Assembly: GCA_963677925.2 (NCBI GenBank)
Contig: CAXXYH010000003.1
Location: 1,376,001-1,440,000 of the forward strand
Origin: Spirochaetia bacterium
GTDB taxonomy: Bacteria > Spirochaetota > Spirochaetia > UBA9216
Direction: 5' to 3'
Length of the DNA stretch: 64,000 bases
Part shown: piece after piece, positions 1 to 64,000 of the stretch
How the letters are laid out: every line of letters begins with the position of its first letter
Position numbering within the stretch: position 1 is the stretch's first letter
Translations under genes and position numbers: made by a program
Notes under the pieces: model-generated
Databases searched by the model: none
The model's input: only the letters and a program-made list of their open reading frames with translations
What the model was told of the DNA's origin: nothing

Positions 1-302
1 TCAAGCCCCATAGTCTTAAGTGATTTATCTATTGCAGAGGCTGCCTTTTTATAGGATTTGGCCTCAGCAGCAAGTTTTGTTGTTACAAAGAGTTCTTTTC
101 GATCAACACCGCAGTTTCTGACAGCCTCTCCAACACCGTTTTCATTTCGATAAGCCTGGGCAGTATCGATGTGTCTGTATCCGATCTTGACTGCCTCTTT
201 TACTGCCTGAACAACATCCTTATTGTTAATAAACCAGGTGCCTAGTCCAAGTTTTGGTATCTCTATGCCGTTTGATAATGTGTAATTTTCTTTTAAAATC
301 AT
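1..302 (-). CDS. Aldo/keto reductase, 5' part (runs off window start)
   Basis: Manual translation MILKENYTLSNGIEIPKLGLGTWFI...GYRHIDTAQAYRNE...LFVTTKL; AGGAG RBS upstream; close paralog of 38039..38908. Confidence 0.92.
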   Translation of the reverse strand, partial: MILKENYTLSNGIEIPKLGLGTWFINNKDVVQAVKEAVKIGYRHIDTAQAYRNENGVGEAVRNCGVDRKELFVTTKLAAEAKSYKKAASAIDKSLKTMGL

Positions 303-335
303 AATCTAATCTCCTTACAGCCGTAATCCGGCAAA

Positions 336-815
336 TTATTCAACTAATTCAAAGGTCATCTTTACATTGCCGTTCCCAAGAATCTGCTTCAACTCAGTCT
401 GTGAAACCCCATTGATATGACCCATTTTTGTAAAATTCCATGAATTAGGTTCGTAATAAACAACAACCGAGCTTCCCATAAACAGGATAATGTCTCCCGG
501 TTCTGTTCGAATCTGCCTGTTATTTGCAGGCAGACGCCTCCATAGCATGCCGACCTTCTCCATAGAACCGTAATCCCGCATGCTGACCGTTTTAGGTCTT
601 CCTGAAATCAGCTTCTTAAAAGCCTGTGATGATGAATTATTTTCCATCGTTGCGGTAAGCTCACGGCCGTTAACAGTGATTTTAATCTGATATTCACCAT
701 CCAGTGAAAGTCTTCCGAAGGCTGCCGGTGTAAAAAAGTAAAGAATAGCTATGACAGCCAGAATAATTATTATCAATCCAATCATCTTAATATTTATGCC
801 CCTGGTGCTTCTCAT
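336..815 (-). CDS. Cyclophilin-like fold protein with N-terminal membrane anchor
   Basis: MRDYGSMEKVG..LP..EPGDIILF..VVYY..NSWNFTKMG pattern; hydrophobic N-terminus. Confidence 0.8.
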   Translation of the reverse strand: MRSTRGINIKMIGLIIIILAVIAILYFFTPAAFGRLSLDGEYQIKITVNGRELTATMENNSSSQAFKKLISGRPKTVSMRDYGSMEKVGMLWRRLPANNRQIRTEPGDIILFMGSSVVVYYEPNSWNFTKMGHINGVSQTELKQILGNGNVKMTFELVE

Positions 816-822
816 CAGATCT

Positions 823-1740
823 CTATTTGGACAGTTTTGCGTATTCAGCGTCGCTTACAGCTTCGCACCACTGGTTTTTCCCGTCTTTTCCGGGAATCTC
901 TATTGCAATATGTGAAAACCAGGAATCCTTTTTAGCACCATGCCAGTGTTTTACATTCGCAGGAATATATACTACCGAGCCGGGCTCAAGACTGACGGCA
1001 TCCTTGCCCTCTTCCTGGTACCAGCCCTGACCTACTGTACATACAAGCAGCTGCCCGCCGTTTTCGGAAGCATGGTGAATGTGCCAGTTATTCCTGCAAC
1101 CTGGTTCAAAGTTTACATTTGCAAAAAACAGAGGAACCTTGCCGGGTCGTGTAAGCATTTTGATATAGGAACGGCCGATAAAATATTTTTTCAATATAAA
1201 ATTGTACATACCTGTACCGAACATATTGGCCTTGTCGAATTCTTCCTTTGTTTTGATGAGCAGCTTGGAACCCAGCGGTGAGAAATCCTTTAGACCCTTC
1301 CCAGGTTTAAGAGCCTTGTAATAATCATCAGAAACAGGCTCAAGCCATTCATTACTGCACTGTTCACCCGGAATTTCCACTGATATATGTGTGAACCAGC
1401 TGTCTTCCTTTGCTCCGTGCCAGTGCTTAACTTCGGCTGGAATATAGATAAAGGAACCCGCTGAGAGGCTCTGGGCGTTCTTACCCTCCTGCTGGTACCA
1501 GCCTTCACCGGCTGTACAAATCAGAATCTGGCCGCCCCCGCTTTTTGAATGGTGGATATGCCAGTTGTTCCTGCAGCCTGGTTCAAATGTCACATTTGCA
1601 AGGAATACAGGCCAGTCTCCCGGCTTTGCATAAAAGTTAAGAAATGAATTCCCGATAAAATACTGCGCAAACATATCATTGGGAATTCCCTTCCCGAATT
1701 TATTTACTTTCTCAAAATCTTTCTCATTGATATATTTCAT
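823..1740 (-). CDS. Tandem (two-domain) cupin protein
   Basis: Two copies of NVxFEPGCRNNWHIHH..GGQ..C..G.GWYQ..IPA.VKHWHGA. Confidence 0.88.
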   Translation of the reverse strand: MKYINEKDFEKVNKFGKGIPNDMFAQYFIGNSFLNFYAKPGDWPVFLANVTFEPGCRNNWHIHHSKSGGGQILICTAGEGWYQQEGKNAQSLSAGSFIYIPAEVKHWHGAKEDSWFTHISVEIPGEQCSNEWLEPVSDDYYKALKPGKGLKDFSPLGSKLLIKTKEEFDKANMFGTGMYNFILKKYFIGRSYIKMLTRPGKVPLFFANVNFEPGCRNNWHIHHASENGGQLLVCTVGQGWYQEEGKDAVSLEPGSVVYIPANVKHWHGAKKDSWFSHIAIEIPGKDGKNQWCEAVSDAEYAKLSK

Positions 1741-1810
1741 ATTTGTCTCCTAAAAAGTACTCATACTCTATTGATAAATTAAAAGTAATGGATCCTGTGT
1801 CTGAAAACAA

Positions 1811-1845
1811 TGTCTATTCCAACAATTAACATGCCTATTTCTACA
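1811..1845. promoter_or_regulatory. Putative AraC-family binding site (two 14-bp direct repeats, 21-bp period)
   Basis: TGTCTATTCCAACA-N7-TGCCTATTTCTACA between the divergent cupin and AraC genes; recurs at 7750..7784. Confidence 0.7.
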
Positions 1846-1898
1846 ATTTTAAGACTGAATATGTTTATTTTTTATTATTTTCATGCATAATATACCAC

Positions 1899-2786
1899 AT
1901 GAAAGAACATATCAAACAACTAAGAGATTCAATTTCAACGCATTTAAAGGATAAGGAATTCATTGATATGGGAATTGGGAATGCAGCATTGTTTCAGAGT
2001 ACAAAGTCGTATGAATCAAAGCCTAAACTTTACCATCCACATATCATGCTGTTAGCCCAGGGTAAAAAGATAATTTATTTAGGCGGCAAGGAATATCTTT
2101 ATGATCCATACCATTACTTCGTACAGACAGTTTCACTTCCTCTGAACTGCAAGGCAGTAATTGAAGATGATCAGCCAATTATGGGTATTATTTTAAGAAT
2201 TACACCGCAGGTGATTGGGGAGATTCTTTTTGAAATGGAGACCGAACCGGTTCCGGCCAAATCAATTTCAAGCAGCCTTTACAATGCTAAAACAACAGAT
2301 AAACTTATTGATTCATGCATCAGGCTGGTAAATACTCTTGAATCAAAAAATGAAACAAAGGTTCTCGGTCCCTGCTATGTCAAGGAGATACTGTTCCGGA
2401 TTCTAAATGGTGAGAATGGAAATATTCTGAGAGAACTTGCCAACAATAACCGCGGGTTTTACCAGATTGCCAGGGTTATAAATAATATACATGAAAACTA
2501 TTCGCAACCCATTGTCATTCCGGCTCTGGCAAAGGAAGCCGGAATGAGCCCCACTGCATTTCATTCCGCGTTTAAATCTGTGACAAGTATCTCACCTCTT
2601 CAGTATATAAAAAATATCCGTCTGCATAAGGCCAAGGAATTTATTCAGAATGAAGGTGAAAAAGTCAATACTGCAGCTACGCGGGTTGGTTACGAAAGCA
2701 CATCGCAATTCAGCAGAGAATATAAACGTTTTTTCGGGACTTCACCAACCAGTGACAGACTGAGCGGATCGAGTACCATGTTTTGA
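1899..2786 (+). CDS. AraC-family transcriptional regulator (YqhC-like, AraC_N domain)
   Basis: N-terminal LAQGKKIIYLG..YDP..YF; C-terminal SPLQYIKNIRL..A..VGYESTSQFSREYKRFFG. Confidence 0.92.
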   Translation: MKEHIKQLRDSISTHLKDKEFIDMGIGNAALFQSTKSYESKPKLYHPHIMLLAQGKKIIYLGGKEYLYDPYHYFVQTVSLPLNCKAVIEDDQPIMGIILRITPQVIGEILFEMETEPVPAKSISSSLYNAKTTDKLIDSCIRLVNTLESKNETKVLGPCYVKEILFRILNGENGNILRELANNNRGFYQIARVINNIHENYSQPIVIPALAKEAGMSPTAFHSAFKSVTSISPLQYIKNIRLHKAKEFIQNEGEKVNTAATRVGYESTSQFSREYKRFFGTSPTSDRLSGSSTMF

Positions 2787-2825
2787 TACTCCAGTGCTGA
2801 TTAAGATAAAACTGCGGCAGTTTTT

Positions 2826-4301
2826 TTATTCAGCTTTCTTCTTTGTCTCTTTGACAAACAGAATACATACAAAACCGACCAGAACAATTCCCAGCACACA
2901 CATAAAGGCAACATTCATGCCGCTGATGGTTGCATTCAGCAGTCCTTCATTGTACATTGCCGGATTAGTCTGCTCGAGTGCTGCCCCGGGAATATTCCGC
3001 AGTTCGATATTAGACATAATTGTCACGAGGATAGCCACACCGATAGAACCGACGATCTGCCTTGAAGTATTTGTTACAGCAGTAGCGTGGTGCAGAAGTT
3101 CTGTTGGAAGCGCATTCATTCCGGCAGCCTGCAGATTCATAAAAATAAAGCCCAGACCGATAAATCTGAAGCCGTTAAAGATGGTAAGCTCAAGGATACT
3201 TGTATCAAGACTGAATGAGGTGAATGGTATTACAGAGATTATAACAAGGATAATTCCCGGAATAACAAGACGCTTTATACCGTATCTGTCAAAGAGCCTT
3301 CCCGATATCAGCATAACAAAGGCCATGATAAAAGCCCCGGGGAACAGAACCATTCCGCTCGTAAATGCTGATCTGCCAAGTACCGATTGAATGAATATTG
3401 GAATCAGCAGTGTTGAGGCAACATGCGCAATATTCAGAAATGAATTCGCAACAGTAGTAAGGGTAAATGTAGGAGATTTAAATACACGCAGCTGCAGTGA
3501 AGGGTTATAAATTGATAATTGTCTGATTACAAACACAACTACAGTTGCAGAACCGATAAGTATGCTTAAATATACATAGGGTGATGACCATCCCCTGCTT
3601 CCTGCACTGCTGAATCCGAAAAGCATCCCGCCGAACCCGACTGCCGAAAGAACAAGCGACTTAATATCGATCTTTACAGATTTGGACGGTACAATATCAC
3701 GCATAAGAAAAAATGCAAGAATAATATCTACCGCAACAAAGGGCAGAAGTCCAATAAACAGAAACTGCCAGCTGAACCGGTCGATAAAAAATCCGGCAAT
3801 TACCGGACCTAAAGCCGGTCCGAAACTTATCACCAGCCCGTAGATGCCCATTGCAAGTCCCCTTTTTTCAGCTGGAAAAGTAAGGACAAAGACGGTATTA
3901 ACCAGAGGCATCAGGATTCCGCAGGCTATAGCCTGAAAAACTCTGCCGGCAATCAGAACCGGGTAGCTTGGAGAAAACGCACAGAGAATTGTTCCGCCTG
4001 CAAAAACAAACATCGAAAAGATATAAAGTTTCTTTGTGGATATCTTTTCAAGAAGAAGTGCCGTCATCGGGATCATTACCCCGTTAGTCAGCATGAATGC
4101 TGTTGTAACCCATTGAACCTGACTGGCCACCAGATCAAAATGCAGCATAAGTTTCGGCAGAGCAGTACTCAGCAGTGTCTGGTTCAGAACTGCAACAAGT
4201 GAACCGAATAAGATTGTTATGATCAGCGGGATTCTTCTGAATGTTTTCCCATGTATATCTATGTTATATGCTTCATTCTCTACTTTCTTCATTTCAACCA
4301 T
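2826..4301 (-). CDS. DHA2-family MFS multidrug efflux transporter (EmrB/QacA/LmrB-like)
   Basis: LNQTLLSTALP, WVTTAFML, GRVFQAIACG, GPALGPVIAG motifs; many TM segments. Confidence 0.92.
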   Translation of the reverse strand: MVEMKKVENEAYNIDIHGKTFRRIPLIITILFGSLVAVLNQTLLSTALPKLMLHFDLVASQVQWVTTAFMLTNGVMIPMTALLLEKISTKKLYIFSMFVFAGGTILCAFSPSYPVLIAGRVFQAIACGILMPLVNTVFVLTFPAEKRGLAMGIYGLVISFGPALGPVIAGFFIDRFSWQFLFIGLLPFVAVDIILAFFLMRDIVPSKSVKIDIKSLVLSAVGFGGMLFGFSSAGSRGWSSPYVYLSILIGSATVVVFVIRQLSIYNPSLQLRVFKSPTFTLTTVANSFLNIAHVASTLLIPIFIQSVLGRSAFTSGMVLFPGAFIMAFVMLISGRLFDRYGIKRLVIPGIILVIISVIPFTSFSLDTSILELTIFNGFRFIGLGFIFMNLQAAGMNALPTELLHHATAVTNTSRQIVGSIGVAILVTIMSNIELRNIPGAALEQTNPAMYNEGLLNATISGMNVAFMCVLGIVLVGFVCILFVKETKKKAE

Positions 4302-4328
4302 AAGTACTCCAAATCAATTCCCGGCAGT

Positions 4329-4775
4329 TTAATATTCTGTGATACGTTTCAGAAGAACAACAGAATCATTTAATACCGCCTGTTCAGATTCGGTAAGTCT
4401 TTCGGATATAGCTTTTGCCAGCCAGTCATTCCAGACAGCCCGTCCTCCGGATAAATAATTTTTGCCTTCTTCAGACAGATGTATATATGTTTTCCTTCCG
4501 TCATTCGGATCAGCCTGACCGTCTATATAGCCAAGCTGTTTAAGGGCCTGTACAGTATTCCTCATAGACTGAGGACGTACCCCTTCCATACGTGAAAGTT
4601 CCGATACCGTAGCCTCTCCTACAGTATCCAGTCTAAGGAGAACGGCTATCTGAGAGGATGAGAGGTTATAGGAAAATGATTGTTCCCTTAGGCGGCGCCT
4701 CAGCTTACTCAGCTGGGCCCGAAGTTCTGAGGCAAGTACTGCAATATCGACATTTTCACTGTTTTCTGAATTCAT
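4329..4775 (-). CDS. MarR-family transcriptional regulator
   Basis: Winged HTH with DPNDGRKTYIHLS motif; upstream of efflux pump. Confidence 0.92.
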   Translation of the reverse strand: MNSENSENVDIAVLASELRAQLSKLRRRLREQSFSYNLSSSQIAVLLRLDTVGEATVSELSRMEGVRPQSMRNTVQALKQLGYIDGQADPNDGRKTYIHLSEEGKNYLSGGRAVWNDWLAKAISERLTESEQAVLNDSVVLLKRITEY

Positions 4776-4781
4776 TGCGTA

Positions 4782-4824
4782 ACTATAAATATATACAGTC
4801 TAACTGTCAAGTTTAACTGTATAT
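4782..4824 (-). promoter_or_regulatory. sigma70 promoter (TTGACA-17-TATAGT) overlapped by a palindromic MarR operator
   Basis: Minus strand TATACAGTTAAACTTGACAGTTAGACTGTATATATTTATAGT; ACAGT-N3-ACTGT box, outer ATATACAGT/ACTGTATAT symmetry. Confidence 0.8.
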
Positions 4825-4833
4825 ACTTATTAT

Positions 4834-5283
4834 TTATTCTGCGATCTCGATCCTGAAAGAAACACTGTTATCAAGTTTTTTCAGAACATGAAGATCTGAT
4901 TCATCAATGCTTCCTAAAACCATTACCGGCATGGGAAGCCTGTGCTGCACAACATAGAAGATGCTGATCCAGCCGCCTACAATACTTATATCTCCATTTC
5001 TCCAGCCGTACTGCCTCTCCGAGCTGTCAGACTCTAGTGCAGGAGCTGTACCGCAATAATCAAGTGAAGATCTTCCCAACGATATCGACATTGGTAGTTT
5101 ACTCCTGAGAGATTCCGCCGCTTTGGTACTGTTCAGGGTTGCGTGTAAAACATAGTCTCCGCTTGTCAGAGTAACGCGTGTACCATTCTCAAGTCCGCTG
5201 CGTCTTGGCGGTCTCGAAAACCAGAATATTAATAAAACTAAAACTGCAATAATAATTAAAACTCTAATCATAATTTTACTCAT
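4834..5283 (-). CDS. Cyclophilin-like fold protein, membrane anchored
   Basis: ATLNSTKAAESLRSKLP..DYCG..WRNGDI..GGWISIFY; resembles the N-terminal domain of 38931..39791. Confidence 0.72.
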   Translation of the reverse strand: MSKIMIRVLIIIAVLVLLIFWFSRPPRRSGLENGTRVTLTSGDYVLHATLNSTKAAESLRSKLPMSISLGRSSLDYCGTAPALESDSSERQYGWRNGDISIVGGWISIFYVVQHRLPMPVMVLGSIDESDLHVLKKLDNSVSFRIEIAE

Positions 5284-6192
5284 CTATATACCTATAGTAT
5301 TCAAAATAATTCCAAGAATAAATGAGAAGCCAATCAGGAAGGCAACGTAAAAAAATACCATCTTCTTTGACATAAAGCTTCCAAGTGCAGCCAGGGCTGT
5401 AACCCGTGTAGCAGGACCGACAATAAGAAATGCCATAGCGGCTCCAAGGCTCATTCCATTATTCATAAGCATCTGGACAAGGGGAATAACCCCGCCTCCG
5501 CATATATATACTGGAATACTTAAGAATGCCGCAAATATAATATTTAGCCATTCCATTGTGGCCTGTTCAAAAAGCAGCGTAACCGGAACAACAGCTTCCA
5601 GCGCTACACTGATAAGAATTCCAATCAGCAGATATTTCCCTATAAACCTGAAAGTAGACCACACGCCCTTCAGATATTCAGGGAAGTGGAAACTTGCAAT
5701 ATTCTTTGGTTTTCTGCAGCTGTTTCCGCTTTCCTCAATTCTGGAATTAACATTTCCTGAATCAAAGATTTTGATTTTCTTATTAATAAGAATTAAAGAA
5801 AACCCGAGCAAAACTGCGAAGACAAAAACACTGACAAGTCGTATCAATCCGAAACCAAGCCCGAATCCGCCGCAGGTAACTAAAAACAGCTGAGGGTTCA
5901 GCAGTGATGAGGCACCAAGGAAGGTAACCAGAGGTGCTACCGGTGTTTCCTTTTTATAAAGATCTATAACAATGGGAACGGTACTGTAGGTGCAGAGAGG
6001 AGAGGCTATCCCCAATGCTGCAGCAATAAATATTGATAACGACGGTGATTTTTTTATAGCCTTCTGAACAAAATCCGCCCAGGATGTGTATTTCAGTATT
6101 TCTGAAAGAAAAACTCCCCCGATTACCCAGGGGAGAAAATCAAGCAGAAGGCTGAAGGCCCTTTGAAAAACTGCTGATAAGAATTCAAACAT
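5284..6192 (-). CDS. Predicted permease (DUF318/ArsP-like)
   Basis: SPLCTYSTVP and PVYICGGGVIP Cys motifs, AMAFLIVGP; multi-TM. Confidence 0.82.
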   Translation of the reverse strand: MFEFLSAVFQRAFSLLLDFLPWVIGGVFLSEILKYTSWADFVQKAIKKSPSLSIFIAAALGIASPLCTYSTVPIVIDLYKKETPVAPLVTFLGASSLLNPQLFLVTCGGFGLGFGLIRLVSVFVFAVLLGFSLILINKKIKIFDSGNVNSRIEESGNSCRKPKNIASFHFPEYLKGVWSTFRFIGKYLLIGILISVALEAVVPVTLLFEQATMEWLNIIFAAFLSIPVYICGGGVIPLVQMLMNNGMSLGAAMAFLIVGPATRVTALAALGSFMSKKMVFFYVAFLIGFSFILGIILNTIGI

Positions 6193-6205
6193 TAAATATT
6201 TCCGT

Positions 6206-7696
6206 TTAGATCCCTATCTTAGAGCTGTTTAAGAATCTGTCGAATCCATAAACTTCAATAGTTGATTTTTCATCATAGTTAAGGCCTTCAAAAGTGAAAT
6301 CAAGCTCTTTTCCTGAAGCTGCAGCTGAGCCTTCAAATACACCGTCAATATATACTGCAGCTTTAACCAAATCTTCATTTGAAATCATGGTCCCTTTCAG
6401 GGTTCCTGATTCAAGAACTATATTTTTCAGGCTTATAGCAGGATTTTCATAATCATCATATTTCCGTATGGCTTCAGCAAGAGAACCGAAAGGCCGCTTG
6501 ATTTCACTTACACGGACATTACCCAGAACATTTATCCTGGCCGGATCCATTATTCCCATTCCGTCTTCAGCAAGATACTTTATATAATCCACCTGCTGCG
6601 GATCTACACCGATAATAAGGGACTGCACTGTATCAATTGCAACCGCGTTTTTTGCTGCCATAATCACGCGCATATTTTTTTTGGCAGATTCATATGAATC
6701 TGCACCCTGCCCTATAGGGCCGTACTCCATTCCCTGAAGACCGTCAGTAATAATAAAGTCAACAGGCTTTACCATGTAAAAGTCATGGATGAATTTATTA
6801 AGAGGTTCCCAGCTGTGATCGACACCAAGGCGGCTCAGGGGCATTATTGTTGAAGCCATCATGGGATTCCCGTATACACGGGGAGGAGCTGTACCTATTC
6901 CTACATTCTTGATTCCGCCGGTAATTGCTGCATTACCATGACTTTTTAAAAGCGGCAGATCTATTACTACATCAGCTGAGTAGTATAATTTATCAATGTA
7001 ATACTTTCCCTCTGTCCACTTATCCAGGTCATCGGTGTATCTTTTTTTATCACCTATATCAACTGCTGTCAGATCTGAAGTATCAACTGAAAACAGGCTG
7101 TCACCCGAATCATCATAATTAAGTATTTCATCAACTTCGGGAAGATTTTCTTTTGTCCACCCGAGTATCTCCATATTCCCTGCAGTATCATCCCAGCAGG
7201 ATGTTTCCATAAGGTAAATTCTTCCTGAAGGATTCAACTCACGCACAAGTTCCGATGCGACCTTTATCACACGGTAATCTGTAGCAATTCCATTTACTTC
7301 CTGTGGAAGCATATTTTCTTCAGTACTGGCCATTCCGTTAACACGGTGGTAAGCCGATATTAGATTCGGCTTAAGGACGACAAAGTCTCCGTCATGTACA
7401 ATATCTTCAAGACCGCCGGCAAGCTCTACAGACTCTCTGATCATGGAGCGAATATCATCTTCTGTAATATCTTCTGCATGGTCTTTTCTACTTTTAATCA
7501 ATGCTACATCGGCAGTCTGATTTTCGTATGGCTTGTAGTCAGCTTTTACAATATCTTTAAGCGGTTCCACTCTGTTCATACGGTAACTTTGAACGGTAAA
7601 GAAGACCACTACAATAATAACCACTGAACCGAGAATTATTCCTATCCATTTTAAAACTTTCAGCAGGGGGCTTTTCTTTTTTTCTTTTCTACCCAT
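6206..7696 (-). CDS. DUF362 domain protein with N-terminal TM anchor
   Basis: VVLKPNL, DVVIDLPLLKSH..AITGGIKN, FIITDG..G.EYGP, NAVAID motifs. Confidence 0.8.
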   Translation of the reverse strand: MGRKEKKKSPLLKVLKWIGIILGSVVIIVVVFFTVQSYRMNRVEPLKDIVKADYKPYENQTADVALIKSRKDHAEDITEDDIRSMIRESVELAGGLEDIVHDGDFVVLKPNLISAYHRVNGMASTEENMLPQEVNGIATDYRVIKVASELVRELNPSGRIYLMETSCWDDTAGNMEILGWTKENLPEVDEILNYDDSGDSLFSVDTSDLTAVDIGDKKRYTDDLDKWTEGKYYIDKLYYSADVVIDLPLLKSHGNAAITGGIKNVGIGTAPPRVYGNPMMASTIMPLSRLGVDHSWEPLNKFIHDFYMVKPVDFIITDGLQGMEYGPIGQGADSYESAKKNMRVIMAAKNAVAIDTVQSLIIGVDPQQVDYIKYLAEDGMGIMDPARINVLGNVRVSEIKRPFGSLAEAIRKYDDYENPAISLKNIVLESGTLKGTMISNEDLVKAAVYIDGVFEGSAAASGKELDFTFEGLNYDEKSTIEVYGFDRFLNSSKIGI

Positions 7697-7749
7697 ATTA
7701 CCTCCAATTTACTGATTAACATGATATATACAGTAACCATATAAAAGAA

Positions 7750-7784
7750 TATCTAATCCAACATATAATTTGCCTATTTCTACA
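7750..7784. promoter_or_regulatory. Second copy of the putative AraC binding site
   Basis: TATCTAATCCAACA-N7-TGCCTATTTCTACA; second half identical to 1832..1845. Confidence 0.7.
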
Positions 7785-7862
7785 TAACCCACACCCCAGA
7801 TACATACATTCGTTTTTTTTCATGCCAATTACAACCATTACTTTATAAAACTAATAATCATC

Positions 7863-7887
7863 AAAAAATCCCGGGGCAACCCGGGAT
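7863..7887 (-). terminator. Intrinsic terminator of the GRE-carrier operon
   Basis: ATCCCGGG-N4-CCCGGGAT perfect stem followed by a T run on the minus strand. Confidence 0.8.
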
Positions 7888-7929
7888 AAAAAGAAAAGAA
7901 ATGAAATAAAAAGGAAATCACTTTTTTAA

Positions 7930-9216
7930 CTAGTAAATCCCTATAGCAATCATCACCAGATACAGAGCTATATTAATAAACGGCCATCCAAGAAGAAAAT
8001 TAAAAATAGTTTTCCTGTGACCATCATCATCAACACTTGCAACTACAAGTCCACCGCTTCCGGAGAAAGGTGATACTGCTGTAGCCATAGAACCTACAGC
8101 AACAGCTGCAAAGGCTATTCCGGGATTGAAGCCTCCGGCGATTGCCAATGCGGGAACCAGGGCAAGGAAGGTTGTATTTACGACGAATCCGCTTACGAAC
8201 AGACTCATAATACCGGCAAAAAGAGCAAGCATCATTGGAATAATTCCGGTTGGCACACTGGTGGACAGCCAGTTTGATACCATCTCTATTGCGCCGGTCT
8301 TACTTACAATACCAATCAATGTACCCATTCCGCATAATGTGGTAAGGGCTGAAAGGGGAACTTTTTTGAAAGCTTCCTTTTCATCACCAACCTTGAATAA
8401 CGAAAGAAGAACTACTCCTATGAATGCAATCCAGATAAGGTACACACCTCTTGAGAACTTGACTGCAACAGGATTTCCATGTCCCAGCAGTCCTGCCAAA
8501 GGAGCAGCAACAAGAAGAACAACAAAACCGATTATTACAGCAAGGTTAATTCTCTGCTTTTTATTAAAAGGTTCAGGTTTACTAAGCTCTGGAGCCTTGA
8601 TCTTGTAACCTTTAAAGACTATGTAAGCAATTATAAAAATAATTGTATAAAGGAGTGTAATCTGGAAAAGGGCATGGTTTCCAAAATTATGGGCTTCAGC
8701 CTCGGAATGCCCGCCGAAATTCATTATGAGTTCTCTAAGAAAAATACCAGCTGTACTAATAGGGGTGAACCCGCCGGCACTGATTCCTGACACACATGAA
8801 ACAGCAGCGAGGATGTTATTCATACCTGTTACCTTTGCAATGGTAAGCCCGATAGGAATCATCATAACAGTAGCCCCGTCACCGGCCCCTATTCCAGCCA
8901 TAATAAATGAAAGGATGTACAGAACTATAGGAATGGCCCACGGAATATTCCTTACAGAATAAACAACTTTATCAGCAACTTTTTCGAGTGTTCCGTTCAG
9001 AACCGCAAAACTGTAAAAGAGTGTTACAGAAAACAGAAGAAGAAATAGTCTGGTCGGAAAAACACCGACTAATCCTCGGGGTGATTCACCAAGCACAAAG
9101 ACACCGATAATATAGGCAGCGGTTATAGCCCATAAACCTATATTGGTTTTTGTTTTTGTTCCAATCACAATAACGGCTACTATTGCAATCAAGCTGATAA
9201 TGATGATAGTCATCAA
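7930..9216 (-). CDS. SLC13/MatC-like (di)carboxylate carrier
   Basis: N-terminal KTNIGLWAI..FP..LFLLLFSVTLFYSFAVLNGTLE; C-terminal SPFSGSGG; multi-TM. Confidence 0.8.
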   Translation of the reverse strand: MMTIIIISLIAIVAVIVIGTKTKTNIGLWAITAAYIIGVFVLGESPRGLVGVFPTRLFLLLFSVTLFYSFAVLNGTLEKVADKVVYSVRNIPWAIPIVLYILSFIMAGIGAGDGATVMMIPIGLTIAKVTGMNNILAAVSCVSGISAGGFTPISTAGIFLRELIMNFGGHSEAEAHNFGNHALFQITLLYTIIFIIAYIVFKGYKIKAPELSKPEPFNKKQRINLAVIIGFVVLLVAAPLAGLLGHGNPVAVKFSRGVYLIWIAFIGVVLLSLFKVGDEKEAFKKVPLSALTTLCGMGTLIGIVSKTGAIEMVSNWLSTSVPTGIIPMMLALFAGIMSLFVSGFVVNTTFLALVPALAIAGGFNPGIAFAAVAVGSMATAVSPFSGSGGLVVASVDDDGHRKTIFNFLLGWPFINIALYLVMIAIGIY

Positions 9217-9269
9217 TACCTCCTATTTATTTTTTTACCGGCTTCTCCTCCGGCATTAATTTCAATGAT

Positions 9270-11660
9270 TTATACCTCAGCAAAAGCTGTTCGCTCTATA
9301 ATTTCATTCTGCATGTCATTTCCAAGGGCTGTAAAATATGCACTATATCCGGCAACCCTTACTACAAGATCCTGATGCTCATCTGGAGCAGCCTGAGCTT
9401 CAATCAGATCATCCTTGTTTACAATATTGAACTGAATGTGCTTTCCGCCCTGTGAAAAATATGTTTTGATAAGCGAACCAAGCTTTAAAAGATCAGCCCG
9501 GCTTTTCAATGCCGACGGATGAAACTTCATATTCAACAGAGTTGCCTGATAAGTGTCCTGATTAATCTTCATTGCACTCTTAAGTACACCAGTCGGCCCG
9601 TTCTTATCCATACCGTGATTAGGCGACATACTTCCATCAGCAAGTATTTCACCTCGCTTACGTCCGTCCGGGGTGGCGCCGGTAAGGGCTCCGCCCGGCT
9701 GATGGGCTGTGATTGATATTGCAGTTGCTATACCCTTTCCCCCGAAAAAGGATCTTAAGGAAACGAGTTTCTTTTCAAATTTCTCATAAACTTCAGCTGC
9801 AAGTTCATCTACATAGTCAACTCCGTTACCGTACTTTGGAACTGCCAGAAAATCTTTCTGCATTTCTTCAAAACCGACCCAGTCTGAATCGAGAGCTTTG
9901 ACAAGCTCATCCATTGAGTATTTCTTGTCTTCATAGACGAGTTTTTTAACTGCAGCAAGTGAATCAGCAACATTGATACCTCCAACAGGACAGAGGGAGA
10001 GGCTGTTTTCAAACGGAATGGAACGCCTTAAAATATCCTTTCCCTCTTTGACTGCATCAAACATCAATGAAGATCTGAATGGATCAGGAAATAAGTTCTG
10101 CTCGGCTCTTAGTTCAATATTACATTTCTCAACCCCGAGCTCAATGAAGTAATCCATCTGTTTATAGAAGGCATTCTTAAATGCTTCAAAATCTGACATC
10201 TGTGTAACATCACCTGTTTTAATTCCGACAGTTTCATTGGTACCCTTATTAAATCCGTTGTGCATGAATATATCGAAGGCCAACGCAACAACGATAAATC
10301 CGAAAGTTGCAGTCCTTGATTTTCCCGGAATAGCACCATCGAGACAGCCGCATACAATATAATTACGGGCGTCTTCTATGGGCAAACCATGATACTGGTG
10401 AAAGAAATTTATGTAAGATTTATCTCCGATGAAGGCGGGCATTCCAATTCCGGCTTTTACAACTTCAAGGGCCTTTACCATCAGCTCATCAGGTGTTTTA
10501 TCATGTACTCTCAGAGTGAGTGTATGATGAGGTATTTTAGTTTCCATTGCGGCATCAAGCAGAAGATATGTAAGCTTGTTGCTGGCATCATTTCCATCTT
10601 TATCAACACCCCCGATAATAAAATTATGCCATTTAGCCATACCGGCATTTTTTTTCCTGTTCTGCTGACCTGAAACTCGATTTAGTTTGATATCCTTGAT
10701 ACGCAGAAGTTCTAAAAGTTCAATTACTTCCTCATCAGTAGTAATTCCTTTTTCAATATCATTTTTATAAAATGGATACATGTACTGATCAAAACGTCCG
10801 GCTGCAGCTGTAGTTGCAGGATTTATCATTAGAAAGGTGAACCAGAAGCACTGTATCGCTTCAAAAAAAGTTTCAGCAGGTTTGGCAGGTACTTTCGAAC
10901 AGGCTTTAGAAATTCGCATTAGTTCAAGTTTTCTTTCAGGGTCATTTTCTTCCATAGCCATCTCGGCTGCAAGTTCCGAATACCTCTGTGCAAGCCTTAT
11001 GAGGGCTTTATGAACAATAATAACAGAATTAAGAAAATCGACAGCTTCCTGATCAGGAGTTTCGCTAGCTTCCTGAATTTTCAAAGCTTCTTCGCACTCT
11101 GCAATTAAACTTAATGAACCTTCGTTCAGCATCTTTTCATAATCAACTCCAATCAGAAAGAACCCCGGGCCAAGGCCGAGACCGGACTGAGCATAACCAC
11201 CGCCGCTGCCTTCAGCCCCTTTCCAGGGAGGAAGCATTACTCCTGATTTCATGAAAGGCCATAGTTGCTCGCTTTTCATAAATTCAGCACCCATGGCTGA
11301 AATTAGTGTTTCACTGCTGAATTTTTCATTAATTTTCTGTATTTCATCTTCATCTGCAGGATTGATTATGTAATTTTCATTTTTTAATGATTCAATTTCA
11401 TCCGGCGTCCACGTACCATATTCATAATCAATCTCAAGGCCAAAGGGTTTACTTGCCCCTGCTCCCGCAAAAAGTTCATCATCTTCAATAAAAATAGTTA
11501 TTTTTTCAAGAATATTTTTTATAATAGCCGCGCGTCGAAGTACGCTGGGCTGCCCTTCAGTAGCTGAAAGAGTCTGTGTAGCTATTTTAAATTTCTCAAT
11601 ACAAAGAGGGTACTTTTCTACCTTCAGTGTATCTAAAAGCCGTTCAATTCTTGGTGTCAT
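9270..11660 (-). CDS. Glycyl radical enzyme (PFL-like superfamily), reaction unknown
   Basis: 796 aa; C-terminal LVVRVAGYSAYF glycyl loop (Gly771); GRFDQYMYPFY; ATPDGR; Cys loop YIVCGCLDG (Cys439). Confidence 0.95.
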   Translation of the reverse strand: MTPRIERLLDTLKVEKYPLCIEKFKIATQTLSATEGQPSVLRRAAIIKNILEKITIFIEDDELFAGAGASKPFGLEIDYEYGTWTPDEIESLKNENYIINPADEDEIQKINEKFSSETLISAMGAEFMKSEQLWPFMKSGVMLPPWKGAEGSGGGYAQSGLGLGPGFFLIGVDYEKMLNEGSLSLIAECEEALKIQEASETPDQEAVDFLNSVIIVHKALIRLAQRYSELAAEMAMEENDPERKLELMRISKACSKVPAKPAETFFEAIQCFWFTFLMINPATTAAAGRFDQYMYPFYKNDIEKGITTDEEVIELLELLRIKDIKLNRVSGQQNRKKNAGMAKWHNFIIGGVDKDGNDASNKLTYLLLDAAMETKIPHHTLTLRVHDKTPDELMVKALEVVKAGIGMPAFIGDKSYINFFHQYHGLPIEDARNYIVCGCLDGAIPGKSRTATFGFIVVALAFDIFMHNGFNKGTNETVGIKTGDVTQMSDFEAFKNAFYKQMDYFIELGVEKCNIELRAEQNLFPDPFRSSLMFDAVKEGKDILRRSIPFENSLSLCPVGGINVADSLAAVKKLVYEDKKYSMDELVKALDSDWVGFEEMQKDFLAVPKYGNGVDYVDELAAEVYEKFEKKLVSLRSFFGGKGIATAISITAHQPGGALTGATPDGRKRGEILADGSMSPNHGMDKNGPTGVLKSAMKINQDTYQATLLNMKFHPSALKSRADLLKLGSLIKTYFSQGGKHIQFNIVNKDDLIEAQAAPDEHQDLVVRVAGYSAYFTALGNDMQNEIIERTAFAEV

Positions 11661-11713
11661 TTTTGCCTCCGTCTAATCCAAATATATCAGCATAATTTAA
11701 TAATCTGTATATA

Positions 11714-11729
11714 TGCAATTTATGTGCCA
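11714..11729 (-). promoter_or_regulatory. sigma54 -24/-12 promoter of the GRE operon
   Basis: TGGCAC-ATAAA-TTGCA, an exact consensus match. Confidence 0.9.
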
Positions 11730-11888
11730 TATATAAACTTCTTTTTCCATTTTAGACTTTTTCTTAAATATTCTAATTCTGATTAAACTTTGGTGCATTT
11801 TTAACGTATTTATATATTTTTTTAGTTTTATGTTCAGAATAAGGCCTCCAAATTCCACATTAAGTATATTAACGTTACAGGACACAAA

Positions 11889-11918
11889 GTTACACTTTGT
11901 AACCTTTTGCAACGTTCT
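11889..11918. promoter_or_regulatory. Putative upstream activator sequence (three 10-bp repeats)
   Basis: GTTACACTTT GTAACCTTTT GCAACGTTCT; matches 29700..29729 in sequence and spacing. Confidence 0.65.
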
Positions 11919-11993
11919 TATAAAACAATAAAAACTACATTAATCTGCTGCATTAGCCTTAATAAATATCAAAAGTATAATTCTGCCTGAAAT

Positions 11994-12020
11994 TGTTTCA
12001 TATTGTTACAGACTGTCAGT
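11994..12020. promoter_or_regulatory. Putative upstream activator sequence for the + strand sigma54 promoter
   Basis: TGTTTCA-TAT-TGTTACA-GAC-TGTCAGT, the same 10-bp-period motif in inverted orientation. Confidence 0.6.
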
Positions 12021-12118
12021 ACTTTCAATAAGAATGTTTCACTGCATAAAGACACATTCTAACTATGTTCGCGAACTTACTGCGAAGGAAAAGGAATTTC
12101 CCTGTATTTAACAGGAAT

Positions 12119-12134
12119 TGGCATATATTTTGCA
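12119..12134 (+). promoter_or_regulatory. sigma54 -24/-12 promoter of the binding-protein gene
   Basis: TGGCAT-ATATT-TTGCA. Confidence 0.88.
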
Positions 12135-12156
12135 ATTCTCATTCCGGAGGTTAAAT

Positions 12157-13746
12157 ATGAAAAATTTTCATATCAAAAAATCAGTTCCAAAAGTATTAAT
12201 TGCAGCAGGTCTACTTGTTATGCTGCTGGCGGTATCACAGTTTTCATCCTGTGTCACCACGGACGCTTCAGCAAAACAGCTGAATGTAGCTTTGTCTACT
12301 CTGGCCGAAGAAAACTTTCTTCCCTGGAACGGAAGTACAGTCAGAAAGCCCTATCTGGATTGTATTTACGAATACATCGCGTATATCGATCCGGAAACAT
12401 CAGAACCGATCCCAGGCCTTGCTGAAAGCTGGAAATACTCTGATGACGGCCGGACTGTAACCCTGTTCATCAGAAAAGGAATTCAATTCCAGCAAGGCTG
12501 GGGAGAGTTTTCAGCTGAAGATGTTAAGTTTTCCATCGACAGAATGCTTGATCCTTCCGCTGTAGGCGGCCAGGCTTCAGCATTAAGAATGGCCGTTGCT
12601 TCGGTTGAAGCTGCGGAGAAGTATAAAGCCGTTATTACCCTGAAGGCTCCGGATCCTGTATTTGTTCAGGGTTATCTTGGAAATGGTGTAGCTATTCCCA
12701 TGGCATGTAAAAAATACATTGAAGAGATGGGAGAAGACTATGCGAATGATAACCCGGTAGGAACCGGAGCTTACACTCTGGGCGGTCATGTTGAAGGTAC
12801 ATCCGTTTCTGTACAAAAAGTCGAAGGAATGGACGAACACTGGCGTGTGAAACCGGAATTTGATACCATCAATTTTCTCGCTGTTTCAGACGAAGCTGAG
12901 CGCGTAGCTATGCTTAAAAATGGAGATATCGATCTTGCTCCGATAAACTGCAGCTCCATTACAGAAGTTGAACAGGCTGGATTGGAGACTGTTTCAATTT
13001 ATCATAATTATACTGCGGTTCTCCGTTTCGGCGGTACCAGCGGCATGTACCCTAACCCTGATGTTCCCTGGGCAAAAAAAGAGGTTCGACAGGCACTTAA
13101 TTATGCTGTAGACAGAGATAAGCTTATCAATGAAGTCCTTAAAGGAGAAGGAGATCCGGCAGGGATTGACCCCGATGCAAATGAGTTTAAAGATATAAAA
13201 GCTTACCCCTACGATCCTGCAAAGGCAAAAGCACTTCTGGCACAGGCCGGGTATCCTGATGGATTTGATGTAACCATCATGGCTGCGGCAACCATACCTG
13301 GTGCAGAACTCCCTATGCTTTCCGAAATGGTAGCAGCCCAATGGAATGAAATAGGTATTCGCGCAGAAGTGAAAGAAATCACAAATGCAGAAATTAGAGA
13401 AGCATGGACTACCGGAAAATATACCGATGTAATATGGACCCACAGAACTTACCCATGTTCAAACCTTGTTACTTCATTCCTTGTAATGAATTCCACCAGA
13501 AGCCCTCATGGTTCATTCTCCAATGAGGACACTGACAAAAGGATTATGAGTATTGCAATGGAAACTGATCCGGATCTTAGACTTTCCAAAATCCAGGAGA
13601 TGGCACAGTGGCTTAATGATGAGGGAGCAAGTATATATCTTGTTCATGGCAATGAGCCTTATGGAATAAGCAGCAAGGTAGGAAACTGGCCGGCTATCAA
13701 TCAGAATGTTACTAATTTTGATCAGATTTCTTTCGGTTCCAGATAA
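12157..13746 (+). CDS. Family 5 (DppA/OppA/NikA-like) ABC solute-binding lipoprotein
   Basis: PGLAESW..SDDG, FSAEDVKFS, PVGTGAY, VRQALNYAVDR, YDPAKAKALLAQAGY; lipobox-like FSSC; start moved to ATG 12157 (GGAGG RBS) because the ORF-track start overlaps the sigma54 promoter. Confidence 0.9.
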   Translation: MKNFHIKKSVPKVLIAAGLLVMLLAVSQFSSCVTTDASAKQLNVALSTLAEENFLPWNGSTVRKPYLDCIYEYIAYIDPETSEPIPGLAESWKYSDDGRTVTLFIRKGIQFQQGWGEFSAEDVKFSIDRMLDPSAVGGQASALRMAVASVEAAEKYKAVITLKAPDPVFVQGYLGNGVAIPMACKKYIEEMGEDYANDNPVGTGAYTLGGHVEGTSVSVQKVEGMDEHWRVKPEFDTINFLAVSDEAERVAMLKNGDIDLAPINCSSITEVEQAGLETVSIYHNYTAVLRFGGTSGMYPNPDVPWAKKEVRQALNYAVDRDKLINEVLKGEGDPAGIDPDANEFKDIKAYPYDPAKAKALLAQAGYPDGFDVTIMAAATIPGAELPMLSEMVAAQWNEIGIRAEVKEITNAEIREAWTTGKYTDVIWTHRTYPCSNLVTSFLVMNSTRSPHGSFSNEDTDKRIMSIAMETDPDLRLSKIQEMAQWLNDEGASIYLVHGNEPYGISSKVGNWPAINQNVTNFDQISFGSR

Positions 13747-13762
13747 TTCAAAACTGAATATC

Positions 13763-13797
13763 TCCCGATGCCCTGAAGGACTTCCAGGGCATCGGGA
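13763..13797. terminator. Bidirectional terminator hairpin between convergent genes
   Basis: TCCCGATGCCCTG-N9-CAGGGCATCGGGA 13-bp stem. Confidence 0.75.
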
Positions 13798-13832
13798 ATA
13801 GTTATTTGAATAAAATAAATTGCTGATATATT

Positions 13833-15647
13833 TCAGACAGGAACTTTAGATAATAAATTTGAGAATAGACCGGAGTTCAAAGCATGATTAATAGTCTGCA
13901 ATGCTTTTATGTGCTCATCCGGATTTTGTTTTGGAGATATGATGAGAAAAACCAGGTCAACATGTTTCTCGGGTTTTATATGCCACAAGACAGGCTTTTC
14001 CAGTTTACAGCCAATGGCGACAGCATCATCGACAAATTCGGATCTGCAGTGAGGCATTGCAATCCCTTCTATCAAAACCGTAGAACCCAGCTGTTCCCTT
14101 TCGATAACAGCATTCATTGTGTAGTTTACATCTTCAACATAACCATGTTCAAAAAGTGATGTTATGAGTTGGTTTATAATTTGAGTTTTAGACATTGAAT
14201 TCTGAACTTCCATTCTCTGCATAGGAACCGGCATCAACCGATCCAAATTAAGAGGCGGTTGAGGAAGGGTTTGTTTTTTAACAGCTTCTGCTTCACCGGC
14301 GGTCCACTGCTTCCATCTTATCAAAGTCCGTTCAGACAAAAAAGCGCCTACAAGTTCAAACATAACCAATGCCGGGACTATGGTATTGAAAACCATAGCA
14401 CCTTCTTCACCGCCCAGTACACTCGCTACAAGAATTGTTTCAACTGCTGCCATACCCGCCTGAGGGAGCATCAGCTTGGGAATACTTGCCGTAATTTTTT
14501 GGTCCTGTCCTGTCAGTTTGCAGCCGATCCAGTTTCCTCCCAGCTTTGAAACTGTCCTCAGTCCGAAGTATCCAAGAACCAGAAATAATGTATCAAGCGA
14601 GAAGGTTTCTATCTGAACACTTGCCCCTATAATACCGAAGAACAGCAGATTAAAAACCGGCATAACATCTTTCAGTTTAAGTGAATCAAACAGCGCATTT
14701 GTATGAAAATTTGCTACCAGGATTCCGGCAAGCACAGCAACAATGAGGAAAGGCAGATCAAAATGCATTGCTACTGAAATGACAATCGCAATAGCACCTA
14801 TGATTATCAAAAGTATTTCAACAGATGGAGTCGGATGATCTGAAAGTATTGATGACAGCAGAGAATTATTATCGTCACCATTCAGATCTTCATGCTCATG
14901 CTTATAATTTCTGATTGTGAAGCGCAGTATGATAAAAAGAACAACGCCAAGAAGCACTGCAAGCCCCATCTCGAGGGATACATCTGCAAAGATATGCACA
15001 GGCGAAATGTGTTCCCCTGCTTTAATACCTGTTGCAACACCAAGCATGATAGAAAACACTATAACTTCTAAAACATCATCAAGAACAACAATATTTGCAA
15101 GTATGTTTTTAAGCGGACCTTCTATCTGGAAACGCGACATTAATATAAAGGTAAGCGCAGGTGCTGTTGCAATACCGATTGAACCTATCAGCATGGCAAC
15201 CACCCATGAAGCTCTGAATATAAAATGAAACCCAAGTGAAATAACCATCCAAGTCAGGACCGCCTGGATCAGGCAAATGATAGTTGCTTTTACGCCTACC
15301 TGTTTTAGACGATTCCAGTGAAGCTCCTCTCCAAGAGAAAAAGCCACTATTCCAAGAAAAAGGAAAACAAAAAAATGTGACCCTTCCATTATGAGTGCGT
15401 AATCATGAAAACGGTTCTCGAAGAAATTAACGGCAGGACCCATTATGGTTAATGATGCTATTCCCGGATGACCGGACAGCCATCTACTGACTAGTAAAAG
15501 AAAATGAGGTCCCACCAGTACACCGCCTATAATCTGACCGATAACTTCACCTACATGAATTTTACGAGCTATTCTTCCGCCGAAATAAGCAGCCAGAACA
15601 AGCAGGCCCAATTCAAAAATCTGTAATTCAATATGTGAAATGCTGAT
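13833..15647 (-). CDS. Cation:proton antiporter fused to a C-terminal PTS EIIA(Ntr/Fru)-type domain
   Basis: CPA TM domain (ATAPA, VVLDD, LPQAGMA); C-terminal REQLGST..GIAMPHCR. Start probably ATC 15647 behind AGGAG (ORF track uses TTG 15611). Confidence 0.85.
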   Translation of the reverse strand: MSISHIELQIFELGLLVLAAYFGGRIARKIHVGEVIGQIIGGVLVGPHFLLLVSRWLSGHPGIASLTIMGPAVNFFENRFHDYALIMEGSHFFVFLFLGIVAFSLGEELHWNRLKQVGVKATIICLIQAVLTWMVISLGFHFIFRASWVVAMLIGSIGIATAPALTFILMSRFQIEGPLKNILANIVVLDDVLEVIVFSIMLGVATGIKAGEHISPVHIFADVSLEMGLAVLLGVVLFIILRFTIRNYKHEHEDLNGDDNNSLLSSILSDHPTPSVEILLIIIGAIAIVISVAMHFDLPFLIVAVLAGILVANFHTNALFDSLKLKDVMPVFNLLFFGIIGASVQIETFSLDTLFLVLGYFGLRTVSKLGGNWIGCKLTGQDQKITASIPKLMLPQAGMAAVETILVASVLGGEEGAMVFNTIVPALVMFELVGAFLSERTLIRWKQWTAGEAEAVKKQTLPQPPLNLDRLMPVPMQRMEVQNSMSKTQIINQLITSLFEHGYVEDVNYTMNAVIEREQLGSTVLIEGIAMPHCRSEFVDDAVAIGCKLEKPVLWHIKPEKHVDLVFLIISPKQNPDEHIKALQTINHALNSGLFSNLLSKVPV

Positions 15648-15657
15648 AGTGTTCTCC

Positions 15658-16659
15658 TTATATTATATCTGTATAGCCTACATGATTGCCTTCTATCGTT
15701 CGATTAAGCAATCTTTTATTAACGAGATAATACAGATGAGATAAAGTTTCACCTACAGCAAACCATTTCTGGTGAGGCGGAAAACTTTCCCAGTCAAGAC
15801 CGCGGGCAGACCATGACAGCTTGCCGGCGATTGAATATGCATCGATACCAGGATTAGAATTGATGATGCCAATAATTTCTTCTATCCTTTTATCATGGTG
15901 CTCGATCAGTTCATCAATTCTGCTGTAAATATCTTTCCGCGGAGTACTGCGGTGTGCGGGAAAGGCTGTCTGGACAGGAAGATTTTTTATACTGTGTAAA
16001 CTGTTCAGGTATTCGGCAAGAGGGTCTTTTCCATCAGCCCATATCCCTATATTTGGAGATATGTCAAAGAGGACATGATCTCCTGTAAAAAGCATTTGTG
16101 TTTCTGCAATATATAACACCATATGTCCCGGACTATGTCCCGGTGTATGAATACATTGACATTCTACTCCGCCAAGATCTATAACGTCGCCGTGTGAAAC
16201 ATTAGTAACAGGAAAAATTTTACCGGGAAGATAAACCCTGTTATGGTTTTCCCGATCCTGCCGGCCGATACTGTCTTCGGGATACCCTTCTTTAATATAA
16301 AGATTATTCAGCCAGCGTATTGTTTCACCTTTAACGGCCCTGAGATAATATTCATAATCATTTTCATTCATATAAATCGTACAATTTTTTTCAGCAAACA
16401 AGGGTGCCTGCCCGAAATGATCAGAATGACCGTGAGTAACAAAAAGGGCGGTTTTAGCCATATCCAGATTTATTTCTTCAATTCCGGACCACAGCTCTTC
16501 CCTGCACTCCTCTGCATCAAATCCTGTATCAATAATCAGGTTTTGTTCTTCACCGCAAATAACATAGGAATTTAAATTCCTTAAAGGATTGTTTTTTAGT
16601 TTTACATCAATAAGCCAGATTTCAGGCGAGTCTGATAATTTTTTAACATTATTTTCCAT
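15658..16659 (-). CDS. Metallo-beta-lactamase-fold hydrolase
   Basis: THGHSDH, TPGHSPGH, FTGDH, PAH motifs. Confidence 0.9.
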   Translation of the reverse strand: MENNVKKLSDSPEIWLIDVKLKNNPLRNLNSYVICGEEQNLIIDTGFDAEECREELWSGIEEINLDMAKTALFVTHGHSDHFGQAPLFAEKNCTIYMNENDYEYYLRAVKGETIRWLNNLYIKEGYPEDSIGRQDRENHNRVYLPGKIFPVTNVSHGDVIDLGGVECQCIHTPGHSPGHMVLYIAETQMLFTGDHVLFDISPNIGIWADGKDPLAEYLNSLHSIKNLPVQTAFPAHRSTPRKDIYSRIDELIEHHDKRIEEIIGIINSNPGIDAYSIAGKLSWSARGLDWESFPPHQKWFAVGETLSHLYYLVNKRLLNRTIEGNHVGYTDII

Positions 16660-16758
16660 AAATCTCCCGCATGGTTAACAGATCAATACCAGAAAAACAA
16701 TGCCGGACAAGAAAGTAACTTCCTCCCCGGCATCATACTAATTGTAGATATAGCGTAA

Positions 16759-18039
16759 TTAGAAAATATCGAAGAATCTTACTGCTGACAGAAGTGCTCC
16801 GAATAATGACATCAGGATAGCTGTAGGAAGCAGCTGCCTTGTCATCTTATCCTGCTGATCTTCAGCAGTTGAAGCTACCATAACAGCACCGCCGCTTGAG
16901 AACGGTGAAATTGCAGAAGACATAGCACCTACAAAAATAACTATAATCAGTGTTGAAACATCAATTCCGGTTACCTTTGCAACTGATATTGCAAGCGGAT
17001 AAAGAAGAGGACAGACTACACCAAGTCCGCTTGAGAAGAAGCTGAGAAATGCAGCAAAAATACTGAAAGCCGGAACAATAATAAACGGTGTTCCTACCCT
17101 GCCAAGAATCTCAGCCATTCTATCAACAAGGCCGGCCTCTGTTGCTACAAGCATCAGCATGTTGATACCGGCTATTGTAATGATAGTCGGGAAATTGATT
17201 TTCTGTAAAATTTTCTTCTCATCACCAAGCTTCATTGCCATAGCTGCTATTGCGGCAAGAACCATGATTACCTGAGGCTGACAAACCTGTCTGAGCAGCA
17301 TAGTAATCGGATTTCTTACAAAAGTAGAAAGTATAGTAGGAATTACCATCAAACAGCATGCAATAATTATGAGAATTATTGTTTTTTTCTGAACAGGATT
17401 AAAGTCTTCAGGCTTTTCAACAACTACATTTTTTGCTTTATAACCTTTGAGTACAAAGTATGCAATTATACACATTATAATTCTTGCAACACTATCTGCA
17501 AGCCAGGTTCGCATCTGAATACCAAACGCACCGTCAACGCCATTCTGTTCAAGGATAGACAATGATATAACTCCACCATATCCATTGAAGGGGTTACCGG
17601 CGCCGAGATAGACAGCACATGTTATTACAATTGCGACAAGCAGCGGAGAAATTCCTGCAGCAGCAGCCATAGCAAATACAATAGGACCGATGAAAATCGG
17701 TGTTGAGGGACCAGCACCCAATGCTGATACTACGGTTCCAACAACAAGAATTACAAGCGGAATTAATTTTGCCTGACCATGCATGGCAAACAGCATTTTC
17801 TTTCCAAGCAGGGCCATTGTTCCGTTCTCATTTGCATAAGTAAAAAACAATCCGATTGATATCAGAAAGAAAACAATTGTGTTAGGCCAGTAGTTAATAA
17901 TTGTACTGACACGCAGACCTAACATCAGTGTTCCGATAAGGAACGCAGCACCCATAGCGATAACACCGGAGTTGCACTTGAACTTCCAACCGATTACGAT
18001 TGCCGCTATTATAGCAATCAAAGAAACAGTTAATGCCAT
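16759..18039 (-). CDS. SLC13/MatC-like (di)carboxylate carrier, paralog of 7930..9216
   Basis: KCNSGVIAM..WP..VFFLISIGLFF.YANENGT; SPFSSGGA. Confidence 0.8.
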   Translation of the reverse strand: MALTVSLIAIIAAIVIGWKFKCNSGVIAMGAAFLIGTLMLGLRVSTIINYWPNTIVFFLISIGLFFTYANENGTMALLGKKMLFAMHGQAKLIPLVILVVGTVVSALGAGPSTPIFIGPIVFAMAAAAGISPLLVAIVITCAVYLGAGNPFNGYGGVISLSILEQNGVDGAFGIQMRTWLADSVARIIMCIIAYFVLKGYKAKNVVVEKPEDFNPVQKKTIILIIIACCLMVIPTILSTFVRNPITMLLRQVCQPQVIMVLAAIAAMAMKLGDEKKILQKINFPTIITIAGINMLMLVATEAGLVDRMAEILGRVGTPFIIVPAFSIFAAFLSFFSSGLGVVCPLLYPLAISVAKVTGIDVSTLIIVIFVGAMSSAISPFSSGGAVMVASTAEDQQDKMTRQLLPTAILMSLFGALLSAVRFFDIF

Positions 18040-18105
18040 TAAAAGACCTCCTAAATATATTAAGAGCTATAGATAATTATTTCTATAGCTCTTATTTTTT
18101 TTGTT

Positions 18106-19374
18106 TTACTTCTTTGCTTCTTTTGCTTTTGCCCGTCTGTCATCAATTGATTCAAATAAAGCCTGCAGACGGGTTCTAACCTGTGCTTCATTGAAATAAC
18201 TCTGATCGGTATGATCCAGCTCAAGAACGATTGCAGGAATACCATATTCCTTCTCAACCATGGCGCACATATCATATGAGCCCATACCCCATGGACGGCA
18301 GGTATGCGGTGAGTGTATGATTACAGCATCAATCTGAAATCCTTCAATATACTTTCTTACCTGAGTTCTGAATTTTGTTTCAAAGTTTATAGAATAGCCG
18401 CTGTTGCTGAATTCGCATCCTTCTGAAAACAGCGGATCATCCGGATGCAGTCCATCCGGTGGATAGGCATCTTCGATATATTCGGAATCTCTTCCAAATC
18501 CATATGTACCGTTTACAAGAACCGCTCCGTTCTCATTGAAAATTCTTGCGAGCTTGCCGACTGCGTACCATGGAAAATTTCCACGCCACATAAGTCTGTA
18601 TTTTTCATTATCAGATACACCAATCCCCTTGCTTGCCCTGTCAATAACTTCTTCTGCAAAAGCTTTGTACATTTCTGCAGCAGACTTGTTTCTCATAGTC
18701 AGACTTGGAACCATTGCAACAGCGCCATCAATAAAACTGGCAGGTGCCGGAACAGCTTTTACAGTCTCAAGAATAAGTTTTCTCCAGATACCCATTTCTC
18801 TGATTTCATGGATATTTTCCTTAAGTCTGTCGTAGTCAAAGGGTCTGCCTGTTATCTCTTCAAGGAACTCAATAAATTCCTTGATCTGATCTCTGGTGTA
18901 ATGAGCATTATCTCTCAGCTGCTGAGGATCTGATTCATAGAGAAAGGGCATATCAAGTACGAATACAGGTACATTGAAAATCTTTCCGAGACAGTAGGAC
19001 CACTGCATCATACTCGGACAGGCGTTTCCAAGTACCAGAAAATCGGGTTTGGGAACCTGAAATCTTTCGGGAATATCAACACCGTCAACCATCATAAGAG
19101 CCTGACCGATATTAATTTTTGCATATGAACAGCACTCAACACCAAGACCGGCTGCCTTTGAGTAGTCCATGTAAATGTCCTGAAGCTGAGCAGAAGCAAT
19201 TCTTGCCGCAGTATTTTCAGCCAGAAAACAGCTGATACCATGAACATTCATTACTTCGTAGGGAGCTGGTCCCATACACCAGGCAACAGTGTCTGCTCTT
19301 TCTCTGAGGTCATCATAGAACTCGTCCATTATTTTATTAATAACTGTAGTTGCTTGTATTTTATTAATTGCCAT
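18106..19374 (-). CDS. 2-hydroxyacyl-CoA dehydratase/BCR family subunit (alpha, HgdA/FldB-like)
   Basis: AEN.AA, CCSYAKIN, PKPDFLV..NAC, HTCRPW, ELDH.D..Q..TRLQA; start taken at MAINKIQ (19374). Confidence 0.85.
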   Translation of the reverse strand: MAINKIQATTVINKIMDEFYDDLRERADTVAWCMGPAPYEVMNVHGISCFLAENTAARIASAQLQDIYMDYSKAAGLGVECCSYAKINIGQALMMVDGVDIPERFQVPKPDFLVLGNACPSMMQWSYCLGKIFNVPVFVLDMPFLYESDPQQLRDNAHYTRDQIKEFIEFLEEITGRPFDYDRLKENIHEIREMGIWRKLILETVKAVPAPASFIDGAVAMVPSLTMRNKSAAEMYKAFAEEVIDRASKGIGVSDNEKYRLMWRGNFPWYAVGKLARIFNENGAVLVNGTYGFGRDSEYIEDAYPPDGLHPDDPLFSEGCEFSNSGYSINFETKFRTQVRKYIEGFQIDAVIIHSPHTCRPWGMGSYDMCAMVEKEYGIPAIVLELDHTDQSYFNEAQVRTRLQALFESIDDRRAKAKEAKK

Positions 19375-19375
19375 C

Positions 19376-20548
19376 TTATACCGCCATATTCTCAGTAATA
19401 CTCTCAAAGAAACTTTGGAGTCTTGTTTTCACCTGTCCTGTCTGCTCATTTTCAATATCAATAAACAGGTCGAGATCCTTTTTACCCTGCTGAGTAAGCT
19501 GCCTGTGAGCAAGAAAGTAGGAATAGTAGTGAGGCTCACAGTTCTGAACCATGATATTTATAACTGCTGCTGCACCGGTATCTTCAAGCATCTTAAGCTG
19601 GTAATCACCCAGTGTACGATTTTCATACTTTGTCGGGCATACTGAAACCGGATTAAAATAAGCCTGAGCCAGGGCCTCCATCGGATCAAGATCAGTTTGA
19701 TACAATGTATTGAAATATCTTGAGCCTACGTAAAGATCATCATCAATAATGACACCTCCGGTGCTCTCAATTGACTCAAGTACATAATCCTTACAAATTT
19801 CACAAATACTTCCGCTTACAATTACAGGAACATCTTTTGATTTTTCAAACGAAGAAGCCTTTTCTTCAAGAAGTGTCAGCAGCTCCTTAAGAAGGCTGCT
19901 GTGCTCTGTCTTAGGCATACACATTGAGGCCTGTACTATTCTTGAGACATCAAGTCCGCTTAGAATTCCAGGATTTGCTCTTCTGATATCATACAGCTTG
20001 ATCATAAGAGACTTATTTTCATTATAAATCGCGATTGCCTTCTTTAAATCTTCATCACTGAATTCAGACCCTGCAATTTCGCTGATAATCCCTCTCATTT
20101 TTGCCATTTCACGGCGAGTAAAATCCTGTGTAAGGCCCCTCTCAAGCTCAGGAGGAAAGTACATAAACTGGACCTTTTTAACTTTATCAGTAATGTAAGG
20201 GATAAGATCACCAATCATTCTAATTTCATGACAGCAGTCCTTTATCATTAGACAATCTACGTAACTTAAGTCATCAGTTAAAGCCTGCTCTACCATACTG
20301 CGAACATATCCGCACATATGACTCTGAACGTGTGCATTTGCAGCTACAATTGGTTTATTCTGTTCAAGAAGAACCATTGGAATCATCCCTGCAGCTTCAA
20401 TAAGCGGCTCAGGAACATCCAGACCTGCACAGGAAACAACTTTTTTATTTGTTTTCTGTTTCCATTCACGCATTGTTGCGTGCGGATCTGCAGCAATGGA
20501 TGCGAACTTATCCAACATCTGCTGCAATCCAGTAGCGTTATCTGCCAT
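19376..20548 (-). CDS. 2-hydroxyacyl-CoA dehydratase/BCR family subunit (beta, HgdB/FldC-like)
   Basis: PEPLIEAAG, HMCGYVRS, DCC, DDLYVGSRYF, NCEPH, GQVKTRLQSF. Confidence 0.85.
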   Translation of the reverse strand: MADNATGLQQMLDKFASIAADPHATMREWKQKTNKKVVSCAGLDVPEPLIEAAGMIPMVLLEQNKPIVAANAHVQSHMCGYVRSMVEQALTDDLSYVDCLMIKDCCHEIRMIGDLIPYITDKVKKVQFMYFPPELERGLTQDFTRREMAKMRGIISEIAGSEFSDEDLKKAIAIYNENKSLMIKLYDIRRANPGILSGLDVSRIVQASMCMPKTEHSSLLKELLTLLEEKASSFEKSKDVPVIVSGSICEICKDYVLESIESTGGVIIDDDLYVGSRYFNTLYQTDLDPMEALAQAYFNPVSVCPTKYENRTLGDYQLKMLEDTGAAAVINIMVQNCEPHYYSYFLAHRQLTQQGKKDLDLFIDIENEQTGQVKTRLQSFFESITENMAV

Positions 20549-20559
20549 TATAATTTCTC

Positions 20560-21366
20560 CTATTCTACAATTTGGTTAATATGCTGTTTCAAGCCTCTTT
20601 CTTTTGCTGTAACAGCAGCTCCTAAAGCACCGATAATCTGAGGTTCCGGAGCTATCAGTAATTTTGTTTCAAGTAATTCTTCAAAAGCTTTAACAACCCC
20701 AAGATTTTTTGCTACTCCACCGCTCATAGCGATTGGTGCAGTCAGCCTGGCTTTTTTAACCAGAAGATAAACCCTTCGTGCAACAGCTGAATGAATTCCA
20801 GCCATAACATTTACAGGATTAGTCCCCTTCTTGGAAATCTGAGAGATTACCTCAGATTCTGCAAAAACTGTGCATATACTGCTGATGGGGAGAGCTTCAG
20901 TAGCTTCCAGAGAGCGTTTTCCCATTTCATTTACTGAAAGCCCCATGATTCCAGCCATGACATCCAGGAATCTTCCCGTACCGGCAGCACAGCGATCGTT
21001 CATAGCAAATGTAATGATACGTCCTGCTTCATCGATTGAAATGGCCTTGCTGTCCTGACCTCCGATGTCTATTACACCTCTGGCTTCGGGAAAGTAGTAG
21101 TTAATACCCTTTCCATGGCAACCAATTTCGGTCACCTGACCGTCAACAAATTCCAGCAGTTCACGTCCGTATCCTGTTGCAATTGAATAGTCAATGTCAT
21201 CCTGCGAATATCCAGCTTCATCAAGACACTGTTTCAAACACCTGTTAGCTGCATCTTCCGGTGCAAATCCCGTTAAAACAATGGAAGAGGAAAGAAGTTT
21301 TCCTTCCTCATCCAGTATTGCCACTTTTGTTGTTGTAGAACCTATATCAATTCCGACAAAAACCAC
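20560..21366 (-). CDS. ATP-dependent [4Fe-4S] dehydratase activator (HgdC/FldI/HadI-like)
   Basis: GIDIGSTTTK, ATGYGR, DIGGQDSK, MNDRCAAGTGRF, CTVFAESE; GTG start. Confidence 0.93.
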   Translation of the reverse strand: MVFVGIDIGSTTTKVAILDEEGKLLSSSIVLTGFAPEDAANRCLKQCLDEAGYSQDDIDYSIATGYGRELLEFVDGQVTEIGCHGKGINYYFPEARGVIDIGGQDSKAISIDEAGRIITFAMNDRCAAGTGRFLDVMAGIMGLSVNEMGKRSLEATEALPISSICTVFAESEVISQISKKGTNPVNVMAGIHSAVARRVYLLVKKARLTAPIAMSGGVAKNLGVVKAFEELLETKLLIAPEPQIIGALGAAVTAKERGLKQHINQIVE

Positions 21367-21395
21367 TTGCTATACCTACCTTATTGGGAATCAGA

Positions 21396-22637
21396 TTAAG
21401 CTCTGAACTGGTTGATTACACCAGCGTTTTCCCATGAATCAACTTCAGATTCATCGAAGCCGTATTCCTTTAAAATCTCTACAGTGTTCTCTCCCATTCT
21501 TGGGGCGTGCCTGTCAATTCTTGCAGGAGTATCGCTGAGGCTGAAAGGAAATCCCATACAGTAATTTTTTCCATAAGTGGGGTGCTCTACCTCAATAAAC
21601 ATCTGGGAGCCTCTTTTTGCTGTGTCCAGAACTGCTGTCCGGGGGCTGATAATTGGTGCATTCGGAACACCGGCTTTTGAAAGAATCACATCCCATTCAG
21701 CTGTTGTTTTCTGCATAAAGATTTCTCCGAAAACTCTATCGAGTTCAGGATGGTTTTCACGTCTTAAAGAATTAGTAGCGAAACGTTCATCAGGGCCCAT
21801 CTCAGGTACGCCAAGAGCTTTTGTAAGTTCCACCCACAGCTTCTGACTTCCGCATGTTATAAAAACCCAGCTGTCTTTTGTTTTGTAAGCCTGGCAGGGA
21901 ACCAGTTCAGGATGACCAAGCCCGGTAGGCTTAAAATCATAATCATCGTTTGCGAAAATAGGTCCTACATACTGCTGCAGATACTGCAGTGTTGAATTAA
22001 AAAGTGACACCATAACCTTCTGCCCCTTACCGGTGACTGATCGGTTATACAGAGCCATCATGATTGCCTCAGTACAGTTATGACATCCTGCTATATCGGA
22101 TATCGAAGGACCGGGTTTTGCTATGTGATCTTCATCAAGACCTGTACATGCAATGGTTCCGGCTCGTGCCTGAATTACAACGTCCATTCCCCCGTCCTTG
22201 GCGTTGGGGTGATCAGGCGGAAATGCTGTTATCTGAGCCCAAACAAGTTTTGGATTTACCTTATGAACTTCTTCATATCCGTATCCCATAGCTTCAATGG
22301 TTCCCGGGCGGAAATTACTTACCATGATGTCTGCTGTTTCAAGCATTTTCCAAATGACTTTTTTTCCAGCTTCACTTCGGTAATCTACACAGATACCTTC
22401 CTTGTTCCGGTTCATTGAAAGAAATGCATCACCGCCATGTATGGGCGCATCCTTTTCCATCCACTTGGTACTGTTGATTCCACGGGTGGCATCGCCTTTG
22501 ATACCTTCAACCTTTATGACTCTAGCGCCATAATCAGCAAGGATTGTAGTACATGCCGGGCCGGCAAGTGCTATGGTTAAATCTACAACAGTAATACCAT
22601 CAAGCGGTCTTCGGTTGCCTTCTGCTGAAACACTCAT
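21396..22637 (-). CDS. Class III (CaiB/BaiF) CoA-transferase
   Basis: PLDGITVVDL..AGP..LADYGARVIKVE, NRNK, NFRPG, GMD, APRMGE. Confidence 0.93.
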   Translation of the reverse strand: MSVSAEGNRRPLDGITVVDLTIALAGPACTTILADYGARVIKVEGIKGDATRGINSTKWMEKDAPIHGGDAFLSMNRNKEGICVDYRSEAGKKVIWKMLETADIMVSNFRPGTIEAMGYGYEEVHKVNPKLVWAQITAFPPDHPNAKDGGMDVVIQARAGTIACTGLDEDHIAKPGPSISDIAGCHNCTEAIMMALYNRSVTGKGQKVMVSLFNSTLQYLQQYVGPIFANDDYDFKPTGLGHPELVPCQAYKTKDSWVFITCGSQKLWVELTKALGVPEMGPDERFATNSLRRENHPELDRVFGEIFMQKTTAEWDVILSKAGVPNAPIISPRTAVLDTAKRGSQMFIEVEHPTYGKNYCMGFPFSLSDTPARIDRHAPRMGENTVEILKEYGFDESEVDSWENAGVINQFRA

Positions 22638-22706
22638 ATAGTTTCTCCTCCATTAGTAAAATTAGTTTTTGAAAAATAGATTGATTTATAAAAATCGTAT
22701 TAATGC

Positions 22707-23870
22707 CTAATTAATCAGACTGAAAATTCCTGCGGCACCCATACCTCCACCTATGCACATAGAGATGAGAGCATACTTGCCGTTATTGTCTTTAAGATAA
22801 TCCAGAGCTTTTTCGGTCAGAATGGTTCCCGTAGCACCCATAGGGTGACCAAGTGCCATGGCTCCGCCGTAAGGATTCACCTTTTCAGGATTCATCCCGA
22901 GTTCTCTAGTACAGGCTAATGCCTGAGAAGCAAAAGCCTCGTTAAGCTCGATTACATCCATCTGCTCCAGACTGAGACCAGTTTTTTTAAGAAGTTTAGG
23001 AATTGCATAAATCGGCCCCATTCCCATCAAGCTGGGGTCACAGCCTGCAACGGCAAAACCTTCAAACTTTGCTATTGGTTTCATTCCAAGCTCTTCCGCT
23101 TTCTTTCTTTCCATCACAACAGCATAGGCAGCAGCATCAGTCATCTGTGATGATGTAGCGGCAGTCACAAGGCCGTTTTCCCTGAATGGTGGATCCATTG
23201 ATGCCATCTTTTCCAGAGAGGTTCTGAGATTTCCTTCAGCGTCAGCAAGTATTCCATCGTCTTCAGAAATCCAGACACCCTGATCATTAGACATAGGAAT
23301 AATACTTGGAGAAAGTTTACCGGCCATCCGGGCTACAGAAGCCCTTCTGTGTGACTCCAAAGCCATCTCTTCCATTTCCGCTCTGGTAATTTTGTATTTA
23401 TCTGCTACTCTTTCTGCGGTTTCTCCCATAGACATTATTGCTGAGGGATAATTCTCTTTTATCCATGGATTAAGATACGGTTCCTGAAAAGGATCAAAGC
23501 AGTCAGTCATAAACTCAGCGCCGCCTGCAACAGCTATGTCATATTCACCGGCAATGATTGCATTTGAAGCAGCAGCTATAGTCTGCAGGCCTGAAGAGCA
23601 GAATCTGTTTACTGTCTGTGCAGGGATTTCTTCCGGCAGCTCTGCCCTATTGACAATAAGCCGGCTTACATTCATATCCATTTCCTTTAAAGGGAATGCA
23701 CAGCCTGTAAGAACATCACCGATTAATTCCGGACTCAACTGTGGAACTTTTTCCAGCACTCCTTTCAAAGTCATTGCTGCATAATTAATTGGATGGGTCT
23801 GACTGAAGCCGCCCTTCCTTGCCCTGCAGCAGGCACTTCTTCCGTATGCTACAATTACAGCTTCTCTCAT
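22707..23870 (-). CDS. Thiolase (acetyl-CoA C-acyltransferase)
   Basis: [37 protein letters not shown]. Confidence 0.95.
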
Positions 23871-23885
23871 TTTAAGTCTCCTAAT

Positions 23886-24737
23886 CTATTTGTAGTCGTA
23901 CCAGCCGCGTCCTGACTTTCTGCCGAAACGCCCGTCTTTAACCATTTCAGTGACAACTTCAGGACAGCTCCAGTCGGTGACCGGAAGACCTTCAAGGGAA
24001 TCACAAACATGAGTGAATGTATCAAGACCCGAAAGATCCATCATTTCGAATGGTCCGAGAGGATGGTTCAAACCGAGTTTCATTGCTGTGTCTATATCTT
24101 CAGCTGTTGCTATTCCGTCCGTATAACAGCGGAGAGCTTCTAGCACGAATGCAAAAAGACAGCGGTTAACAATAAAACCGGGTTCATCTTTTTTACATTC
24201 CACGGCTGTTTTCTTCATACCGGCGGCAGTCTCCTTAACCGTTTGAATTGTTTCATCACTGGTCGCTGTGCACCTGATCAACTCAACAAGTTTCATTACA
24301 GCCACTGGAAAGAAGAAATGCATTCCTACACAGCGTTCCTTGTGGTCACATCCTGACATTATTTCTTCAACCGACATCGAGGATGTGTTGGTGCAGAATA
24401 TGGCATCAGGCCTGCAGACTTCAGATAAGCCGTTGAAGATTTCCTGTTTCAGTTCAAGAACTTCGGGGGCTGCTTCAATAATGAGGTCACATTTACTCAT
24501 GTCAGATATTTCAGTAGTGCAGCTTATTCGTTCTAAAGTTTTTTCTGCTTCATCAGCATCCTGTTTACCGGCCGCTACTCTTTTCTCCATGGCTGCTTTC
24601 ATTTTCTGTACAGCATTACTGCAGAATTCAATTTTTATATCTCGTAAAACTACGTCGTAACCGGCCGAGGCTGCTATCTGAGCAATACCTGCGCCCATTT
24701 GTCCCGCTCCGATTACACCAATTGTTTTCACTATCAT
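23886..24737 (-). CDS. hbd: 3-hydroxyacyl-CoA (3-hydroxybutyryl-CoA-type) dehydrogenase
   Basis: GAGQMGAG, TNTSS, GMHFF.P, PGFIVNR, HPLGPF. Confidence 0.9.
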   Translation of the reverse strand: MIVKTIGVIGAGQMGAGIAQIAASAGYDVVLRDIKIEFCSNAVQKMKAAMEKRVAAGKQDADEAEKTLERISCTTEISDMSKCDLIIEAAPEVLELKQEIFNGLSEVCRPDAIFCTNTSSMSVEEIMSGCDHKERCVGMHFFFPVAVMKLVELIRCTATSDETIQTVKETAAGMKKTAVECKKDEPGFIVNRCLFAFVLEALRCYTDGIATAEDIDTAMKLGLNHPLGPFEMMDLSGLDTFTHVCDSLEGLPVTDWSCPEVVTEMVKDGRFGRKSGRGWYDYK

Positions 24738-24749
24738 TTAAGTGGCTCC

Positions 24750-25664
24750 TTAATTATGCTGAAAGATCGGTTTACGTTTTTCGAGCATAGCCCTCATACC
24801 CTCTTTCTGGTCATGGGTTTTAAAAAGCTCTGTAAACTCTACCGTCTCTCTTTCTTTACCGTAGGTCATGCCCTCTTTCACTGAAAAGTTGATTGTATTC
24901 TTTGCCGCGGCAACAGCTTTACCCGGCATCTGAATCAGTCTTGCAGCAACAGCTGAGGCCTTCTGACAAATAGCATCAGCCTCTGCAGCGGCAGCAGCAG
25001 ACTCACATTCACTGTAAAGAAGTTTCATCTTTTCTAAATTGCCGTTATTTTCACGTTTTGCAGATTCGAGTGAAGCCTTGGCTTCCGCAGACGCCTTATC
25101 CAGCTCGGAACTTCCTGGCTCGAACCAGTTTAATAACCCCATATCAAAAGCAGCTTTACCGCTGATTTTTTCATTAAGTAGAATTAATTGCTTAGCAATA
25201 GAAGGTCCCAGCAATGAAGCCGCACGAACGCAGCCGTTGGCTCCCGGGATTACACCAAGTCCGACTTCCGGAAACGACAATAAAGTTCTCGGACCGCCAA
25301 CCCTGAAATCACATGCCAAAGCAAGCTCAAAACCTCCTCCGAATGCAAAACCGCAAATTGCAGCTATAGTCGGAATCTGAAGATTTTCAATTTCATCATT
25401 TATTTTTATTGCAAGCTGACATACTTCGTGAGCCTTTACAGGATCTGCATCAACCATATCGGTGATATCAGCTCCGGCAGCAAAGGCTCTTGTTCCTGCT
25501 CCGCTTATGACAACAGCTCTTATTGATGAATCCTTTTTTATTTCCTGAATTGTGGAATAAAGAAGTTGATTCAATTCAAGATTCAGTGCATTGAGCTGAT
25601 GTGGTCGATTCAATAATATTTCTGCAATACCATCTGCTACTTCAAGCAGGACTAATGGCTCCAT
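24750..25664 (-). CDS. Enoyl-CoA hydratase/isomerase (crotonase family) with internal insertion
   Basis: LNRP..LNAL, AFAAGADI, GGGFELALACD, PEVGLGVIPG; extra Ala/Glu-rich segment. Confidence 0.9.
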   Translation of the reverse strand: MEPLVLLEVADGIAEILLNRPHQLNALNLELNQLLYSTIQEIKKDSSIRAVVISGAGTRAFAAGADITDMVDADPVKAHEVCQLAIKINDEIENLQIPTIAAICGFAFGGGFELALACDFRVGGPRTLLSFPEVGLGVIPGANGCVRAASLLGPSIAKQLILLNEKISGKAAFDMGLLNWFEPGSSELDKASAEAKASLESAKRENNGNLEKMKLLYSECESAAAAAEADAICQKASAVAARLIQMPGKAVAAAKNTINFSVKEGMTYGKERETVEFTELFKTHDQKEGMRAMLEKRKPIFQHN

Positions 25665-25720
25665 TCCTAACCTCAGTGTATTAATATTTAATTTTCAATT
25701 ATTTTTAAATTCAGAAATAA

Positions 25721-25746
25721 AGGCGGAGCCGGTTTACGGTCCGCCT
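25721..25746 (-). terminator. Intra-operon hairpin/terminator after the FadH-like gene
   Basis: AGGCGGA...TCCGCCT stem followed by TTTATTT on the minus strand. Confidence 0.6.
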
Positions 25747-25760
25747 ATTAATTTAATGTT

Positions 25761-27776
25761 CTAAGCTTTCATAACTGCTTCACGGGCATCAGCTATTGCA
25801 TCCATAGCTTTACGCGGCTTGCTGGAGTCGCCGATTTGAACAAGAACATTTGGAATCATAGTTTTTAATTTTTCTGCGAGATCATTTTCCGGCCTGGAAC
25901 CTATTGCAAGAACAACTGTGTCAGCAGGAATATTCTTGGTTGTTCCATCTTCTGTATTTTCTACTGTCACAGAATCTTTCTGTATCGAAACTACTTTTGA
26001 GTTTGTATGTCTCCATACTTTGAAGCGGCTTAGATTGCTCATAAATATCCACTTTGTTGAAGCACCGATATCTGCACCTATTTTCTTCTGCATTTCTACT
26101 ATCGCTACTTTTTTGCTTCCCTGAGTAATAAGTTCATATAATCTTTCAGGTGTTTCGGCTTTATAAAGCATAAGGAATTTCAAAACCTCAGCAGAGATAG
26201 TACCCTCTTCAGCAAGCATCAAGGCAGTTTCAACACCTACAGCACCGCCTCCGACAACAACTACATTCTTACCGGTGTTAACTTTTCCCCTTAAGACATC
26301 CCAGGCTGATACTACATTTGCACCTTCTTCGGTAGGAAACTTCGGAATTATTGGTGCGGCACCTGTGGCAATAACTACACGTTTAAAATATCCGCTTACG
26401 ACAGCTGCGTTAATTTCTTCTGCAATAGCTTCTTTGTTAAACTGAAATGAAACCCCGGCATCAAGACATTCTTCATACTGATTAACCGGAAGTTCGGCAA
26501 AGGCTTCTCTTCCGGGTGCTGCAGCTACCATATCCATCTGTCCGCCGAAAGTGCTTTTTCGTTCCCAGACTGTCACAGTAGATCCAGCCTTGGCAGCCCG
26601 CAGAGCGTATTCCATACCTGCGACTCCGGCTCCGATAACAAGTGTAGGTTCCGGAGTGTGATTATTTTCATCCATCTCTCTGCCTGCATCACTATTGGCA
26701 AGACAGCACAGAGGAGCGTTGGCAAAAATATTATCCATACAGCCCTGATTACATCCAACACATTGTCTGACAAGTTCAGGATGACCGACAGCCATCTTAT
26801 TTACCATTTCCGGGTCAGCAATAAATGCACGGCAGAATCCGATAAAGTCAGCATCGCCACGATCAAGGATTGCTGATGCGGTTTCAAAATTCATTCTGTT
26901 ACATGCATACACCGGCACTGAGACCTGCTCTTTAACCCTTTTTGCAAGGTAAGCGTATGCGCCGTTTGGTACATCCATAGTTACCTGCGGGACTGGAGTT
27001 TCATGCCATCCGCCGGTTATATTAAGAGCATCAACACCAAGCTTCTCAAGTTCTTTAGCAACACGGATACAATCATCATTATCATTTCCATTGCGGACAT
27101 AGTCGTTTCCGGCAAGTCTTACAGCAATAGGATAATCAGGTCCGACAGCATTTCTGACAGCCTGGAAAATTTCTCTAAGGAAAGTCATTCTTCCATCAAG
27201 GAATCCGCCGTATTTATCAGTTCTGAAGTTTGTTGCGGATGAAAGGAACTGTGCAATCAAATACCCGGCACTGCCGACAAGCTCGACACCATCAAAGCCG
27301 ACATCTTTTGCTCTCTTGGCTGCATCCGCAAAGTTCTTGATTATTTCTTCAATTTCTTCAATTTCAAGAGCTCTTGTTTTAGAGCGGCTGAATCCACAGA
27401 AAAACTCAGAAGGTGCTACAGGAGTCTCGCCGTTGTAAACGACCGGGTTTGAATAAGCACCTGCATGCCAGAGCTGTGGAAAAACTTTTCCTCCAGCTTC
27501 ATGAATAGCATCCACCAGGTCTTTCATTCCCGGCATGTTTGAATCACTCGAGAGCTGCATTACTCCGGCAGTTGTAACTCTTAAGGGATCTACACCTACC
27601 GCTCCAACAACCATAAGACCGACACCGCCGGCTGCTCTTTTTTTATAAAATTCAATAAGTCTTGGGGTGACATTACCTTCTTTCGTACAGTATGAAAGGT
27701 TAGCAGGGGTCATCACAAAACGGTTTTTCAATTCAAGATTCCCGATTTTACCGGGCTGTAATAAAGATTCGTACAT
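25761..27776 (-). CDS. FadH-like 2,4-dienoyl-CoA reductase / OYE-family FMN-FAD-[4Fe-4S] oxidoreductase
   Basis: QLWHAG, ELVGSAGYLIAQF, GGWHE, CVGCNQGC..C cluster motif, two GxG nucleotide-binding motifs. Confidence 0.88.
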   Translation of the reverse strand: MYESLLQPGKIGNLELKNRFVMTPANLSYCTKEGNVTPRLIEFYKKRAAGGVGLMVVGAVGVDPLRVTTAGVMQLSSDSNMPGMKDLVDAIHEAGGKVFPQLWHAGAYSNPVVYNGETPVAPSEFFCGFSRSKTRALEIEEIEEIIKNFADAAKRAKDVGFDGVELVGSAGYLIAQFLSSATNFRTDKYGGFLDGRMTFLREIFQAVRNAVGPDYPIAVRLAGNDYVRNGNDNDDCIRVAKELEKLGVDALNITGGWHETPVPQVTMDVPNGAYAYLAKRVKEQVSVPVYACNRMNFETASAILDRGDADFIGFCRAFIADPEMVNKMAVGHPELVRQCVGCNQGCMDNIFANAPLCCLANSDAGREMDENNHTPEPTLVIGAGVAGMEYALRAAKAGSTVTVWERKSTFGGQMDMVAAAPGREAFAELPVNQYEECLDAGVSFQFNKEAIAEEINAAVVSGYFKRVVIATGAAPIIPKFPTEEGANVVSAWDVLRGKVNTGKNVVVVGGGAVGVETALMLAEEGTISAEVLKFLMLYKAETPERLYELITQGSKKVAIVEMQKKIGADIGASTKWIFMSNLSRFKVWRHTNSKVVSIQKDSVTVENTEDGTTKNIPADTVVLAIGSRPENDLAEKLKTMIPNVLVQIGDSSKPRKAMDAIADAREAVMKA

Positions 27777-27829
27777 TATATTTCTAAGCTCCTTATTTCT
27801 ATTGGTTTATTTTCAATTCAGACAAATGC

Positions 27830-29407
27830 TTAAAGTGTAAAATCAAAATATTTTGAATCCATCACCTTTACGTCATCAGCTACTTGTGGTGCGAAATCCA
27901 TATTGTCTAAAATATCTTTCTGCAGATCTATTCCAGGTGCAACTTCAGTAAGCAGTAAGCCTTCTGATGTGAGCTTAAAAACACAGCGTTCGGTAATATA
28001 AATTACATCCTGCTCTTTTTCATTTGCAAACTCTCCTGAGAAAGAGATCTGTTCTACATTGCTTACGAATTTTTTAGATGTACCTTCTTTTACAATATTC
28101 AGTTTGCCGTTTTCGAATTTCAGTTCCATATCTTTTCCGTCCATGAAACTTGTAAGAAATACAACCTTATTATTTCCCTGTGTAAGATTAATAAATCCGC
28201 CGACGCCGATAATGATTTTACCGACCTTACTTACTCCAACATCTCCTGAAGGTCCAATCTGGGCCGCACCTACATATACACCGTCAAGGTTTCCCCCGTC
28301 ATAGAAATCAAACATTGAGGGCATTGTGGTAATCATCTGAGCATTTATAGTAGCACCGAAACCGGGAACAGGAAGAGGCACTCCGCCTATCAACCCAACT
28401 TCATTGGTCATGACAATGTTATCCCATTCGCCGCTCTCGGTTGCTATAGTTGAAATAAGTCCGGGTATACCAACACCAAGATTAATAACATCTCCGGTTT
28501 TTATTTCATCGTAAGCTCTTCTTGCTATGATGTACTGATCATATCGTTTTTTATTTCCGGGGATTATCGATACCATTTTCTCAATGTAAGGAACAACTTT
28601 AGCTTCAGGAAGAACACCGTCTCCGCTTAGTGCAGGCTGATTTTTTTCAAACACACACTGCATCTGGTTTGGATTGATTACCAGATAATCCACAACCTTT
28701 CCCGGAAGCTGTACTGTCTTTGCAGAGAATCTCCTTTCAGATCTTCTCTCTACCTGTACTACTACAACACCGCCATTAGCCTTGGTAGCCATAGCGATTT
28801 CTTTTGCATCAACAAATGCGGCTTCATCTGTAAAAGAAATGTTCCCTCTTTCATCAGCTGCAGTTCCAGCGATAAAAGCGATATCAATTTTCGGAGTCGT
28901 GTATTGAAGATATTCCTCACCGTCTACTTCAATAAGCTTTGAAATATCTGCTACAGATTCTGCTTTTTCATTAAGCCTCGCACCATTGTTACGCGGGTCA
29001 ACTGAAGTCTTAAGTCCAACCTGACTTATGATTGCCGGTTTTTTCCCTGCGGCAGCTCTATACAGATGTGAGATAACTCCCTGCGGCAGATTAAATCCTG
29101 CAACTTTATTTTCACCAACCATTCGTGCAAGCGAAGGCAGTGAACTGAACTGTCCCATATATACTGTATCTACAAGTCCCTCGGCATCCTGAAACATTGC
29201 ATCAGTGTACGCACCGGGACGGGCTATCCCTAAAGAAGTAGCTCCCCACAAAGTAAGCCCCTTCGGTGATTTAGTTTCCCTGTAACGATTACCTAGCGAG
29301 GTTGCAAGCAGATCCGGATTACAGACTGTGCAGACGCCATTAATTGAGATAACATCATTGTCGCTTACAAGATTTGCCGCCTCATCGGCTGAAATTATTT
29401 TTGCCAT
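27830..29407 (-). CDS. Family I acyl-CoA:acetate/propionate CoA-transferase (YdiF/Pct-like, fused)
   Basis: NLPQGVISHL.RA, GLKT.VDPR, NLGVGIP, NEVG catalytic Glu region, GGFINL, YITERCVF. Confidence 0.9.
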   Translation of the reverse strand: MAKIISADEAANLVSDNDVISINGVCTVCNPDLLATSLGNRYRETKSPKGLTLWGATSLGIARPGAYTDAMFQDAEGLVDTVYMGQFSSLPSLARMVGENKVAGFNLPQGVISHLYRAAAGKKPAIISQVGLKTSVDPRNNGARLNEKAESVADISKLIEVDGEEYLQYTTPKIDIAFIAGTAADERGNISFTDEAAFVDAKEIAMATKANGGVVVVQVERRSERRFSAKTVQLPGKVVDYLVINPNQMQCVFEKNQPALSGDGVLPEAKVVPYIEKMVSIIPGNKKRYDQYIIARRAYDEIKTGDVINLGVGIPGLISTIATESGEWDNIVMTNEVGLIGGVPLPVPGFGATINAQMITTMPSMFDFYDGGNLDGVYVGAAQIGPSGDVGVSKVGKIIIGVGGFINLTQGNNKVVFLTSFMDGKDMELKFENGKLNIVKEGTSKKFVSNVEQISFSGEFANEKEQDVIYITERCVFKLTSEGLLLTEVAPGIDLQKDILDNMDFAPQVADDVKVMDSKYFDFTL

Positions 29408-29523
29408 AGCACTCTTGTATGAGTGTCCATACAGAACCCATACTTCTCCTTATAATAGAATTCCTGAATTTTAAAATATTCATTTATTGAATCATTTACT
29501 TATCTTCAGGATGGTGCTAATAG

Positions 29524-29539
29524 TGCAATTTATATGCCA
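29524..29539 (-). promoter_or_regulatory. sigma54 -24/-12 promoter of the CoA-pathway operon
   Basis: TGGCAT-ATAAA-TTGCA; 15/16 identical to the GRE promoter. Confidence 0.9.
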
Positions 29540-29699
29540 GTTTTCATTTTGGATTTTAAATGACGAAGGTTTCTTTAATATTTAATATATTTTAATCTGA
29601 TTTTTGTGATTTTAAGGCTTTATTCCTGTTTAAGTTTTTTTATGTATCTTTTTTTTATTTATAAATGTAACATCTGTAATTTTAACACAATAAAGGCGT

Positions 29700-29729
29700 T
29701 TAACATTTTGAAACACTTTGCAACATTAA
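29700..29729. promoter_or_regulatory. Putative upstream activator sequence (three 10-bp repeats)
   Basis: TTAACATTTT GAAACACTTT GCAACATTAA; offset 176 bp from its promoter versus 175 bp at the GRE promoter. Confidence 0.65.
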
Positions 29730-29730
29730 T

Positions 29731-29769
29731 AAAAAAAAGCTTATTGTAAATATTCATTACAATAAGCTT
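29731..29769 (-). terminator. Intrinsic terminator of the enhancer-binding protein gene
   Basis: AAGCTTATTGTAA-N7-TTACAATAAGCTT stem followed by a T run on the minus strand. Confidence 0.75.
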
Positions 29770-29795
29770 CTTGTTTAGCTTTTTTTAGCTTTTTA

Positions 29796-31235
29796 TCACT
29801 TATGAATTAATAAATCTTCAGAATCTTCAGTTTTTAAAAGTTTCCTGTATAACGTAGTTCGTGATATCCCAAGTTTTTCAGCAGCAGCCTTCCTGTTTCC
29901 GTTAGTTTCAACCAATGCTTCAAGTATTTTTTCCCGCTCAATGTGTTTGTATTCATCTATAACTGCACGTTCATCAAAAGAATTATCCGGACTTTCCCGT
30001 CTTCTCACATCCGCCATAATCATATCTTCTCCTATGAGAAGATTTTCAAGCAGTACAGGAGTAATTAAACTTCTTTCCGTAAGAACAACAATTTTTTCAA
30101 TTATATTTCTCAATTCCCTGACATTTCCGGGCCAGGAATAATTCTCGAAATATTTATAAGTATCCTTTGATAACTGAACATATTTATTATACAAGTTATT
30201 TAATATAGCAATGTAATGTTTTGCCAGCGGAATTATGTCTTCTTTCCTCTCACGGAGGGGTGGAATATCAATAAATATTACACCGATTCGGTATAGTAAA
30301 TCTTCCCTGAAAAGATTTTCCCTTACCATCTTTTTTAAATCTTTATTTGTGGCTGCAATAAAACGTACGTTCAGCTCAATTGTTTTAACACCGCCTACTC
30401 TTGTAAATTTCCTGCTTTCAAGGACTCTCAGCAATTTAACCTGAAGATCCATAGGAATATCACCAATCTCATCAAGAAAAACAGTCCCTCCTTCGGCAGA
30501 TTCAAGTAGACCTATATGTCCTGAATTTGATGCACTGGTAAAAGCTCCTTTCTCATAACCAAATAATTCAGACTCCATTAAAGAAGGTGACATTTGAGGA
30601 ATACAGACAGGAACAAAAGGCTTCTCTTTACGGGGGCTGTTTTCGTGAAGAAGTTTGGCAATAATCTCTTTCCCCACTCCCGACTCGCCGGTTATTACAA
30701 CGCTGGCATCAGAAGCAGCTATTTTCATTGTATTCTTAACAATGCGCTTCATTAGTTCATCTTCAAAAACCGGTGTATTGTGTTTTCTAAGAAGATAATC
30801 ATAAAGATATTCATTTGATTTCTGTAAATAGGTCATATTATGCCGAAGTTTATCAACATCTTCCATCAACTCATCAGCAACCATGCAATAAGTAACGACT
30901 GTCTTTACTTTATTATTTTCATCCTTAACCACTTTACTATGCGAGTATACCCATTGGTCGTCTATAGCATGAAAGAGTTCCTTTGAATCTTCTCCAATCC
31001 GGAACGCCTTTTCACTGGCTGAAGAATTGTAATACTTTTCTTTAATTAAATCAGTAGAGCCTTTTCCTTCGACATCTGAGGGATTCAGTCTTAAGTGTTT
31101 AAGAAACTGTTCACTGACACAAAGGAATTTACCATCAGCTCCCCGAACGGTTATAGGTATCATTTCAGATAATTTATTGAGAATCAATTTGTTTATTTCG
31201 TTAATTTCACTTTCAGTCATCCTAAAATAATTCAT
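29796..31235 (-). CDS. sigma54-dependent enhancer-binding protein (PAS-like / AAA+ / Fis HTH)
   Basis: ITGESGVGKE, ESELFGYEKGAFTSA, FLDEIG, FREDLLYR, WPGNVREL, AAEKLGISRTTLYRKL. Confidence 0.95.
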   Translation of the reverse strand: MNYFRMTESEINEINKLILNKLSEMIPITVRGADGKFLCVSEQFLKHLRLNPSDVEGKGSTDLIKEKYYNSSASEKAFRIGEDSKELFHAIDDQWVYSHSKVVKDENNKVKTVVTYCMVADELMEDVDKLRHNMTYLQKSNEYLYDYLLRKHNTPVFEDELMKRIVKNTMKIAASDASVVITGESGVGKEIIAKLLHENSPRKEKPFVPVCIPQMSPSLMESELFGYEKGAFTSASNSGHIGLLESAEGGTVFLDEIGDIPMDLQVKLLRVLESRKFTRVGGVKTIELNVRFIAATNKDLKKMVRENLFREDLLYRIGVIFIDIPPLRERKEDIIPLAKHYIAILNNLYNKYVQLSKDTYKYFENYSWPGNVRELRNIIEKIVVLTERSLITPVLLENLLIGEDMIMADVRRRESPDNSFDERAVIDEYKHIEREKILEALVETNGNRKAAAEKLGISRTTLYRKLLKTEDSEDLLIHK

Positions 31236-31335
31236 AAGACATCCAAGAACTCCAGTGTTATTGTAAAATTACACGGACATTATAGCACGCCTTTTTTTAT
31301 CTGTTAATTTTTTCTTATAGATTCTAATATTTATT

Positions 31336-31953
31336 TCATGCAATAAAAATATTAAATATTACTATAATACCAAGTATAACAAGAAGACTTCCAAGCAAAT
31401 AATTTAAGACTGTATATATCTTTACTGTTATAAATCTTCTAAAAACCACAACAAGAAGACTTAAACCGCTCCACCAGAAAACAGTACCCGTAATTATCCC
31501 GCAGATCAAAAGTATTCCATTTTGAACAGAAAGGTTGTCGCTGACATTGAAAGCAGCAAAAGCTACGAGAAAAGAAAGTATAGTAGCCGGATTCATAATT
31601 GCAATTAAAAATGAAATAGAAAACTGCTTTGACAGTCCTTTTACAGATACATCTTCAGATTTTTTAATTTCCTTTTTTCGGAAATTAAGCATCCCCATGA
31701 TTATTAAGACCAGAGCACCTGCTATCCCAAACTCAGAACTGAACTTAAGCAAAAAATCTGAAATTATGGAAACACTGAATACGGTTAAAATTGAATAGAA
31801 AAGATCCGCGGCTGAGGATCCAAGTCCTGTAAACAGACCGGACAGAAACCCGTTCCTTAAAGTATTGTTTATCGTTAATACACCAATAGCTCCGGCAGGG
31901 ACTCCGAAGACTATTCCCATTAACAACCCCCTGACAAAATAACTTGCTATCAT
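31336..31953 (-). CDS. LysE-family translocator
   Basis: P.GAIGVL..GF.SG..TGLG..AD..Y; NPATI; hydrophobic. Confidence 0.85.
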   Translation of the reverse strand: MIASYFVRGLLMGIVFGVPAGAIGVLTINNTLRNGFLSGLFTGLGSSAADLFYSILTVFSVSIISDFLLKFSSEFGIAGALVLIIMGMLNFRKKEIKKSEDVSVKGLSKQFSISFLIAIMNPATILSFLVAFAAFNVSDNLSVQNGILLICGIITGTVFWWSGLSLLVVVFRRFITVKIYTVLNYLLGSLLVILGIIVIFNIFIA

Positions 31954-31964
31954 AATTTATACGA

Positions 31965-34313
31965 TCAAACCCTTGCGATCAGGGAATTCATTTCTGCCCT
32001 TCGAATTCTATCTGAGATAAAATATGAAAAAAGTGTAAAGCACAATGTAATTATTAATACCGGCAGAATAGCGGCTGTGAAGCCGGGATGTGAGTTGAAT
32101 CCGCTGACTCCTGCAAAACGCATTATAACATCTACAATAGGATCAGTTAAAACACTACTCAGAAGTGCTCCGAAAAAAGCCCCTAAAAATGACACTATTA
32201 AAAATCTAAGAGCAAATGAGATTCGCAGACTATGGACCGAAAAACCCAACACACGATAGACAGCAATGTCATGCTGTTCTCTTTTCAGTATTTTATTCCC
32301 GCTTAATATTACTGCAGTAAAAATCACAGCAGCAGCAATAATATACATAAATATCATCAGCAACCTCATGGCACTGATAATTCCATAGAGGCCGGGCCAG
32401 CCGTTTTCATGGACATGAATATCAGCTCTGTAGCGCTGCTCAAGTTCTTCCATCAAAGGAATTCTCATATCAGGCTTTTCAAGAAAATAATGAACACACC
32501 AGATTGCAGGATTATCAAATGCTATTTTAAGATATCCCTGGCGGCTTAAGCCGAAGTTGTCACCCATATCATTAGCACACTGATAAAATCCGGTTACAAT
32601 ATATTCTTCTGAGCCTTTGGCAGCAGAAAGAGTTACTGTATCTCCTATTTCAGCACCAATGTCAGAGGCAAGAAATTCGGTAAGAACGACTTCATCATCT
32701 CCTGTTCCCGCCCGGCCTTTCAGTATGTGAAGACGGCTGGGTTCAGTTATAATATTGGCTGTATAGTTTACTCCGTTTAAAGCAACACTTTCCATTGCAA
32801 GCTCATAAGTATCGGTTATAGGACTGAATTCTGTAATAAGCGATTCAATTTCTTCGCGTTCAAGATCACTGAAAATCTGAACTCCCAAATCATGTTCGGC
32901 AGGATTAAAGGCATCCATTAAGCCTTCTCCATTTGGACCAATCCATGAATCGATTCTTCCGATTAATGAAGAAAAGAAAACAAGAAGCAGGGCAATAAAC
33001 AAAGCGCTAAGATAATTCATTTTACCGGAAAGGACCTGACGTAAAGCAAGCCTGACTCTAAAAAAGGATTTCCCCAGTGAAAAATAATTTCTGCCCTTAT
33101 AATCTTCAAGCCCCTGCCTTATTGCCTTGACAGGCTCGATTAGAGCAACTGGGCGGGTACGAAAAAATAAGAAAAGCAAAACCAGAGAGAGCTGTGCCGT
33201 AAAGCCTAACAATATAATAGGTAATGGCAGATTTGGAGGAATAAGAATTCCGGAGGTTGTCAGCATCATACGAATTGCCACGGCAGAAGCTGCAGGGGAT
33301 AATACAAGACCTGCGCCTGCAGCAAGAATAACAGGAAGAATAAATTGAATTATAAGTACGCTCCTCAGATGTCTGCCGGAATAACCTATTGTTTTCATAA
33401 TACTCAAGCTGGCTTTTTCTTCAGTAATTGAACTGCTTATGGCATGACCCATTACAATAAAGGCTGTAACCAGGAGAACAATCGTAAAGGCAATCAGAAG
33501 AGCTGAGAAAATATTCTGAAGTATCAGCATAAAACCGACAAGGACTTCACGGCTGTGAGTGAACTCAGTATATTTTGGCAGATCGGTATGTTCATTAATA
33601 ATTCTGTTGAGATCTGCAATTGAAATATCATCCTTTTTATTTTTTACAACATGGAGCATTAAACCATTTCTTGCCAGAGAGTCTATACCGTAAGAATCTG
33701 CAGAACCAATGATATTTTCATAATCAGTATCACTTATCAGAAAACTCTTCATCCCTATCATAGAACTGCCCATAAACGGATCTTCAAAAAAACCTTTTAT
33801 TTTAAATGAGTAAACAACACCGTTTCTTGCAATTATAAAATCAATTTGATCATCAATTCCTGCTCCGAAAATTGTAACCATAGATGGAGAAACATAAATT
33901 TCACCGGGAATTATTTCTTCAGGAGCCTTTCTATAATCCGACAAATCATCAGAAATAAATTTATATGAAAAAGAGGAGGGAGTATAAGTTATCAACTGAC
34001 CCTCGCTATCGGATTCCTGTTCAAGGATTTCATAGTCAGAGATTATTATTTTCTGTCCGGAAATTGAATCTACTTCTTTCAGTGCTTCTATATCATTTAT
34101 TAAATTATCATTTTCAGAAAAACCGGTAATCCATAAGGTTAAATCTCCGAAACCGAGACGCTTCATCTCATTCAGTACATATGTACCGGAATTTATTCGT
34201 ATTGTGACAACTGATGCCCCGGCAATTGTAATAATCAGCATCAGAATGAAAATACTGAAAAGACTAAGTCTGTGAGCCTTAAGTCCGGAATTAAAAAAGG
34301 TTAGATTACGCAT
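31965..34313 (-). CDS. ABC exporter permease, FtsX/MacB-like (two FtsX domains)
   Basis: Two repeats of TM + periplasmic domain + MKTIGYS / YRVLGFS motif. Confidence 0.85.
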   Translation of the reverse strand: MRNLTFFNSGLKAHRLSLFSIFILMLIITIAGASVVTIRINSGTYVLNEMKRLGFGDLTLWITGFSENDNLINDIEALKEVDSISGQKIIISDYEILEQESDSEGQLITYTPSSFSYKFISDDLSDYRKAPEEIIPGEIYVSPSMVTIFGAGIDDQIDFIIARNGVVYSFKIKGFFEDPFMGSSMIGMKSFLISDTDYENIIGSADSYGIDSLARNGLMLHVVKNKKDDISIADLNRIINEHTDLPKYTEFTHSREVLVGFMLILQNIFSALLIAFTIVLLVTAFIVMGHAISSSITEEKASLSIMKTIGYSGRHLRSVLIIQFILPVILAAGAGLVLSPAASAVAIRMMLTTSGILIPPNLPLPIILLGFTAQLSLVLLFLFFRTRPVALIEPVKAIRQGLEDYKGRNYFSLGKSFFRVRLALRQVLSGKMNYLSALFIALLLVFFSSLIGRIDSWIGPNGEGLMDAFNPAEHDLGVQIFSDLEREEIESLITEFSPITDTYELAMESVALNGVNYTANIITEPSRLHILKGRAGTGDDEVVLTEFLASDIGAEIGDTVTLSAAKGSEEYIVTGFYQCANDMGDNFGLSRQGYLKIAFDNPAIWCVHYFLEKPDMRIPLMEELEQRYRADIHVHENGWPGLYGIISAMRLLMIFMYIIAAAVIFTAVILSGNKILKREQHDIAVYRVLGFSVHSLRISFALRFLIVSFLGAFFGALLSSVLTDPIVDVIMRFAGVSGFNSHPGFTAAILPVLIITLCFTLFSYFISDRIRRAEMNSLIARV

Positions 34314-34325
34314 CCGATTTATTCC

Positions 34326-35087
34326 TTACCATGAAAGGCCGGACAACCAGTTATTAACGTGCTTCTCACGTTCTTTTTCCAGACTGATATCAAATGAAGG
34401 CATTTTCATTTCTGCAACAATGTGTCCATCTTCGAGATACAGGATTCTTGTTCCTCTGACCGCAGCCCTTACATCATGAGTAGCAAGGAGTATGCTATGC
34501 GATTTTTTATGTAAGTTTATCAGAATATCAAAAACTTTATCTGAACTGCTGCGATTTAAAGCACCGGTAGGTTCGTCAGCAAACAGCAGTCCCGGTTCAT
34601 TTATCACAGCCCTGGCTATTGCGGCACGTTGTGATTCACCTCCGGAGGTCTGATAAGGCAGTCTGGCTCCTGCAGCACTGACATCCATTTCATTTAGTAT
34701 CCGGAGAGCATTTTCAGTAATCTCTTTTTCGGTCTTATTCTTATCGAGGTATCCGGCAACAGCCACGTTCTCAAACAGGCTGAGATTAGTAATGAGATGA
34801 GTCTGCTGAAAAATAAAGCCGAATTCTTTTGCCCGCAGTTCAGTCATCTTTTTTTCTGAATAGAGGCTTATTTCTTTATCTCTAAAAAAGATACTACCAG
34901 ATGTAATTTTATCAAGTCCGCTTAATGCATACAGAAGTGTGGATTTGCCTGCACCGGACGGCCCCATTATTACAGTAAAATCACCAGTGTAAATTTCAAG
35001 ATCTATATTATTTAAAACAGGGTTTACCCTGGTTCCCTGACGGAAAGATTTACAGATATTCAATCCCTTTATAAGAACATCTTTCAT
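34326..35087 (-). CDS. ABC transporter ATP-binding protein (LolD/MacB-like)
   Basis: GPSGAGKST, SGGESQR, FADEPTGALN, THD. Confidence 0.95.
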   Translation of the reverse strand: MKDVLIKGLNICKSFRQGTRVNPVLNNIDLEIYTGDFTVIMGPSGAGKSTLLYALSGLDKITSGSIFFRDKEISLYSEKKMTELRAKEFGFIFQQTHLITNLSLFENVAVAGYLDKNKTEKEITENALRILNEMDVSAAGARLPYQTSGGESQRAAIARAVINEPGLLFADEPTGALNRSSSDKVFDILINLHKKSHSILLATHDVRAAVRGTRILYLEDGHIVAEMKMPSFDISLEKEREKHVNNWLSGLSW

Positions 35088-36451
35088 ATAACACTCCGAT
35101 CAGATTGCTGATCTATAATCAGCCTTTTTTTTCCTGTCTCGGGATCGGGCTGTATTTCAGAAGCGAATTGTATAGAAAAATCGACATATTGCAGATTTTT
35201 CTCTTTAAGAAGTTCATCCATCCGTATAATCATTTCAGTTTTTACACCGTCCCGCTTTTTTTCTTCAGGAACAACTGCCAGCATGGTAAAACCGGAGACG
35301 GAGTTTTTAATAAATTGATAATCCAGAAGCCCGTCGATGCAAAAACCCTCAATAGAAAGGGGATGAAGAAAATCTGCACTTCTCTGCTCACTTCTGAACC
35401 ATAGAACATCTTCATCACGGCTGAGAAGCACCTTCACAAGTGTAAAAGGATATTTTTGGTAAACTGAATTATCGACAGGGAGAAGCTTATCTGAAATTTT
35501 ATATCTTATTAGGGGCTGAATAAAATTGTAAAGTGATGTCAGGTATATGCCGTCATCCTGAATCTCAATATAATTTAAATCATCAAACAGATACATTCCC
35601 TCTTTTGCAGAAGTCTCAACGCCCATTGCAAGCGATTCACTTGCACCATAAACATTAATTATAATTTTACAGAAAACTTCTTCATAGTATGAACGCATTC
35701 CAGTGCTGAGAGGTTCTCCGCAGGAAATAACCCTGCTAACATCAAGTCTTACATCTTCCTGTTTTTTTATATCTGCAAGAATTTTTAAAGCAGATGGATA
35801 CCCGATAATAATGTTTGGATTAAATTTTTCAATCTTATCTTTCCATTCAGGAAGCGGTGTATTAACATCTATAAATAAACGCTTCCCCTTAAGACTGTCA
35901 ACTCCTCCACCGACAGCCATTGCTCCGCCGTAACGCCCGTTTACTGCAGCTATATAAAGTATCCGTATTCCACCAGCCAGCACCTTTAATAGGCCTGGAA
36001 TCGAAAGATCCCATGCTGCTGCTCTGATTATTCCCAGAAGCATTTTATTCCAGGCTTCATCATCATATAAAAAATATCTTGGTGTTCCTGTACTGCCCGA
36101 TGAGTGGACAATGTAGTATTTATCCTGAAACAAGCCCTTGTCTACCGAAGCTTCTTCATCAAATTTACGAAGAGCATTCTGCGACACACCATCAACCGTA
36201 ACTACCAGATCAAAATTATTCATCAATGTTTCTTTATCAATAATAGGGAAATCAGAAAGCGGACGGCTATCAATCTGGTCACCGTAAATTCCTGCCTTTT
36301 GAAATGCTTTCCGGTAATAAGGAGAATTAGCATAAGCATGCTTCAGCATTGTTCTTAATTTTTTCTCACGTAGTTTTATTACTTGGTTCCGATTTTTGCT
36401 CATATTGTTTTTCATAACAAACAAACTTGAGAGCAATTTTATAAAGTTCAT
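35084..36451 (-). CDS. Phenylacetate-CoA-ligase-like (PaaK/F390 synthetase family) adenylate-forming enzyme
   Basis: SSGSTGTP, GYPS, YGASE, PLIRY. Confidence 0.8.
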   Translation of the reverse strand: MNFIKLLSSLFVMKNNMSKNRNQVIKLREKKLRTMLKHAYANSPYYRKAFQKAGIYGDQIDSRPLSDFPIIDKETLMNNFDLVVTVDGVSQNALRKFDEEASVDKGLFQDKYYIVHSSGSTGTPRYFLYDDEAWNKMLLGIIRAAAWDLSIPGLLKVLAGGIRILYIAAVNGRYGGAMAVGGGVDSLKGKRLFIDVNTPLPEWKDKIEKFNPNIIIGYPSALKILADIKKQEDVRLDVSRVISCGEPLSTGMRSYYEEVFCKIIINVYGASESLAMGVETSAKEGMYLFDDLNYIEIQDDGIYLTSLYNFIQPLIRYKISDKLLPVDNSVYQKYPFTLVKVLLSRDEDVLWFRSEQRSADFLHPLSIEGFCIDGLLDYQFIKNSVSGFTMLAVVPEEKKRDGVKTEMIIRMDELLKEKNLQYVDFSIQFASEIQPDPETGKKRLIIDQQSDRSVI

Positions 36452-37542
36452 CAGAGATCTCCATTCAGGTAAAATGAATAACTTTTAGTATAGTCTTCTC
36501 TGTGAAAGTATTGAGCTTTAAGATTTTCCTGATCGAATACAATACTCCATTCAGTTGAAAGAAACTCTTCAAAGTTTTTTTTGCTTACCCTGCTGAGCGC
36601 ATCTCTTACATCGGCTTCATTCATGCTGTAATTATTATTAATTATTTCATCAAGTATCCGATATCGTTCATGCGACTGAGCCGAACCTATCCCCTGCTTT
36701 TCACCTTCTGCCAAATAAAAATTAGTTAGAATTGGAGTATCAATAATTTTCATTTCATTATTCACATATTCAACAGCAACACTCCGTCCGGACGCATCGG
36801 CTATTGCAAAATGGACCATATATCCGAATGAAGCATGAAGATCATATGAGTCCAGAAGATTCAATGCTTCATCAACATCTGATGCCTTATCCAGAAGAAG
36901 CCGTATCAGGGTTGATGTGGTGATGTCAGGTTTTGCACTACGCTGATCAATTGTTGTAGAATAATCTTCTATCATATTAACTGCAACACAAAGCCCCTTC
37001 TCATTCATTCCATCCAGCGGAGCATATAAGGAGGCGACAGCAAGGATTCTATCCGGCATCAAATTAAACATAACACCGGTTTCTTGTCTGATAAAATCCA
37101 TATTGACTGTGGAAATGGAACCATAGCCATTGTCCGGAAGAGATTGCACCACCATAATATCGCATTTCATCCAGTCGAAATTTCGTCCGAATAAATAGCC
37201 TCCATCCAATGAAGATACAGAAATTGTGCTGCACCCGAACACGGAACCTTCAAAGCTCAGACCTTCAGCTTCGGAAAGCAGATTTTCCGTAAGAAAATTA
37301 AGAACCTTCTCATCGGAGTCTGCTCCGCCTCTGCTTAAAAAGTAATCAAACCCGTAGTCACCCTGGTATAAAACAGTTGTAAAACCATTCTCTACCTTTC
37401 GTATTTTTGTTTCAGGTATTATTTTCATGTCAGCATATTCGATCTGAGTATCTTCTTTGCTGTTTTCAAAATTACCGGCGGCGCTTAAAAGGGACACACT
37501 TAAAATAAATACGCTGACTGAAAATAAAAATAATCTGTACAT
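36451..37542 (-). CDS. Exported Ntn cysteine hydrolase (choloylglycine hydrolase / acyl-CoA:6-APA acyltransferase-like)
   Basis: Signal peptide; FG|CSTI processing site, GRNFDW, DGMNEKGL, TNF. Confidence 0.82.
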   Translation of the reverse strand: MYRLFLFSVSVFILSVSLLSAAGNFENSKEDTQIEYADMKIIPETKIRKVENGFTTVLYQGDYGFDYFLSRGGADSDEKVLNFLTENLLSEAEGLSFEGSVFGCSTISVSSLDGGYLFGRNFDWMKCDIMVVQSLPDNGYGSISTVNMDFIRQETGVMFNLMPDRILAVASLYAPLDGMNEKGLCVAVNMIEDYSTTIDQRSAKPDITTSTLIRLLLDKASDVDEALNLLDSYDLHASFGYMVHFAIADASGRSVAVEYVNNEMKIIDTPILTNFYLAEGEKQGIGSAQSHERYRILDEIINNNYSMNEADVRDALSRVSKKNFEEFLSTEWSIVFDQENLKAQYFHREDYTKSYSFYLNGDL

Positions 37543-37544
37543 AC

Positions 37545-38027
37545 CTAACGTTCTACATTTATGATCATAACATTCCAGCCGTCAAGAACAGGATTTTCTT
37601 CTACAGCTCTTATAAAATCATCGGTTGCGCTAAACTCACCGACTTTTGTGTACTCACCGCTCACCTGGGCATCATGGAAGAAAAGAACAAGTCGGTTGGG
37701 TTTGGAATAATACACTTCACCGGCTTTTTCAGATTTTACAGTCTTGGAGTTGGACGGAATAGTATACCTGGAAGGAATATCATAATAATGCATCACATCG
37801 CTGTTTTCAAAACCTTTAAATCCAACTATGGGAAGATTCCAGCTTGTTCTCCCCACATGCCTTGCAATTGCAACAGCAGTTTCATTATCTTCAAGTACCA
37901 GGGAATAAGCCTTGCCCTCGTAGCCAAAGATCACTTCCAAATCCGGAAGAGACCCGGAAGAACTCTGGGCAAAACTCACACCTGCGGCGGTAATAAACAC
38001 TATTAAAATAAAGAATATCTTTTTCAT
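37545..38027 (-). CDS. Cyclophilin-like fold protein, exported
   Basis: Signal peptide; LEDNETA..LP..AGEVYY..NRLVLFF..YTKVG. Confidence 0.72.
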   Translation of the reverse strand: MKKIFFILIVFITAAGVSFAQSSSGSLPDLEVIFGYEGKAYSLVLEDNETAVAIARHVGRTSWNLPIVGFKGFENSDVMHYYDIPSRYTIPSNSKTVKSEKAGEVYYSKPNRLVLFFHDAQVSGEYTKVGEFSATDDFIRAVEENPVLDGWNVMIINVER

Positions 38028-38038
38028 CTTAAATCCTG

Positions 38039-38908
38039 TTATTTCTTAAGATCTCCACCGTAAACAGGAAACATACTGGCTTCTCCGTAGTTTTTAATTT
38101 TTTCCATGTTTTTCAGCAGTTCCATATCATCGCCGGATATTTCAAAATCCACATCAGCATTATTTTTCATATGAGCAGGATTCGCAGTTTTTGGAATAGG
38201 AAGAAGTCCAAGCTGAAGGTCATAGCGGATAGCCAGCTGAGGTATAGTAACATTGTATCTTGAAGCAATATCTGCGACCTTTTCATTCTTCATCAATTCG
38301 CCATGTCCAACCGGAGAGTAAGCTTCAACAAGGATTCCCTTATCTTCACAGTATTTAATAAGTTCAGAGGGAGTATTGCTAATATGAGCAAGAATCTGAT
38401 TGACCATTGGTTTAACAGTGCAGTTTTCAAGAATGTTATCAAGATCTTCTTCTGTAAAATTTGAAACGCCGATAGCTTTAATTTTGCCAGCCTTGTATGC
38501 GTCTTCAAGAGCTCTCCATGCCTGACGGTTTCCTTCTAGGAACCGGTCATCTTCCTGATACTCCATCCAGGGTTTAGGACTGTGAATAATCATCATATCA
38601 AGATAATCAAGACCCATTGTTTTAAGCGAACCTGCAATTGAGGCAACAGCTTCATCATAATTTTTCACTTCAGCCGCAAGTTTAGTTGTAACAAAAAGTT
38701 CTTCTCTTTTTACACCGCAGGTTCTTACACCTTCACCTACTCCGCGTTCATTCTGATATGCCTGAGCAGTATCGATGTGCCTGTATCCAAGCGCTACTGC
38801 ATCTTTAACTGCCTGCACAGAATCTTCATCACTGATAAACCATGTTCCAAGTCCAAGGCGCGGAATTTCCACACCGTTTGAAAGCTTATAATTTTCTTCT
38901 AATATCAT
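38039..38908 (-). CDS. Aldo/keto reductase (2,5-DKG reductase-like)
   Basis: GLGTW, GYRHIDTAQAY, TTKL, IHSP, IGVSNF, IPK. Confidence 0.95.
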   Translation of the reverse strand: MILEENYKLSNGVEIPRLGLGTWFISDEDSVQAVKDAVALGYRHIDTAQAYQNERGVGEGVRTCGVKREELFVTTKLAAEVKNYDEAVASIAGSLKTMGLDYLDMMIIHSPKPWMEYQEDDRFLEGNRQAWRALEDAYKAGKIKAIGVSNFTEEDLDNILENCTVKPMVNQILAHISNTPSELIKYCEDKGILVEAYSPVGHGELMKNEKVADIASRYNVTIPQLAIRYDLQLGLLPIPKTANPAHMKNNADVDFEISGDDMELLKNMEKIKNYGEASMFPVYGGDLKK

Positions 38909-38930
38909 AATTGTTCTCCTTATAAGTCTT

Positions 38931-39791
38931 TTAATCCAGACTTAATTTTACTGTTACATTTCCCTTACCGAGAATTTTCTTCAGCTCTTCTGCTGAAATA
39001 TTTTTTATTTTTCCAATCCTGGTAAAGTTCCAGGAATTAGGAGCATAGTAGATAACAAAAGCATTCCCCTGATAGAGAATTAAATCTCCTGCCTCGGTAG
39101 TTATCTGCTCATCATTTCTGGGGAGACTCTTCGGCAGAGTTCCCACCTTTTCCATCGAACCGTAATCCCTCATATCTACGGCAACCGGTCCGTCGGCAAG
39201 CATCTTCTTCAAGGCTTCCGCGGTTGAATTATCCGCCAGTTCAGCGGTAAGTCTGGTATCGCCTACATATAAATTCACTGTGTTTTCCTCCTCTGCAATC
39301 TCTGCAAGTCTGATTTTAATATCAACTCTTCCCTTAAAAGATTTTACGATACTCATATCTTCATCATTGATTTTGCCAATGATTGGGATACCCGGCATAT
39401 TGCTGAATTTCTCTTCATGATCCACAAGAATGGTAAACCATCCTCCGAACCAGCCTATCTCTCCGATTTTCCAGCTTGTCCTTCCTTCGGAAGGATCTGA
39501 AGGAAGCTCCTCTCTGACAGTACCGCAGAGGTCATCTGCAGCTCGTGAAACTGAAACTGAATACGGAAGCATCTTTAAAAATTCACGACCGGCCAGGGTC
39601 GTATTTATTACAGCGCCCACTTCTGTACCGTTCATTTCAAGGATGACAGGTGTCCCGTCTTCAGACTGTATTGCATTTTCAGCCATAGTGCTGTTCTCCT
39701 GAACCATTTCCTCGCTGCCGGAAGCGGCAGCCGAAGAAATCGGTAAAATTATTATTATCAAACCAAGAATAATTTTTTTAATTTTCTTCAT
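38931..39791 (-). CDS. Exported protein with two cyclophilin-like domains
   Basis: N-domain resembles 4834..5283; C-domain resembles 336..815 (MRDYGSMEKVG, PNSWNFT). Confidence 0.8.
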   Translation of the reverse strand: MKKIKKIILGLIIIILPISSAAASGSEEMVQENSTMAENAIQSEDGTPVILEMNGTEVGAVINTTLAGREFLKMLPYSVSVSRAADDLCGTVREELPSDPSEGRTSWKIGEIGWFGGWFTILVDHEEKFSNMPGIPIIGKINDEDMSIVKSFKGRVDIKIRLAEIAEEENTVNLYVGDTRLTAELADNSTAEALKKMLADGPVAVDMRDYGSMEKVGTLPKSLPRNDEQITTEAGDLILYQGNAFVIYYAPNSWNFTRIGKIKNISAEELKKILGKGNVTVKLSLD

Positions 39792-39818
39792 TTTTATCTC
39801 CTAAGAAGTTATGAATAG

Positions 39819-39849
39819 AGAATACATGCTAGAGATTACTCTAGGTCAA
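39819..39849 (-). promoter_or_regulatory. MerR-type promoter (TTGACC-19 bp-TATTCT) with dyad CTAGAG-N4-CTCTAG
   Basis: 19-bp spacer containing the palindrome; same architecture at 44866..44896. Confidence 0.85.
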
Positions 39850-39934
39850 GCTTTATTCTTATAAATTTTCCCTTTTTTTACCTTTTTTCTTCGAATTCAA
39901 CATAACCTCCGGACTGTCTACCGAATGTTCTCTA

Positions 39935-40817
39935 CTAAAAGTTTCTTACAAGCCTGAAGCCTCTGCTGAAAAAAGCATCTGTCGAGGGTGTTGCCGAGCG
40001 GTAGGATGAGCGAAGATGCTTACCGAAATCATTCCATCCGCCGCCCCGGACAACCCTGAGGAAACCTCTGCAGGCCCTGATGGATTATCATTCCGTGCGG
40101 CATCATATTCACCATACACGTCAAAGCACCATTCGCTCACATTTCCGTGCATGTTATACAGACCGAACTGGTTAGGTTCAAACTTATCAATTTCAACAGG
40201 CTTTTCCCTGTAGACGCCGGGGAGAGGTATCCATCTCATGCTGTGCAAAATAGTGGTCTTCGATTGTGTAGGGATAAGTTCCGAAATAATTAGCTTCATC
40301 AACACTTATATTATTCCCGGTGTTAAATGGTGTGGCTGTACCGGCTCTGCAGGCATACTCCCCATTCTGCTTCCGTAGGAAGCCGGTATCCATTTGCAGC
40401 CCGATCCCATTCAACGTTTTTTCCGTCTATCCTGTATGCAGGCTGAAGTCCCTGAGAGCGGCTTAGAGCATTGCAGTATTCAACGGCATCATACCAGGTT
40501 ACCGATTCAACAGGCAGATTGTCACCTTTAAACCCGGATGGATTTGTGCCCGTAATCTCTGAATACTCTTTCTGGGACAGCTCATATTTACTTATATAAA
40601 AATCGTTCACAGTTACGGTGTGAAGAAGCTCATCAGTCTCCCGCCAGGATTCCGATTCAGGGCTCCCCATTCTGAAAGTCTCTCCTTTTATCAGAACCAT
40701 ATCTGAAGACAGAGGCTCAGAATTCTGCGAACCGTCCAGCCTTCCCTGAGAATAAGCAGAAAATACAGAACTTAGTAAAACTGAGAGCACCATAACCCTA
40801 ATTAACTTTCTGTTCAT
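39935..40817 (-). pseudogene. Formylglycine-generating-enzyme (FGE/SUMF1)-family gene broken by three frameshifts
   Basis: F.MGS, LPVESVTW, YRLPTEAEW|EYACR, PNQFGLYNMHGNVSEW, RVVRGGGW..RS..R..GFRLVR lie in successive frames; shifts near 40360, 40220, 40064. Confidence 0.85.
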
Positions 40818-41417
40818 TTCAAAACCACCCCGTTATCTGTAAGCCATTCTTTTATATCTTTTTCAAGCGACCCACGCCCCCCGTAATAAACCTCAAAAGG
40901 CTCAAGGATTTCAGAGCCCGGACTTGATTTTAGCAATAGCGGAAATAGACTGCCCGAAGCGGCCGCCTCCGTGTGTGCAGAATGGAATAATTCTCTTACC
41001 GGAAAGATCATATTCTTCAAGAAATGTTGCAATAGGCATGGGAATTGATGCCCACCAGTTTGCAAAGCCAAGGTAGATAGTATCGTACTGATCAATATTA
41101 TCAATTTTATTTTTTATCTGTGGTCTGTCTTTTCGCTTCTGCGCATCCTTGGCCTCCGTAAGCACGGCGTTGTAGCCTGATGAGTAAGGTGATACCAGCT
41201 CTATCTCAAAAACATCTGCCCCTGTAAGCTCCTGTACTATTGCAGCAATAGATACAGTATTGCCGCTTGCGTATGTTACAGCATCAACATCTCCGGACAG
41301 ATTTTTGTTTCTGGAGCTTGGATAGATTACCAGCAGCTGCTTTCCATTATCCTGCGCATTAACAGCCAGAGCAATTAAGAGAAAAATACAGATGTTAATT
41401 AAAATCTTTTTTTTCAT
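40814..41417 (-). pseudogene. Exported flavodoxin-like protein with one frameshift
   Basis: GNT..IA, YDTIYLGF.NWW, PFCTHGGGRFG; C-terminus (SPGSEILE..IKEWL) in another frame after the A4 run at 40928..40931. Confidence 0.82.
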
Positions 41418-41431
41418 ATTTCACCTCTCTG

Positions 41432-42112
41432 CTATTTTGTATATCCCATTCCGCGCAGCCATTTTTCAAGCTCAGGACGGGAAACGTTTATTTGTGAACG
41501 GTAAAATCCTTTTTCTTTTTCAAGTTCAGCGGATGAAGGCAGAAGCTTTTTCAAATCTCTTATGGTTCTGGCGACTCCGCTTGTACCATGAGCCACAAAG
41601 GGAATAACTGTTTTTCCGGAAAGATCATTCTCTTCCACAAAACTTGCTACAGCCATGGGAATGGTGTACCACCATGTTGGGAAACCAAGAAAAACAACAT
41701 CATAATCCGAGAGGCTTCGCACTTTGGAGGTTAACACAGGTCTTGCTCTGTCAGCCTTCTCATCAGCAGCCCTATCCAGAATCTCGTCCCAGTAGCAGGA
41801 ATACTTATCCTGAACCTGAATAGAGAAAATATCTCCGCCTGCTGTTTGCTGGATCCATTCTGCAAGCTGTCCTGTATTACCCGGCGGAAGCACACTTGCC
41901 GTGGTTACCGTATCGACGCCCGAACTGTTTTCCATGCTGAAGACATGCCCGTTTGCATCGCGGATAGCTTTTGCCCGATCGAGGATTACTGTGTTATCAG
42001 CCCAGGTAAAATAGGCTATGAGAATTTTCTGCTCGGCCTGAGCTTGCAACTGCATCAGACTGCTAAACAGCATCAGTATTGATAATGATATAATTATTTT
42101 TGGTTTAAGCAT
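41432..42112 (-). CDS. Exported flavodoxin-like protein
   Basis: Signal peptide; ILIAYFTW, PGNT, YDVVFLGFPTWWY, PFVAHGTSG. Confidence 0.88.
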   Translation of the reverse strand: MLKPKIIISLSILMLFSSLMQLQAQAEQKILIAYFTWADNTVILDRAKAIRDANGHVFSMENSSGVDTVTTASVLPPGNTGQLAEWIQQTAGGDIFSIQVQDKYSCYWDEILDRAADEKADRARPVLTSKVRSLSDYDVVFLGFPTWWYTIPMAVASFVEENDLSGKTVIPFVAHGTSGVARTIRDLKKLLPSSAELEKEKGFYRSQINVSRPELEKWLRGMGYTK

Positions 42113-42794
42113 TTATCTGTCTCCGTATTTTAAGTTGCCCCAGCAGCCTTGTAAAATAAAAGGTCACTGAAGCAAACAGAATGACCATGGATATATATTC
42201 AAAAAAGAAATACAATACCGGCTGCTCAAAATCGAAAAATACGAACTGAATCCGCAAAAACATATAGGATGCAATCTGATTCTTAATAAAGGCGTAAATG
42301 CCGAAACCAGACATCAGAACTGCCAGTACATTCAATAACACCCTCACTCGGACTGAAATTCCGGATTTTGTGCTCTTTGCTGTTATTTTAATAACCCTGC
42401 TCCAGTGCATTCCCAGATGAAGTGATGATAGAACAAAACCCCAATAGGATGTAACCATGTGCAGCTTTCTTGCGAAATCCATCCCTCCATCTATATTCAA
42501 AAAACTGAAAACATATGAAGAGAGCATTATGCTGCTGACAACAAGACCAATCGCACTAAGCAGAAGCAGGATGTTTATGATGTTATTCACAGACCTCCTC
42601 AAATGATAGGGTGGAACTGCCAAAGATTTGTACCATTTGCGGTTGAGAACTGTATGCACAATCCAGAGAGCAATCAGCAGGGTTCCAATTATTTCATGGG
42701 CAAGATCACCGGTGAGCATATATGCCATAAGGATAATCAGGGATACTGTCATGCTGATATCAACGATGATTTTTAGTTTCAGCTTTGAAGTCAT
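42105..42794 (-). CDS. DUF4405-family membrane protein (cytochrome b-like His pattern)
   Basis: HEIIG..H..LN..W; H...SYWGFVL.SLHLGMHW; start at MTSKLK behind AGGAG. Confidence 0.75.
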   Translation of the reverse strand: MTSKLKLKIIVDISMTVSLIILMAYMLTGDLAHEIIGTLLIALWIVHTVLNRKWYKSLAVPPYHLRRSVNNIINILLLLSAIGLVVSSIMLSSYVFSFLNIDGGMDFARKLHMVTSYWGFVLSSLHLGMHWSRVIKITAKSTKSGISVRVRVLLNVLAVLMSGFGIYAFIKNQIASYMFLRIQFVFFDFEQPVLYFFFEYISMVILFASVTFYFTRLLGQLKIRRQINA

Positions 42795-42795
42795 A

Positions 42796-43953
42796 TCATT
42801 TCTCCTTAAGTGCAGTTTCAAGCCGTGACAATGCATCTTCAACAGTACTGCGGGGACATGCAGTATTCATTCTGAGAAAGCCCGAACCTCCCGTCCCGTA
42901 ATGTCTGCCGTCAGTGAGGTAAAGACCCGTTTTTTCACGGATAAGACGGCAGAGCTCAGTACTGTCCTGAGTAATTTGCCTGCAGTCAAGCCACAGCAGA
43001 TAGGTAGCCTCTGACGGAACCACTGTAATACGGGGAATCCGTTCGGAGATAAAATTTCTTATGAACTGTTTATTCTGATACAGATACTCTCTCAGCTCTT
43101 CAAGCCAGGATTCGCCATGATTAAAAGCAGCAGTGACGGCCGGAACAGCAAAGGAATTAGGCTCGGCAATTTCATCGGTATTCAGCGCCCTGTACATTTT
43201 ATTGCGCAGATTTTCACCGGGGACCATAGCGGCTGCACTGTGCATGCCTGCAAGGTTGAATGCCTTAGAGGCTGAAAGAAATGTAACACTGTTATCCCTG
43301 CAGTCATCTGATACTGATGCAAAAGGAATGTAGTTTTTACCAGGATCAGTCAGGTCACAGTGGATTTCATCCGACAGGACTGTTACATTATTTTCCCTGC
43401 ACATTCTGCCTATCTTCTGAAGTTCCTCAATTTTCCATATTTTACCAACGGGATTATGCGGATTGCATAAAATCATCAGGCTTGTCTGAGGATCCCGTAG
43501 CTTTTCTTCAAGATCAGCAAAATCGATGTCATAGCCACGGCCGTTATAAGTCAACGGACTTTCAAGTATATGACGTCCGTTGTTAACTATTGAATTATAG
43601 AAGATATTGTAGACAGGGCTCTGTATCAGAACCTTTTCACCTGCAGTAGAAAGTTTCCGGACTGCACTGGATACAGCCGGAACAACACCTGTGCTGAATA
43701 TCAGCCAGTCTTTCTTCATTTGAAAATTATGTCGTCTCTGCCACCAGCTGATATATGCGTCATACCAGGAATCCTGAACAACTGAATACCCGAATACTCC
43801 ATGGCTGACGCGCTCATTAAGTGCAGTGATAATTTCAGGAGCTGTTTTGAAATCCATGTCGGCAACCCACATTGGGATTTCGCCTTCATTTATATCCCAT
43901 TTCAGGCTGTCCGTACCGGCTCTTTTTACCGGCTCATCAAAATCATACTTCAT
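42796..43953 (-). CDS. patB: MalY/PatB-family PLP-dependent cystathionine beta-lyase
   Basis: PMWVADMDF, LCNPHNPVG, SDEIH.D, SASKAFNLAG, EATYLLWLD. Confidence 0.9.
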   Translation of the reverse strand: MKYDFDEPVKRAGTDSLKWDINEGEIPMWVADMDFKTAPEIITALNERVSHGVFGYSVVQDSWYDAYISWWQRRHNFQMKKDWLIFSTGVVPAVSSAVRKLSTAGEKVLIQSPVYNIFYNSIVNNGRHILESPLTYNGRGYDIDFADLEEKLRDPQTSLMILCNPHNPVGKIWKIEELQKIGRMCRENNVTVLSDEIHCDLTDPGKNYIPFASVSDDCRDNSVTFLSASKAFNLAGMHSAAAMVPGENLRNKMYRALNTDEIAEPNSFAVPAVTAAFNHGESWLEELREYLYQNKQFIRNFISERIPRITVVPSEATYLLWLDCRQITQDSTELCRLIREKTGLYLTDGRHYGTGGSGFLRMNTACPRSTVEDALSRLETALKEK

Positions 43954-43961
43954 ACTGATGA

Positions 43962-44861
43962 TTATACCACCTCAGCTAAATCTTCAGCTTCACTTCGGCA
44001 GATAATCCTGGTCTGTCCGGCATCAACCTTATCTTCTTCCATTATAATCTCACCGATACTGTCGGCTCTTATAATTCCGCCGTAGGGATTTTTTATACTG
44101 TCAATACTGCCCCGGACATCAACATCTACGGTTGAATATTCAAATGCCAGGTCTGTGTTCATAAGTGTACAGTCTTTCATTACAAGATTTTCGATGTAGC
44201 ACATCCCCTGCAGGCTCTCGATTGTACAGTTAATAAAAGTCAGATTCTTAGAATTCCAGCCGAGGTATTCACTGGAAATAAAGGAATCATAGACTGTTAC
44301 ATTTTCGCTGTTCCAGAAGGCATCCTTGGTTACCATGTGGGCATTTCTTACCTCTGCATTTTTTACACCGTCAAAAGAGTATCCGCCGACCAGAGATAAT
44401 CCGTCTACAGAAAGATTTTCACTGTTCATTGCAAAATAATCTCCCTTGACATTTATATTTTCAAGCCTGATATTTTTGCAGCTCCACAGTGTTTCAGCTG
44501 CATTGGACATAAGAACATTCTTCAACTCAATATCGTTGCAGCGTCTGAAGTTTTTAGGTGCCTCAATCACACTGTTCTCTACAGATATCCGGTTTGTGTA
44601 CCAGACACCTGCCCGCCCCATTTCCATCCAGGTACTGTTGCTGACATTTACATCACTGCAGTACCAGAGCGGATATTTCCATTTAAAAACTGATCCCTGC
44701 AGTTCAATCTGACTTGCTTCTTTTAAGGGTGATTCGCCTTCTTCAAAAACAGTATTTATTACCCGGAGATTATTTCCCTGAAAGAGAGCTCTTTCTCCCT
44801 TCAGAACCTGATTTTCGATTTGTTTCTTTTCTTTTGTGTTCATCTTATTCATTTGCCTCAT
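43962..44861 (-). CDS. DUF3737-family beta-helix protein
   Basis: GERALF, GESPLKE, KYPLW, KDAFW, EYLGW, TDLAFEYS; usual neighbour of PatB; start may be 44852 or 44843. Confidence 0.85.
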   Translation of the reverse strand: MRQMNKMNTKEKKQIENQVLKGERALFQGNNLRVINTVFEEGESPLKEASQIELQGSVFKWKYPLWYCSDVNVSNSTWMEMGRAGVWYTNRISVENSVIEAPKNFRRCNDIELKNVLMSNAAETLWSCKNIRLENINVKGDYFAMNSENLSVDGLSLVGGYSFDGVKNAEVRNAHMVTKDAFWNSENVTVYDSFISSEYLGWNSKNLTFINCTIESLQGMCYIENLVMKDCTLMNTDLAFEYSTVDVDVRGSIDSIKNPYGGIIRADSIGEIIMEEDKVDAGQTRIICRSEAEDLAEVV

Positions 44862-44865
44862 AATG

Positions 44866-44896
44866 AATGTACAACCTAGAGCTTACTCTATGTCAA
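44866..44896 (-). promoter_or_regulatory. MerR-type promoter (TTGACA-19 bp-TACATT) with dyad TAGAG-N4-CTCTA
   Basis: Minus strand TTGACATAGAGTAAGCTCTAGGTTGTACATT. Confidence 0.85.
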
Positions 44897-44969
44897 GCTT
44901 ATTGAGATGAATTTCACCCTTTTTTTCAATAAATCCGTATTTTTATACCTGGAGCAGCAAGTTTGAATA

Positions 44970-47282
44970 CTATGTTACGAGTTTTATATGAGATGCAGGT
45001 TCTTTTACAGCTATTCCAGGCGGAATATCAGCTTTTACCTCTAATTTCCGATCTACAAGTTTCCAGGAAATTTCTGCGGTCCCCCGCGGGGTAACAGCCT
45101 TTCCCTGTGCCCACTGCAGAAGTCCGGGAACAGGATTAATCTCCATTTCAGAAAAACCAGGGGCTGAAGGCCTTACTCCTAGAATTACTGAAGGAAGTTC
45201 ATACAGAGCAAGGGCACCCCAGGCATGGCAGTCGCTGCGGCTTAGAACATTATCCTCTTCACATGTTGTGAGATTCTTTTTCAGCATATCACGCCAGATA
45301 TTCCACAGTGCATCAGTTCTGTCATACATTCCACACATTTCAAGGGCACGGAAAAGATAAAACATCATGGCAACTGAACACTGTGCATAACTTTCCGGGT
45401 CATCTAAAGTCATTTTGAGTAAACCTTTGCCTTCTTCAGCTGAGACTGTACCGGTAAGGATGGCAAAAACCTGGGAATGCTGACTGCATACCTTGGTATA
45501 GGGACCGTCCGTAAACATACCGTCTGACCTGCGGCAGTGATTTTTTACTGCACTCTGAACCGATGCCGCCTCATTAAGAAGCTGAGCGGAAAGATCTGCG
45601 TACCCAAGCCATGAACATATTTCCGCCGAATATTTCAAACCAAGTATAAACAGAAGACTTTCCATCGTAATCGGACCGTCAAATGTTGCAGGGGGAACAC
45701 CGAAGGAGGTTTTCCACTCTTTAGTCCAGTCTATGAATGACCATACGCGTGAACTGAAAAGCAGTCCGCCAATTTTTTTCACAAGACCATTCTCGCTGAG
45801 GTTTCTGCGGAAAAAATTAATTACGCCGAGGATGGACGGAAGATGCTCCTGTAAAAGTATCCTGTCTCCGAAGTACATCATGTGGTCATATACCATACCT
45901 ATATAAAAAACTGAAAACCCGGGAATGATATGATCTTCAAAATTGGGATATGAGCAGTTTATCATTCCGTCAAACTTCGAAGATCTTCTAAAATCTTCCA
46001 TACATTGCCTGGCAAGCCGGTCGTCAGCGGACACTGCGTAGGTATAAAGAATCTGACTTCTTGAATCCATGGCATACTGCATCTGCTCATAAAAGGGACA
46101 GTCTTCATAGGTCTCGTGCATGCATAGACGAAGACTCCGCTCACTGATGTCCCAGATTCCATCAAAGGTCTGATCAGAAATCATGGCAGAGCTTTTTATT
46201 TCAAGCGGATACGCAAAATACCGGTATAAAAAATCTTTAAGAACAAGAGGCTCATTTCCTGTACTTATTTCAAGTCTGATATAGCGGAAAGTCCGGAACC
46301 AGAAGGTCTCATAAACTTCTACCGACTCGCCTGCAGTCGCACCGCTGACAGAGTAAGTATCTGTAAAACCGAACAGCTTTCCTTTTTCCGAATCTGTCCG
46401 GTCTCCTTTGAGAGGAATAAAATGCCCTTCGTTATCATCCACAGGATCATATGCATAGCATTCCGAGGTCAGTAAACTTATGGTAGCACCTGCTCCTCCA
46501 GACATTTTCAGTACCGGAAAACCCGTTGTCTCGGCACCTGCACTGATCTCGATAATCTCTGTAGTTTCAGGAGCAATCACAAGCGGCATTCCATCCTGGA
46601 GGGAATTATTCCATTCGTCCGCGGAAAGTGCCGACCTCCTTATCACCTGAATATTTTCAAAACGCCTCTCCTCCGAGTATAGAAGCGGTATTGTTCTTTC
46701 CTGAAGACATTCAGGAAGCAGGATTTCCGGAACCTCAGAACCTCCCCTAACCTTGACGCTTTTCCAGTTACAATCATCAAAGCTCTCACTGAATACACCG
46801 GAATTATAGGAAGTTCCTGCAGTATTCTCAAATATTGACAGGGGAGCAAAATGAGCATCCTCAGCATAGAGAGAGACATCCGACTCTGTGTATTTCCAGC
46901 TTTCGTCTGTGTTAAACACAGAACCCTGTATATACAGGCCCGGACAGCCTGTTCTGTGCACCGAAAAATTACCTCCCCGATGCCGGGTACTTACTTCAAG
47001 GATTTCAGCAACAACTATATTACCGCCGTCATTTAAAAAGGGTTTAATATCAATGCGATCAAAATAGTGAATATTCCGGTCCCCCTTCTGAGGCCCCATA
47101 TTAATAAAACTGCCGTTTATATAAAGTTTATATTTGGAGTCAGCTGTTATTATTATTTCAGCAGGACCATCAGCCTGAAGGTATTCAACAGTTTTTCTGA
47201 AGTATATAACTCTTCCAGGCTTTGACATATCCAAATCTGATTCTTCGATCCATATCCAGTTTGCTGTGTTTTCCGATTTCAA
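44970..47282 (-). CDS. GH78 alpha-L-rhamnosidase-like glycosidase
   Basis: TADSKYKLYING, FRYI, HETYEDCPFYEQMQY..D, FIDW, TTCEE, RSDCHAW. Confidence 0.88.
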   Translation of the reverse strand: MKSENTANWIWIEESDLDMSKPGRVIYFRKTVEYLQADGPAEIIITADSKYKLYINGSFINMGPQKGDRNIHYFDRIDIKPFLNDGGNIVVAEILEVSTRHRGGNFSVHRTGCPGLYIQGSVFNTDESWKYTESDVSLYAEDAHFAPLSIFENTAGTSYNSGVFSESFDDCNWKSVKVRGGSEVPEILLPECLQERTIPLLYSEERRFENIQVIRRSALSADEWNNSLQDGMPLVIAPETTEIIEISAGAETTGFPVLKMSGGAGATISLLTSECYAYDPVDDNEGHFIPLKGDRTDSEKGKLFGFTDTYSVSGATAGESVEVYETFWFRTFRYIRLEISTGNEPLVLKDFLYRYFAYPLEIKSSAMISDQTFDGIWDISERSLRLCMHETYEDCPFYEQMQYAMDSRSQILYTYAVSADDRLARQCMEDFRRSSKFDGMINCSYPNFEDHIIPGFSVFYIGMVYDHMMYFGDRILLQEHLPSILGVINFFRRNLSENGLVKKIGGLLFSSRVWSFIDWTKEWKTSFGVPPATFDGPITMESLLFILGLKYSAEICSWLGYADLSAQLLNEAASVQSAVKNHCRRSDGMFTDGPYTKVCSQHSQVFAILTGTVSAEEGKGLLKMTLDDPESYAQCSVAMMFYLFRALEMCGMYDRTDALWNIWRDMLKKNLTTCEEDNVLSRSDCHAWGALALYELPSVILGVRPSAPGFSEMEINPVPGLLQWAQGKAVTPRGTAEISWKLVDRKLEVKADIPPGIAVKEPASHIKLVT

Positions 47283-47336
47283 TTTTGTTCTCCGGTTTTT
47301 TACAGGCCTGAAAAAGTTTAACTTGCAGAATAAAAC

Positions 47337-48938
47337 TTAAAGCTGTTCGCGATAGGCCTGGGGACTGAGCCCTGTTTTACTTTTAAAAAATCTTCCAAAA
47401 TATCCTGAACTTGAAAATCCCAGGTCAATTGCTATTTCTTTAATCTGCAGATTATGATCAGCAATAAGTTTTTTTGCCCTGATGATTTTCAGATCATTTA
47501 TATACTGCAGTATGTTTATATTTTCATTTTTCTTGAAAAGCCTTGAAATATACTCGGGACTTAAGTTAACAAAGTCGGCAAGTGTATCAAGAGATGTATC
47601 ACCGCTTAGATTATCCTGAATATATTTCTTAATTTTGTTGATTAGATATCCGGCATGACGTTCCTGATCGGCACTTCTGGTTTCAAATAAAAAATCCACT
47701 ATTCTCAGAAGATAGCTGAAGGCTTCGGTCCATGAGCTGTGTAAAGTAACGTTAAAAAGAGAAGCAACATCGGCTTCCTGCTTAATGGCATCGGATAGGT
47801 TGTAGTGATTGATGTACTGAAACAAAACGACTGCAATATCATAATATACTTCAACAGCAAAGAGGTCCTGAATGCTGGATACATTTTCAAACAGCTCCAG
47901 AGCCTCGGTTATCAGATCCTTAACCTGCTGCTTGTTTGAGTTCTCAAAGAAGAAATCCATCAGTTTTATTCTTGATATGATATTATTCTTCTGCTGTTCA
48001 ATCCCGTAGTCACTTCTTGTTTCACTTAGAAATTCATTATCGATAAGAAGAATATCGTCATCGCTGCCGCGCATAAACTTGGATTTGACAGTCTGAAAAT
48101 TCATTAAAAAATCTTCAAGCAGAACAGCTTCACTGCTGATACCTATCCTGACTGTCATACCGAAATTTTTCCCGCATGCTTTCTGAAACAGCTCCCCCGC
48201 TGAATACAGATTTATTGTCTTCAATTCGAATTCTCTGTTTTCAGACTGGAGCAGTATGACAATAAAGTTCCTTGCAAAATTAAAGGATACACCTGCTGCG
48301 TTTATAAAGAAGTATCTTTCAATAAGGTTCTGCAGATCTTCTGTAATTTTAAGCTGTTCATAGTAATCTTCTTTGACAATATATTCATGATGCACAACTA
48401 CATAGTTAATTTTCTCTGAAATATCAAGTTTAATTTCAAGATCTCTGAAAAGTTCCTGAGTGATGCATGAATTATCAATAAAGCCGTTCATTAGATCAAA
48501 AAGAAACTGAACCCGCTTAAGCATCTTAAGTCTGCTGCTTTCCTGCAGACTTTTCTCAATCAGAAAATCATTTTCAATTTCTTCAACAGCTTCTCTTACA
48601 GCATCAATAATTTTACTGTCGTCCTCAGCTTTAAGGACATAGCGGGCATGCTTCTGAGCCTTATAAACATAGTCAAACTCGGAAAATCCTGTTAGAAAGA
48701 CAACCTTGCAGTGGGGCCATCTCTCCAGAATGGCGTCCATCAGCTGAAGTCCATTCATTTTGGGCATCTGTATATCAGTCAGTACGATGTCGATTTTTTT
48801 CTGTTCAAGAATTTTCTGTGCCTCAATAGCCGATGCGGCAGAAAATAAATTAAGCTCAAGAGTCTCCTCCATTGAAAAGAGGTCGACCATACCCTGTCTT
48901 ATTATTTTCTCATCATCGACTATTAAAAGATTATACAT
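47337..48938 (-). CDS. YesN-like response regulator (REC + AraC HTH)
   Basis: IVDDE, TDIQMP, LTGFSEF; C-terminal YISRLFKK..LGF..YF.RFFK..G.SP. Confidence 0.92.
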   Translation of the reverse strand: MYNLLIVDDEKIIRQGMVDLFSMEETLELNLFSAASAIEAQKILEQKKIDIVLTDIQMPKMNGLQLMDAILERWPHCKVVFLTGFSEFDYVYKAQKHARYVLKAEDDSKIIDAVREAVEEIENDFLIEKSLQESSRLKMLKRVQFLFDLMNGFIDNSCITQELFRDLEIKLDISEKINYVVVHHEYIVKEDYYEQLKITEDLQNLIERYFFINAAGVSFNFARNFIVILLQSENREFELKTINLYSAGELFQKACGKNFGMTVRIGISSEAVLLEDFLMNFQTVKSKFMRGSDDDILLIDNEFLSETRSDYGIEQQKNNIISRIKLMDFFFENSNKQQVKDLITEALELFENVSSIQDLFAVEVYYDIAVVLFQYINHYNLSDAIKQEADVASLFNVTLHSSWTEAFSYLLRIVDFLFETRSADQERHAGYLINKIKKYIQDNLSGDTSLDTLADFVNLSPEYISRLFKKNENINILQYINDLKIIRAKKLIADHNLQIKEIAIDLGFSSSGYFGRFFKSKTGLSPQAYREQL

Positions 48939-48941
48939 CTG

Positions 48942-49832
48942 CTACTCTTTAACACTCCCTAAAGTCATACCGGTAACAAAATATTTCTGCAGAATTGGAT
49001 ATATTAAAAGTATAGGTATTATTGCTATAAAAATCTGCGAAGCAGTCAGAGTTTTTTGTGAAATAAGCTTCATCACTTCTACATTATTCAGATCCAGATT
49101 AGTGGCATTAGCAGAAGCTGACTGGATAACATTTCGCAGATATGTCTGAAGCGGATATTTACCCGGATCACTAAGAAAGACAAGACCGTCAAACCAGGAA
49201 TTCCAGTGAAATACCATTGTGAACAGACCTACAGTTGCCAGTGACGGCTTTGATATCGGCAGATATATTTTCCAGAGAATGGTGAAATGGTTTGCCCCGT
49301 CAATGAACGCTGATTCTGCAAGACTGTATGGTATTCCCCTGAAGAAATTAAGCATGAGTATAATATTAAAAACCTGAACAGAAAAAGGAAGAACAAGAGC
49401 CCATATGGTATTATAGATACCCACTGCCTTAACTACAATAAACAGCGGTATAAGTCCTCCGCTGAAAACCATAGTTACAATGAAAGTCCATGAATAGAAT
49501 TTCCTTGCGTGAAAGTTTCTTGTTGACTGAGATAGAGCATATGCGCTTGTTATGGTCAGAAACATACTTATCGAAGTTCCAAGAATAACACGCAGTACAG
49601 CAACTCCGAAAGCCCTGAAGAATTCCTCTTTACCGAGGATGTATTTATATGAACTGAGCGTAAAATCTACAGGAAAAATGGTGACCCACCCGGCCTGTGC
49701 CGCAGCATTCGAGCTGAATGAGAGAGCCAGTATGTGCAGAAGCGGAAACAGTGAAATAAACGCTGTCACCGTTAATATAATATAATTGAAGGTATTGAAA
49801 ACCTTTCTCGAAACTGAAGAGTTTTTTACCAT
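48942..49832 (-). CDS. Carbohydrate ABC permease (CUT1, YtcP/LplC-like)
   Basis: FSGGLIP, ESAFIDGA, WNSWF, YPILQKYF..G...GSVKE. Confidence 0.92.
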   Translation of the reverse strand: MVKNSSVSRKVFNTFNYIILTVTAFISLFPLLHILALSFSSNAAAQAGWVTIFPVDFTLSSYKYILGKEEFFRAFGVAVLRVILGTSISMFLTITSAYALSQSTRNFHARKFYSWTFIVTMVFSGGLIPLFIVVKAVGIYNTIWALVLPFSVQVFNIILMLNFFRGIPYSLAESAFIDGANHFTILWKIYLPISKPSLATVGLFTMVFHWNSWFDGLVFLSDPGKYPLQTYLRNVIQSASANATNLDLNNVEVMKLISQKTLTASQIFIAIIPILLIYPILQKYFVTGMTLGSVKE

Positions 49833-49841
49833 TTCAATCTC

Positions 49842-50753
49842 CTAGAATAATCTATAATTGGCAAAGCGTTTAGCCATATAGAAAGATGAAGCTATAAAAA
49901 TCAGTGACACCACAGATTTAAAAACACCTATAGCTGTAGCAACACTGTACTGCAGCTGCTGCATACCCACACGGTAAACAAAGGTATCAATGATATCAGC
50001 CTTTTCATATACAATAGGACTGTACAGGTTAAAGATTTGATCAAAACCTGCATTCAGAATATTACCCAGGCTCAATACGGTTAAGAGAATAATAATCGGC
50101 TTAAGGCTGGGCAGGGTTATATAGAGCATCTGCTTGAACTCACCTGCTCCATCAACTGTAGCAGCTTCATAAATAGTCTGATCAATACTTGTCAGAGCTG
50201 CCAGAAATATAACCAGGTTGTAGCCGACTTCTTTCCATATATGAGAAGCAACAAGAACACTCCGTATGGTTTCCAGGCTTCCAAGAAAATACACAGGCTC
50301 ATGTCCAAGACTTGATATCAGTTTATTTATAAAACCATCTGAAGGCGAAAGTAAATCAATCAATATTCCGCTTAAAATAACCCATGAAAGAAAAAACGGA
50401 ATATATACAATAGTCTGCACACCCTTTTTAAAAAGCTTGATTTTTACTTCATTCAAAAGCAGAGCCAGGATAAGCGGAACACTTATTCCGGCAATTATTT
50501 TAAAAATTGCAATAACAACAGTATTAACCAGTACTCGCCTTGTGTCGGAAATTGCAAATATATATTTAAAATTCTCCAGGCCTATCCATTCTGATCTGAA
50601 AAACTGCCCGAAACCTCCTGACGGAATAAAATCCTGAAAAGCTATCACGATTCCGATCATCGGGAAGTAGGCAAAAATCAAAACCATTATGAACGCAGGC
50701 ATCATCATTACATGCAGAGGCCATTCTTTTTTCAGAATCTTTCCCATCTTCAT
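49842..50753 (-). CDS. Carbohydrate ABC permease (CUT1, YteP/LplB-like)
   Basis: W.GLENF, P.FLSWVI, YEAATVDGA, DIIDTFVYR.G. Confidence 0.92.
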   Translation of the reverse strand: MKMGKILKKEWPLHVMMMPAFIMVLIFAYFPMIGIVIAFQDFIPSGGFGQFFRSEWIGLENFKYIFAISDTRRVLVNTVVIAIFKIIAGISVPLILALLLNEVKIKLFKKGVQTIVYIPFFLSWVILSGILIDLLSPSDGFINKLISSLGHEPVYFLGSLETIRSVLVASHIWKEVGYNLVIFLAALTSIDQTIYEAATVDGAGEFKQMLYITLPSLKPIIILLTVLSLGNILNAGFDQIFNLYSPIVYEKADIIDTFVYRVGMQQLQYSVATAIGVFKSVVSLIFIASSFYMAKRFANYRLF

Positions 50754-50776
50754 AACTGTATCTCCTCAATATACAA

Positions 50777-50807
50777 AAAGAGTGAAGCAGAAGCTGCTCC
50801 ACTCTTT
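50777..50807 (-). terminator. Hairpin between binding-protein and permease genes
   Basis: AAAGAGTG.AGCAG-AAG-CTGCT.CACTCTTT. Confidence 0.6.
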
Positions 50808-50821
50808 CAGCCTATTCTGAA

Positions 50822-52516
50822 CTATTTAGCGGAATACCACTGGTTAACTTCTGCAGTTATCTGCTCAAGACCGATTTTATTCAGTTCCTCAACAAAACTT
50901 CCAAAAGTGCTGATGTTTTCTACACCCATAATAACCTTGGTGAAGTATTCCATCTCCTTGTCCTTGATGAGCTGCATTTTTCTCTTCATGGTATCAGTGG
51001 TTGCTCCGTAGAAAGCATCCATCTGAAAGAGATCACCTTCATAGTAGTAATTCATTGCCTTGAATGCGCCGTCCTTACCGAAGGTCTTTACTGCTCCTGC
51101 GAATGACATATCACCGTTATTGTAGCCTACTATTGAATTGTAGTAGTTGAGCTCTTCAGCATTAAGAATTGAGGGATCATCTTTTTCAAAGGCTTCATTC
51201 ACATGCCAGTAAGCCTGCAGATTGTTTAAAGCGTTATATGTTTTGAACATGGTTTCATGAAGTGCAAACTGAGGAATGCCTGTATCGTCTACAAGATAGA
51301 GCTTGTATTCTTCAGGTGAAGCATATGAGAATTTTTCAACAAAAAAGTTAAGCAGTTTGATAAGAGCTTCTGGATGTTCAGCATCCTTGCTTACTACGTA
51401 GTACCAGGGTATGTTGAGTTTAATCTGGGGCTTGGCAGGAGCTGATGTAGCTGTAGGAATGGCTACCGGAATCCAGTTAGCATTCGGATCGTTCTCAAGT
51501 GTACTCATGAGAGGCCACATTGCATTCCACATTGCTCCGTACTGTATGCCGGCTCTGCCTGATGCTGAAAGCTCGGAAACCTTCATCATGTCTTTTACAC
51601 CGAAATCTTCTTCGATCAAACCTTCTTCATACAGTTTATTAAGGAATACAAGTGCATTCCTTGTTTCAGGCTGAATGCTTCCGTAGACAAGACCGCCTTT
51701 ACCATCTTCCACCCAGGCTCTTGGATATGAACCGAATCCGTTAAACAGACCAAGACCGTCTCCGGCATCGGCAGCCATACGCATAGGAACAAATTCCCTG
51801 TGAAGAATCAAACCAAGAGTATCATTCTTTCCGTCTTTATCAGGATCGTTTTCCTTGAAAGCTTTCATAACCTTATAGAGTTCATCCATTGTTTTCGGAA
51901 CACTCATGCCGAGATTATCAAGCCAGTCAGCTCTGATCCACAGGAAGGGAGCTGTGTCTATTGAAGAATCAGTACTTGGTATAGCAATAACTTTTCCGCC
52001 GAAAGTAGCAGAGTCCATCGCAGCAGAACCTTCCTGAGTCATCCATTCTTTAAGATGGTCGCTTGCATACATATCATAAACATCGCCGATATTTTTATTG
52101 ATAAGATCACTCTTTGCAAGAAGCGCCAGCTGCTCTTTGTTTACCATCATGATATCAGGAATATCTCCTGAAGCGATAGCAATGTTTTTCTTCTGAACAC
52201 TGTCTTCTTCAGACTGGGCTGCAAACCAGACATACTCCAAATTAATGCCGAGTTCTGCAAGATACTGTTTCTGCCAGATATTATTCATTATCCGGTCTTT
52301 TGTAAAAAATTCAGCCAGCGGCGGCTCAATCTCAAAAAATGTGCTTACTGTAATCGGCTCTTCATACTTTCCAAGCGGATCAGTATTTACATCTTCAGCC
52401 ATCTTAACGGAAGCAGAATCATCCTGCTTTCCCGAAGCTGATACGGGCAGTGCAATTACGGTTACAAGTAAAAGCAGAAAAACCCATTTCAAGTTACCTG
52501 TCATCAGTCTTTTCAT
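50822..52516 (-). CDS. Carbohydrate ABC solute-binding protein (LplA-like)
   Basis: IASGDIPD, WIRADWLDNLG..P.T.DEL..V.KAF...DPD; start at MKRLMTG behind GGAGGA. Confidence 0.9.
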   Translation of the reverse strand: MKRLMTGNLKWVFLLLLVTVIALPVSASGKQDDSASVKMAEDVNTDPLGKYEEPITVSTFFEIEPPLAEFFTKDRIMNNIWQKQYLAELGINLEYVWFAAQSEEDSVQKKNIAIASGDIPDIMMVNKEQLALLAKSDLINKNIGDVYDMYASDHLKEWMTQEGSAAMDSATFGGKVIAIPSTDSSIDTAPFLWIRADWLDNLGMSVPKTMDELYKVMKAFKENDPDKDGKNDTLGLILHREFVPMRMAADAGDGLGLFNGFGSYPRAWVEDGKGGLVYGSIQPETRNALVFLNKLYEEGLIEEDFGVKDMMKVSELSASGRAGIQYGAMWNAMWPLMSTLENDPNANWIPVAIPTATSAPAKPQIKLNIPWYYVVSKDAEHPEALIKLLNFFVEKFSYASPEEYKLYLVDDTGIPQFALHETMFKTYNALNNLQAYWHVNEAFEKDDPSILNAEELNYYNSIVGYNNGDMSFAGAVKTFGKDGAFKAMNYYYEGDLFQMDAFYGATTDTMKRKMQLIKDKEMEYFTKVIMGVENISTFGSFVEELNKIGLEQITAEVNQWYSAK

Positions 52517-52653
52517 TTTAATTTCCTCCAATAATCCAAACACGTCTGTTTTGATGAGCTTATATAAAATTATAAGCTCATAATTTTGCCTGCGAAATTG
52601 GACATTTTTGTTTTCAGTGTTCAATTATTGACATAAAAGTAATTTTTACTGAC

Positions 52654-54387
52654 TTATCGTATCTCAACAGCTGGATTTATTTTTAATTCGATTTTTATAC
52701 CTCCCATATCGCTTAAAGATATAAAAACCCCGCAGTCTCTACCGTAAACAAGAACCAGACGGCGGTTGATATTTGTTAAAGCATGATTTTCACTGAATCC
52801 TGAGTCATCTTTAAGATTATCGATCATTTTGGCAACGAGGGCTGTATCTGCTTCTTCTCCGTTATCTTCAATAATTATTGACAACAGATTTTCGGACCGA
52901 CGGTAACCTACATTTATTATTCCGTTTTCAAGGACATTTACCAATCCGTAATTATATGCATTTTCGATTACAGGCTGTAGAATCAGTTTGGGAACATTAA
53001 CCTCAGTAAGTTCGGCCGGAAGAGGCTGAATTACAACCTTTATTTTATCTTCAAACCTCATCTGCTGAACAGCAATATAGTTCTGCATATGTTCAACTTC
53101 TCTTGCGAGTGAGATATAATTTTTTGTTTCCTTATTGATAAAGCGATAGTATTTTGCAAGCGATGTTACAAATTTTGTTATCTGTTCATAATCCTCATTC
53201 ATCGCCATTCTATTAATTATGAAAAAACTGTTGTAAAGAAAATGGGGATTAATCTGGGACTGAAGCTGGGCCAATTCAGCATTCTGAATAAGGTTCTCCT
53301 GCTCATAAATATTATTAATCAGCTCCTGAATATAGGTAGCGGTTTTATTAAATCCATGGTAGATATAATTAAACTCATCGTGGGGTTCATGGTAGATTCT
53401 TACACTGAAATCATCGTTCTGTATCTTCTCAAATGCAGACATTATCTCATGCAGCGGTTTTATAACTGCTTTCTTTGTGAAAATAAGTGAGAAAATGAAC
53501 ATAAGACCTATAATCAGCATCAATGCGGTAAGAACCGAAATATACCTGGTGAGCATACCTGTAATTATTTTTTTGTCGGTAAAGGAGATGATCGACATAG
53601 GATATTTACTGCTCCTGAGCACAATAAACTGATAGTCTCCTGCCTCAGTTACAGTCTCTTCCGGCGAACTGCTGATTATTTCAAACAATTCATCAGCATG
53701 ACTCTCAACAATACCTTCCGGATTATTCTCAAGGATGATTTCTTCTCTGGTCTGAAACCATATTCCGGCCCCGCTGCCCCTCTCATTTCTTAAAAGTTTA
53801 AGAGATTCTGTAAGTTCAGCTTTTGAAAGTATAATCTGTATATTAAAATCCGGTATATAATCAGTGCTGGAAGATGAAGTCAGAGGATATGAAAAGTTCA
53901 TTGCAAGCCTGTCTTCAACTGAAATAAGGGTGTTTAATCTCATACCCGGATCAGGCTCATCAAAGCAACCGGATACACAGTCCTGATAGCCCTCTCTGGA
54001 GGACAGGATGATATGCTGTTCGGGAAAGGTCAGAATAATATCCTCAATAAGCAGATCCACGGATTTGCTTGACTCAATTTCCCGCAGCAGATTCAGGATC
54101 AGCTGGGTTCTTTCATAGTTATTATTATATACCGAGTAGGCAAGCTTTCTGATATCATCAGTATTCATCAGATTTATCTGCTGATTATGAATTATATCAA
54201 GCTGCTGTTCCAGGTTGCCCAGATATGCCTCTATCCGGCTAGTGTTCTGAGATATCTGCTCTTCGCTCGTCCTGTTTATATTACTCAGGAACATCCATAT
54301 TATTACAATATAGATGACTACAAACGTGAGCAGATACACAATGAAAAGTCTTTTAAAAACGCTGAATTTATTAAAACCTGCAATCAT
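52654..54387 (-). CDS. YesM-like sensor histidine kinase
   Basis: Two TM segments, HAMP, LQSQINPHFLYN, LQPVIENA. Confidence 0.92.
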   Translation of the reverse strand: MIAGFNKFSVFKRLFIVYLLTFVVIYIVIIWMFLSNINRTSEEQISQNTSRIEAYLGNLEQQLDIIHNQQINLMNTDDIRKLAYSVYNNNYERTQLILNLLREIESSKSVDLLIEDIILTFPEQHIILSSREGYQDCVSGCFDEPDPGMRLNTLISVEDRLAMNFSYPLTSSSSTDYIPDFNIQIILSKAELTESLKLLRNERGSGAGIWFQTREEIILENNPEGIVESHADELFEIISSSPEETVTEAGDYQFIVLRSSKYPMSIISFTDKKIITGMLTRYISVLTALMLIIGLMFIFSLIFTKKAVIKPLHEIMSAFEKIQNDDFSVRIYHEPHDEFNYIYHGFNKTATYIQELINNIYEQENLIQNAELAQLQSQINPHFLYNSFFIINRMAMNEDYEQITKFVTSLAKYYRFINKETKNYISLAREVEHMQNYIAVQQMRFEDKIKVVIQPLPAELTEVNVPKLILQPVIENAYNYGLVNVLENGIINVGYRRSENLLSIIIEDNGEEADTALVAKMIDNLKDDSGFSENHALTNINRRLVLVYGRDCGVFISLSDMGGIKIELKINPAVEIR

Positions 54388-54417
54388 ATCCTGTTTAGAA
54401 TAACACGACTTTGCAGA

Positions 54418-55317
54418 TTAATTACTCCTAAAATATCCTGCAATTTCCTGCAGAGCTTCTTCGGTTTCAGGACTGTTAAACAGCGGAAATACATGGAACA
54501 GCCCATCCCAGACTTTCAGACTGACATCAACACCCGCCTCACAGCATTTATTGTATATCAATTTTGAATCATCAAGCAGAACTTCTTCACTCCCGACATG
54601 GATCGCGAGTTTTGGAAAACCTTGAAAATCACCATAGGCCGGAGATACATAGGGACTTTTAAAATCTGCATTCCGGTAGTATGGAACAACACCTTCATAG
54701 CTTATCATAGGATCCCGTTCATCAAGATCATCATGAGAAGGAAGCGCTATTTCCTGGCCGGCAACGGGGGAAAATACAAATGTTTTTCCCGGAAGTTCAT
54801 CGCCATGATCTTTTAAAAACAGCGTCATCGTGAGGGTAAGCATGGCACCGGCAGATTCACCGAAAACATAGATATCTTTTCCGCTATACCCCATTGATAT
54901 AAGCCAACGGTATGCGGCAACACAGTCATTGAGCGCCTGAGGGTGTTCGGTTTCAGGCCACTGCCCGTATTCAACGGATAGTGCGTCAATCTTCACATGC
55001 TCCATAATGTCATGACAGAGTTTCCGCCGTGATTTAACCGAGCCGTTCATGAAACCGCCGCCGTGAAGAAAAAGCAGCACTCTGCCCTTCAGTTTTTCGG
55101 GATCATTTTCATCATAGGTGTAGAGTGCACCTTCAAAATCTTTTGTTTTTATCGCTTCAATACTGATGCTGTCACTGAACGGAAGGCTTCCGAGTATATC
55201 ATCTATTCTGCCCCTGTCCTCCAGAGCACTTTCGGCTGTAACAGCCTTTCCTGCATTCCGCTTTTTTTCATTGTGGAGCATTTCAATTGCTCCCTGTATT
55301 TCTTTACTCAGCATCAT
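54418..55317 (-). CDS. Alpha/beta hydrolase, HSL-family (acetyl)esterase
   Basis: HGGGF, GESAG, E.LLDD, HVF. Confidence 0.9.
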   Translation of the reverse strand: MMLSKEIQGAIEMLHNEKKRNAGKAVTAESALEDRGRIDDILGSLPFSDSISIEAIKTKDFEGALYTYDENDPEKLKGRVLLFLHGGGFMNGSVKSRRKLCHDIMEHVKIDALSVEYGQWPETEHPQALNDCVAAYRWLISMGYSGKDIYVFGESAGAMLTLTMTLFLKDHGDELPGKTFVFSPVAGQEIALPSHDDLDERDPMISYEGVVPYYRNADFKSPYVSPAYGDFQGFPKLAIHVGSEEVLLDDSKLIYNKCCEAGVDVSLKVWDGLFHVFPLFNSPETEEALQEIAGYFRSN

Positions 55318-57583
55318 TTTCCCCTTTGTTCATCTTTTCCAGTATCTTCCTGCAGTAGTCGAAATCGAGTGCGCCTCCGAATGAAACAAGATTCCGAAGC
55401 GGCATGTTGTTTATCATTTCTTTGAACATCAGGTCGGTGCCCTCTCCAAGAACTTCATTCTCAGGGTCAGAGCCGGAGAGTGCATTTGTAAATTTCCTCA
55501 CAGCATCTTTCAGAACCTCTTTACCGTAGTCGGTCTTCATCATATCGCCGAGTGTACTATTCATGTGATAAACAACCGGAATTTCCACGGTTGATTCAAT
55601 ATTGATTTGTCCTGACAGAACAATGTTTCTTGAAGATTTACCGATTCGTATCTCATACACACCGGATTCAGCATACCAGTCATGGATTTCTGTATTGAAG
55701 TATGCAAAAGAACGTTTGGAAAGAACAAAGCTTACAGTGACAGTCTGCCCCGGGGCAAGTTCGATCTTCTCAAAGCCTTTGAGCTCCTGAACAGGACGTA
55801 TAATACCTGTATCCGGGGGAGACACATACAGCTGCACTACTTCTTTTCCCCGAACCTTTCCGGTATTTGTAACATCAAGGCTGACCTCTACTGTATCTGT
55901 ATCTGTATCCTTTGCTTTCTGTTTACTTATTTTCAAATTGCTGTATTCGAAAGAAGTGTAACTCAGTCCGTGCCCGAACGGAAATAGAACTTCCATCTCT
56001 TTTTTATCATAATACCTGTATCCGACAAAAACACCTTCTCGGTACTCAACGGTATCCTTTTCTCCCTTGTAAAAGAGATATGAGGGGTTATCCTGAAGCT
56101 TCAGCGGAAAGGTTTCTGCAAGCCTGCCGGATGGATTCACATCACCGTACAGGCACTGAACCACCGCACCGCCTACTGCCTGGCCTCCCAGATAAGCTTC
56201 AAAGAGGCCTTTAACCTTATCAACCCACGGCATCTCAACCGGTGAGCCGTTATGAAGAACTACAACAATATTCGGGTTAACAGCGGATAATTCCTCTATA
56301 AGCCTGTTCTGGTTTGCAGGAAGCCTCATGTGTTCACGATCAAAGCCTTCCGATTCATAAATATCAGGCAGTCCTGCAAAGACAACCACAATGTCGGCAG
56401 CAGAGGCAGCCTTCAGCGCATCATCCGCCTTTTTATCATCGTAGATATCGGTCTTGGTATCAAAGCCTTCAGTATAGGTAACCTTATATTCTTCTGCCTG
56501 CTGCAGAGCAGATTCAATCTTTGATGCATTTATGTGTGAACTGCCGCCGCCCTGGTATCTGGGCTTTTCAGCGAAGCCGCCGATAAAGGCCACCTGCTTA
56601 TCCTTTGAAAGAGGGAGTATATCCTCATTCTTTAGAAGAACAATACACTCAGACGCTGTCTGCCTTGCCTTCTCATGGTCTGCATCACGGTCAAAAACGG
56701 AATCAGGTTTCCGGTTTTTCTCGAACCTTTCGAGAATTCCCAGTATGCGTGCAGCCGCACGATCAACTACAGCCTCATCCAGAATGCAGGATTCAACAGC
56801 CTCAACTATCAGCTTGTCATTAATACCGTTTGAATCAGGCATTTCAAGATCCAGTCCTGCAGCCAGATCCGGAACCCTGTCGTTAACAGCACCCCAGTCG
56901 CTGACAACAAAGCCGTCAAAACCCCACTCTTTCCTGAGAACATCAGTAAGATAGGTTTCATTTTCAGCTGCATATACACCGTTTATCCTGTTGTATGAGC
57001 ACATTACCGTCCAGGGTTTTGATTCTTTGACAGCATATTCAAAAGCCGCAAGATAGATCTCGCGAAGTGTTCTTTCATCAACCTCGGAACTTGACGACAT
57101 TCTCCTGTATTCCTGATTGTTAGCAAGGAAGTGTTTAATACTGGTTCCTACATTTCTGCTCTGTACACCCTTGATGAATGATGCAGCCATTGCAGATGTC
57201 AGCAATGGATCCTCGGAAAAATATTCGAAGTTCCGTCCGCAGAGAGGCGAACGTTTTATGTTAACAGCAGGCCCGAGAAGCACACCGACTCCTTCAGCCT
57301 GACATTCATTTCCCAGTACCGATCCAACCTGATTGATAAGAGATTTGTCGAAGGACGCGGCAAGCGCGCATCCTGCCGGGAAACATACAGCCTTTATGCT
57401 CTCATTTAAACCCAGATGATCAGCATCTGCCTCCTGAGTCCGGAGCCCATGAGGTCCATCGCTTACCATGAGGGAGGGGATGCCGAGTCTCTCAACGGGT
57501 TTGGTTCTCCAGAAGTCCAGTCCGGACAATAATCCGGCCTTCTCCTCCAGGGTCATATCAGAAATTAATTTGTTTATATCCAT
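55304..57583 (-). CDS. GH3 beta-glucosidase
   Basis: SDGPHGLR, GRNFEYFSEDP, KHF..N, VVSDWG, ESEGFDR, FPFGHGLSYT, Fn3-like C-domain. Confidence 0.95.
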   Translation of the reverse strand: MDINKLISDMTLEEKAGLLSGLDFWRTKPVERLGIPSLMVSDGPHGLRTQEADADHLGLNESIKAVCFPAGCALAASFDKSLINQVGSVLGNECQAEGVGVLLGPAVNIKRSPLCGRNFEYFSEDPLLTSAMAASFIKGVQSRNVGTSIKHFLANNQEYRRMSSSSEVDERTLREIYLAAFEYAVKESKPWTVMCSYNRINGVYAAENETYLTDVLRKEWGFDGFVVSDWGAVNDRVPDLAAGLDLEMPDSNGINDKLIVEAVESCILDEAVVDRAAARILGILERFEKNRKPDSVFDRDADHEKARQTASECIVLLKNEDILPLSKDKQVAFIGGFAEKPRYQGGGSSHINASKIESALQQAEEYKVTYTEGFDTKTDIYDDKKADDALKAASAADIVVVFAGLPDIYESEGFDREHMRLPANQNRLIEELSAVNPNIVVVLHNGSPVEMPWVDKVKGLFEAYLGGQAVGGAVVQCLYGDVNPSGRLAETFPLKLQDNPSYLFYKGEKDTVEYREGVFVGYRYYDKKEMEVLFPFGHGLSYTSFEYSNLKISKQKAKDTDTDTVEVSLDVTNTGKVRGKEVVQLYVSPPDTGIIRPVQELKGFEKIELAPGQTVTVSFVLSKRSFAYFNTEIHDWYAESGVYEIRIGKSSRNIVLSGQINIESTVEIPVVYHMNSTLGDMMKTDYGKEVLKDAVRKFTNALSGSDPENEVLGEGTDLMFKEMINNMPLRNLVSFGGALDFDYCRKILEKMNKGENDAE

Positions 57584-57664
57584 TTTTTAATTATAGAGCC
57601 TGTAATGCAATCTGTTAATTTAAAAAAATTGATATTAGTATTCAATAATTGACATTGTCAATGT

Positions 57665-58690
57665 TCAGATTCCTGAGGTAAGTGACAGCCTCATCTCCCG
57701 GGCCTCTTTAATTCTTGCACGTTTCGCGCGGTAATTCCTTAAAGAATTCTGGTTAGCCAGGAAAACAAGAAACCCTATGAATGCAAACATATTCAGGGCA
57801 ACCTGCAGGGCTGACGGCAGTTTCAATGCTGTTAAACCCAGCACGAAAAATTTCAGAGCCAGAGTTCCCATAAGTATTCCGACAGCAAGGTTTGAACGTC
57901 TTGCCAGATAATTTCCTATAAACATTGGAAAAGCCATTGAGACAACCGCACCGTTACTTGTCAGACCAATTGATGCAGTCATTGAACCGGTAAAGGCTGC
58001 ATTGAAAACTCCTGATACTGCAACCAGAGCTCCGGCTATTGTATAGCAGATTACAACATGGCGGAAAATATTAATGCCTGATTCCTGTGCAATCTTCTGT
58101 GAGCCCTGAACCGCATGCAGTTCATACCTGAACTTTGTCCAGGCAAACAGAATATACATACACAGCATTATTATACCGAGAACAATAAGAGTAAAAACAG
58201 GATTCACAAGGACTTCCATATCAGGCACACCGAAGAGCTGAAGCCCCTGACCCGAAGAAAAAGCGAATGCAATACTTTCATAGATAAGCGCCATTCCGAT
58301 TCCCAGCACTACCGGAGGGACTCTGAATGTGATAAATACAATTCCGACAATAAATCCAAAAATAAACCCGCACAGAACGGCAACTATAAGCAGACCAACA
58401 CCGTCCAGACCCAGCGATATTGCGATATGCCCGCCTATGATTGTTCCGACAAGACGCTGAGCCCCAAGCGAAAGATCGAATCGGCCGCTTGCGAGGTTCA
58501 GCGAAAGACCATAGGCAATAATTGTGGATATTCCGAGATCCCTAAGCAGGTTTCTGATATCAAGTACAGAATTGAGAAGATGGGTGCCGGCAGCCGCAAA
58601 GACTATCAATTCCATTATCAGGAACACTGCTGCCGGTATAAAAAGCACATATAAAATGTTAAAAATTATAGTTTTCATTTTACTGTTCAT
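57665..58690 (-). CDS. Monosaccharide (CUT2) ABC permease
   Basis: FDLSLGA, RVPP, A..SGI; hydrophobic. Confidence 0.8.
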   Translation of the reverse strand: MNSKMKTIIFNILYVLFIPAAVFLIMELIVFAAAGTHLLNSVLDIRNLLRDLGISTIIAYGLSLNLASGRFDLSLGAQRLVGTIIGGHIAISLGLDGVGLLIVAVLCGFIFGFIVGIVFITFRVPPVVLGIGMALIYESIAFAFSSGQGLQLFGVPDMEVLVNPVFTLIVLGIIMLCMYILFAWTKFRYELHAVQGSQKIAQESGINIFRHVVICYTIAGALVAVSGVFNAAFTGSMTASIGLTSNGAVVSMAFPMFIGNYLARRSNLAVGILMGTLALKFFVLGLTALKLPSALQVALNMFAFIGFLVFLANQNSLRNYRAKRARIKEAREMRLSLTSGI

Positions 58691-58728
58691 ATTATTTTTT
58701 CACCCACCTCTGCTTGACTGTATACTGA

Positions 58729-59949
58729 TTAAAAGCCCCGTCGCTTTATCAGATCTTCTGTTGAAAAGCTGTCGAGAACCTTGTAGATATCCGCAGTCGT
58801 AACTGAAGGATTATATACGGCCAGCATCTGCTTTACCTCATCACCTGTGTAGCTCCATGTCCCGGGGCCTGTGTCAAGCTTTTCAAGCTTCTCATAGTCT
58901 GCTTTATCCTTTACAACAAGCATGCCGGCGCCGAATATTGCCGCACGTCCGTCGGGTTTAATCAGATCAACATGCCCTGAAAGAGCATTGTAAATCATCA
59001 TAATACTGAATACATCCTGTGCAGTCAGTCCGCTGATTACCGCACCGTCAAGCGAAGGATTTCCTGTCGGATCAAGAGTTTCGAACGCTGTTTTAGTAGG
59101 AGGCCCGAAGGTTGCAGTACTAATGATCATGATATTTTTCCTGAGGGCTGCTTCAACTTCCTCTACTGCAGTAGCAAACACACTGGTAGTCGGATAAACA
59201 GACATCATGACATCATAGTCACCGGTCTGAAGAAGGCTGGAAATTCCCTGTACATAACCGTCCATATTGGGAAACCCGGGAGCTATTGTAATCTTGATAT
59301 CTGACCCCGTATCAACATCTGTTATAGCTCTGGCTCTTGTAAGAGCATTGATATCCTCTTTGTAATTCAGACCGTAAATTTTCTGAATCTGACTGAGCAT
59401 GGTTGATGTAGCCTCGATGTGTGAAGTAACTCCAATACCTGCTCCGCCCGATACTATAATAAAATTACGGGGTTCTGAAGGATTCAGCTTTGCCGAAAGA
59501 AGCTCTTCATAGGCAGCGCCGACTTTCTTAAGATCAACACCTGTTATCCCCAGGTTGTATGGCATATCAGCAACATCTTCCGAATAGCGCGATGTGGTTG
59601 TAGCCAGGTATAATCCTAACTCATTACATTTAGCTGCTATCTGTTCAATATCGGTGATTGTACTGTAAACAGCATCTGCTCCTGCTGAATATGAGTTCTC
59701 GATAAAAGTGATCATTTCTTCAACATCATCAATAACATCAGAGAAAATAAAATCAACACCAATTGCCGGACCGATTTCTTCAGACAGGTAAGCCATCCTG
59801 GTCTGAGTCGTAGCATCTATTGCATACCAGCCTACAGCAATAGTAAAAGTTTCAGGACCCTCAGCCTCCTCTTTTGCTCCCCCTGCATACAATACTGTGC
59901 TTAACAGAAGAAACGAAATAATTAGAAAAAACACTCTCATTCTTTTCAT
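58729..59949 (-). CDS. Periplasmic sugar-binding-protein-like component of the CUT2 ABC system
   Basis: Signal peptide ending YAGGAKEE; lies between two permeases. Confidence 0.7.
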   Translation of the reverse strand: MKRMRVFFLIISFLLLSTVLYAGGAKEEAEGPETFTIAVGWYAIDATTQTRMAYLSEEIGPAIGVDFIFSDVIDDVEEMITFIENSYSAGADAVYSTITDIEQIAAKCNELGLYLATTTSRYSEDVADMPYNLGITGVDLKKVGAAYEELLSAKLNPSEPRNFIIVSGGAGIGVTSHIEATSTMLSQIQKIYGLNYKEDINALTRARAITDVDTGSDIKITIAPGFPNMDGYVQGISSLLQTGDYDVMMSVYPTTSVFATAVEEVEAALRKNIMIISTATFGPPTKTAFETLDPTGNPSLDGAVISGLTAQDVFSIMMIYNALSGHVDLIKPDGRAAIFGAGMLVVKDKADYEKLEKLDTGPGTWSYTGDEVKQMLAVYNPSVTTADIYKVLDSFSTEDLIKRRGF

Positions 59950-59974
59950 ACCAATCCCTCCTTATAGGATTTAA

Positions 59975-60940
59975 TTATATTGTTGGCGAAGGCAGCCTGT
60001 CAGGCCGCTTTTGACCAATAAATATCAATGTTAGAAATATGATCCCGCGAACCATCTGAAGGATCATAGGACTGACACCAAGCATCAGCAATCCGTTATT
60101 CAGAACAGTCACTGTGATTGCGCCAAGTATTCCTGCATAGATAAAAGACCTTGACCCGCCGAATATCGACATGCCGCCAAGAACAATTGATAGAACAACA
60201 TCCATATTCAGACTTGTAGCTGTGCTTATGCTGATGGTTCCGGAACGGATAATAACCATGATTGCAGCTAACCCGACACTGATTCCGGTAATAAAAAATG
60301 CCCATAAAAGATATTTTGACTCATAGAGACCTGTCTGGCCGGCACAGATTTTGTTTGAACCGATGAAACGGATTGCTCGGCCGACGCCTGTGCCGTGAAA
60401 GATTATCGCTGACAGTATAAAGAAAATCAGAAATGCAATTGGAGTAAAATTGGTCCTGGTAAGAGCAGTTGTCATCTGAAAAGGCAGAGTCAGCGTACTT
60501 GCTCCCAGAATTGTCTGCTGGATGGCTGAAAGAAGCATCATCATCACAATTGATACAAACATCACGCTGACCCGAAGAGCTGTACTGAGAATAGACATAA
60601 GCAGAAGCAGGATAATCCCGAAAACAACAGCTGTCAGCATCATCAGCAGAATTGACTCAGTTGCAAGATAAACCATTGAAGCAATAGTAGCGACAAGCGC
60701 CACGCTGGCACCCATCGCAATATTTACATTATTGGTTCCAAATATAAAAACAGCTCCGGTAGCTACAGTTCCTGTAATAAGTGCCTGATTAAAAACAATT
60801 TTCAAATTTCTGAAATTCAGAAATCTATCGCCTACAAATACAGCAAAGAATATACAGATCAGCAGTAAAACAAAGACCGGCATCATTCTTGTAAACCAGA
60901 GGCTCTCATACATCTGTAAAAGCTTTTTTCTCATCATCAT
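59975..60940 (-). CDS. Monosaccharide (CUT2, RbsC-like) ABC permease
   Basis: GRAIRFIGSN, VLGG.SIFGG, VLNNGL. Confidence 0.85.
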   Translation of the reverse strand: MMMRKKLLQMYESLWFTRMMPVFVLLLICIFFAVFVGDRFLNFRNLKIVFNQALITGTVATGAVFIFGTNNVNIAMGASVALVATIASMVYLATESILLMMLTAVVFGIILLLLMSILSTALRVSVMFVSIVMMMLLSAIQQTILGASTLTLPFQMTTALTRTNFTPIAFLIFFILSAIIFHGTGVGRAIRFIGSNKICAGQTGLYESKYLLWAFFITGISVGLAAIMVIIRSGTISISTATSLNMDVVLSIVLGGMSIFGGSRSFIYAGILGAITVTVLNNGLLMLGVSPMILQMVRGIIFLTLIFIGQKRPDRLPSPTI

Positions 60941-60949
60941 ATTCCTGCT

Positions 60950-62566
60950 TTAAATCATAACCTCAATCAGTTTCTGCTCACTGGGCTGTTCACTTCGTAA
61001 AACCTCTGATACAACAGAACCGTCTTTCATTATCAGAATACGGTCACTCATCCCTATCAGTTCTGATAGTTCTTCACTGATCAGAAGAATTGACTTGCCC
61101 TCTTTTTTCATTTCATACATAAGCTTGTACATAGCCGCTTTGACACCTACATCGACACCGCGAGTCGGACAATCCATAATCAGTATCTGTGAATCAGCAG
61201 CGATCCATTTTCCAAAAACAACCTTCTGTTTATTACCGCCTGAAAGAGTTGAAACAAGATGATTTCTGGAGGCTATTTTTATTGATAATCCGTCGATCTG
61301 CCTGCTGACATAAGCCTGCTCTTTTCTGAAAGATATTAAAGGTCCGAATACCCTGTTAACCGAATATCCGGTACTTTGAATATTTTCTTTTATAGTTCCA
61401 AGCAGACCAAGAGATTCTGTATCCCTATCCTTCGAGAGATAGCCAATACCCTTGGCAATTGCAGTTTTGCTGTTTCTGATTATTGTTGCATCAGCCGTAC
61501 GGACCTCTCCGTCAAGCACTTCTTCGATGCCGAAAAGAGCTCTTCCTACGGTATGCATGCCGCAGTTCGAAAGTCCGCCGATGCCGAGGATTTCCCCCCT
61601 GTGAAGCTCCAGATCAAAACAGAGAAGCTCCTGCAGGGTAGTTATACAGTCAGCTTTAAGTACGATTTCATCTGAATATCCGTCGCTGTCATTTCTGTAG
61701 AAATGACCGGTAAGCGTTCGGCCGACCATCATCTGCTTAATTAACCCTTCCTCAAAATCCTGTTTATCAATGCTGCCGATAAAATGACCGTCACGAAGAA
61801 CATTCAGGCTGTCGCAATGCAGCATCATCTCATCAAGGTCATGACTGATAAACAGCACAGTACTTCCCCCGGCCTTCAGCTTTTTTATAACACGGTACAG
61901 TAATTCACGGCCTGAGTAGGACAGTGCAGTTGTTGTTTCATCAACTATAAAAACACGCGGATTCCAGTACATAGCCTTTGCAATTTCCAGAAGCTTTCTT
62001 TCCTGGGAATCAAGATGTGATGCTGGAGTATCGGCTCTGAAATCGCTTATGCTGTATCCGTCAAGGATTTTCTGAGCCTCTCTGAATAGTTCACTTCGAT
62101 TTATAAACAGGCCTTTTTTAAAAAGCCGCTCCTGTCCCAGGAATAAATTCTCAGCTACTGTAATATTGGATAATGTTCCCGTTTCCTGGACAATCATGGC
62201 GACGCCGTTTTTCTGAGCTTCAAGAATATTCTGAGGAGCCCACTCCTTGCCGTCAAGAAATATTTCTCCGCCGCTCCTGGACAGGATTCCCGCAAGAATA
62301 AGGGAAAGTGTTGATTTACCGCTTCCGTTCTCACCAACCAGACCGCAGATCTGCCCTCTGCCCACTGTAAATGACACATCATCCAGTGCGGTAGTTGCCC
62401 CGAACAGTTTTGAAATGTTTCGGAATTCGATAAAAGGTTTTATATCTGCTGCTTCAGCTGAGCCGGTGCGGCTGTCCTCACTGTTCATGCTGAAATTATA
62501 GGTATTGATTTTCCCATCCGCATGGACATATTGACCCCTAAAAGGACGTTCCTGCATATTTTTCAC
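60950..62566 (-). CDS. Sugar ABC ATP-binding protein, two NBDs (RbsA/MglA-like)
   Basis: GENGSGKST, FISH, LSGGNKQKV, PTRGVDVG, ISEEL.EL; true start may be ~62488. Confidence 0.92.
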   Translation of the reverse strand: MKNMQERPFRGQYVHADGKINTYNFSMNSEDSRTGSAEAADIKPFIEFRNISKLFGATTALDDVSFTVGRGQICGLVGENGSGKSTLSLILAGILSRSGGEIFLDGKEWAPQNILEAQKNGVAMIVQETGTLSNITVAENLFLGQERLFKKGLFINRSELFREAQKILDGYSISDFRADTPASHLDSQERKLLEIAKAMYWNPRVFIVDETTTALSYSGRELLYRVIKKLKAGGSTVLFISHDLDEMMLHCDSLNVLRDGHFIGSIDKQDFEEGLIKQMMVGRTLTGHFYRNDSDGYSDEIVLKADCITTLQELLCFDLELHRGEILGIGGLSNCGMHTVGRALFGIEEVLDGEVRTADATIIRNSKTAIAKGIGYLSKDRDTESLGLLGTIKENIQSTGYSVNRVFGPLISFRKEQAYVSRQIDGLSIKIASRNHLVSTLSGGNKQKVVFGKWIAADSQILIMDCPTRGVDVGVKAAMYKLMYEMKKEGKSILLISEELSELIGMSDRILIMKDGSVVSEVLRSEQPSEQKLIEVMI

Positions 62567-62730
62567 TATCCTTATCCTTTTTTATCCCGTACAACATAAA
62601 ACCACCCTCCTAAAACAGTTAAAATCTTTGCCTGGCTGCTCTTACCTGGAAATCCTCACGCTGTATGGATATTCGGCAACCTATCAGGATTTTCTTGACA
62701 CTTTGTTTTTTCACTATATACTTTCAGTAT

Positions 62731-63891
62731 ATGGAATTTTTCTCAAAAAGCATTGCTGATATCACGGGTTTGAATATCTGGCTTTTCCCTGCAGGGGAAA
62801 GCTCCATACAGCATATTTCAGGAAGTGAGAATCTGGCCGCAATGAAAAATGAACTTAATATAGCCGCACTTCAATACATGCATCATAATAATGATCCCGC
62901 ACTCCTTTTTACAGACATTCACAATCTTTCATATGTTCATGGGGAGTTTGAGGAAGGCACAGTACTGTGCGGTCCCTTTTTAAATGAAGAACATCAGGTT
63001 TCCAATGAGCTCAGAAATAAAACAGTTATGATGCTGGTTCCTACACTAAGCAAGGATGAAATTCAGGCTATAGGTCAGCTGATACGAATTTTCGCAAATC
63101 AAAGAGGATTAAAAGTCCAGACCACGATACCTCAGATTGATCACATGGTAACTCATAACCCGGCACATGATGATCTCAACAGGATAAACAAGGAAGTAAT
63201 CGAGGAATCATATAAAAAGGAACGAAAACTTCGCATCCTTGTCTCTGGCGGAGACATCGAAGGATTGAAACAGTTTCTGAAAAGTTTTCTCCCGACTAAG
63301 ACGATGATTCATGCTATGCCGATAAACCCGCTCAGACAGTCGAAAAATGGAAGTATTATACTTAATACAATTTTAAGGCTAAGTGCAGAAAAGGGAGGAA
63401 TGATACCGATAATGCTTCACGGAATGTCCTCTGAATTCGCAAGACGTATAGAAAGGGCAAGATCTGAGGAGGAGCTTAAGAATCTCCGGGATGAAATGTG
63501 CCTGGCATATTGCGACGCTGTAAATAAATTTTCTATTGCCAATCACAGCCTTATAGTAAAGAAAACTTCTGAATATATAATGACACATCTAAATGAAAAA
63601 CTAAGCTTAAGCGATCTGGCTGATTTTGTTTCCTGCTCCGCAACTTACCTTGCAAGGCAGTTCCGGAAAGAACAGGGCATGTCAGTCGGGGAATTTATCA
63701 GATCCAAAAAGATTGATGAAGCAAAATACCTTCTTGCCAATACCCAGGAATCGCTTGCTGAAATTTCTCTCAAACTCGGCTTTGAAGATATGGGGTATTT
63801 CACCAGGGTTTTCAGAAAAACAACAGGAAACCCTCCCAGTGTATATAGAAACCGGATTGAAGCAGAGATAGACAGCAGCCTGCCTATTTAA
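62731..63891 (+). CDS. AraC-family transcriptional regulator
   Basis: C-terminal YLARQFRKE.G..LGFEDMGYFTRVFRK..G..P..YR; start MEFFSK follows TTGACA-16-TATACT (62695..62722). Confidence 0.88.
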   Translation: MEFFSKSIADITGLNIWLFPAGESSIQHISGSENLAAMKNELNIAALQYMHHNNDPALLFTDIHNLSYVHGEFEEGTVLCGPFLNEEHQVSNELRNKTVMMLVPTLSKDEIQAIGQLIRIFANQRGLKVQTTIPQIDHMVTHNPAHDDLNRINKEVIEESYKKERKLRILVSGGDIEGLKQFLKSFLPTKTMIHAMPINPLRQSKNGSIILNTILRLSAEKGGMIPIMLHGMSSEFARRIERARSEEELKNLRDEMCLAYCDAVNKFSIANHSLIVKKTSEYIMTHLNEKLSLSDLADFVSCSATYLARQFRKEQGMSVGEFIRSKKIDEAKYLLANTQESLAEISLKLGFEDMGYFTRVFRKTTGNPPSVYRNRIEAEIDSSLPI

Positions 63892-63894
63892 TTC

Positions 63895-64000
63895 TTAGCC
63901 CTTGCTCTCCCAGGAAGGGATATCAGGCAGACTTTCTGTAAATTCCTTAATAAGGAAAGCCTGGTATTCATCATCATAAGTGCCGCCAAGAAATCGATCC
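63895..64000 (-). CDS. 3' end of an unidentified CDS entering from beyond the window
   Basis: Open frame DRFLGGTYDDEYQAFLIKEFTESLPDIPSWESKG-stop, convergent on the AraC gene. Confidence 0.5.
   Translation of the reverse strand, partial: DRFLGGTYDDEYQAFLIKEFTESLPDIPSWESKG

Follow-up and report, generated by a model that had tools for sequence, protein, structure and literature searches.

Gene content and transcription units

Every gene named in the first-pass annotation was confirmed when we checked the gene content of the window, the 64,000-nucleotide stretch of Spirochaetia DNA analysed here, with Pfam and NCBIfam profiles. The genes of interest form three units next to a regulator. Unit 1, on the minus strand, encodes a glycyl radical enzyme (GRE; 9270-11660; PFL-like PF02901, 513 bits; Gly_radical PF01228, 108 bits) and, on the same transcript, a carrier matching the MatC_N/CitMHS profile (carrier 1; 7930-9216), and is closed by a terminator at 7868-7887. 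Unit 2 is a single plus-strand gene (12157-13746) for an orphan family 5 solute-binding lipoprotein (SBP_bac_5), with a signal peptide whose Cys lies in ...QFSSC. Unit 3, on the minus strand, is an operon of about 13 genes for CoA-ester metabolism, hereafter the CoA operon. It opens with a fused alpha-beta CoA-transferase (27830-29407; CoA_trans), which the earlier annotation had placed in class III and which proved to belong to family I, being YdiF/FadX-like (PDB 2ahu, YdiF, 5.3e-107; 347 bits against the FadX model, under its cut-off). There follow a FadH-like Fe-S flavoenzyme of OYE and Pyr_redox_2 domains (25761-27776; PDB 1ps9, 1.4e-97; 6qkg, 2.3e-94), an enoyl-CoA hydratase (ECH; 24750-25664), a 3-hydroxyacyl-CoA dehydrogenase (3HCDH, here HBD; 23886-24737), a thiolase (22707-23870) and, as gene 6, the actual class III enzyme, a CaiB CoA-transferase (21396-22637) whose nearest solved relative is SUGCT (9br6, 5.9e-61). 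Next come a BcrAD_BadFG activator ATPase (20560-21366; TIGR00241, 261 bits against a cut-off of 125) and two HGD-D subunits (18106-19407 and 19376-20548; PF06050, scores of 213 and 192 bits).

Carrier 2 (16759-18039; MatC_N/CitMHS profile), an MBL-fold hydrolase (15658-16659) and a Na/H exchanger fused to PTS-EIIA2 (13833-15611), all on the minus strand, probably form the tail of the CoA operon, which would then end at a strong hairpin at about 13770-13800; the hairpin between the dehydratase genes and carrier 2 is A/U-rich and has no U-tract. Together with the hairpins at 7868-7887 and 29734-29772, the one at about 13770-13800 delimits the units. Both catabolic operons thus carry a MatC/CitMHS carrier, as had been proposed, but at 28% identity the two are only distant paralogues. 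The absence of acyl-CoA dehydrogenase (ACAD) and ETF domains, and the presence of the FadH-like enzyme with ECH, HBD and thiolase in their place, were borne out by the profile searches of the region; the two ACAD genes of the genome are located outside it. The profile searches likewise returned no ferredoxin, second ATPase, ring-cleaving hydrolase or aromatic-acid CoA ligase in the cluster, which also holds no 2-hydroxyacid dehydrogenase.

Sigma-54 promoters and the adjacent activator

Searching the window for TGGCAYATAWWTTGCA with at most one mismatch gave three matches, all of them intergenic and correctly oriented, ahead of the GRE-carrier unit (TGGCACATAAATTGCA, 11714-11729, minus strand), the solute-binding lipoprotein (TGGCATATATTTTGCA, 12119-12134, plus strand) and the CoA operon (TGGCATATAAATTGCA, 29524-29539, minus strand). 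Shuffled sequence yielded a mean of 0.05 matches, and none of 100 shuffles reached three, in agreement with the earlier description of three transcription units with near-identical -24/-12 promoters. The looser pattern TGGCAY-N5-TTGCW occurs at 22 sites in the whole 5.04-Mb genome, three of them in the window, and the ATAWWT spacer is found at only four sites genome-wide, three of which lie at this locus.

The three units were also said to share an upstream repeat. This stands for two of the regulatory regions, which contain the 12-mer GTTRCAAAGTGT on the minus strand at 11892-11903 and 29713-29724, 174 bp (GRE) and 185 bp (CoA operon) upstream of the -24 element, that is, with a difference of one helical turn; the pattern was derived from the very sites on which it was tested, so that the motif test is post hoc. 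The copy upstream of the CoA operon (GTTGCAAAGTGT) is a candidate activator-binding motif, and the GRE copy forms part of a palindrome, ACAAAGT-N3-ACTTTGT (11884-11903, containing GTTACAAAGTGT), situated between the divergent GRE and lipoprotein promoters, at the 174-bp distance already given. Genome-wide, there are 19 copies of the 10-mer core of GTTRCAAAGTGT.

As first described, the units adjoin a single enhancer-binding protein of 479 aa (29796-31235, minus strand; Sigma54_activat, 2.4e-62; HTH_8), whose gene has a sigma-70-like promoter at 31279-31307 and its terminator hairpin at 29734-29772. It consists of an N-terminus, an AAA+ domain with the loop GAFTSA, the canonical motif of sigma-54 activators being GAFTGA, and a Fis-type HTH. 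The PAS domain previously assigned to it is reduced to a weak PAS-like N-terminus, with PAS_9 at E = 0.028, below cut-off. PrdR-type activators, which control Stickland operons in Clostridia, offer a comparison: the window activator aligns to PrdR over residues 2-466 and likewise adjoins catabolic operons bearing -24/-12 promoters, but it scores 351.8 bits against the PrdR cut-off of 795, and its targets differ.

GG/GC promoters, an AAA+ sigma-54 interaction domain and an rpoN gene are thus all found in this genome. Given the three promoters against 0.05 expected, their ATAWWT spacer, the common 12-mer and the presence of rpoN, we infer that the three units are co-regulated within this one genome. 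Since 21 activator-like genes are encoded in the genome, linking all three promoters to the gene at 29796-31235 rests on adjacency and on the post hoc motif.

A glycyl radical enzyme and a predicted radical dehydratase of uncharacterised clades

The GRE has the PFL-like barrel and the glycine radical domain of its superfamily, with the loop RVAGYSAYF and the radical residue Gly771. It was described as atypical, and rightly so. Its Cys loop reads Cys439-Leu-Asp441, CXD instead of the CXE motif present in every characterised GRE eliminase and isomerase (2026 review PMC13450708, sections 5.6 and 5.7). Its best solved match is glycerol dehydratase (1r8w, 3.3e-140), and in the HMMER alignment to 1r8w a Leu stands opposite His164, the residue that in the B12-independent glycerol dehydratase protonates the leaving hydroxyl. 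The window enzyme thus shares with the GRE 1,2-eliminases and isomerases the PFL-like fold, the RVAGY glycine loop and the catalytic Cys loop, and differs from them in Cys-Leu-Asp, in the Leu at the His164 position and in having no adjacent activase. It is not a pyruvate formate-lyase either (C-G-C, not C-C; TIGR01255, 127 bits against a cut-off of 994), and none of the NCBIfam equivalogs reaches its cut-off. Other assignments that we considered and rejected are X-succinate synthase (TutD, 3.2e-93 versus 3.3e-140 for glycerol dehydratase; no small subunits), diol dehydratase (equivalents of His164 and Glu435 missing) and arylacetate decarboxylase (below cut-offs, no aromatic context).

The GRE is part of a large clade that has no characterised member. 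GC[LVM]D is found in all 120 best homologues of the alignment, the CXD clade takes in about 17 of the 20 nearest clusters at 50% identity, and the hosts are Bacillota, Desulfobacterota and other anaerobes. That CXD is universal above 43% identity is refuted by one protein from the representative search (P0289, 48% identity, GCIE), and several near neighbours carry Y, P, G or N at the Asp position. Only generic GRE clusters were matched in a protein-atlas search.

A scan of genome contigs revealed only three GRE relatives. Elsewhere in the genome of the window, a paralogous MerR-activase-GRE-carrier operon lies at C3:710229-713956, its GRE and carrier being 74% and 84% identical to the window GRE and carrier 1. 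By sequence comparison, the window GRE unit is a diverged duplicate of this operon from which MerR and the activase have gone and in which a putative sigma-54 promoter stands instead. A search with TIGR02494 found no GRE activase in the window and two matches above cut-off in the genome, C3:709331 (the activase of the MerR operon, 360 bits) and C3:1773658; the window GRE would therefore have to be activated in trans. Orthologues of the GRE (64-73% identity) are found in four other genomes, again in MerR-activase-GRE-carrier operons. The neighbours of GRE paralogues are MatC, TctABC or TRAP transporters and MmgE/PrpD; a carboxylate transporter accompanies every CXD GRE copy examined, often with MmgE/PrpD.

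The CaiB-activator-subunit-subunit block, present in single copy in the genome, has the order of the fldAIBC/hadAIBC systems of Clostridium sporogenes and Clostridioides difficile (class III CoA-transferase, activator, two dehydratase subunits), a correspondence already pointed out in the first-pass annotation. It has what a 2-hydroxyacyl-CoA dehydratase (HAD) needs, two homologous HGD-D subunits, here 21% identical to one another, and one gene, passing its model, for the single homodimeric activator ATPase. The window differs from the clostridial systems in lacking ACAD/ETF and a 2-hydroxyacid dehydrogenase, in including the FadH-like enzyme, ECH, HBD and thiolase within the operon, and in a CaiB that resembles dicarboxylate transferases, its best solved relatives being SUGCT, YfdE, Frc and BbsF. 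The subunits score 143 and 158 bits against the HadB and HadC models (cut-offs 750 and 700). One matches BzdN at 4.3e-35 and HadC at 2.7e-30, the other MbdO at 1.5e-27 and HadB at 8.7e-32. At the level of sequence, the subunits thus lie at equal distances from HadBC and from BzdNO/MbdNO, and their function as an oxygen-sensitive dehydratase is a prediction.

The FadH-like enzyme has an OYE/FMN domain, a complete Fe-S motif (C339-X2-C-X3-C-X12-C) and an FAD/NAD(P) domain. PMC11574389, which also describes the HAD family, gives the FadH-type motif as CX2CX3CX11-13C. The window enzyme thus shares the full three-part architecture and Fe-S motif of the FadH-type flavoenzymes, but its best NCBIfam scores are about half of the cut-offs (BaiCD, 433 of 825). 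Its match to 2-naphthoyl-CoA reductase is almost as good as that to FadH, and its closest homologues are unnamed metagenome proteins (61-72%).

A putative modular island for carboxylic acid fermentation

We tentatively favour, at slightly less than an even chance, an accessory, modular island for catabolism that is specific to this strain and governed by one sigma-54 activator. It would ferment a single carboxylic acid or a small set of related ones, probably of the (hydroxy)dicarboxylate kind. In this scheme, a 2-hydroxy acid would be taken up by carrier 2 and converted to its CoA ester by the SUGCT-like CaiB transferase, and the ATP-primed Fe-S enzyme would then use ketyl-radical chemistry to remove water from the ester, leaving a 2-enoyl- or dienoyl-CoA. 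Without ACAD/ETF, the FadH-like flavoenzyme could reduce part of this product as an electron sink, while the remaining enoyl-CoA would be hydrated by ECH, oxidised by HBD and cleaved by thiolase, giving NADH, acetyl-CoA and ATP; release or exchange of the products may fall to the MBL hydrolase together with the family I transferase. Carrier 1 would import a second, related carboxylate, and the GRE would turn it into an acid able to reach the same enoyl-CoA pool through the family I transferase, so that two carriers and two unrelated CoA-transferases would make two entry points. The leaning towards dicarboxylates comes from the relatives of CaiB (SUGCT, YfdE, Frc and BbsF) and the MatC_N/CitMHS carriers, from the carboxylate transporters near dehydratase relatives, and from the MatC, TctABC or TRAP transporters and MmgE/PrpD beside the GRE paralogues. 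That the GRE and the CoA operon are linked in metabolism is an inference, and a GRE step feeding the CoA operon is the weakest part of the scheme; with no 2-hydroxyacid dehydrogenase in the cluster, a keto acid, which the GRE might plausibly form, has no route to the dehydratase.

A known parallel is benzylsuccinate synthase with the bbs operon, where the steps after the GRE, all on a dicarboxylate, are carried out by a CoA-transferase of the CaiB type, a hydratase, a dehydrogenase and a thiolase. The window has the same combination of GRE and enzyme types, and BbsF is among the solved relatives of its CaiB; however, its GRE is not an X-succinate synthase and lacks small subunits, and it has a predicted radical dehydratase and no ACAD (BbsG). 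The earlier statement that no characterised pathway is known to have the combination found here agrees with our literature search, including the GRE review PMC13450708, in which we found none described.

The first-pass annotation had also proposed the GRE and the CoA operon as parts of one candidate pathway, to be given up if GRE homologues never co-occurred with the CoA operon. As one conserved pathway, the two are not supported. Outside this genome, this is what we observed in everything searched. No dehydratase was found in the four other genomes with a GRE orthologue, and among 66 metagenome loci with dehydratase relatives, none carries a GRE of the window clade; one of the 66 has any GRE at all, an unrelated CXE type. 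The dehydratase clade is rare, two samples having it in one genome out of 401 each. The partners conserved with it are CaiB, an activator and carboxylate transporters, not the window GRE and not the beta-oxidation genes (FadH-like gene in two, thiolase in three and HBD in one of the 66 loci). The closest dehydratase locus, L025, contains a MatC-like carrier 54% identical to carrier 2; another relative (L030) lies with TRAP, fumarase and malic enzyme genes, and three (L026-L028) with SBP5/ABC transporters. The nearest homologues of the GRE (P0002, 86%), of the dehydratase subunit HgdA (P0122-P0126, 63-68%) and of the FadH-like enzyme (P0165-P0168, 68-72%) are on contigs that differ in length. 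The one coincidence, the equal length (13524 bp) of the contigs of P0012 and L028, was set aside as chance, P0012 being 29% identical to the L028 GRE. In the same-genus genome G001 the cluster was not found, and DNA synteny gave only paralogue matches (63-73% identity); these genomes are too diverged for the comparison to fix the island borders. As the pairing of GRE and dehydratase is found only in this genome, a single common pathway is not established. It also speaks against the favoured scheme that the modules were not found together elsewhere in what was searched and that the Fe-S enzyme is equally near class I benzoyl-CoA reductases and HadBC.

It is somewhat unlikely, in our estimate, that the two modules are metabolically independent, with the GRE and its carrier serving a substrate X as in the MerR parent operon and the CoA operon an unrelated 2-hydroxy or unsaturated acid Y, and that these neighbours in a variable region have only a regulator or promoter type in common and exchange no intermediates. 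Each carrier does follow its own module, carrier 1 being 84% identical to that of the paralogous GRE operon, with homologues after the GRE in G001, G197 and G022, and carrier 2 resembling that of L025 (54%); moreover, the modules are never together elsewhere in the genomes and loci searched. However, MerR and the activase are gone from the GRE copy, and a sigma-54 promoter sharing its spacer and upstream 12-mer with the CoA operon has been acquired, a pattern that looks like recruitment into a common regulon.

We consider it very unlikely that the HGD-D subunits and the ATPase are of the ATP-dependent class I benzoyl-CoA reductase type and that, with the NCR/FadH-like flavoenzyme, ECH, HBD and thiolase, they break down a (di)carboxylate, aromatic or alicyclic, by reducing its ring and cleaving it in the manner of beta-oxidation. 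One subunit is indeed closer to BzdN than to HadC, the other is not far from MbdO (1.5e-27 versus 8.7e-32 for HadB), and the flavoenzyme is nearly as close to 2-naphthoyl-CoA reductase as to FadH. On the other hand, class I enzymes require two different ATPase subunits and the cluster has one ATPase gene, which passes the acyl-CoA dehydratase activase model and not those of BzdQ, BcrA and BcrD (177/380, 157/578 and 135/313 bits, score/cut-off); the missing ferredoxin, second ATPase, ring-cleaving hydrolase and aromatic-acid CoA ligase and the fldAIBC-like gene order also oppose this reading. Most improbable of all is a synthetic CoA operon, in which thiolase, HBD, ECH and the FadH-like enzyme as enoyl-CoA reductase would elongate an acyl-CoA to a longer (di)carboxylate exported by the carriers. 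These four enzymes do form a complete reverse beta-oxidation set without ACAD/ETF, but elongation has no use for a 2-hydroxyacyl-CoA dehydratase, and control by a sigma-54 activator, a lipoprotein for binding and carriers of the uptake type are typical of catabolic regulons.

The catabolic island that we favour can be extended to a bolder proposal, which we hold to be distinctly unlikely as a whole: CXD GREs would be a new functional class acting on hydroxy- or unsaturated di/tricarboxylic acids, and the window copy, rewired under the sigma-54 activator, would feed, with the rare ketyl-radical dehydratase, a two-entry, ACAD-free and internally redox-balanced dicarboxylate fermentation to acetyl-CoA and a shorter dicarboxylate such as succinate. 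If the model of a catabolic island is right, the CXD clade would gain a substrate class open to testing, with hydroxy- and unsaturated di/tricarboxylates as a rational set for screening; the product of a 2-hydroxyacyl-CoA dehydratase would go to beta-oxidative cleavage and not only to reduction by ACAD/ETF; and the locus would show in a concrete case how a resident operon is copied, loses activase and regulator, and comes under the control of a sigma-54 regulon. Should this model be wrong, the locus still points to two enzyme clades without a characterised member.

Gene content and transcription units

ORF listing together with Pfam and NCBIfam searches bore out the gene list of the first-pass annotation. 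On the minus strand, the gene for a sigma-54 enhancer-binding protein (29796-31235) is followed by a long CoA operon encoding a family I CoA-transferase (27830-29407), a FadH-like flavoenzyme with OYE and Pyr_redox_2 domains (25761-27776), enoyl-CoA hydratase (ECH, 24750-25664), 3-hydroxyacyl-CoA dehydrogenase (HBD, 23886-24737), thiolase (22707-23870), a CaiB family III CoA-transferase (21396-22637), a BcrAD_BadFG activator ATPase (20560-21366), two HGD-D subunits (19376-20548 and 18106-19407), a MatC_N/CitMHS carrier (carrier 2, 16759-18039) and an MBL-fold hydrolase (15658-16659). The operon probably ends with a Na/H exchanger fused to a PtsN-like PTS EIIA2 domain (13833-15611, −), which suggests phosphorylation-controlled ion exchange tied to the carriers. 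A family 5 solute-binding lipoprotein (SBP5) with signal peptide and lipobox is encoded on the plus strand (12157-13746); divergent from it on the minus strand lie the genes for a glycyl radical enzyme (GRE, 9270-11660) and a second MatC_N/CitMHS carrier (carrier 1, 7930-9216). None of the proteins of the region has an acyl-CoA dehydrogenase (ACAD) or ETF domain by Pfam, and the genome has only two ACAD genes, at C4:1735094 and C3:1569414 (C3 and C4 are contigs of the source genome).

Hairpins with U-tracts follow the carrier 1 gene (7868-7887) and the sigma-54 activator gene (29734-29772), and a 16-bp stem (−30.9 kcal/mol, z = −6.5) separates the convergent ends of the SBP5 and antiporter genes. 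Between the second HGD-D subunit and carrier 2 lies a 13-bp A/U-rich hairpin of −17.6 kcal/mol with no U-tract, which may serve transcription attenuation or mRNA stabilisation; the other intergenic gaps of the CoA operon measure 11-99 bp. These hairpin positions and short gaps uphold the three transcription units proposed earlier, the third probably extending through to the antiporter gene. The family I CoA-transferase gene has an upstream ORF of 19 codons (29382-29441, −), whose ribosome-binding site, AAGGAGA, is strong. This ORF begins 34 nt ahead of the annotated CoA-transferase start and runs into that gene in a different frame; possible readings are a leader peptide, a translational-coupling site or a mis-assigned start. 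Downstream of the GRE-carrier terminator we observed a gene for a 496-aa DUF362 protein (6206-7696, −), with a 53% identical paralogue about 10 kb away at C3:1372065-1373411. Positions 36451-57583 encode a choloylglycine-hydrolase-family protein, an aldo/keto reductase, an aminotransferase, an alpha-L-rhamnosidase, a GH3 glycosidase, a sugar-type binding protein and an AraC-type response regulator; this gene set suggests that the organism degrades plant glycosides.

The promoter consensus TGGCAYATAWWTTGCA has exactly three matches in the 64-kb window with at most one mismatch, before the GRE gene (11714-11729, −), the SBP5 gene (12119-12134, +) and the CoA operon (29524-29539, −), compared with 0.05 expected, and none of 100 shuffles reached three. 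With two mismatches allowed, the generic consensus shows no enrichment (28 sites against 32 expected), so the promoter signal resides in the near-exact sites. For the looser pattern TGGCAY-N5-TTGCW the whole 5.04-Mb genome has 22 sites, only four of which have an ATAWWT spacer: the three in the window and one at C3:1294584, identical to the SBP5 promoter (TGGCATATATTTTGCA), which precedes the gene for another SBP5-like lipoprotein (27% identical). The motif GTTRCAAAGT was not seen in the 280 bases upstream of this fourth promoter. A shared element, GTTRCAAAGTGT, lies in identical orientation at 11892-11903 (−) and 29713-29724 (−), 174 and 185 bp upstream of the −24 elements of the GRE and CoA operon promoters, respectively; because the pattern was derived from these two regions, its statistics are post hoc. 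Counting both strands, the genome has 19 sites for its 10-mer core, and the element at 11892-11903 sits within a palindrome, ACAAAGT-N3-ACTTTGT, that is unique in the genome. The genome contains rpoN and encodes 21 activator-like proteins of the sigma-54 type, so that we only infer control of the three promoters by the adjacent activator.

The glycyl radical enzyme and its relatives

The GRE has a glycine loop RVAGYSAYF (Gly771) and a cysteine loop C437-G-C439-L-D441. It reaches the cut-off of no NCBIfam equivalog, the best scores being 521 of 1000 bits for HpsG and 463 of 1100 for HypD. Its closest solved relative is the B12-independent glycerol dehydratase (3.3e-140), from which it differs in the alignment by Asp in place of the catalytic Glu435 and Leu in place of His164. 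In the passages available from the 2026 review PMC13450708, characterised GRE eliminases and isomerases all retain Cys-X-Glu (CXE), with Glu505 described in HPAD and Glu502 in IAD, and no GRE acting on a dicarboxylate is listed except for fumarate in succinate synthases. Judged from the alignments, Asp two positions after the catalytic Cys (CXD) is a clade character: GC[LVM]D is found in 120/120 best homologues (55-86% identity), in four paralogues of the source genome (44-74%) and in the three GREs of the L009 locus, and CXE in 8 of 9 relatives at 30-37% identity. Of the 149 nearest cluster representatives, 63 carry E at this position, 20 carry D and 66 some other residue (S 12, H 9, Q 9, G 7, others rarer), so that CXE is absent from much of this uncharacterised diversity; D occupies it in 15 of the 20 nearest, and one 48% identical representative has E.

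The source genome encodes seven GREs and two activases, neither of them in the window. A MerR-activase-GRE-carrier operon at C3:708294-713956 encodes a GRE 74% and a carrier 84% identical to those of the window. The same four-gene module is found in G001, of the same genus, and G197; G022 has activase, GRE and carrier, and in G010 a second GRE comes after MerR, activase and GRE. These four and the source genome (G000) are the only ones with a match at E <= 1e-180 (5/401 class genomes sampled). Because the window copy has neither MerR nor activase and carries a sigma-54 promoter, it is best read as a diverged duplicate recruited to new control, which would need an activase in trans.

Operons of CXD paralogues contain TctABC with MmgE/PrpD and PGA_cap; TRAP with a DHDPS-family protein and a rhamnosidase; or a carrier 2-like protein (50% identity). 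At C4:1353302-1361717 and in L009, paralogues with 55% identity lie in operons with TctABC or MatC carriers and with MmgE/PrpD-family and PGA_cap-family proteins, and L009 holds three GRE-carrier pairs inside 22 kb. The carboxylate transporter present in every CXD context examined points to carboxylic substrates, probably polycarboxylic or sugar-acid.

Distribution and neighbours of the dehydratase-like enzyme

The dehydratase-like enzyme is single-copy in the source genome and was not found in 40 relatives (E <= 1e-30; 1/41 including self), in 400 class genomes or in 400 phylum genomes (E <= 1e-60; 1/401 including self in each set). Searching 5.8 billion proteins returned 43 matches, the best 68% identical, nearly all of them unnamed metagenome proteins. 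A profile scan of metagenome contigs yielded 66 loci, all screened by tblastn (E <= 1e-30), and 12 were inspected in detail: CaiB is adjacent in 9/12 and the activator ATPase in 8/12, and an SBP5-like gene is present in 3/12. The L025 locus (65% identity) combines CaiB, both subunits, a carrier 2 homologue (54%) and the activator ATPase. In L030, rpoN, a sigma-54 activator gene and two dehydratase-like subunits (44-47% identity) are followed by a TRAP transporter, activator ATPase, CaiB, class II fumarase and malic enzyme. This gene order would be consistent with D-malate being dehydrated to fumarate by CoA-dependent radical chemistry, a reaction of which we know no description. Another apparent operon (L028, 1-13524) runs through SBP5, a URO-D-like gene, GRE, CaiB, activator ATPase, both subunits, a second CaiB and ABC permeases; its GRE is of the CXE type and 28% identical to that of the window, making it an independent case of a GRE beside this dehydratase clade. 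Across all 66 loci, GRE occurs in 1, FadH-like genes in 2, thiolase in 3, HBD in 1 and activator-like genes in 3. These survey counts define a conserved core of CaiB, activator, two subunits and a carboxylate transporter, compared with which the fusion to beta-oxidation genes and the CXD GRE neighbourhood are particular to the window.

A candidate fermentation route and its alternatives

The component genes and their arrangement, the promoters and the descent of the GRE module by duplication are directly supported. For the whole, we tentatively favor, at a little less than an even chance, a route under sigma-54 control by which (hydroxy)dicarboxylic acids are fermented. A 2-hydroxy acid would enter by carrier 2, be esterified by CaiB and then lose water by way of a ketyl radical, giving an enoyl- or dienoyl-CoA. 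Using NAD(P)H, the FadH-like enzyme would reduce some of this pool, ACAD/ETF being absent, and ECH, HBD and thiolase would oxidise and cleave the remainder; this reduction would offset the oxidation, so that the operon would be redox-balanced by itself, analogous to known enoyl-CoA dismutations. As an illustration rather than a finding, C6 2-hydroxyadipate would give acetyl-CoA and succinyl-CoA. Succinyl-CoA is the donor used by SUGCT-like transferases, and the closest solved relatives of CaiB are dicarboxylate transferases (SUGCT, 5.9e-61; YfdE, Frc, BbsF). That the CoA-transferases are two and of unrelated families, and that the two carriers are only distant relatives, suggests two entry points; with lower confidence than for the route as a whole, the GRE product might be the second, via the family I CoA-transferase, which matches E. 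coli YdiF (5.3e-107).

The subunits lie about equally far from HadBC (8.7e-32, 2.7e-30) and from the class I benzoyl-CoA reductases BzdNO/MbdNO (4.3e-35, 1.5e-27), and the flavoenzyme matches both FadH (1.4e-97) and 2-naphthoyl-CoA reductase (2.3e-94). In NCBIfam the one ATPase gene scores above the cut-off of the dehydratase-activase model and below those of the Bcr/Bzd models, which together with the gene order favors a dehydratase; a reductive pathway of the BCR type, acting on an aromatic or alicyclic acid, is improbable in our estimation. The flavoenzyme has a C-X2-C-X3-C-X12-C cluster motif and its closest homologues (61-72%) are unnamed metagenome proteins; in 400 class genomes, with two candidates scored per genome, nothing exceeded 44% identity. 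The source genome has 12 FadH-like genes, and a resident cluster at C3:742-768 kb encodes paralogues of HBD (62-64%), the FadH-like enzyme (42%), MBL (44%), ECH and thiolase. This cluster (C3:741875-771999 in full) comprises four FadH-like genes, two thiolases, three HBD-like genes, ECH and the MBL paralogue; the MerR-activase-GRE-carrier operon is some 30-55 kb away from it, and in G001 the two loci are about 45 kb apart. With the beta-oxidation enzymes run as reverse beta-oxidation, the island would have a function that we regard as very unlikely.

The island of GRE, dehydratase and beta-oxidation genes described in the first-pass annotation is real; the claim that one pathway joins its two radical chemistries is not supported by the comparative evidence. 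That the modules are independent and merely share control is rather unlikely in our view, yet the strongest rival to the (hydroxy)dicarboxylate route. We found no description of this combination in the literature searched, to which most subscription journals did not belong. Searches on GRE with 2-hydroxyacyl-CoA dehydratase (HAD) returned reviews or unrelated work only, on GRE with dicarboxylate unrelated work only, on HAD with dienoyl-CoA reductase only a review, and on GRE with PrpD, or HAD, thiolase and sigma-54 jointly, nothing; PMC7371122, on Fe-S flavoenzyme clusters, mentions neither glycyl, thiolase nor CoA-transferase. The more robust novelties are a CXD GRE clade consistently coupled to carboxylate transporters and a rare dehydratase/reductase clade coupled to dicarboxylate-type CoA-transferases.

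Follow-up and report, generated by a model that had tools for sequence, protein, structure and literature searches.

Glycyl radical enzymes (GREs) are studied for their anaerobic chemistry, which matters for gut health (TMA, H2S, p-cresol, skatole) and for the breakdown of hydrocarbons. A locus in the window analysed here, a stretch of 64,000 nucleotides from a Spirochaetia bacterium, raises the question of which reaction such an enzyme may catalyse when an aspartate stands in place of the glutamate used by the eliminases of the family. The gene (9270..11660, minus strand) was recognised as an open reading frame with Pfam matches to PF02901 (PFL-like, 513 bits) and PF01228 (Gly_radical, 108 bits), and it encodes a protein of 796 residues, P0001 or GRE4. 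The first-pass annotation had described an intact glycyl loop, and R768-V-A-G771-Y-S was indeed located by script at 9342..9359 (minus strand); RVAGYS occurs in 120 of 120 near homologues among the matches listed. It had also read C437-G-C439-L-D441 at nucleotides 10338..10352, and this holds: YIVCGCLDGAIPG starts at residue 434 of P0001, which places the codons of C437, C439 and D441 at these positions on the minus strand. HMMER alignment to glycerol dehydratase (GD, 1R8W) superposes C439 on Cys433 and D441 on Glu435. P0001 thus displays the features of the superfamily, an R-V-x-G Gly loop and a cysteine aligned with GD Cys433, and with both Pfam domains, the Gly loop and the Cys loop retained it can be considered, from its sequence, an intact GRE. 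By this alignment C439 is the thiyl cysteine, and D441 stands where the C-x-E enzymes have their catalytic glutamate.

The first-pass annotation had defined a class by the aspartate together with the extra cysteine, and had proposed conservation of C-x-C-x-D as a check. Asp was found within G-C-[LV]-D in 120/120 nearest homologues among the matches listed and within G-C-[LMV]-D in five of the seven GRE paralogues of the genome, the two others being C-x-E. At Cys+2 it was present in 17/17 clade rows, versus 3% of 120 other GRE representatives. The near homologues keep Asp and not the C-x-E that would have made D441 a peculiarity of one strain, and Asp441 is a clade trait, neither chance nor strain quirk. 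Conservation did not extend to C437: a cysteine at -2 was seen in only 2 of the 120 near homologues listed, P0001 being one of them, and in 3 of the 17 clade rows. The general motif is G-C-x-D rather than C-G-C-x-D, with C437 sporadic, so that Cys-x-Asp and a remodelled β1 loop remain as marks of the class and the extra cysteine does not. Pyruvate formate-lyase-type enzymes (PFL/TdcE) belong to the same superfamily and P0001 also has two cysteines on its Cys loop, but PFL uses the adjacent pair Cys418-Cys419 (PMC13450708), whereas the pair of P0001 is separated by a glycine; a PFL-like two-cysteine chemistry was rejected because C437 is not conserved.

C-x-E, with Glu hydrogen-bonded to the substrate, is the signature of GRE eliminases and isomerases (PMC13450708, sections 5.6 and 5.7); according to this review of June 2026 it is kept in all of them, and C-x-D is nowhere mentioned. 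The corresponding residue of P0001 is Asp441. A literature search retrieved no paper on a C-x-D GRE or on this clade; supplementary alignments and networks lay outside its scope and might mention the clade. In the parts available, a Desulfitobacterium proteome paper deals with isethionate lyase and the AARE paper does not discuss the Cys loop.

A second departure from GD concerns the β1 segment. The first-pass annotation had suspected a Gly-rich strand where eliminases often supply a substrate-binding histidine, and the alignment bears this out: His164 of 1R8W, the leaving-group protonator of GD, falls on L169 of P0001, behind a six-residue Gly-rich insertion (HMMER). The Gly-rich loop (residues 151-171, GSGGGYAQSGLGLGPGFFLIG) was placed at 11148..11210 on the minus strand by script position and the 1R8W alignment, and it replaces the β1 segment bearing His164. 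Alignment A1 shows no variation at G153-155, S159, G160, G162-G166 or L169; the L169 position is Leu in 88% of the clade rows and His in 50% of 120 other GRE representatives. The alignment to 1R8W also revealed a three-residue deletion in the clade, which lacks N-G-H of GD 279-281. Clade-specific residues include L169, D441, R320, R449, R546 and W344, and where the 16 other clade rows are at least 88% conserved, which is so at 112 positions, P0001 agrees with the majority at 110. An AlphaFold2 model of P0001 (pTM 0.85) reached TM scores of 0.83-0.89 to solved GREs in Foldseek. Its pLDDT is below 50 at residues 147-166 and likewise in the active-site loops, so that the pocket geometry of the model supports no substrate.

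Among solved structures the top sequence matches are GD of Clostridium butyricum (1R8W/1R9D, 472 bits) and 1,2-propanediol dehydratase (5I2G, 9RCO, 417 bits), which have the same ten-stranded barrel (Foldseek TM 0.86-0.87) and share with P0001 the Gly loop, the position of the thiyl cysteine and an acidic residue at Cys+2. Identity to them is only 30-34%, Asp stands where they have Glu, and neither a microcompartment gene nor an aldehyde-handling gene adjoins the gene of P0001. The best fold match is 34% identical, and no solved structure exceeds this value. P0001 scores 531 bits against TIGR01774, the subfamily defined by GD- and propanediol dehydratase-type enzymes, for a cut-off of 678; all five C-x-D paralogues fall below this cut-off and both C-x-E paralogues above it. 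P0001 also lies below every NCBIfam equivalog cut-off. The best score was 520.6 versus 1000 for HpsG-type sulfopropanediol dehydratase, followed in no particular order by HpfG (423/1000), HypD (463/1100), CutC (458/1050), PflD (422/1109), IAD (448/1100) and HPAD (366/1150); TIGR01255 (PFL) gave 127 bits for a cut-off of 994, and the X-succinate synthase structures 4PKC and 9O8U gave 317 and 330 bits. An ESM Atlas label, "putative 4-hydroxyphenylacetate decarboxylase large subunit", was set aside as an automatic name, other clusters carrying generic PFL-family names. The proposal of an uncharacterised GRE class is therefore supported, since P0001 falls in no characterised cluster at high identity and its homologues keep the Asp. 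The further suggestion that the substrate differs from those of known GREs, or is larger, may also be right.

These similarities make it plausible, though less likely than not, that P0001 is a 1,2-eliminase (a dehydratase or a C-N/C-S lyase) whose substrate is a carboxylic acid with a hydroxy or amino substituent. C439 would take the carbinol hydrogen, D441 would deprotonate the hydroxyl in the manner of the Glu of GD, CutC and IslA, the neighbouring group would leave, and the carboxylate(s) would be held by the Gly-rich loop and the clade-specific arginines. An acidic Cys+2 residue is a hallmark of all eliminases and isomerases (PMC13450708), dehydratases are the best sequence and fold matches of P0001, and its best equivalog score is to a dehydratase; in a relative with 66% identity (locus L041), the gene row also includes a GlcDEF-like 2-hydroxyacid oxidoreductase set and an aldehyde dehydrogenase. 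The replacement of His164 by Leu, the loss of N-G-H and the failure at every eliminase cut-off by about half argue against an eliminase, as does the scan of about 30 recurrent neighbour clusters, among which neither an aldehyde/alcohol dehydrogenase nor a microcompartment shell protein was seen.

The trees also separate P0001 from the C-x-E eliminase-type representatives. They were built from only the 150 representatives nearest to the query, with midpoint rooting and short searches, and HPAD, IAD and PAD were left out. In the IQ-TREE tree (66 rows), a clade of 22 rows, 17 of them C-x-D, is split from the rest with SH-aLRT 100, and a FastTree tree of 142 rows likewise sets this clade apart. 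Its sister is a clade of 8 rows (SH-aLRT 99), and both clades together are set apart from 36 others with a support of 97.6 (IQ-TREE). The sister clade includes P0225, which matches the arylacetate decarboxylase AAD of Olsenella scatoligenes (7E7L) at 1189 bits. The C-x-D clade is thus sister to this AAD-like clade in both trees, not inside it, and away from the C-x-E eliminase-type representatives. It forms a distinct, widespread and apparently unstudied GRE branch.

AAD resembles P0001 in being a single subunit of about 800 residues with a carboxylic-acid substrate and an insertion at β1. It matches P0001 at just 407 bits and ranks 43rd in Foldseek, and the nearest solved enzymes by raw similarity are dehydratases (TM 0.87 for GD), which counts against a decarboxylase. 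AAD has neither the Gly-rich motif nor the three-residue deletion, and its Cys loop reads G-C-V-L-H, with Leu-His after the cysteine versus x-Asp in P0001; since Leu occupies its Cys+2 position, kinship with AAD, the nearest characterised enzyme by tree placement, leaves the Asp of the C-x-D clade unexplained. Other GRE decarboxylases, HPAD (Glu505) and IAD (Glu502), do have an acid at Cys+2 like P0001, but as Glu and not Asp, and a role in proton transfer has been proposed for it (PMC13450708, section 5.4). HPAD depends on a small subunit; no gene for one was noticed beside that of P0001. According to the IAD preprint PMC13232127, the backbone amides of the Cys loop are the usual seat of the C-x-E glutamate, whereas in IAD a water occupies this site and the Glu contacts the substrate through water, an arrangement that the shorter Asp of P0001 might also give. 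P0225 in the sister clade and the acid kept at Cys+2 in HPAD and IAD are what lead towards a decarboxylase.

The gene context bears on the substrate. A MatC_N/CitMHS-type anion transporter of 428 residues (Pfam; 7930..9216, minus strand) starts 53 bp downstream of the GRE gene, and the two form a two-gene cassette. After the transporter gene comes a terminator-like hairpin of 8 pairs, 6 of them G-C, followed by a T run (7868..7887, minus strand; found by consensus scan only), where transcription of both genes probably stops. Upstream of the GRE gene, a region of 457 bp holds two overlapping, weak sigma-70-like matches of 9/12 each (11974..12019, minus strand); they are candidates only, since such matches are no more numerous in the region as a whole than in shuffled sequences. 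Rfam gave no match within the window, so that no riboswitch hints at the ligand. The cassette is duplicated elsewhere in the genome (73% nucleotide identity over 3750 nt), beside an activase: at this GRE3 locus the GRE is a 74%-identical paralogue of P0001 and the transporters are 84% identical. Other paralogues adjoin TctABC or a Dpp-type ABC system. The cassette with its carrier, the duplicate and the MatC/TctABC/Dpp neighbours point to a carboxylic-acid substrate.

A tblastn search of the window detected no activase or MerR remnant (best E 0.88). For its seven GREs the genome holds two TIGR02494 activase matches above cut-off (360 and 323 bits), of which one lies immediately upstream of GRE3. 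The P0001 copy could on this account be a redundant or decaying paralogue, never activated because the activase and regulator were lost during copying of the cassette; in the sister species G001 no orthologue is closer than the GRE3 type, and one GRE6-like copy there is broken by a TAG. Such decay seems very improbable to us. The reading frame runs uninterrupted through 796 codons, the clade-conserved positions are almost all kept, the transporter partner is just as intact by Pfam, and it is common for a GRE of this genome to have no activase beside it (5/7). Moreover, an 86%-identical orthologue, P0002, lies on an independent metagenome contig, which indicates that the lineage is maintained.

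The loci of relatives were collected by a metagenome scan with alignment A1, a single-protein search of genome contigs having given just 3. In 15 of the 73 loci with a called GRE, the gene directly next to it on the same strand encodes a MatC-type carrier, and a transporter cluster of any kind occurs in 44/87 loci. MmgE/PrpD (12 loci), PGA_cap (14) and family III CoA-transferase (8) recur as neighbours, together with 2-hydroxyacyl-CoA dehydratase subunits, TctABC, a PrpR-like sigma-54 activator and carboxylate transporters. Within the window, 5 kb from the cassette, a 2-hydroxyacyl-CoA dehydratase/CoA-transferase/beta-oxidation row ends in a second MatC-like carrier. Much of this company is typical of branched di-/tricarboxylate and acyl-CoA metabolism, and it would suit a new or rare GRE chemistry on a di-/tricarboxylate or CoA ester (isomerisation, skeleton rearrangement, C-C lysis or a fumarate-addition-like reaction), with the invariant Gly-rich loop serving as a clamp for a carboxylate or phosphate anion. 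The nearby row in the window fits as well. We nevertheless regard this as unlikely: neither the cassette nor its duplicate contains a CoA-handling gene, no small subunits like those of X-succinate synthases were noticed adjoining the gene, and nothing points positively to any single such reaction.

Our preferred, still tentative reading is that P0001 is a functional GRE of the uncharacterised Cys-x-Asp clade acting on an imported organic acid, with radical decarboxylation the likeliest reaction. An activase would generate the radical on G771, as in all GREs; since the cassette has no activase of its own, activation would have to occur in trans, most plausibly by the enzyme encoded beside GRE3. 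By homology, the radical would be relayed from G771 to C439, and D441 would act as the acid/base beside the thiyl radical in place of the C-x-E glutamate. Asp being one methylene shorter, the amide site of the Cys loop may stay open to a water or to a carboxylate or hydroxyl of the substrate. The organic acid would be imported by the co-transcribed MatC/CitMHS-type carrier and decarboxylated, and the product would leave the cell without further dedicated enzymes. Many neighbours in the relatives (MmgE/PrpD, PGA_cap, CoA-transferase and the L041 set) imply further metabolism and so speak against stand-alone decarboxylation there. With an apparently unstudied branch carrying Asp for Glu and a paired organic-acid transporter, the reaction of P0001 is probably one not yet described.

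These results place the C-x-D clade as sister to a decarboxylase clade and tie it recurrently to the uptake of carboxylates. They also supply diagnostic motifs, G-C-x-D, G-S-G-G-G...G-L-G-P-G for the Gly-rich loop and A-I-S-I-x-x-H-Q-P-G-G, with the clade-specific arginine set as a further marker, and entry points for biochemistry in the form of a simple GRE-plus-transporter cassette and, elsewhere in the genome, a paralogue that comes with an activase. More speculatively, and with no great expectation that it will hold, we propose that the clade is a new functional class of GREs whose substrates are non-aromatic di-/tricarboxylic acids, cleaved by radical decarboxylation or in another C-C bond scission, a GRE and a dedicated anion carrier forming a minimal two-gene module that might conserve energy through electrogenic exchange of substrate and product. 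If true, both the role and the substrate class would be new for GREs, and the five paralogues would be a small family of modules differing in uptake (MatC-type, TctABC, Dpp-type ABC). Should the reaction prove new, a class would be added to the GRE catalogue and the reach of the rule of glutamate as the base would be put to the test.

The query glycyl radical enzyme (GRE) is encoded by a minus-strand ORF of 796 residues (9270..11660), in which Pfam recognised a PFL-like barrel (513 bits) and a glycine-radical domain (108 bits). A scripted position check bore out the residue numbering of the first-pass annotation, with C437, C439 and D441 at nt 10338..10352 (minus strand) and the glycyl residue G771 inside RVAGYS. 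When aligned with HMMER to glycerol dehydratase (1R8W), C439 matched Cys433 and D441 matched Glu435, the base of that enzyme, whose proton donor is His164 according to a June 2026 review (PMC13450708). Judged from sequence, C439 is the thiyl cysteine, and G-C-x-D is the best notation for the loop. The beta-1 strand had rightly been described as Gly-rich: the same check located the stretch GSGGGYAQSGLGLGPGFFLIG at residues 151-171, and in the 1R8W alignment the His164 site is occupied by L169 behind a 6-residue Gly-rich insertion, while N-G-H 279-281 of glycerol dehydratase is deleted.

The Asp at Cys+2 proved to be a real feature, since G-C-[LV]-D and RVAGYS were found in all of the 120 best homologues among 1452 scored matches, C-x-E in none of them. 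The source genome (G000, 5.04 Mb, 4 contigs) contains seven PFL-like genes; five, including the query, read G-C-[LMV]-D and two G-C-x-E. These counts ruled out D441 as a strain quirk. The five Asp enzymes have the Gly-rich loop in common and are 43-74% identical in pairs. The proposed CxCxD motif held only for its C-x-D part: the extra Cys at -2 (C437 site) occurred in 2 of the same 120 best homologues, query included, Thr being usual there. A dead paralogue is unlikely, because the query keeps the majority residue at 110 of 112 clade-conserved positions and an 86%-identical orthologue lies on an independent contig.

In order to delimit the group, 1.84 billion cluster representatives were scanned with HMMER, giving 8018 matches at E <= 1e-3, and the best 150 of these were put into one alignment together with the query and its paralogues. 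G-C-[LVI]-D, the Gly-rich insertion, a 3-residue deletion and an H-x-P-G-G segment recurred in rows with identities as low as about 37%; rows under about 500 bits resembled ordinary eliminases (G-C-V-E, G-I-G-H, E-S-N-G-H-S). Two trees were computed, one with FastTree from the 142 rows that reach 700 aa, the other by a quick IQ-TREE search (LG+G4) on 66 rows (22 from the clade, 8 from its sister group, 34 random others and the two C-x-E paralogues). In both trees, which were midpoint-rooted and restricted to near-query sequences, thus leaving out HPAD and IAD (4-hydroxyphenylacetate and indoleacetate decarboxylases), PAD and PFL, a Cys-x-Asp clade of 22 rows lay on one side of a branch (SH-aLRT 100). 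Cys+2 was Asp in 17 of these rows; of the remaining five, some have E, Y, P or G there, or the Cys itself is missing. Four more Asp rows were scattered outside the clade in the larger tree of 142 rows. At this position the eight rows of the sister group (support 99) carried V, L, I, H, M or E, and the member P0225 of that group matched the arylacetate decarboxylase 7E7L at 1189 bits. Clade and sister group together were split from 36 others with a support of 97.6. Sixteen residues distinguished the clade, each with a frequency of 88% or more in its 17 Asp rows and of 15% or less in 120 other rows: E76, F136, L169, R320, G331, A342, W344, T382, Y416, D441, R449, R546, W594, I648, G656 and D723. 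Within the clade, P0135 and P0143 form a strongly supported pair with odd radical loops (R-I-G-G-C-S and R-L-G-G-G-S), and P0143 has Ala at the thiyl Cys site (G-A-L-S). Distribution among relatives was patchy, with matches at E <= 1e-150 in 3 of 40 other genomes belonging to the same class.

The suggestion of an uncharacterised GRE class was supported. The query reached none of the NCBIfam equivalog cut-offs and so fell in no characterised cluster; nor did any of the 8 sister-clade rows, or two unusual clade members that were tested, reach one. At 531 bits the query also fell short of the 678 bits required by the subfamily model TIGR01774; in G000 all five Asp paralogues failed (514-539 bits) and the two Glu paralogues passed (795 and 984). 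The best sequence match among solved structures was glycerol dehydratase (472 bits; arylacetate decarboxylase, 407 bits). An AlphaFold2 model built on a 30-sequence alignment (mean pLDDT 79.8, pTM 0.85) superposed on all solved GREs with TM 0.79-0.89 and at most 34% identity. Its pocket is not reliable, because the segments with pLDDT below 50 (69-77, 147-166, 281-284, 329-343, 655-658 and 674-680) largely coincide with clade-specific loops; in the model these may represent mobile lids ordering on substrate binding, or the alignment may be too shallow. In PMC13450708, C-x-E is kept in all six C-O eliminases, CutC, the C-S lyases and the three isomerases, entire GRE clades are said to await validation, and the terms 'CXD' and 'aspartate' do not occur. 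A full-text literature search, whose reach excluded supplements and most subscription papers so that a mention may be overlooked, returned no publication on the clade.

On its downstream side, 53 bp separate the gene from that of a MatC_N/CitMHS transporter (Pfam, 428 aa), behind which lies a strong terminator-like hairpin (7887..7868). By blastn, 11670..7930 is a copy of the locus of the paralogue GRE3 (73% identity over 3750 nt), comprising exactly GRE and transporter. Genes for a MerR-type regulator and a radical-SAM activase stand ahead of the cassette at GRE3; in the window neither has left a trace (best tblastn E 0.88). Just two G000 activases, the neighbours of GRE3 and GRE2, scored above the cut-off of TIGR02494, and no G000 protein passed that of TIGR02493. 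Activation in trans would therefore be needed for the query; five of the seven GREs (C3:710217, C3:1385270 in the window, C3:1625515, C3:1774632, C4:213550, C4:1339526 and C4:1359309) are without an adjacent activase. GRE5 and GRE7 adjoin TctABC tripartite tricarboxylate transporters, GRE5 also lying near a MerR/GyrI-like regulator and GRE7 adjoining MmgE/PrpD and PGA_cap genes; GRE6 adjoins a Dpp-type ABC system. In the sister species G001, the closest orthologue of the query is of GRE3 type (73%). A GRE6-like copy there (G001:C9:322209-323744) is probably a pseudogene, because it matches residues 281-792 only and contains an in-frame TAG.

Other genes of the window were also recorded. Divergent from the GRE lies an SBP_bac_5 solute-binding protein (12118..13746, plus strand) with no permease or ATPase gene adjacent; its cluster, present at 11 of the 87 loci pooled below, usually occurs elsewhere with full Dpp-type ABC genes. 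Five kb from the GRE, a same-strand row (16759..27776, minus) encodes two HGD-D subunits, a BcrAD/HgdC-type ATPase, a family III CoA-transferase, a thiolase, a 3-hydroxyacyl-CoA dehydrogenase, an enoyl-CoA hydratase, an OYE plus Pyr_redox_2 enoate/dienoyl reductase and a second MatC-like carrier, and resembles a module for the fermentation of 2-hydroxyacids. In three metagenome loci (L043, L044, L047), Cys-x-Asp GREs likewise have HGD-D pairs and this CoA-transferase family as neighbours. A bicupin protein (823..1740, minus), beside cyclophilin-like proteins and an AraC regulator, scored 209.5 bits in two stretches against a 140-bit NCBIfam cut-off for (R)-mandelonitrile lyase.

A metagenome scan with alignment A1 kept 80 loci of 185 relatives (52-68% identity). 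Neighbours were counted over 87 loci (these 80, two genome and five own loci), many on short contigs: activase 28, PucR-type regulator 23, MatC/CitMHS carrier 19, PGA_cap 14, MmgE/PrpD 12, SBP_bac_5 11, GntR-FCD regulator, PrpR-like sigma-54 activator and URO-D-like protein 9 each, family III CoA-transferase 8, DctM 5 and 2-hydroxyacyl-CoA dehydratase subunits 3. A transporter cluster of some kind was present at 44 of the 87. A GRE ORF was called at 73 loci; directly next to it stood a MatC-type carrier on the same strand in 15 cases, a divergent PucR regulator in 14 and an activase in 13. The roughly 30 recurrent clusters scanned included no aldehyde/alcohol dehydrogenase or microcompartment shell protein; the one aldehyde dehydrogenase seen was that of L041, with a GlcDEF-like set. 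At L054, L058 and L077 a SPASM-domain radical-SAM protein (~340 aa) directly upstream on the same strand occupies the place expected for the usual ferredoxin-type activase, and may be an alternative activase. L094, L103 and L105 contain a cytochrome P450-like ORF (cluster 35, ~415 aa), an odd partner for an oxygen-sensitive enzyme; in the latter two it directly precedes a 1152-aa GRE ORF, possibly a start-codon artefact.

As to function, we infer carboxylates as the substrate class from the companion carriers, the nearby enzymes, and the gained Arg and Gly-rich loop. Constant companions of clade GREs are carboxylate carriers (MatC/CitMHS, Tct, TRAP, MFS, Dpp-type), nearby enzymes act on di-/tricarboxylates or their CoA esters, and the several conserved Arg gained by the clade could form an anion clamp with the Gly-rich loop. 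Radical decarboxylation would be the favoured reaction, because a decarboxylase belongs to the sister clade, no further enzyme follows the GRE in the minimal cassette, the His used by eliminases has gone, and decarboxylases, too, can employ an acid at Cys+2, as in HPAD and IAD (PMC13450708). Nearly as likely is an eliminase, which would fit the acidic residue at Cys+2, the aldehyde dehydrogenase of L041 and a raw similarity that is highest to dehydratases. Thirdly, the enzyme may carry out a reaction not yet seen in GREs on di-/tricarboxylates or acyl-CoAs. The shorter side chain may have a role of its own: the Glu carboxylate normally sits on the Cys-loop backbone amides and is replaced there by water in IAD (PMC13232127), and Asp would be expected to free this site for water or the substrate carboxylate. 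On its sequence the query is intact and belongs to a deep and widespread clade of GREs with Asp for the catalytic Glu and with beta-1 and neighbouring active-site loops rebuilt. This clade stands outside the curated family models, solved structures and literature within reach, and a Cys-x-Asp GRE is a worthwhile target for biochemistry.
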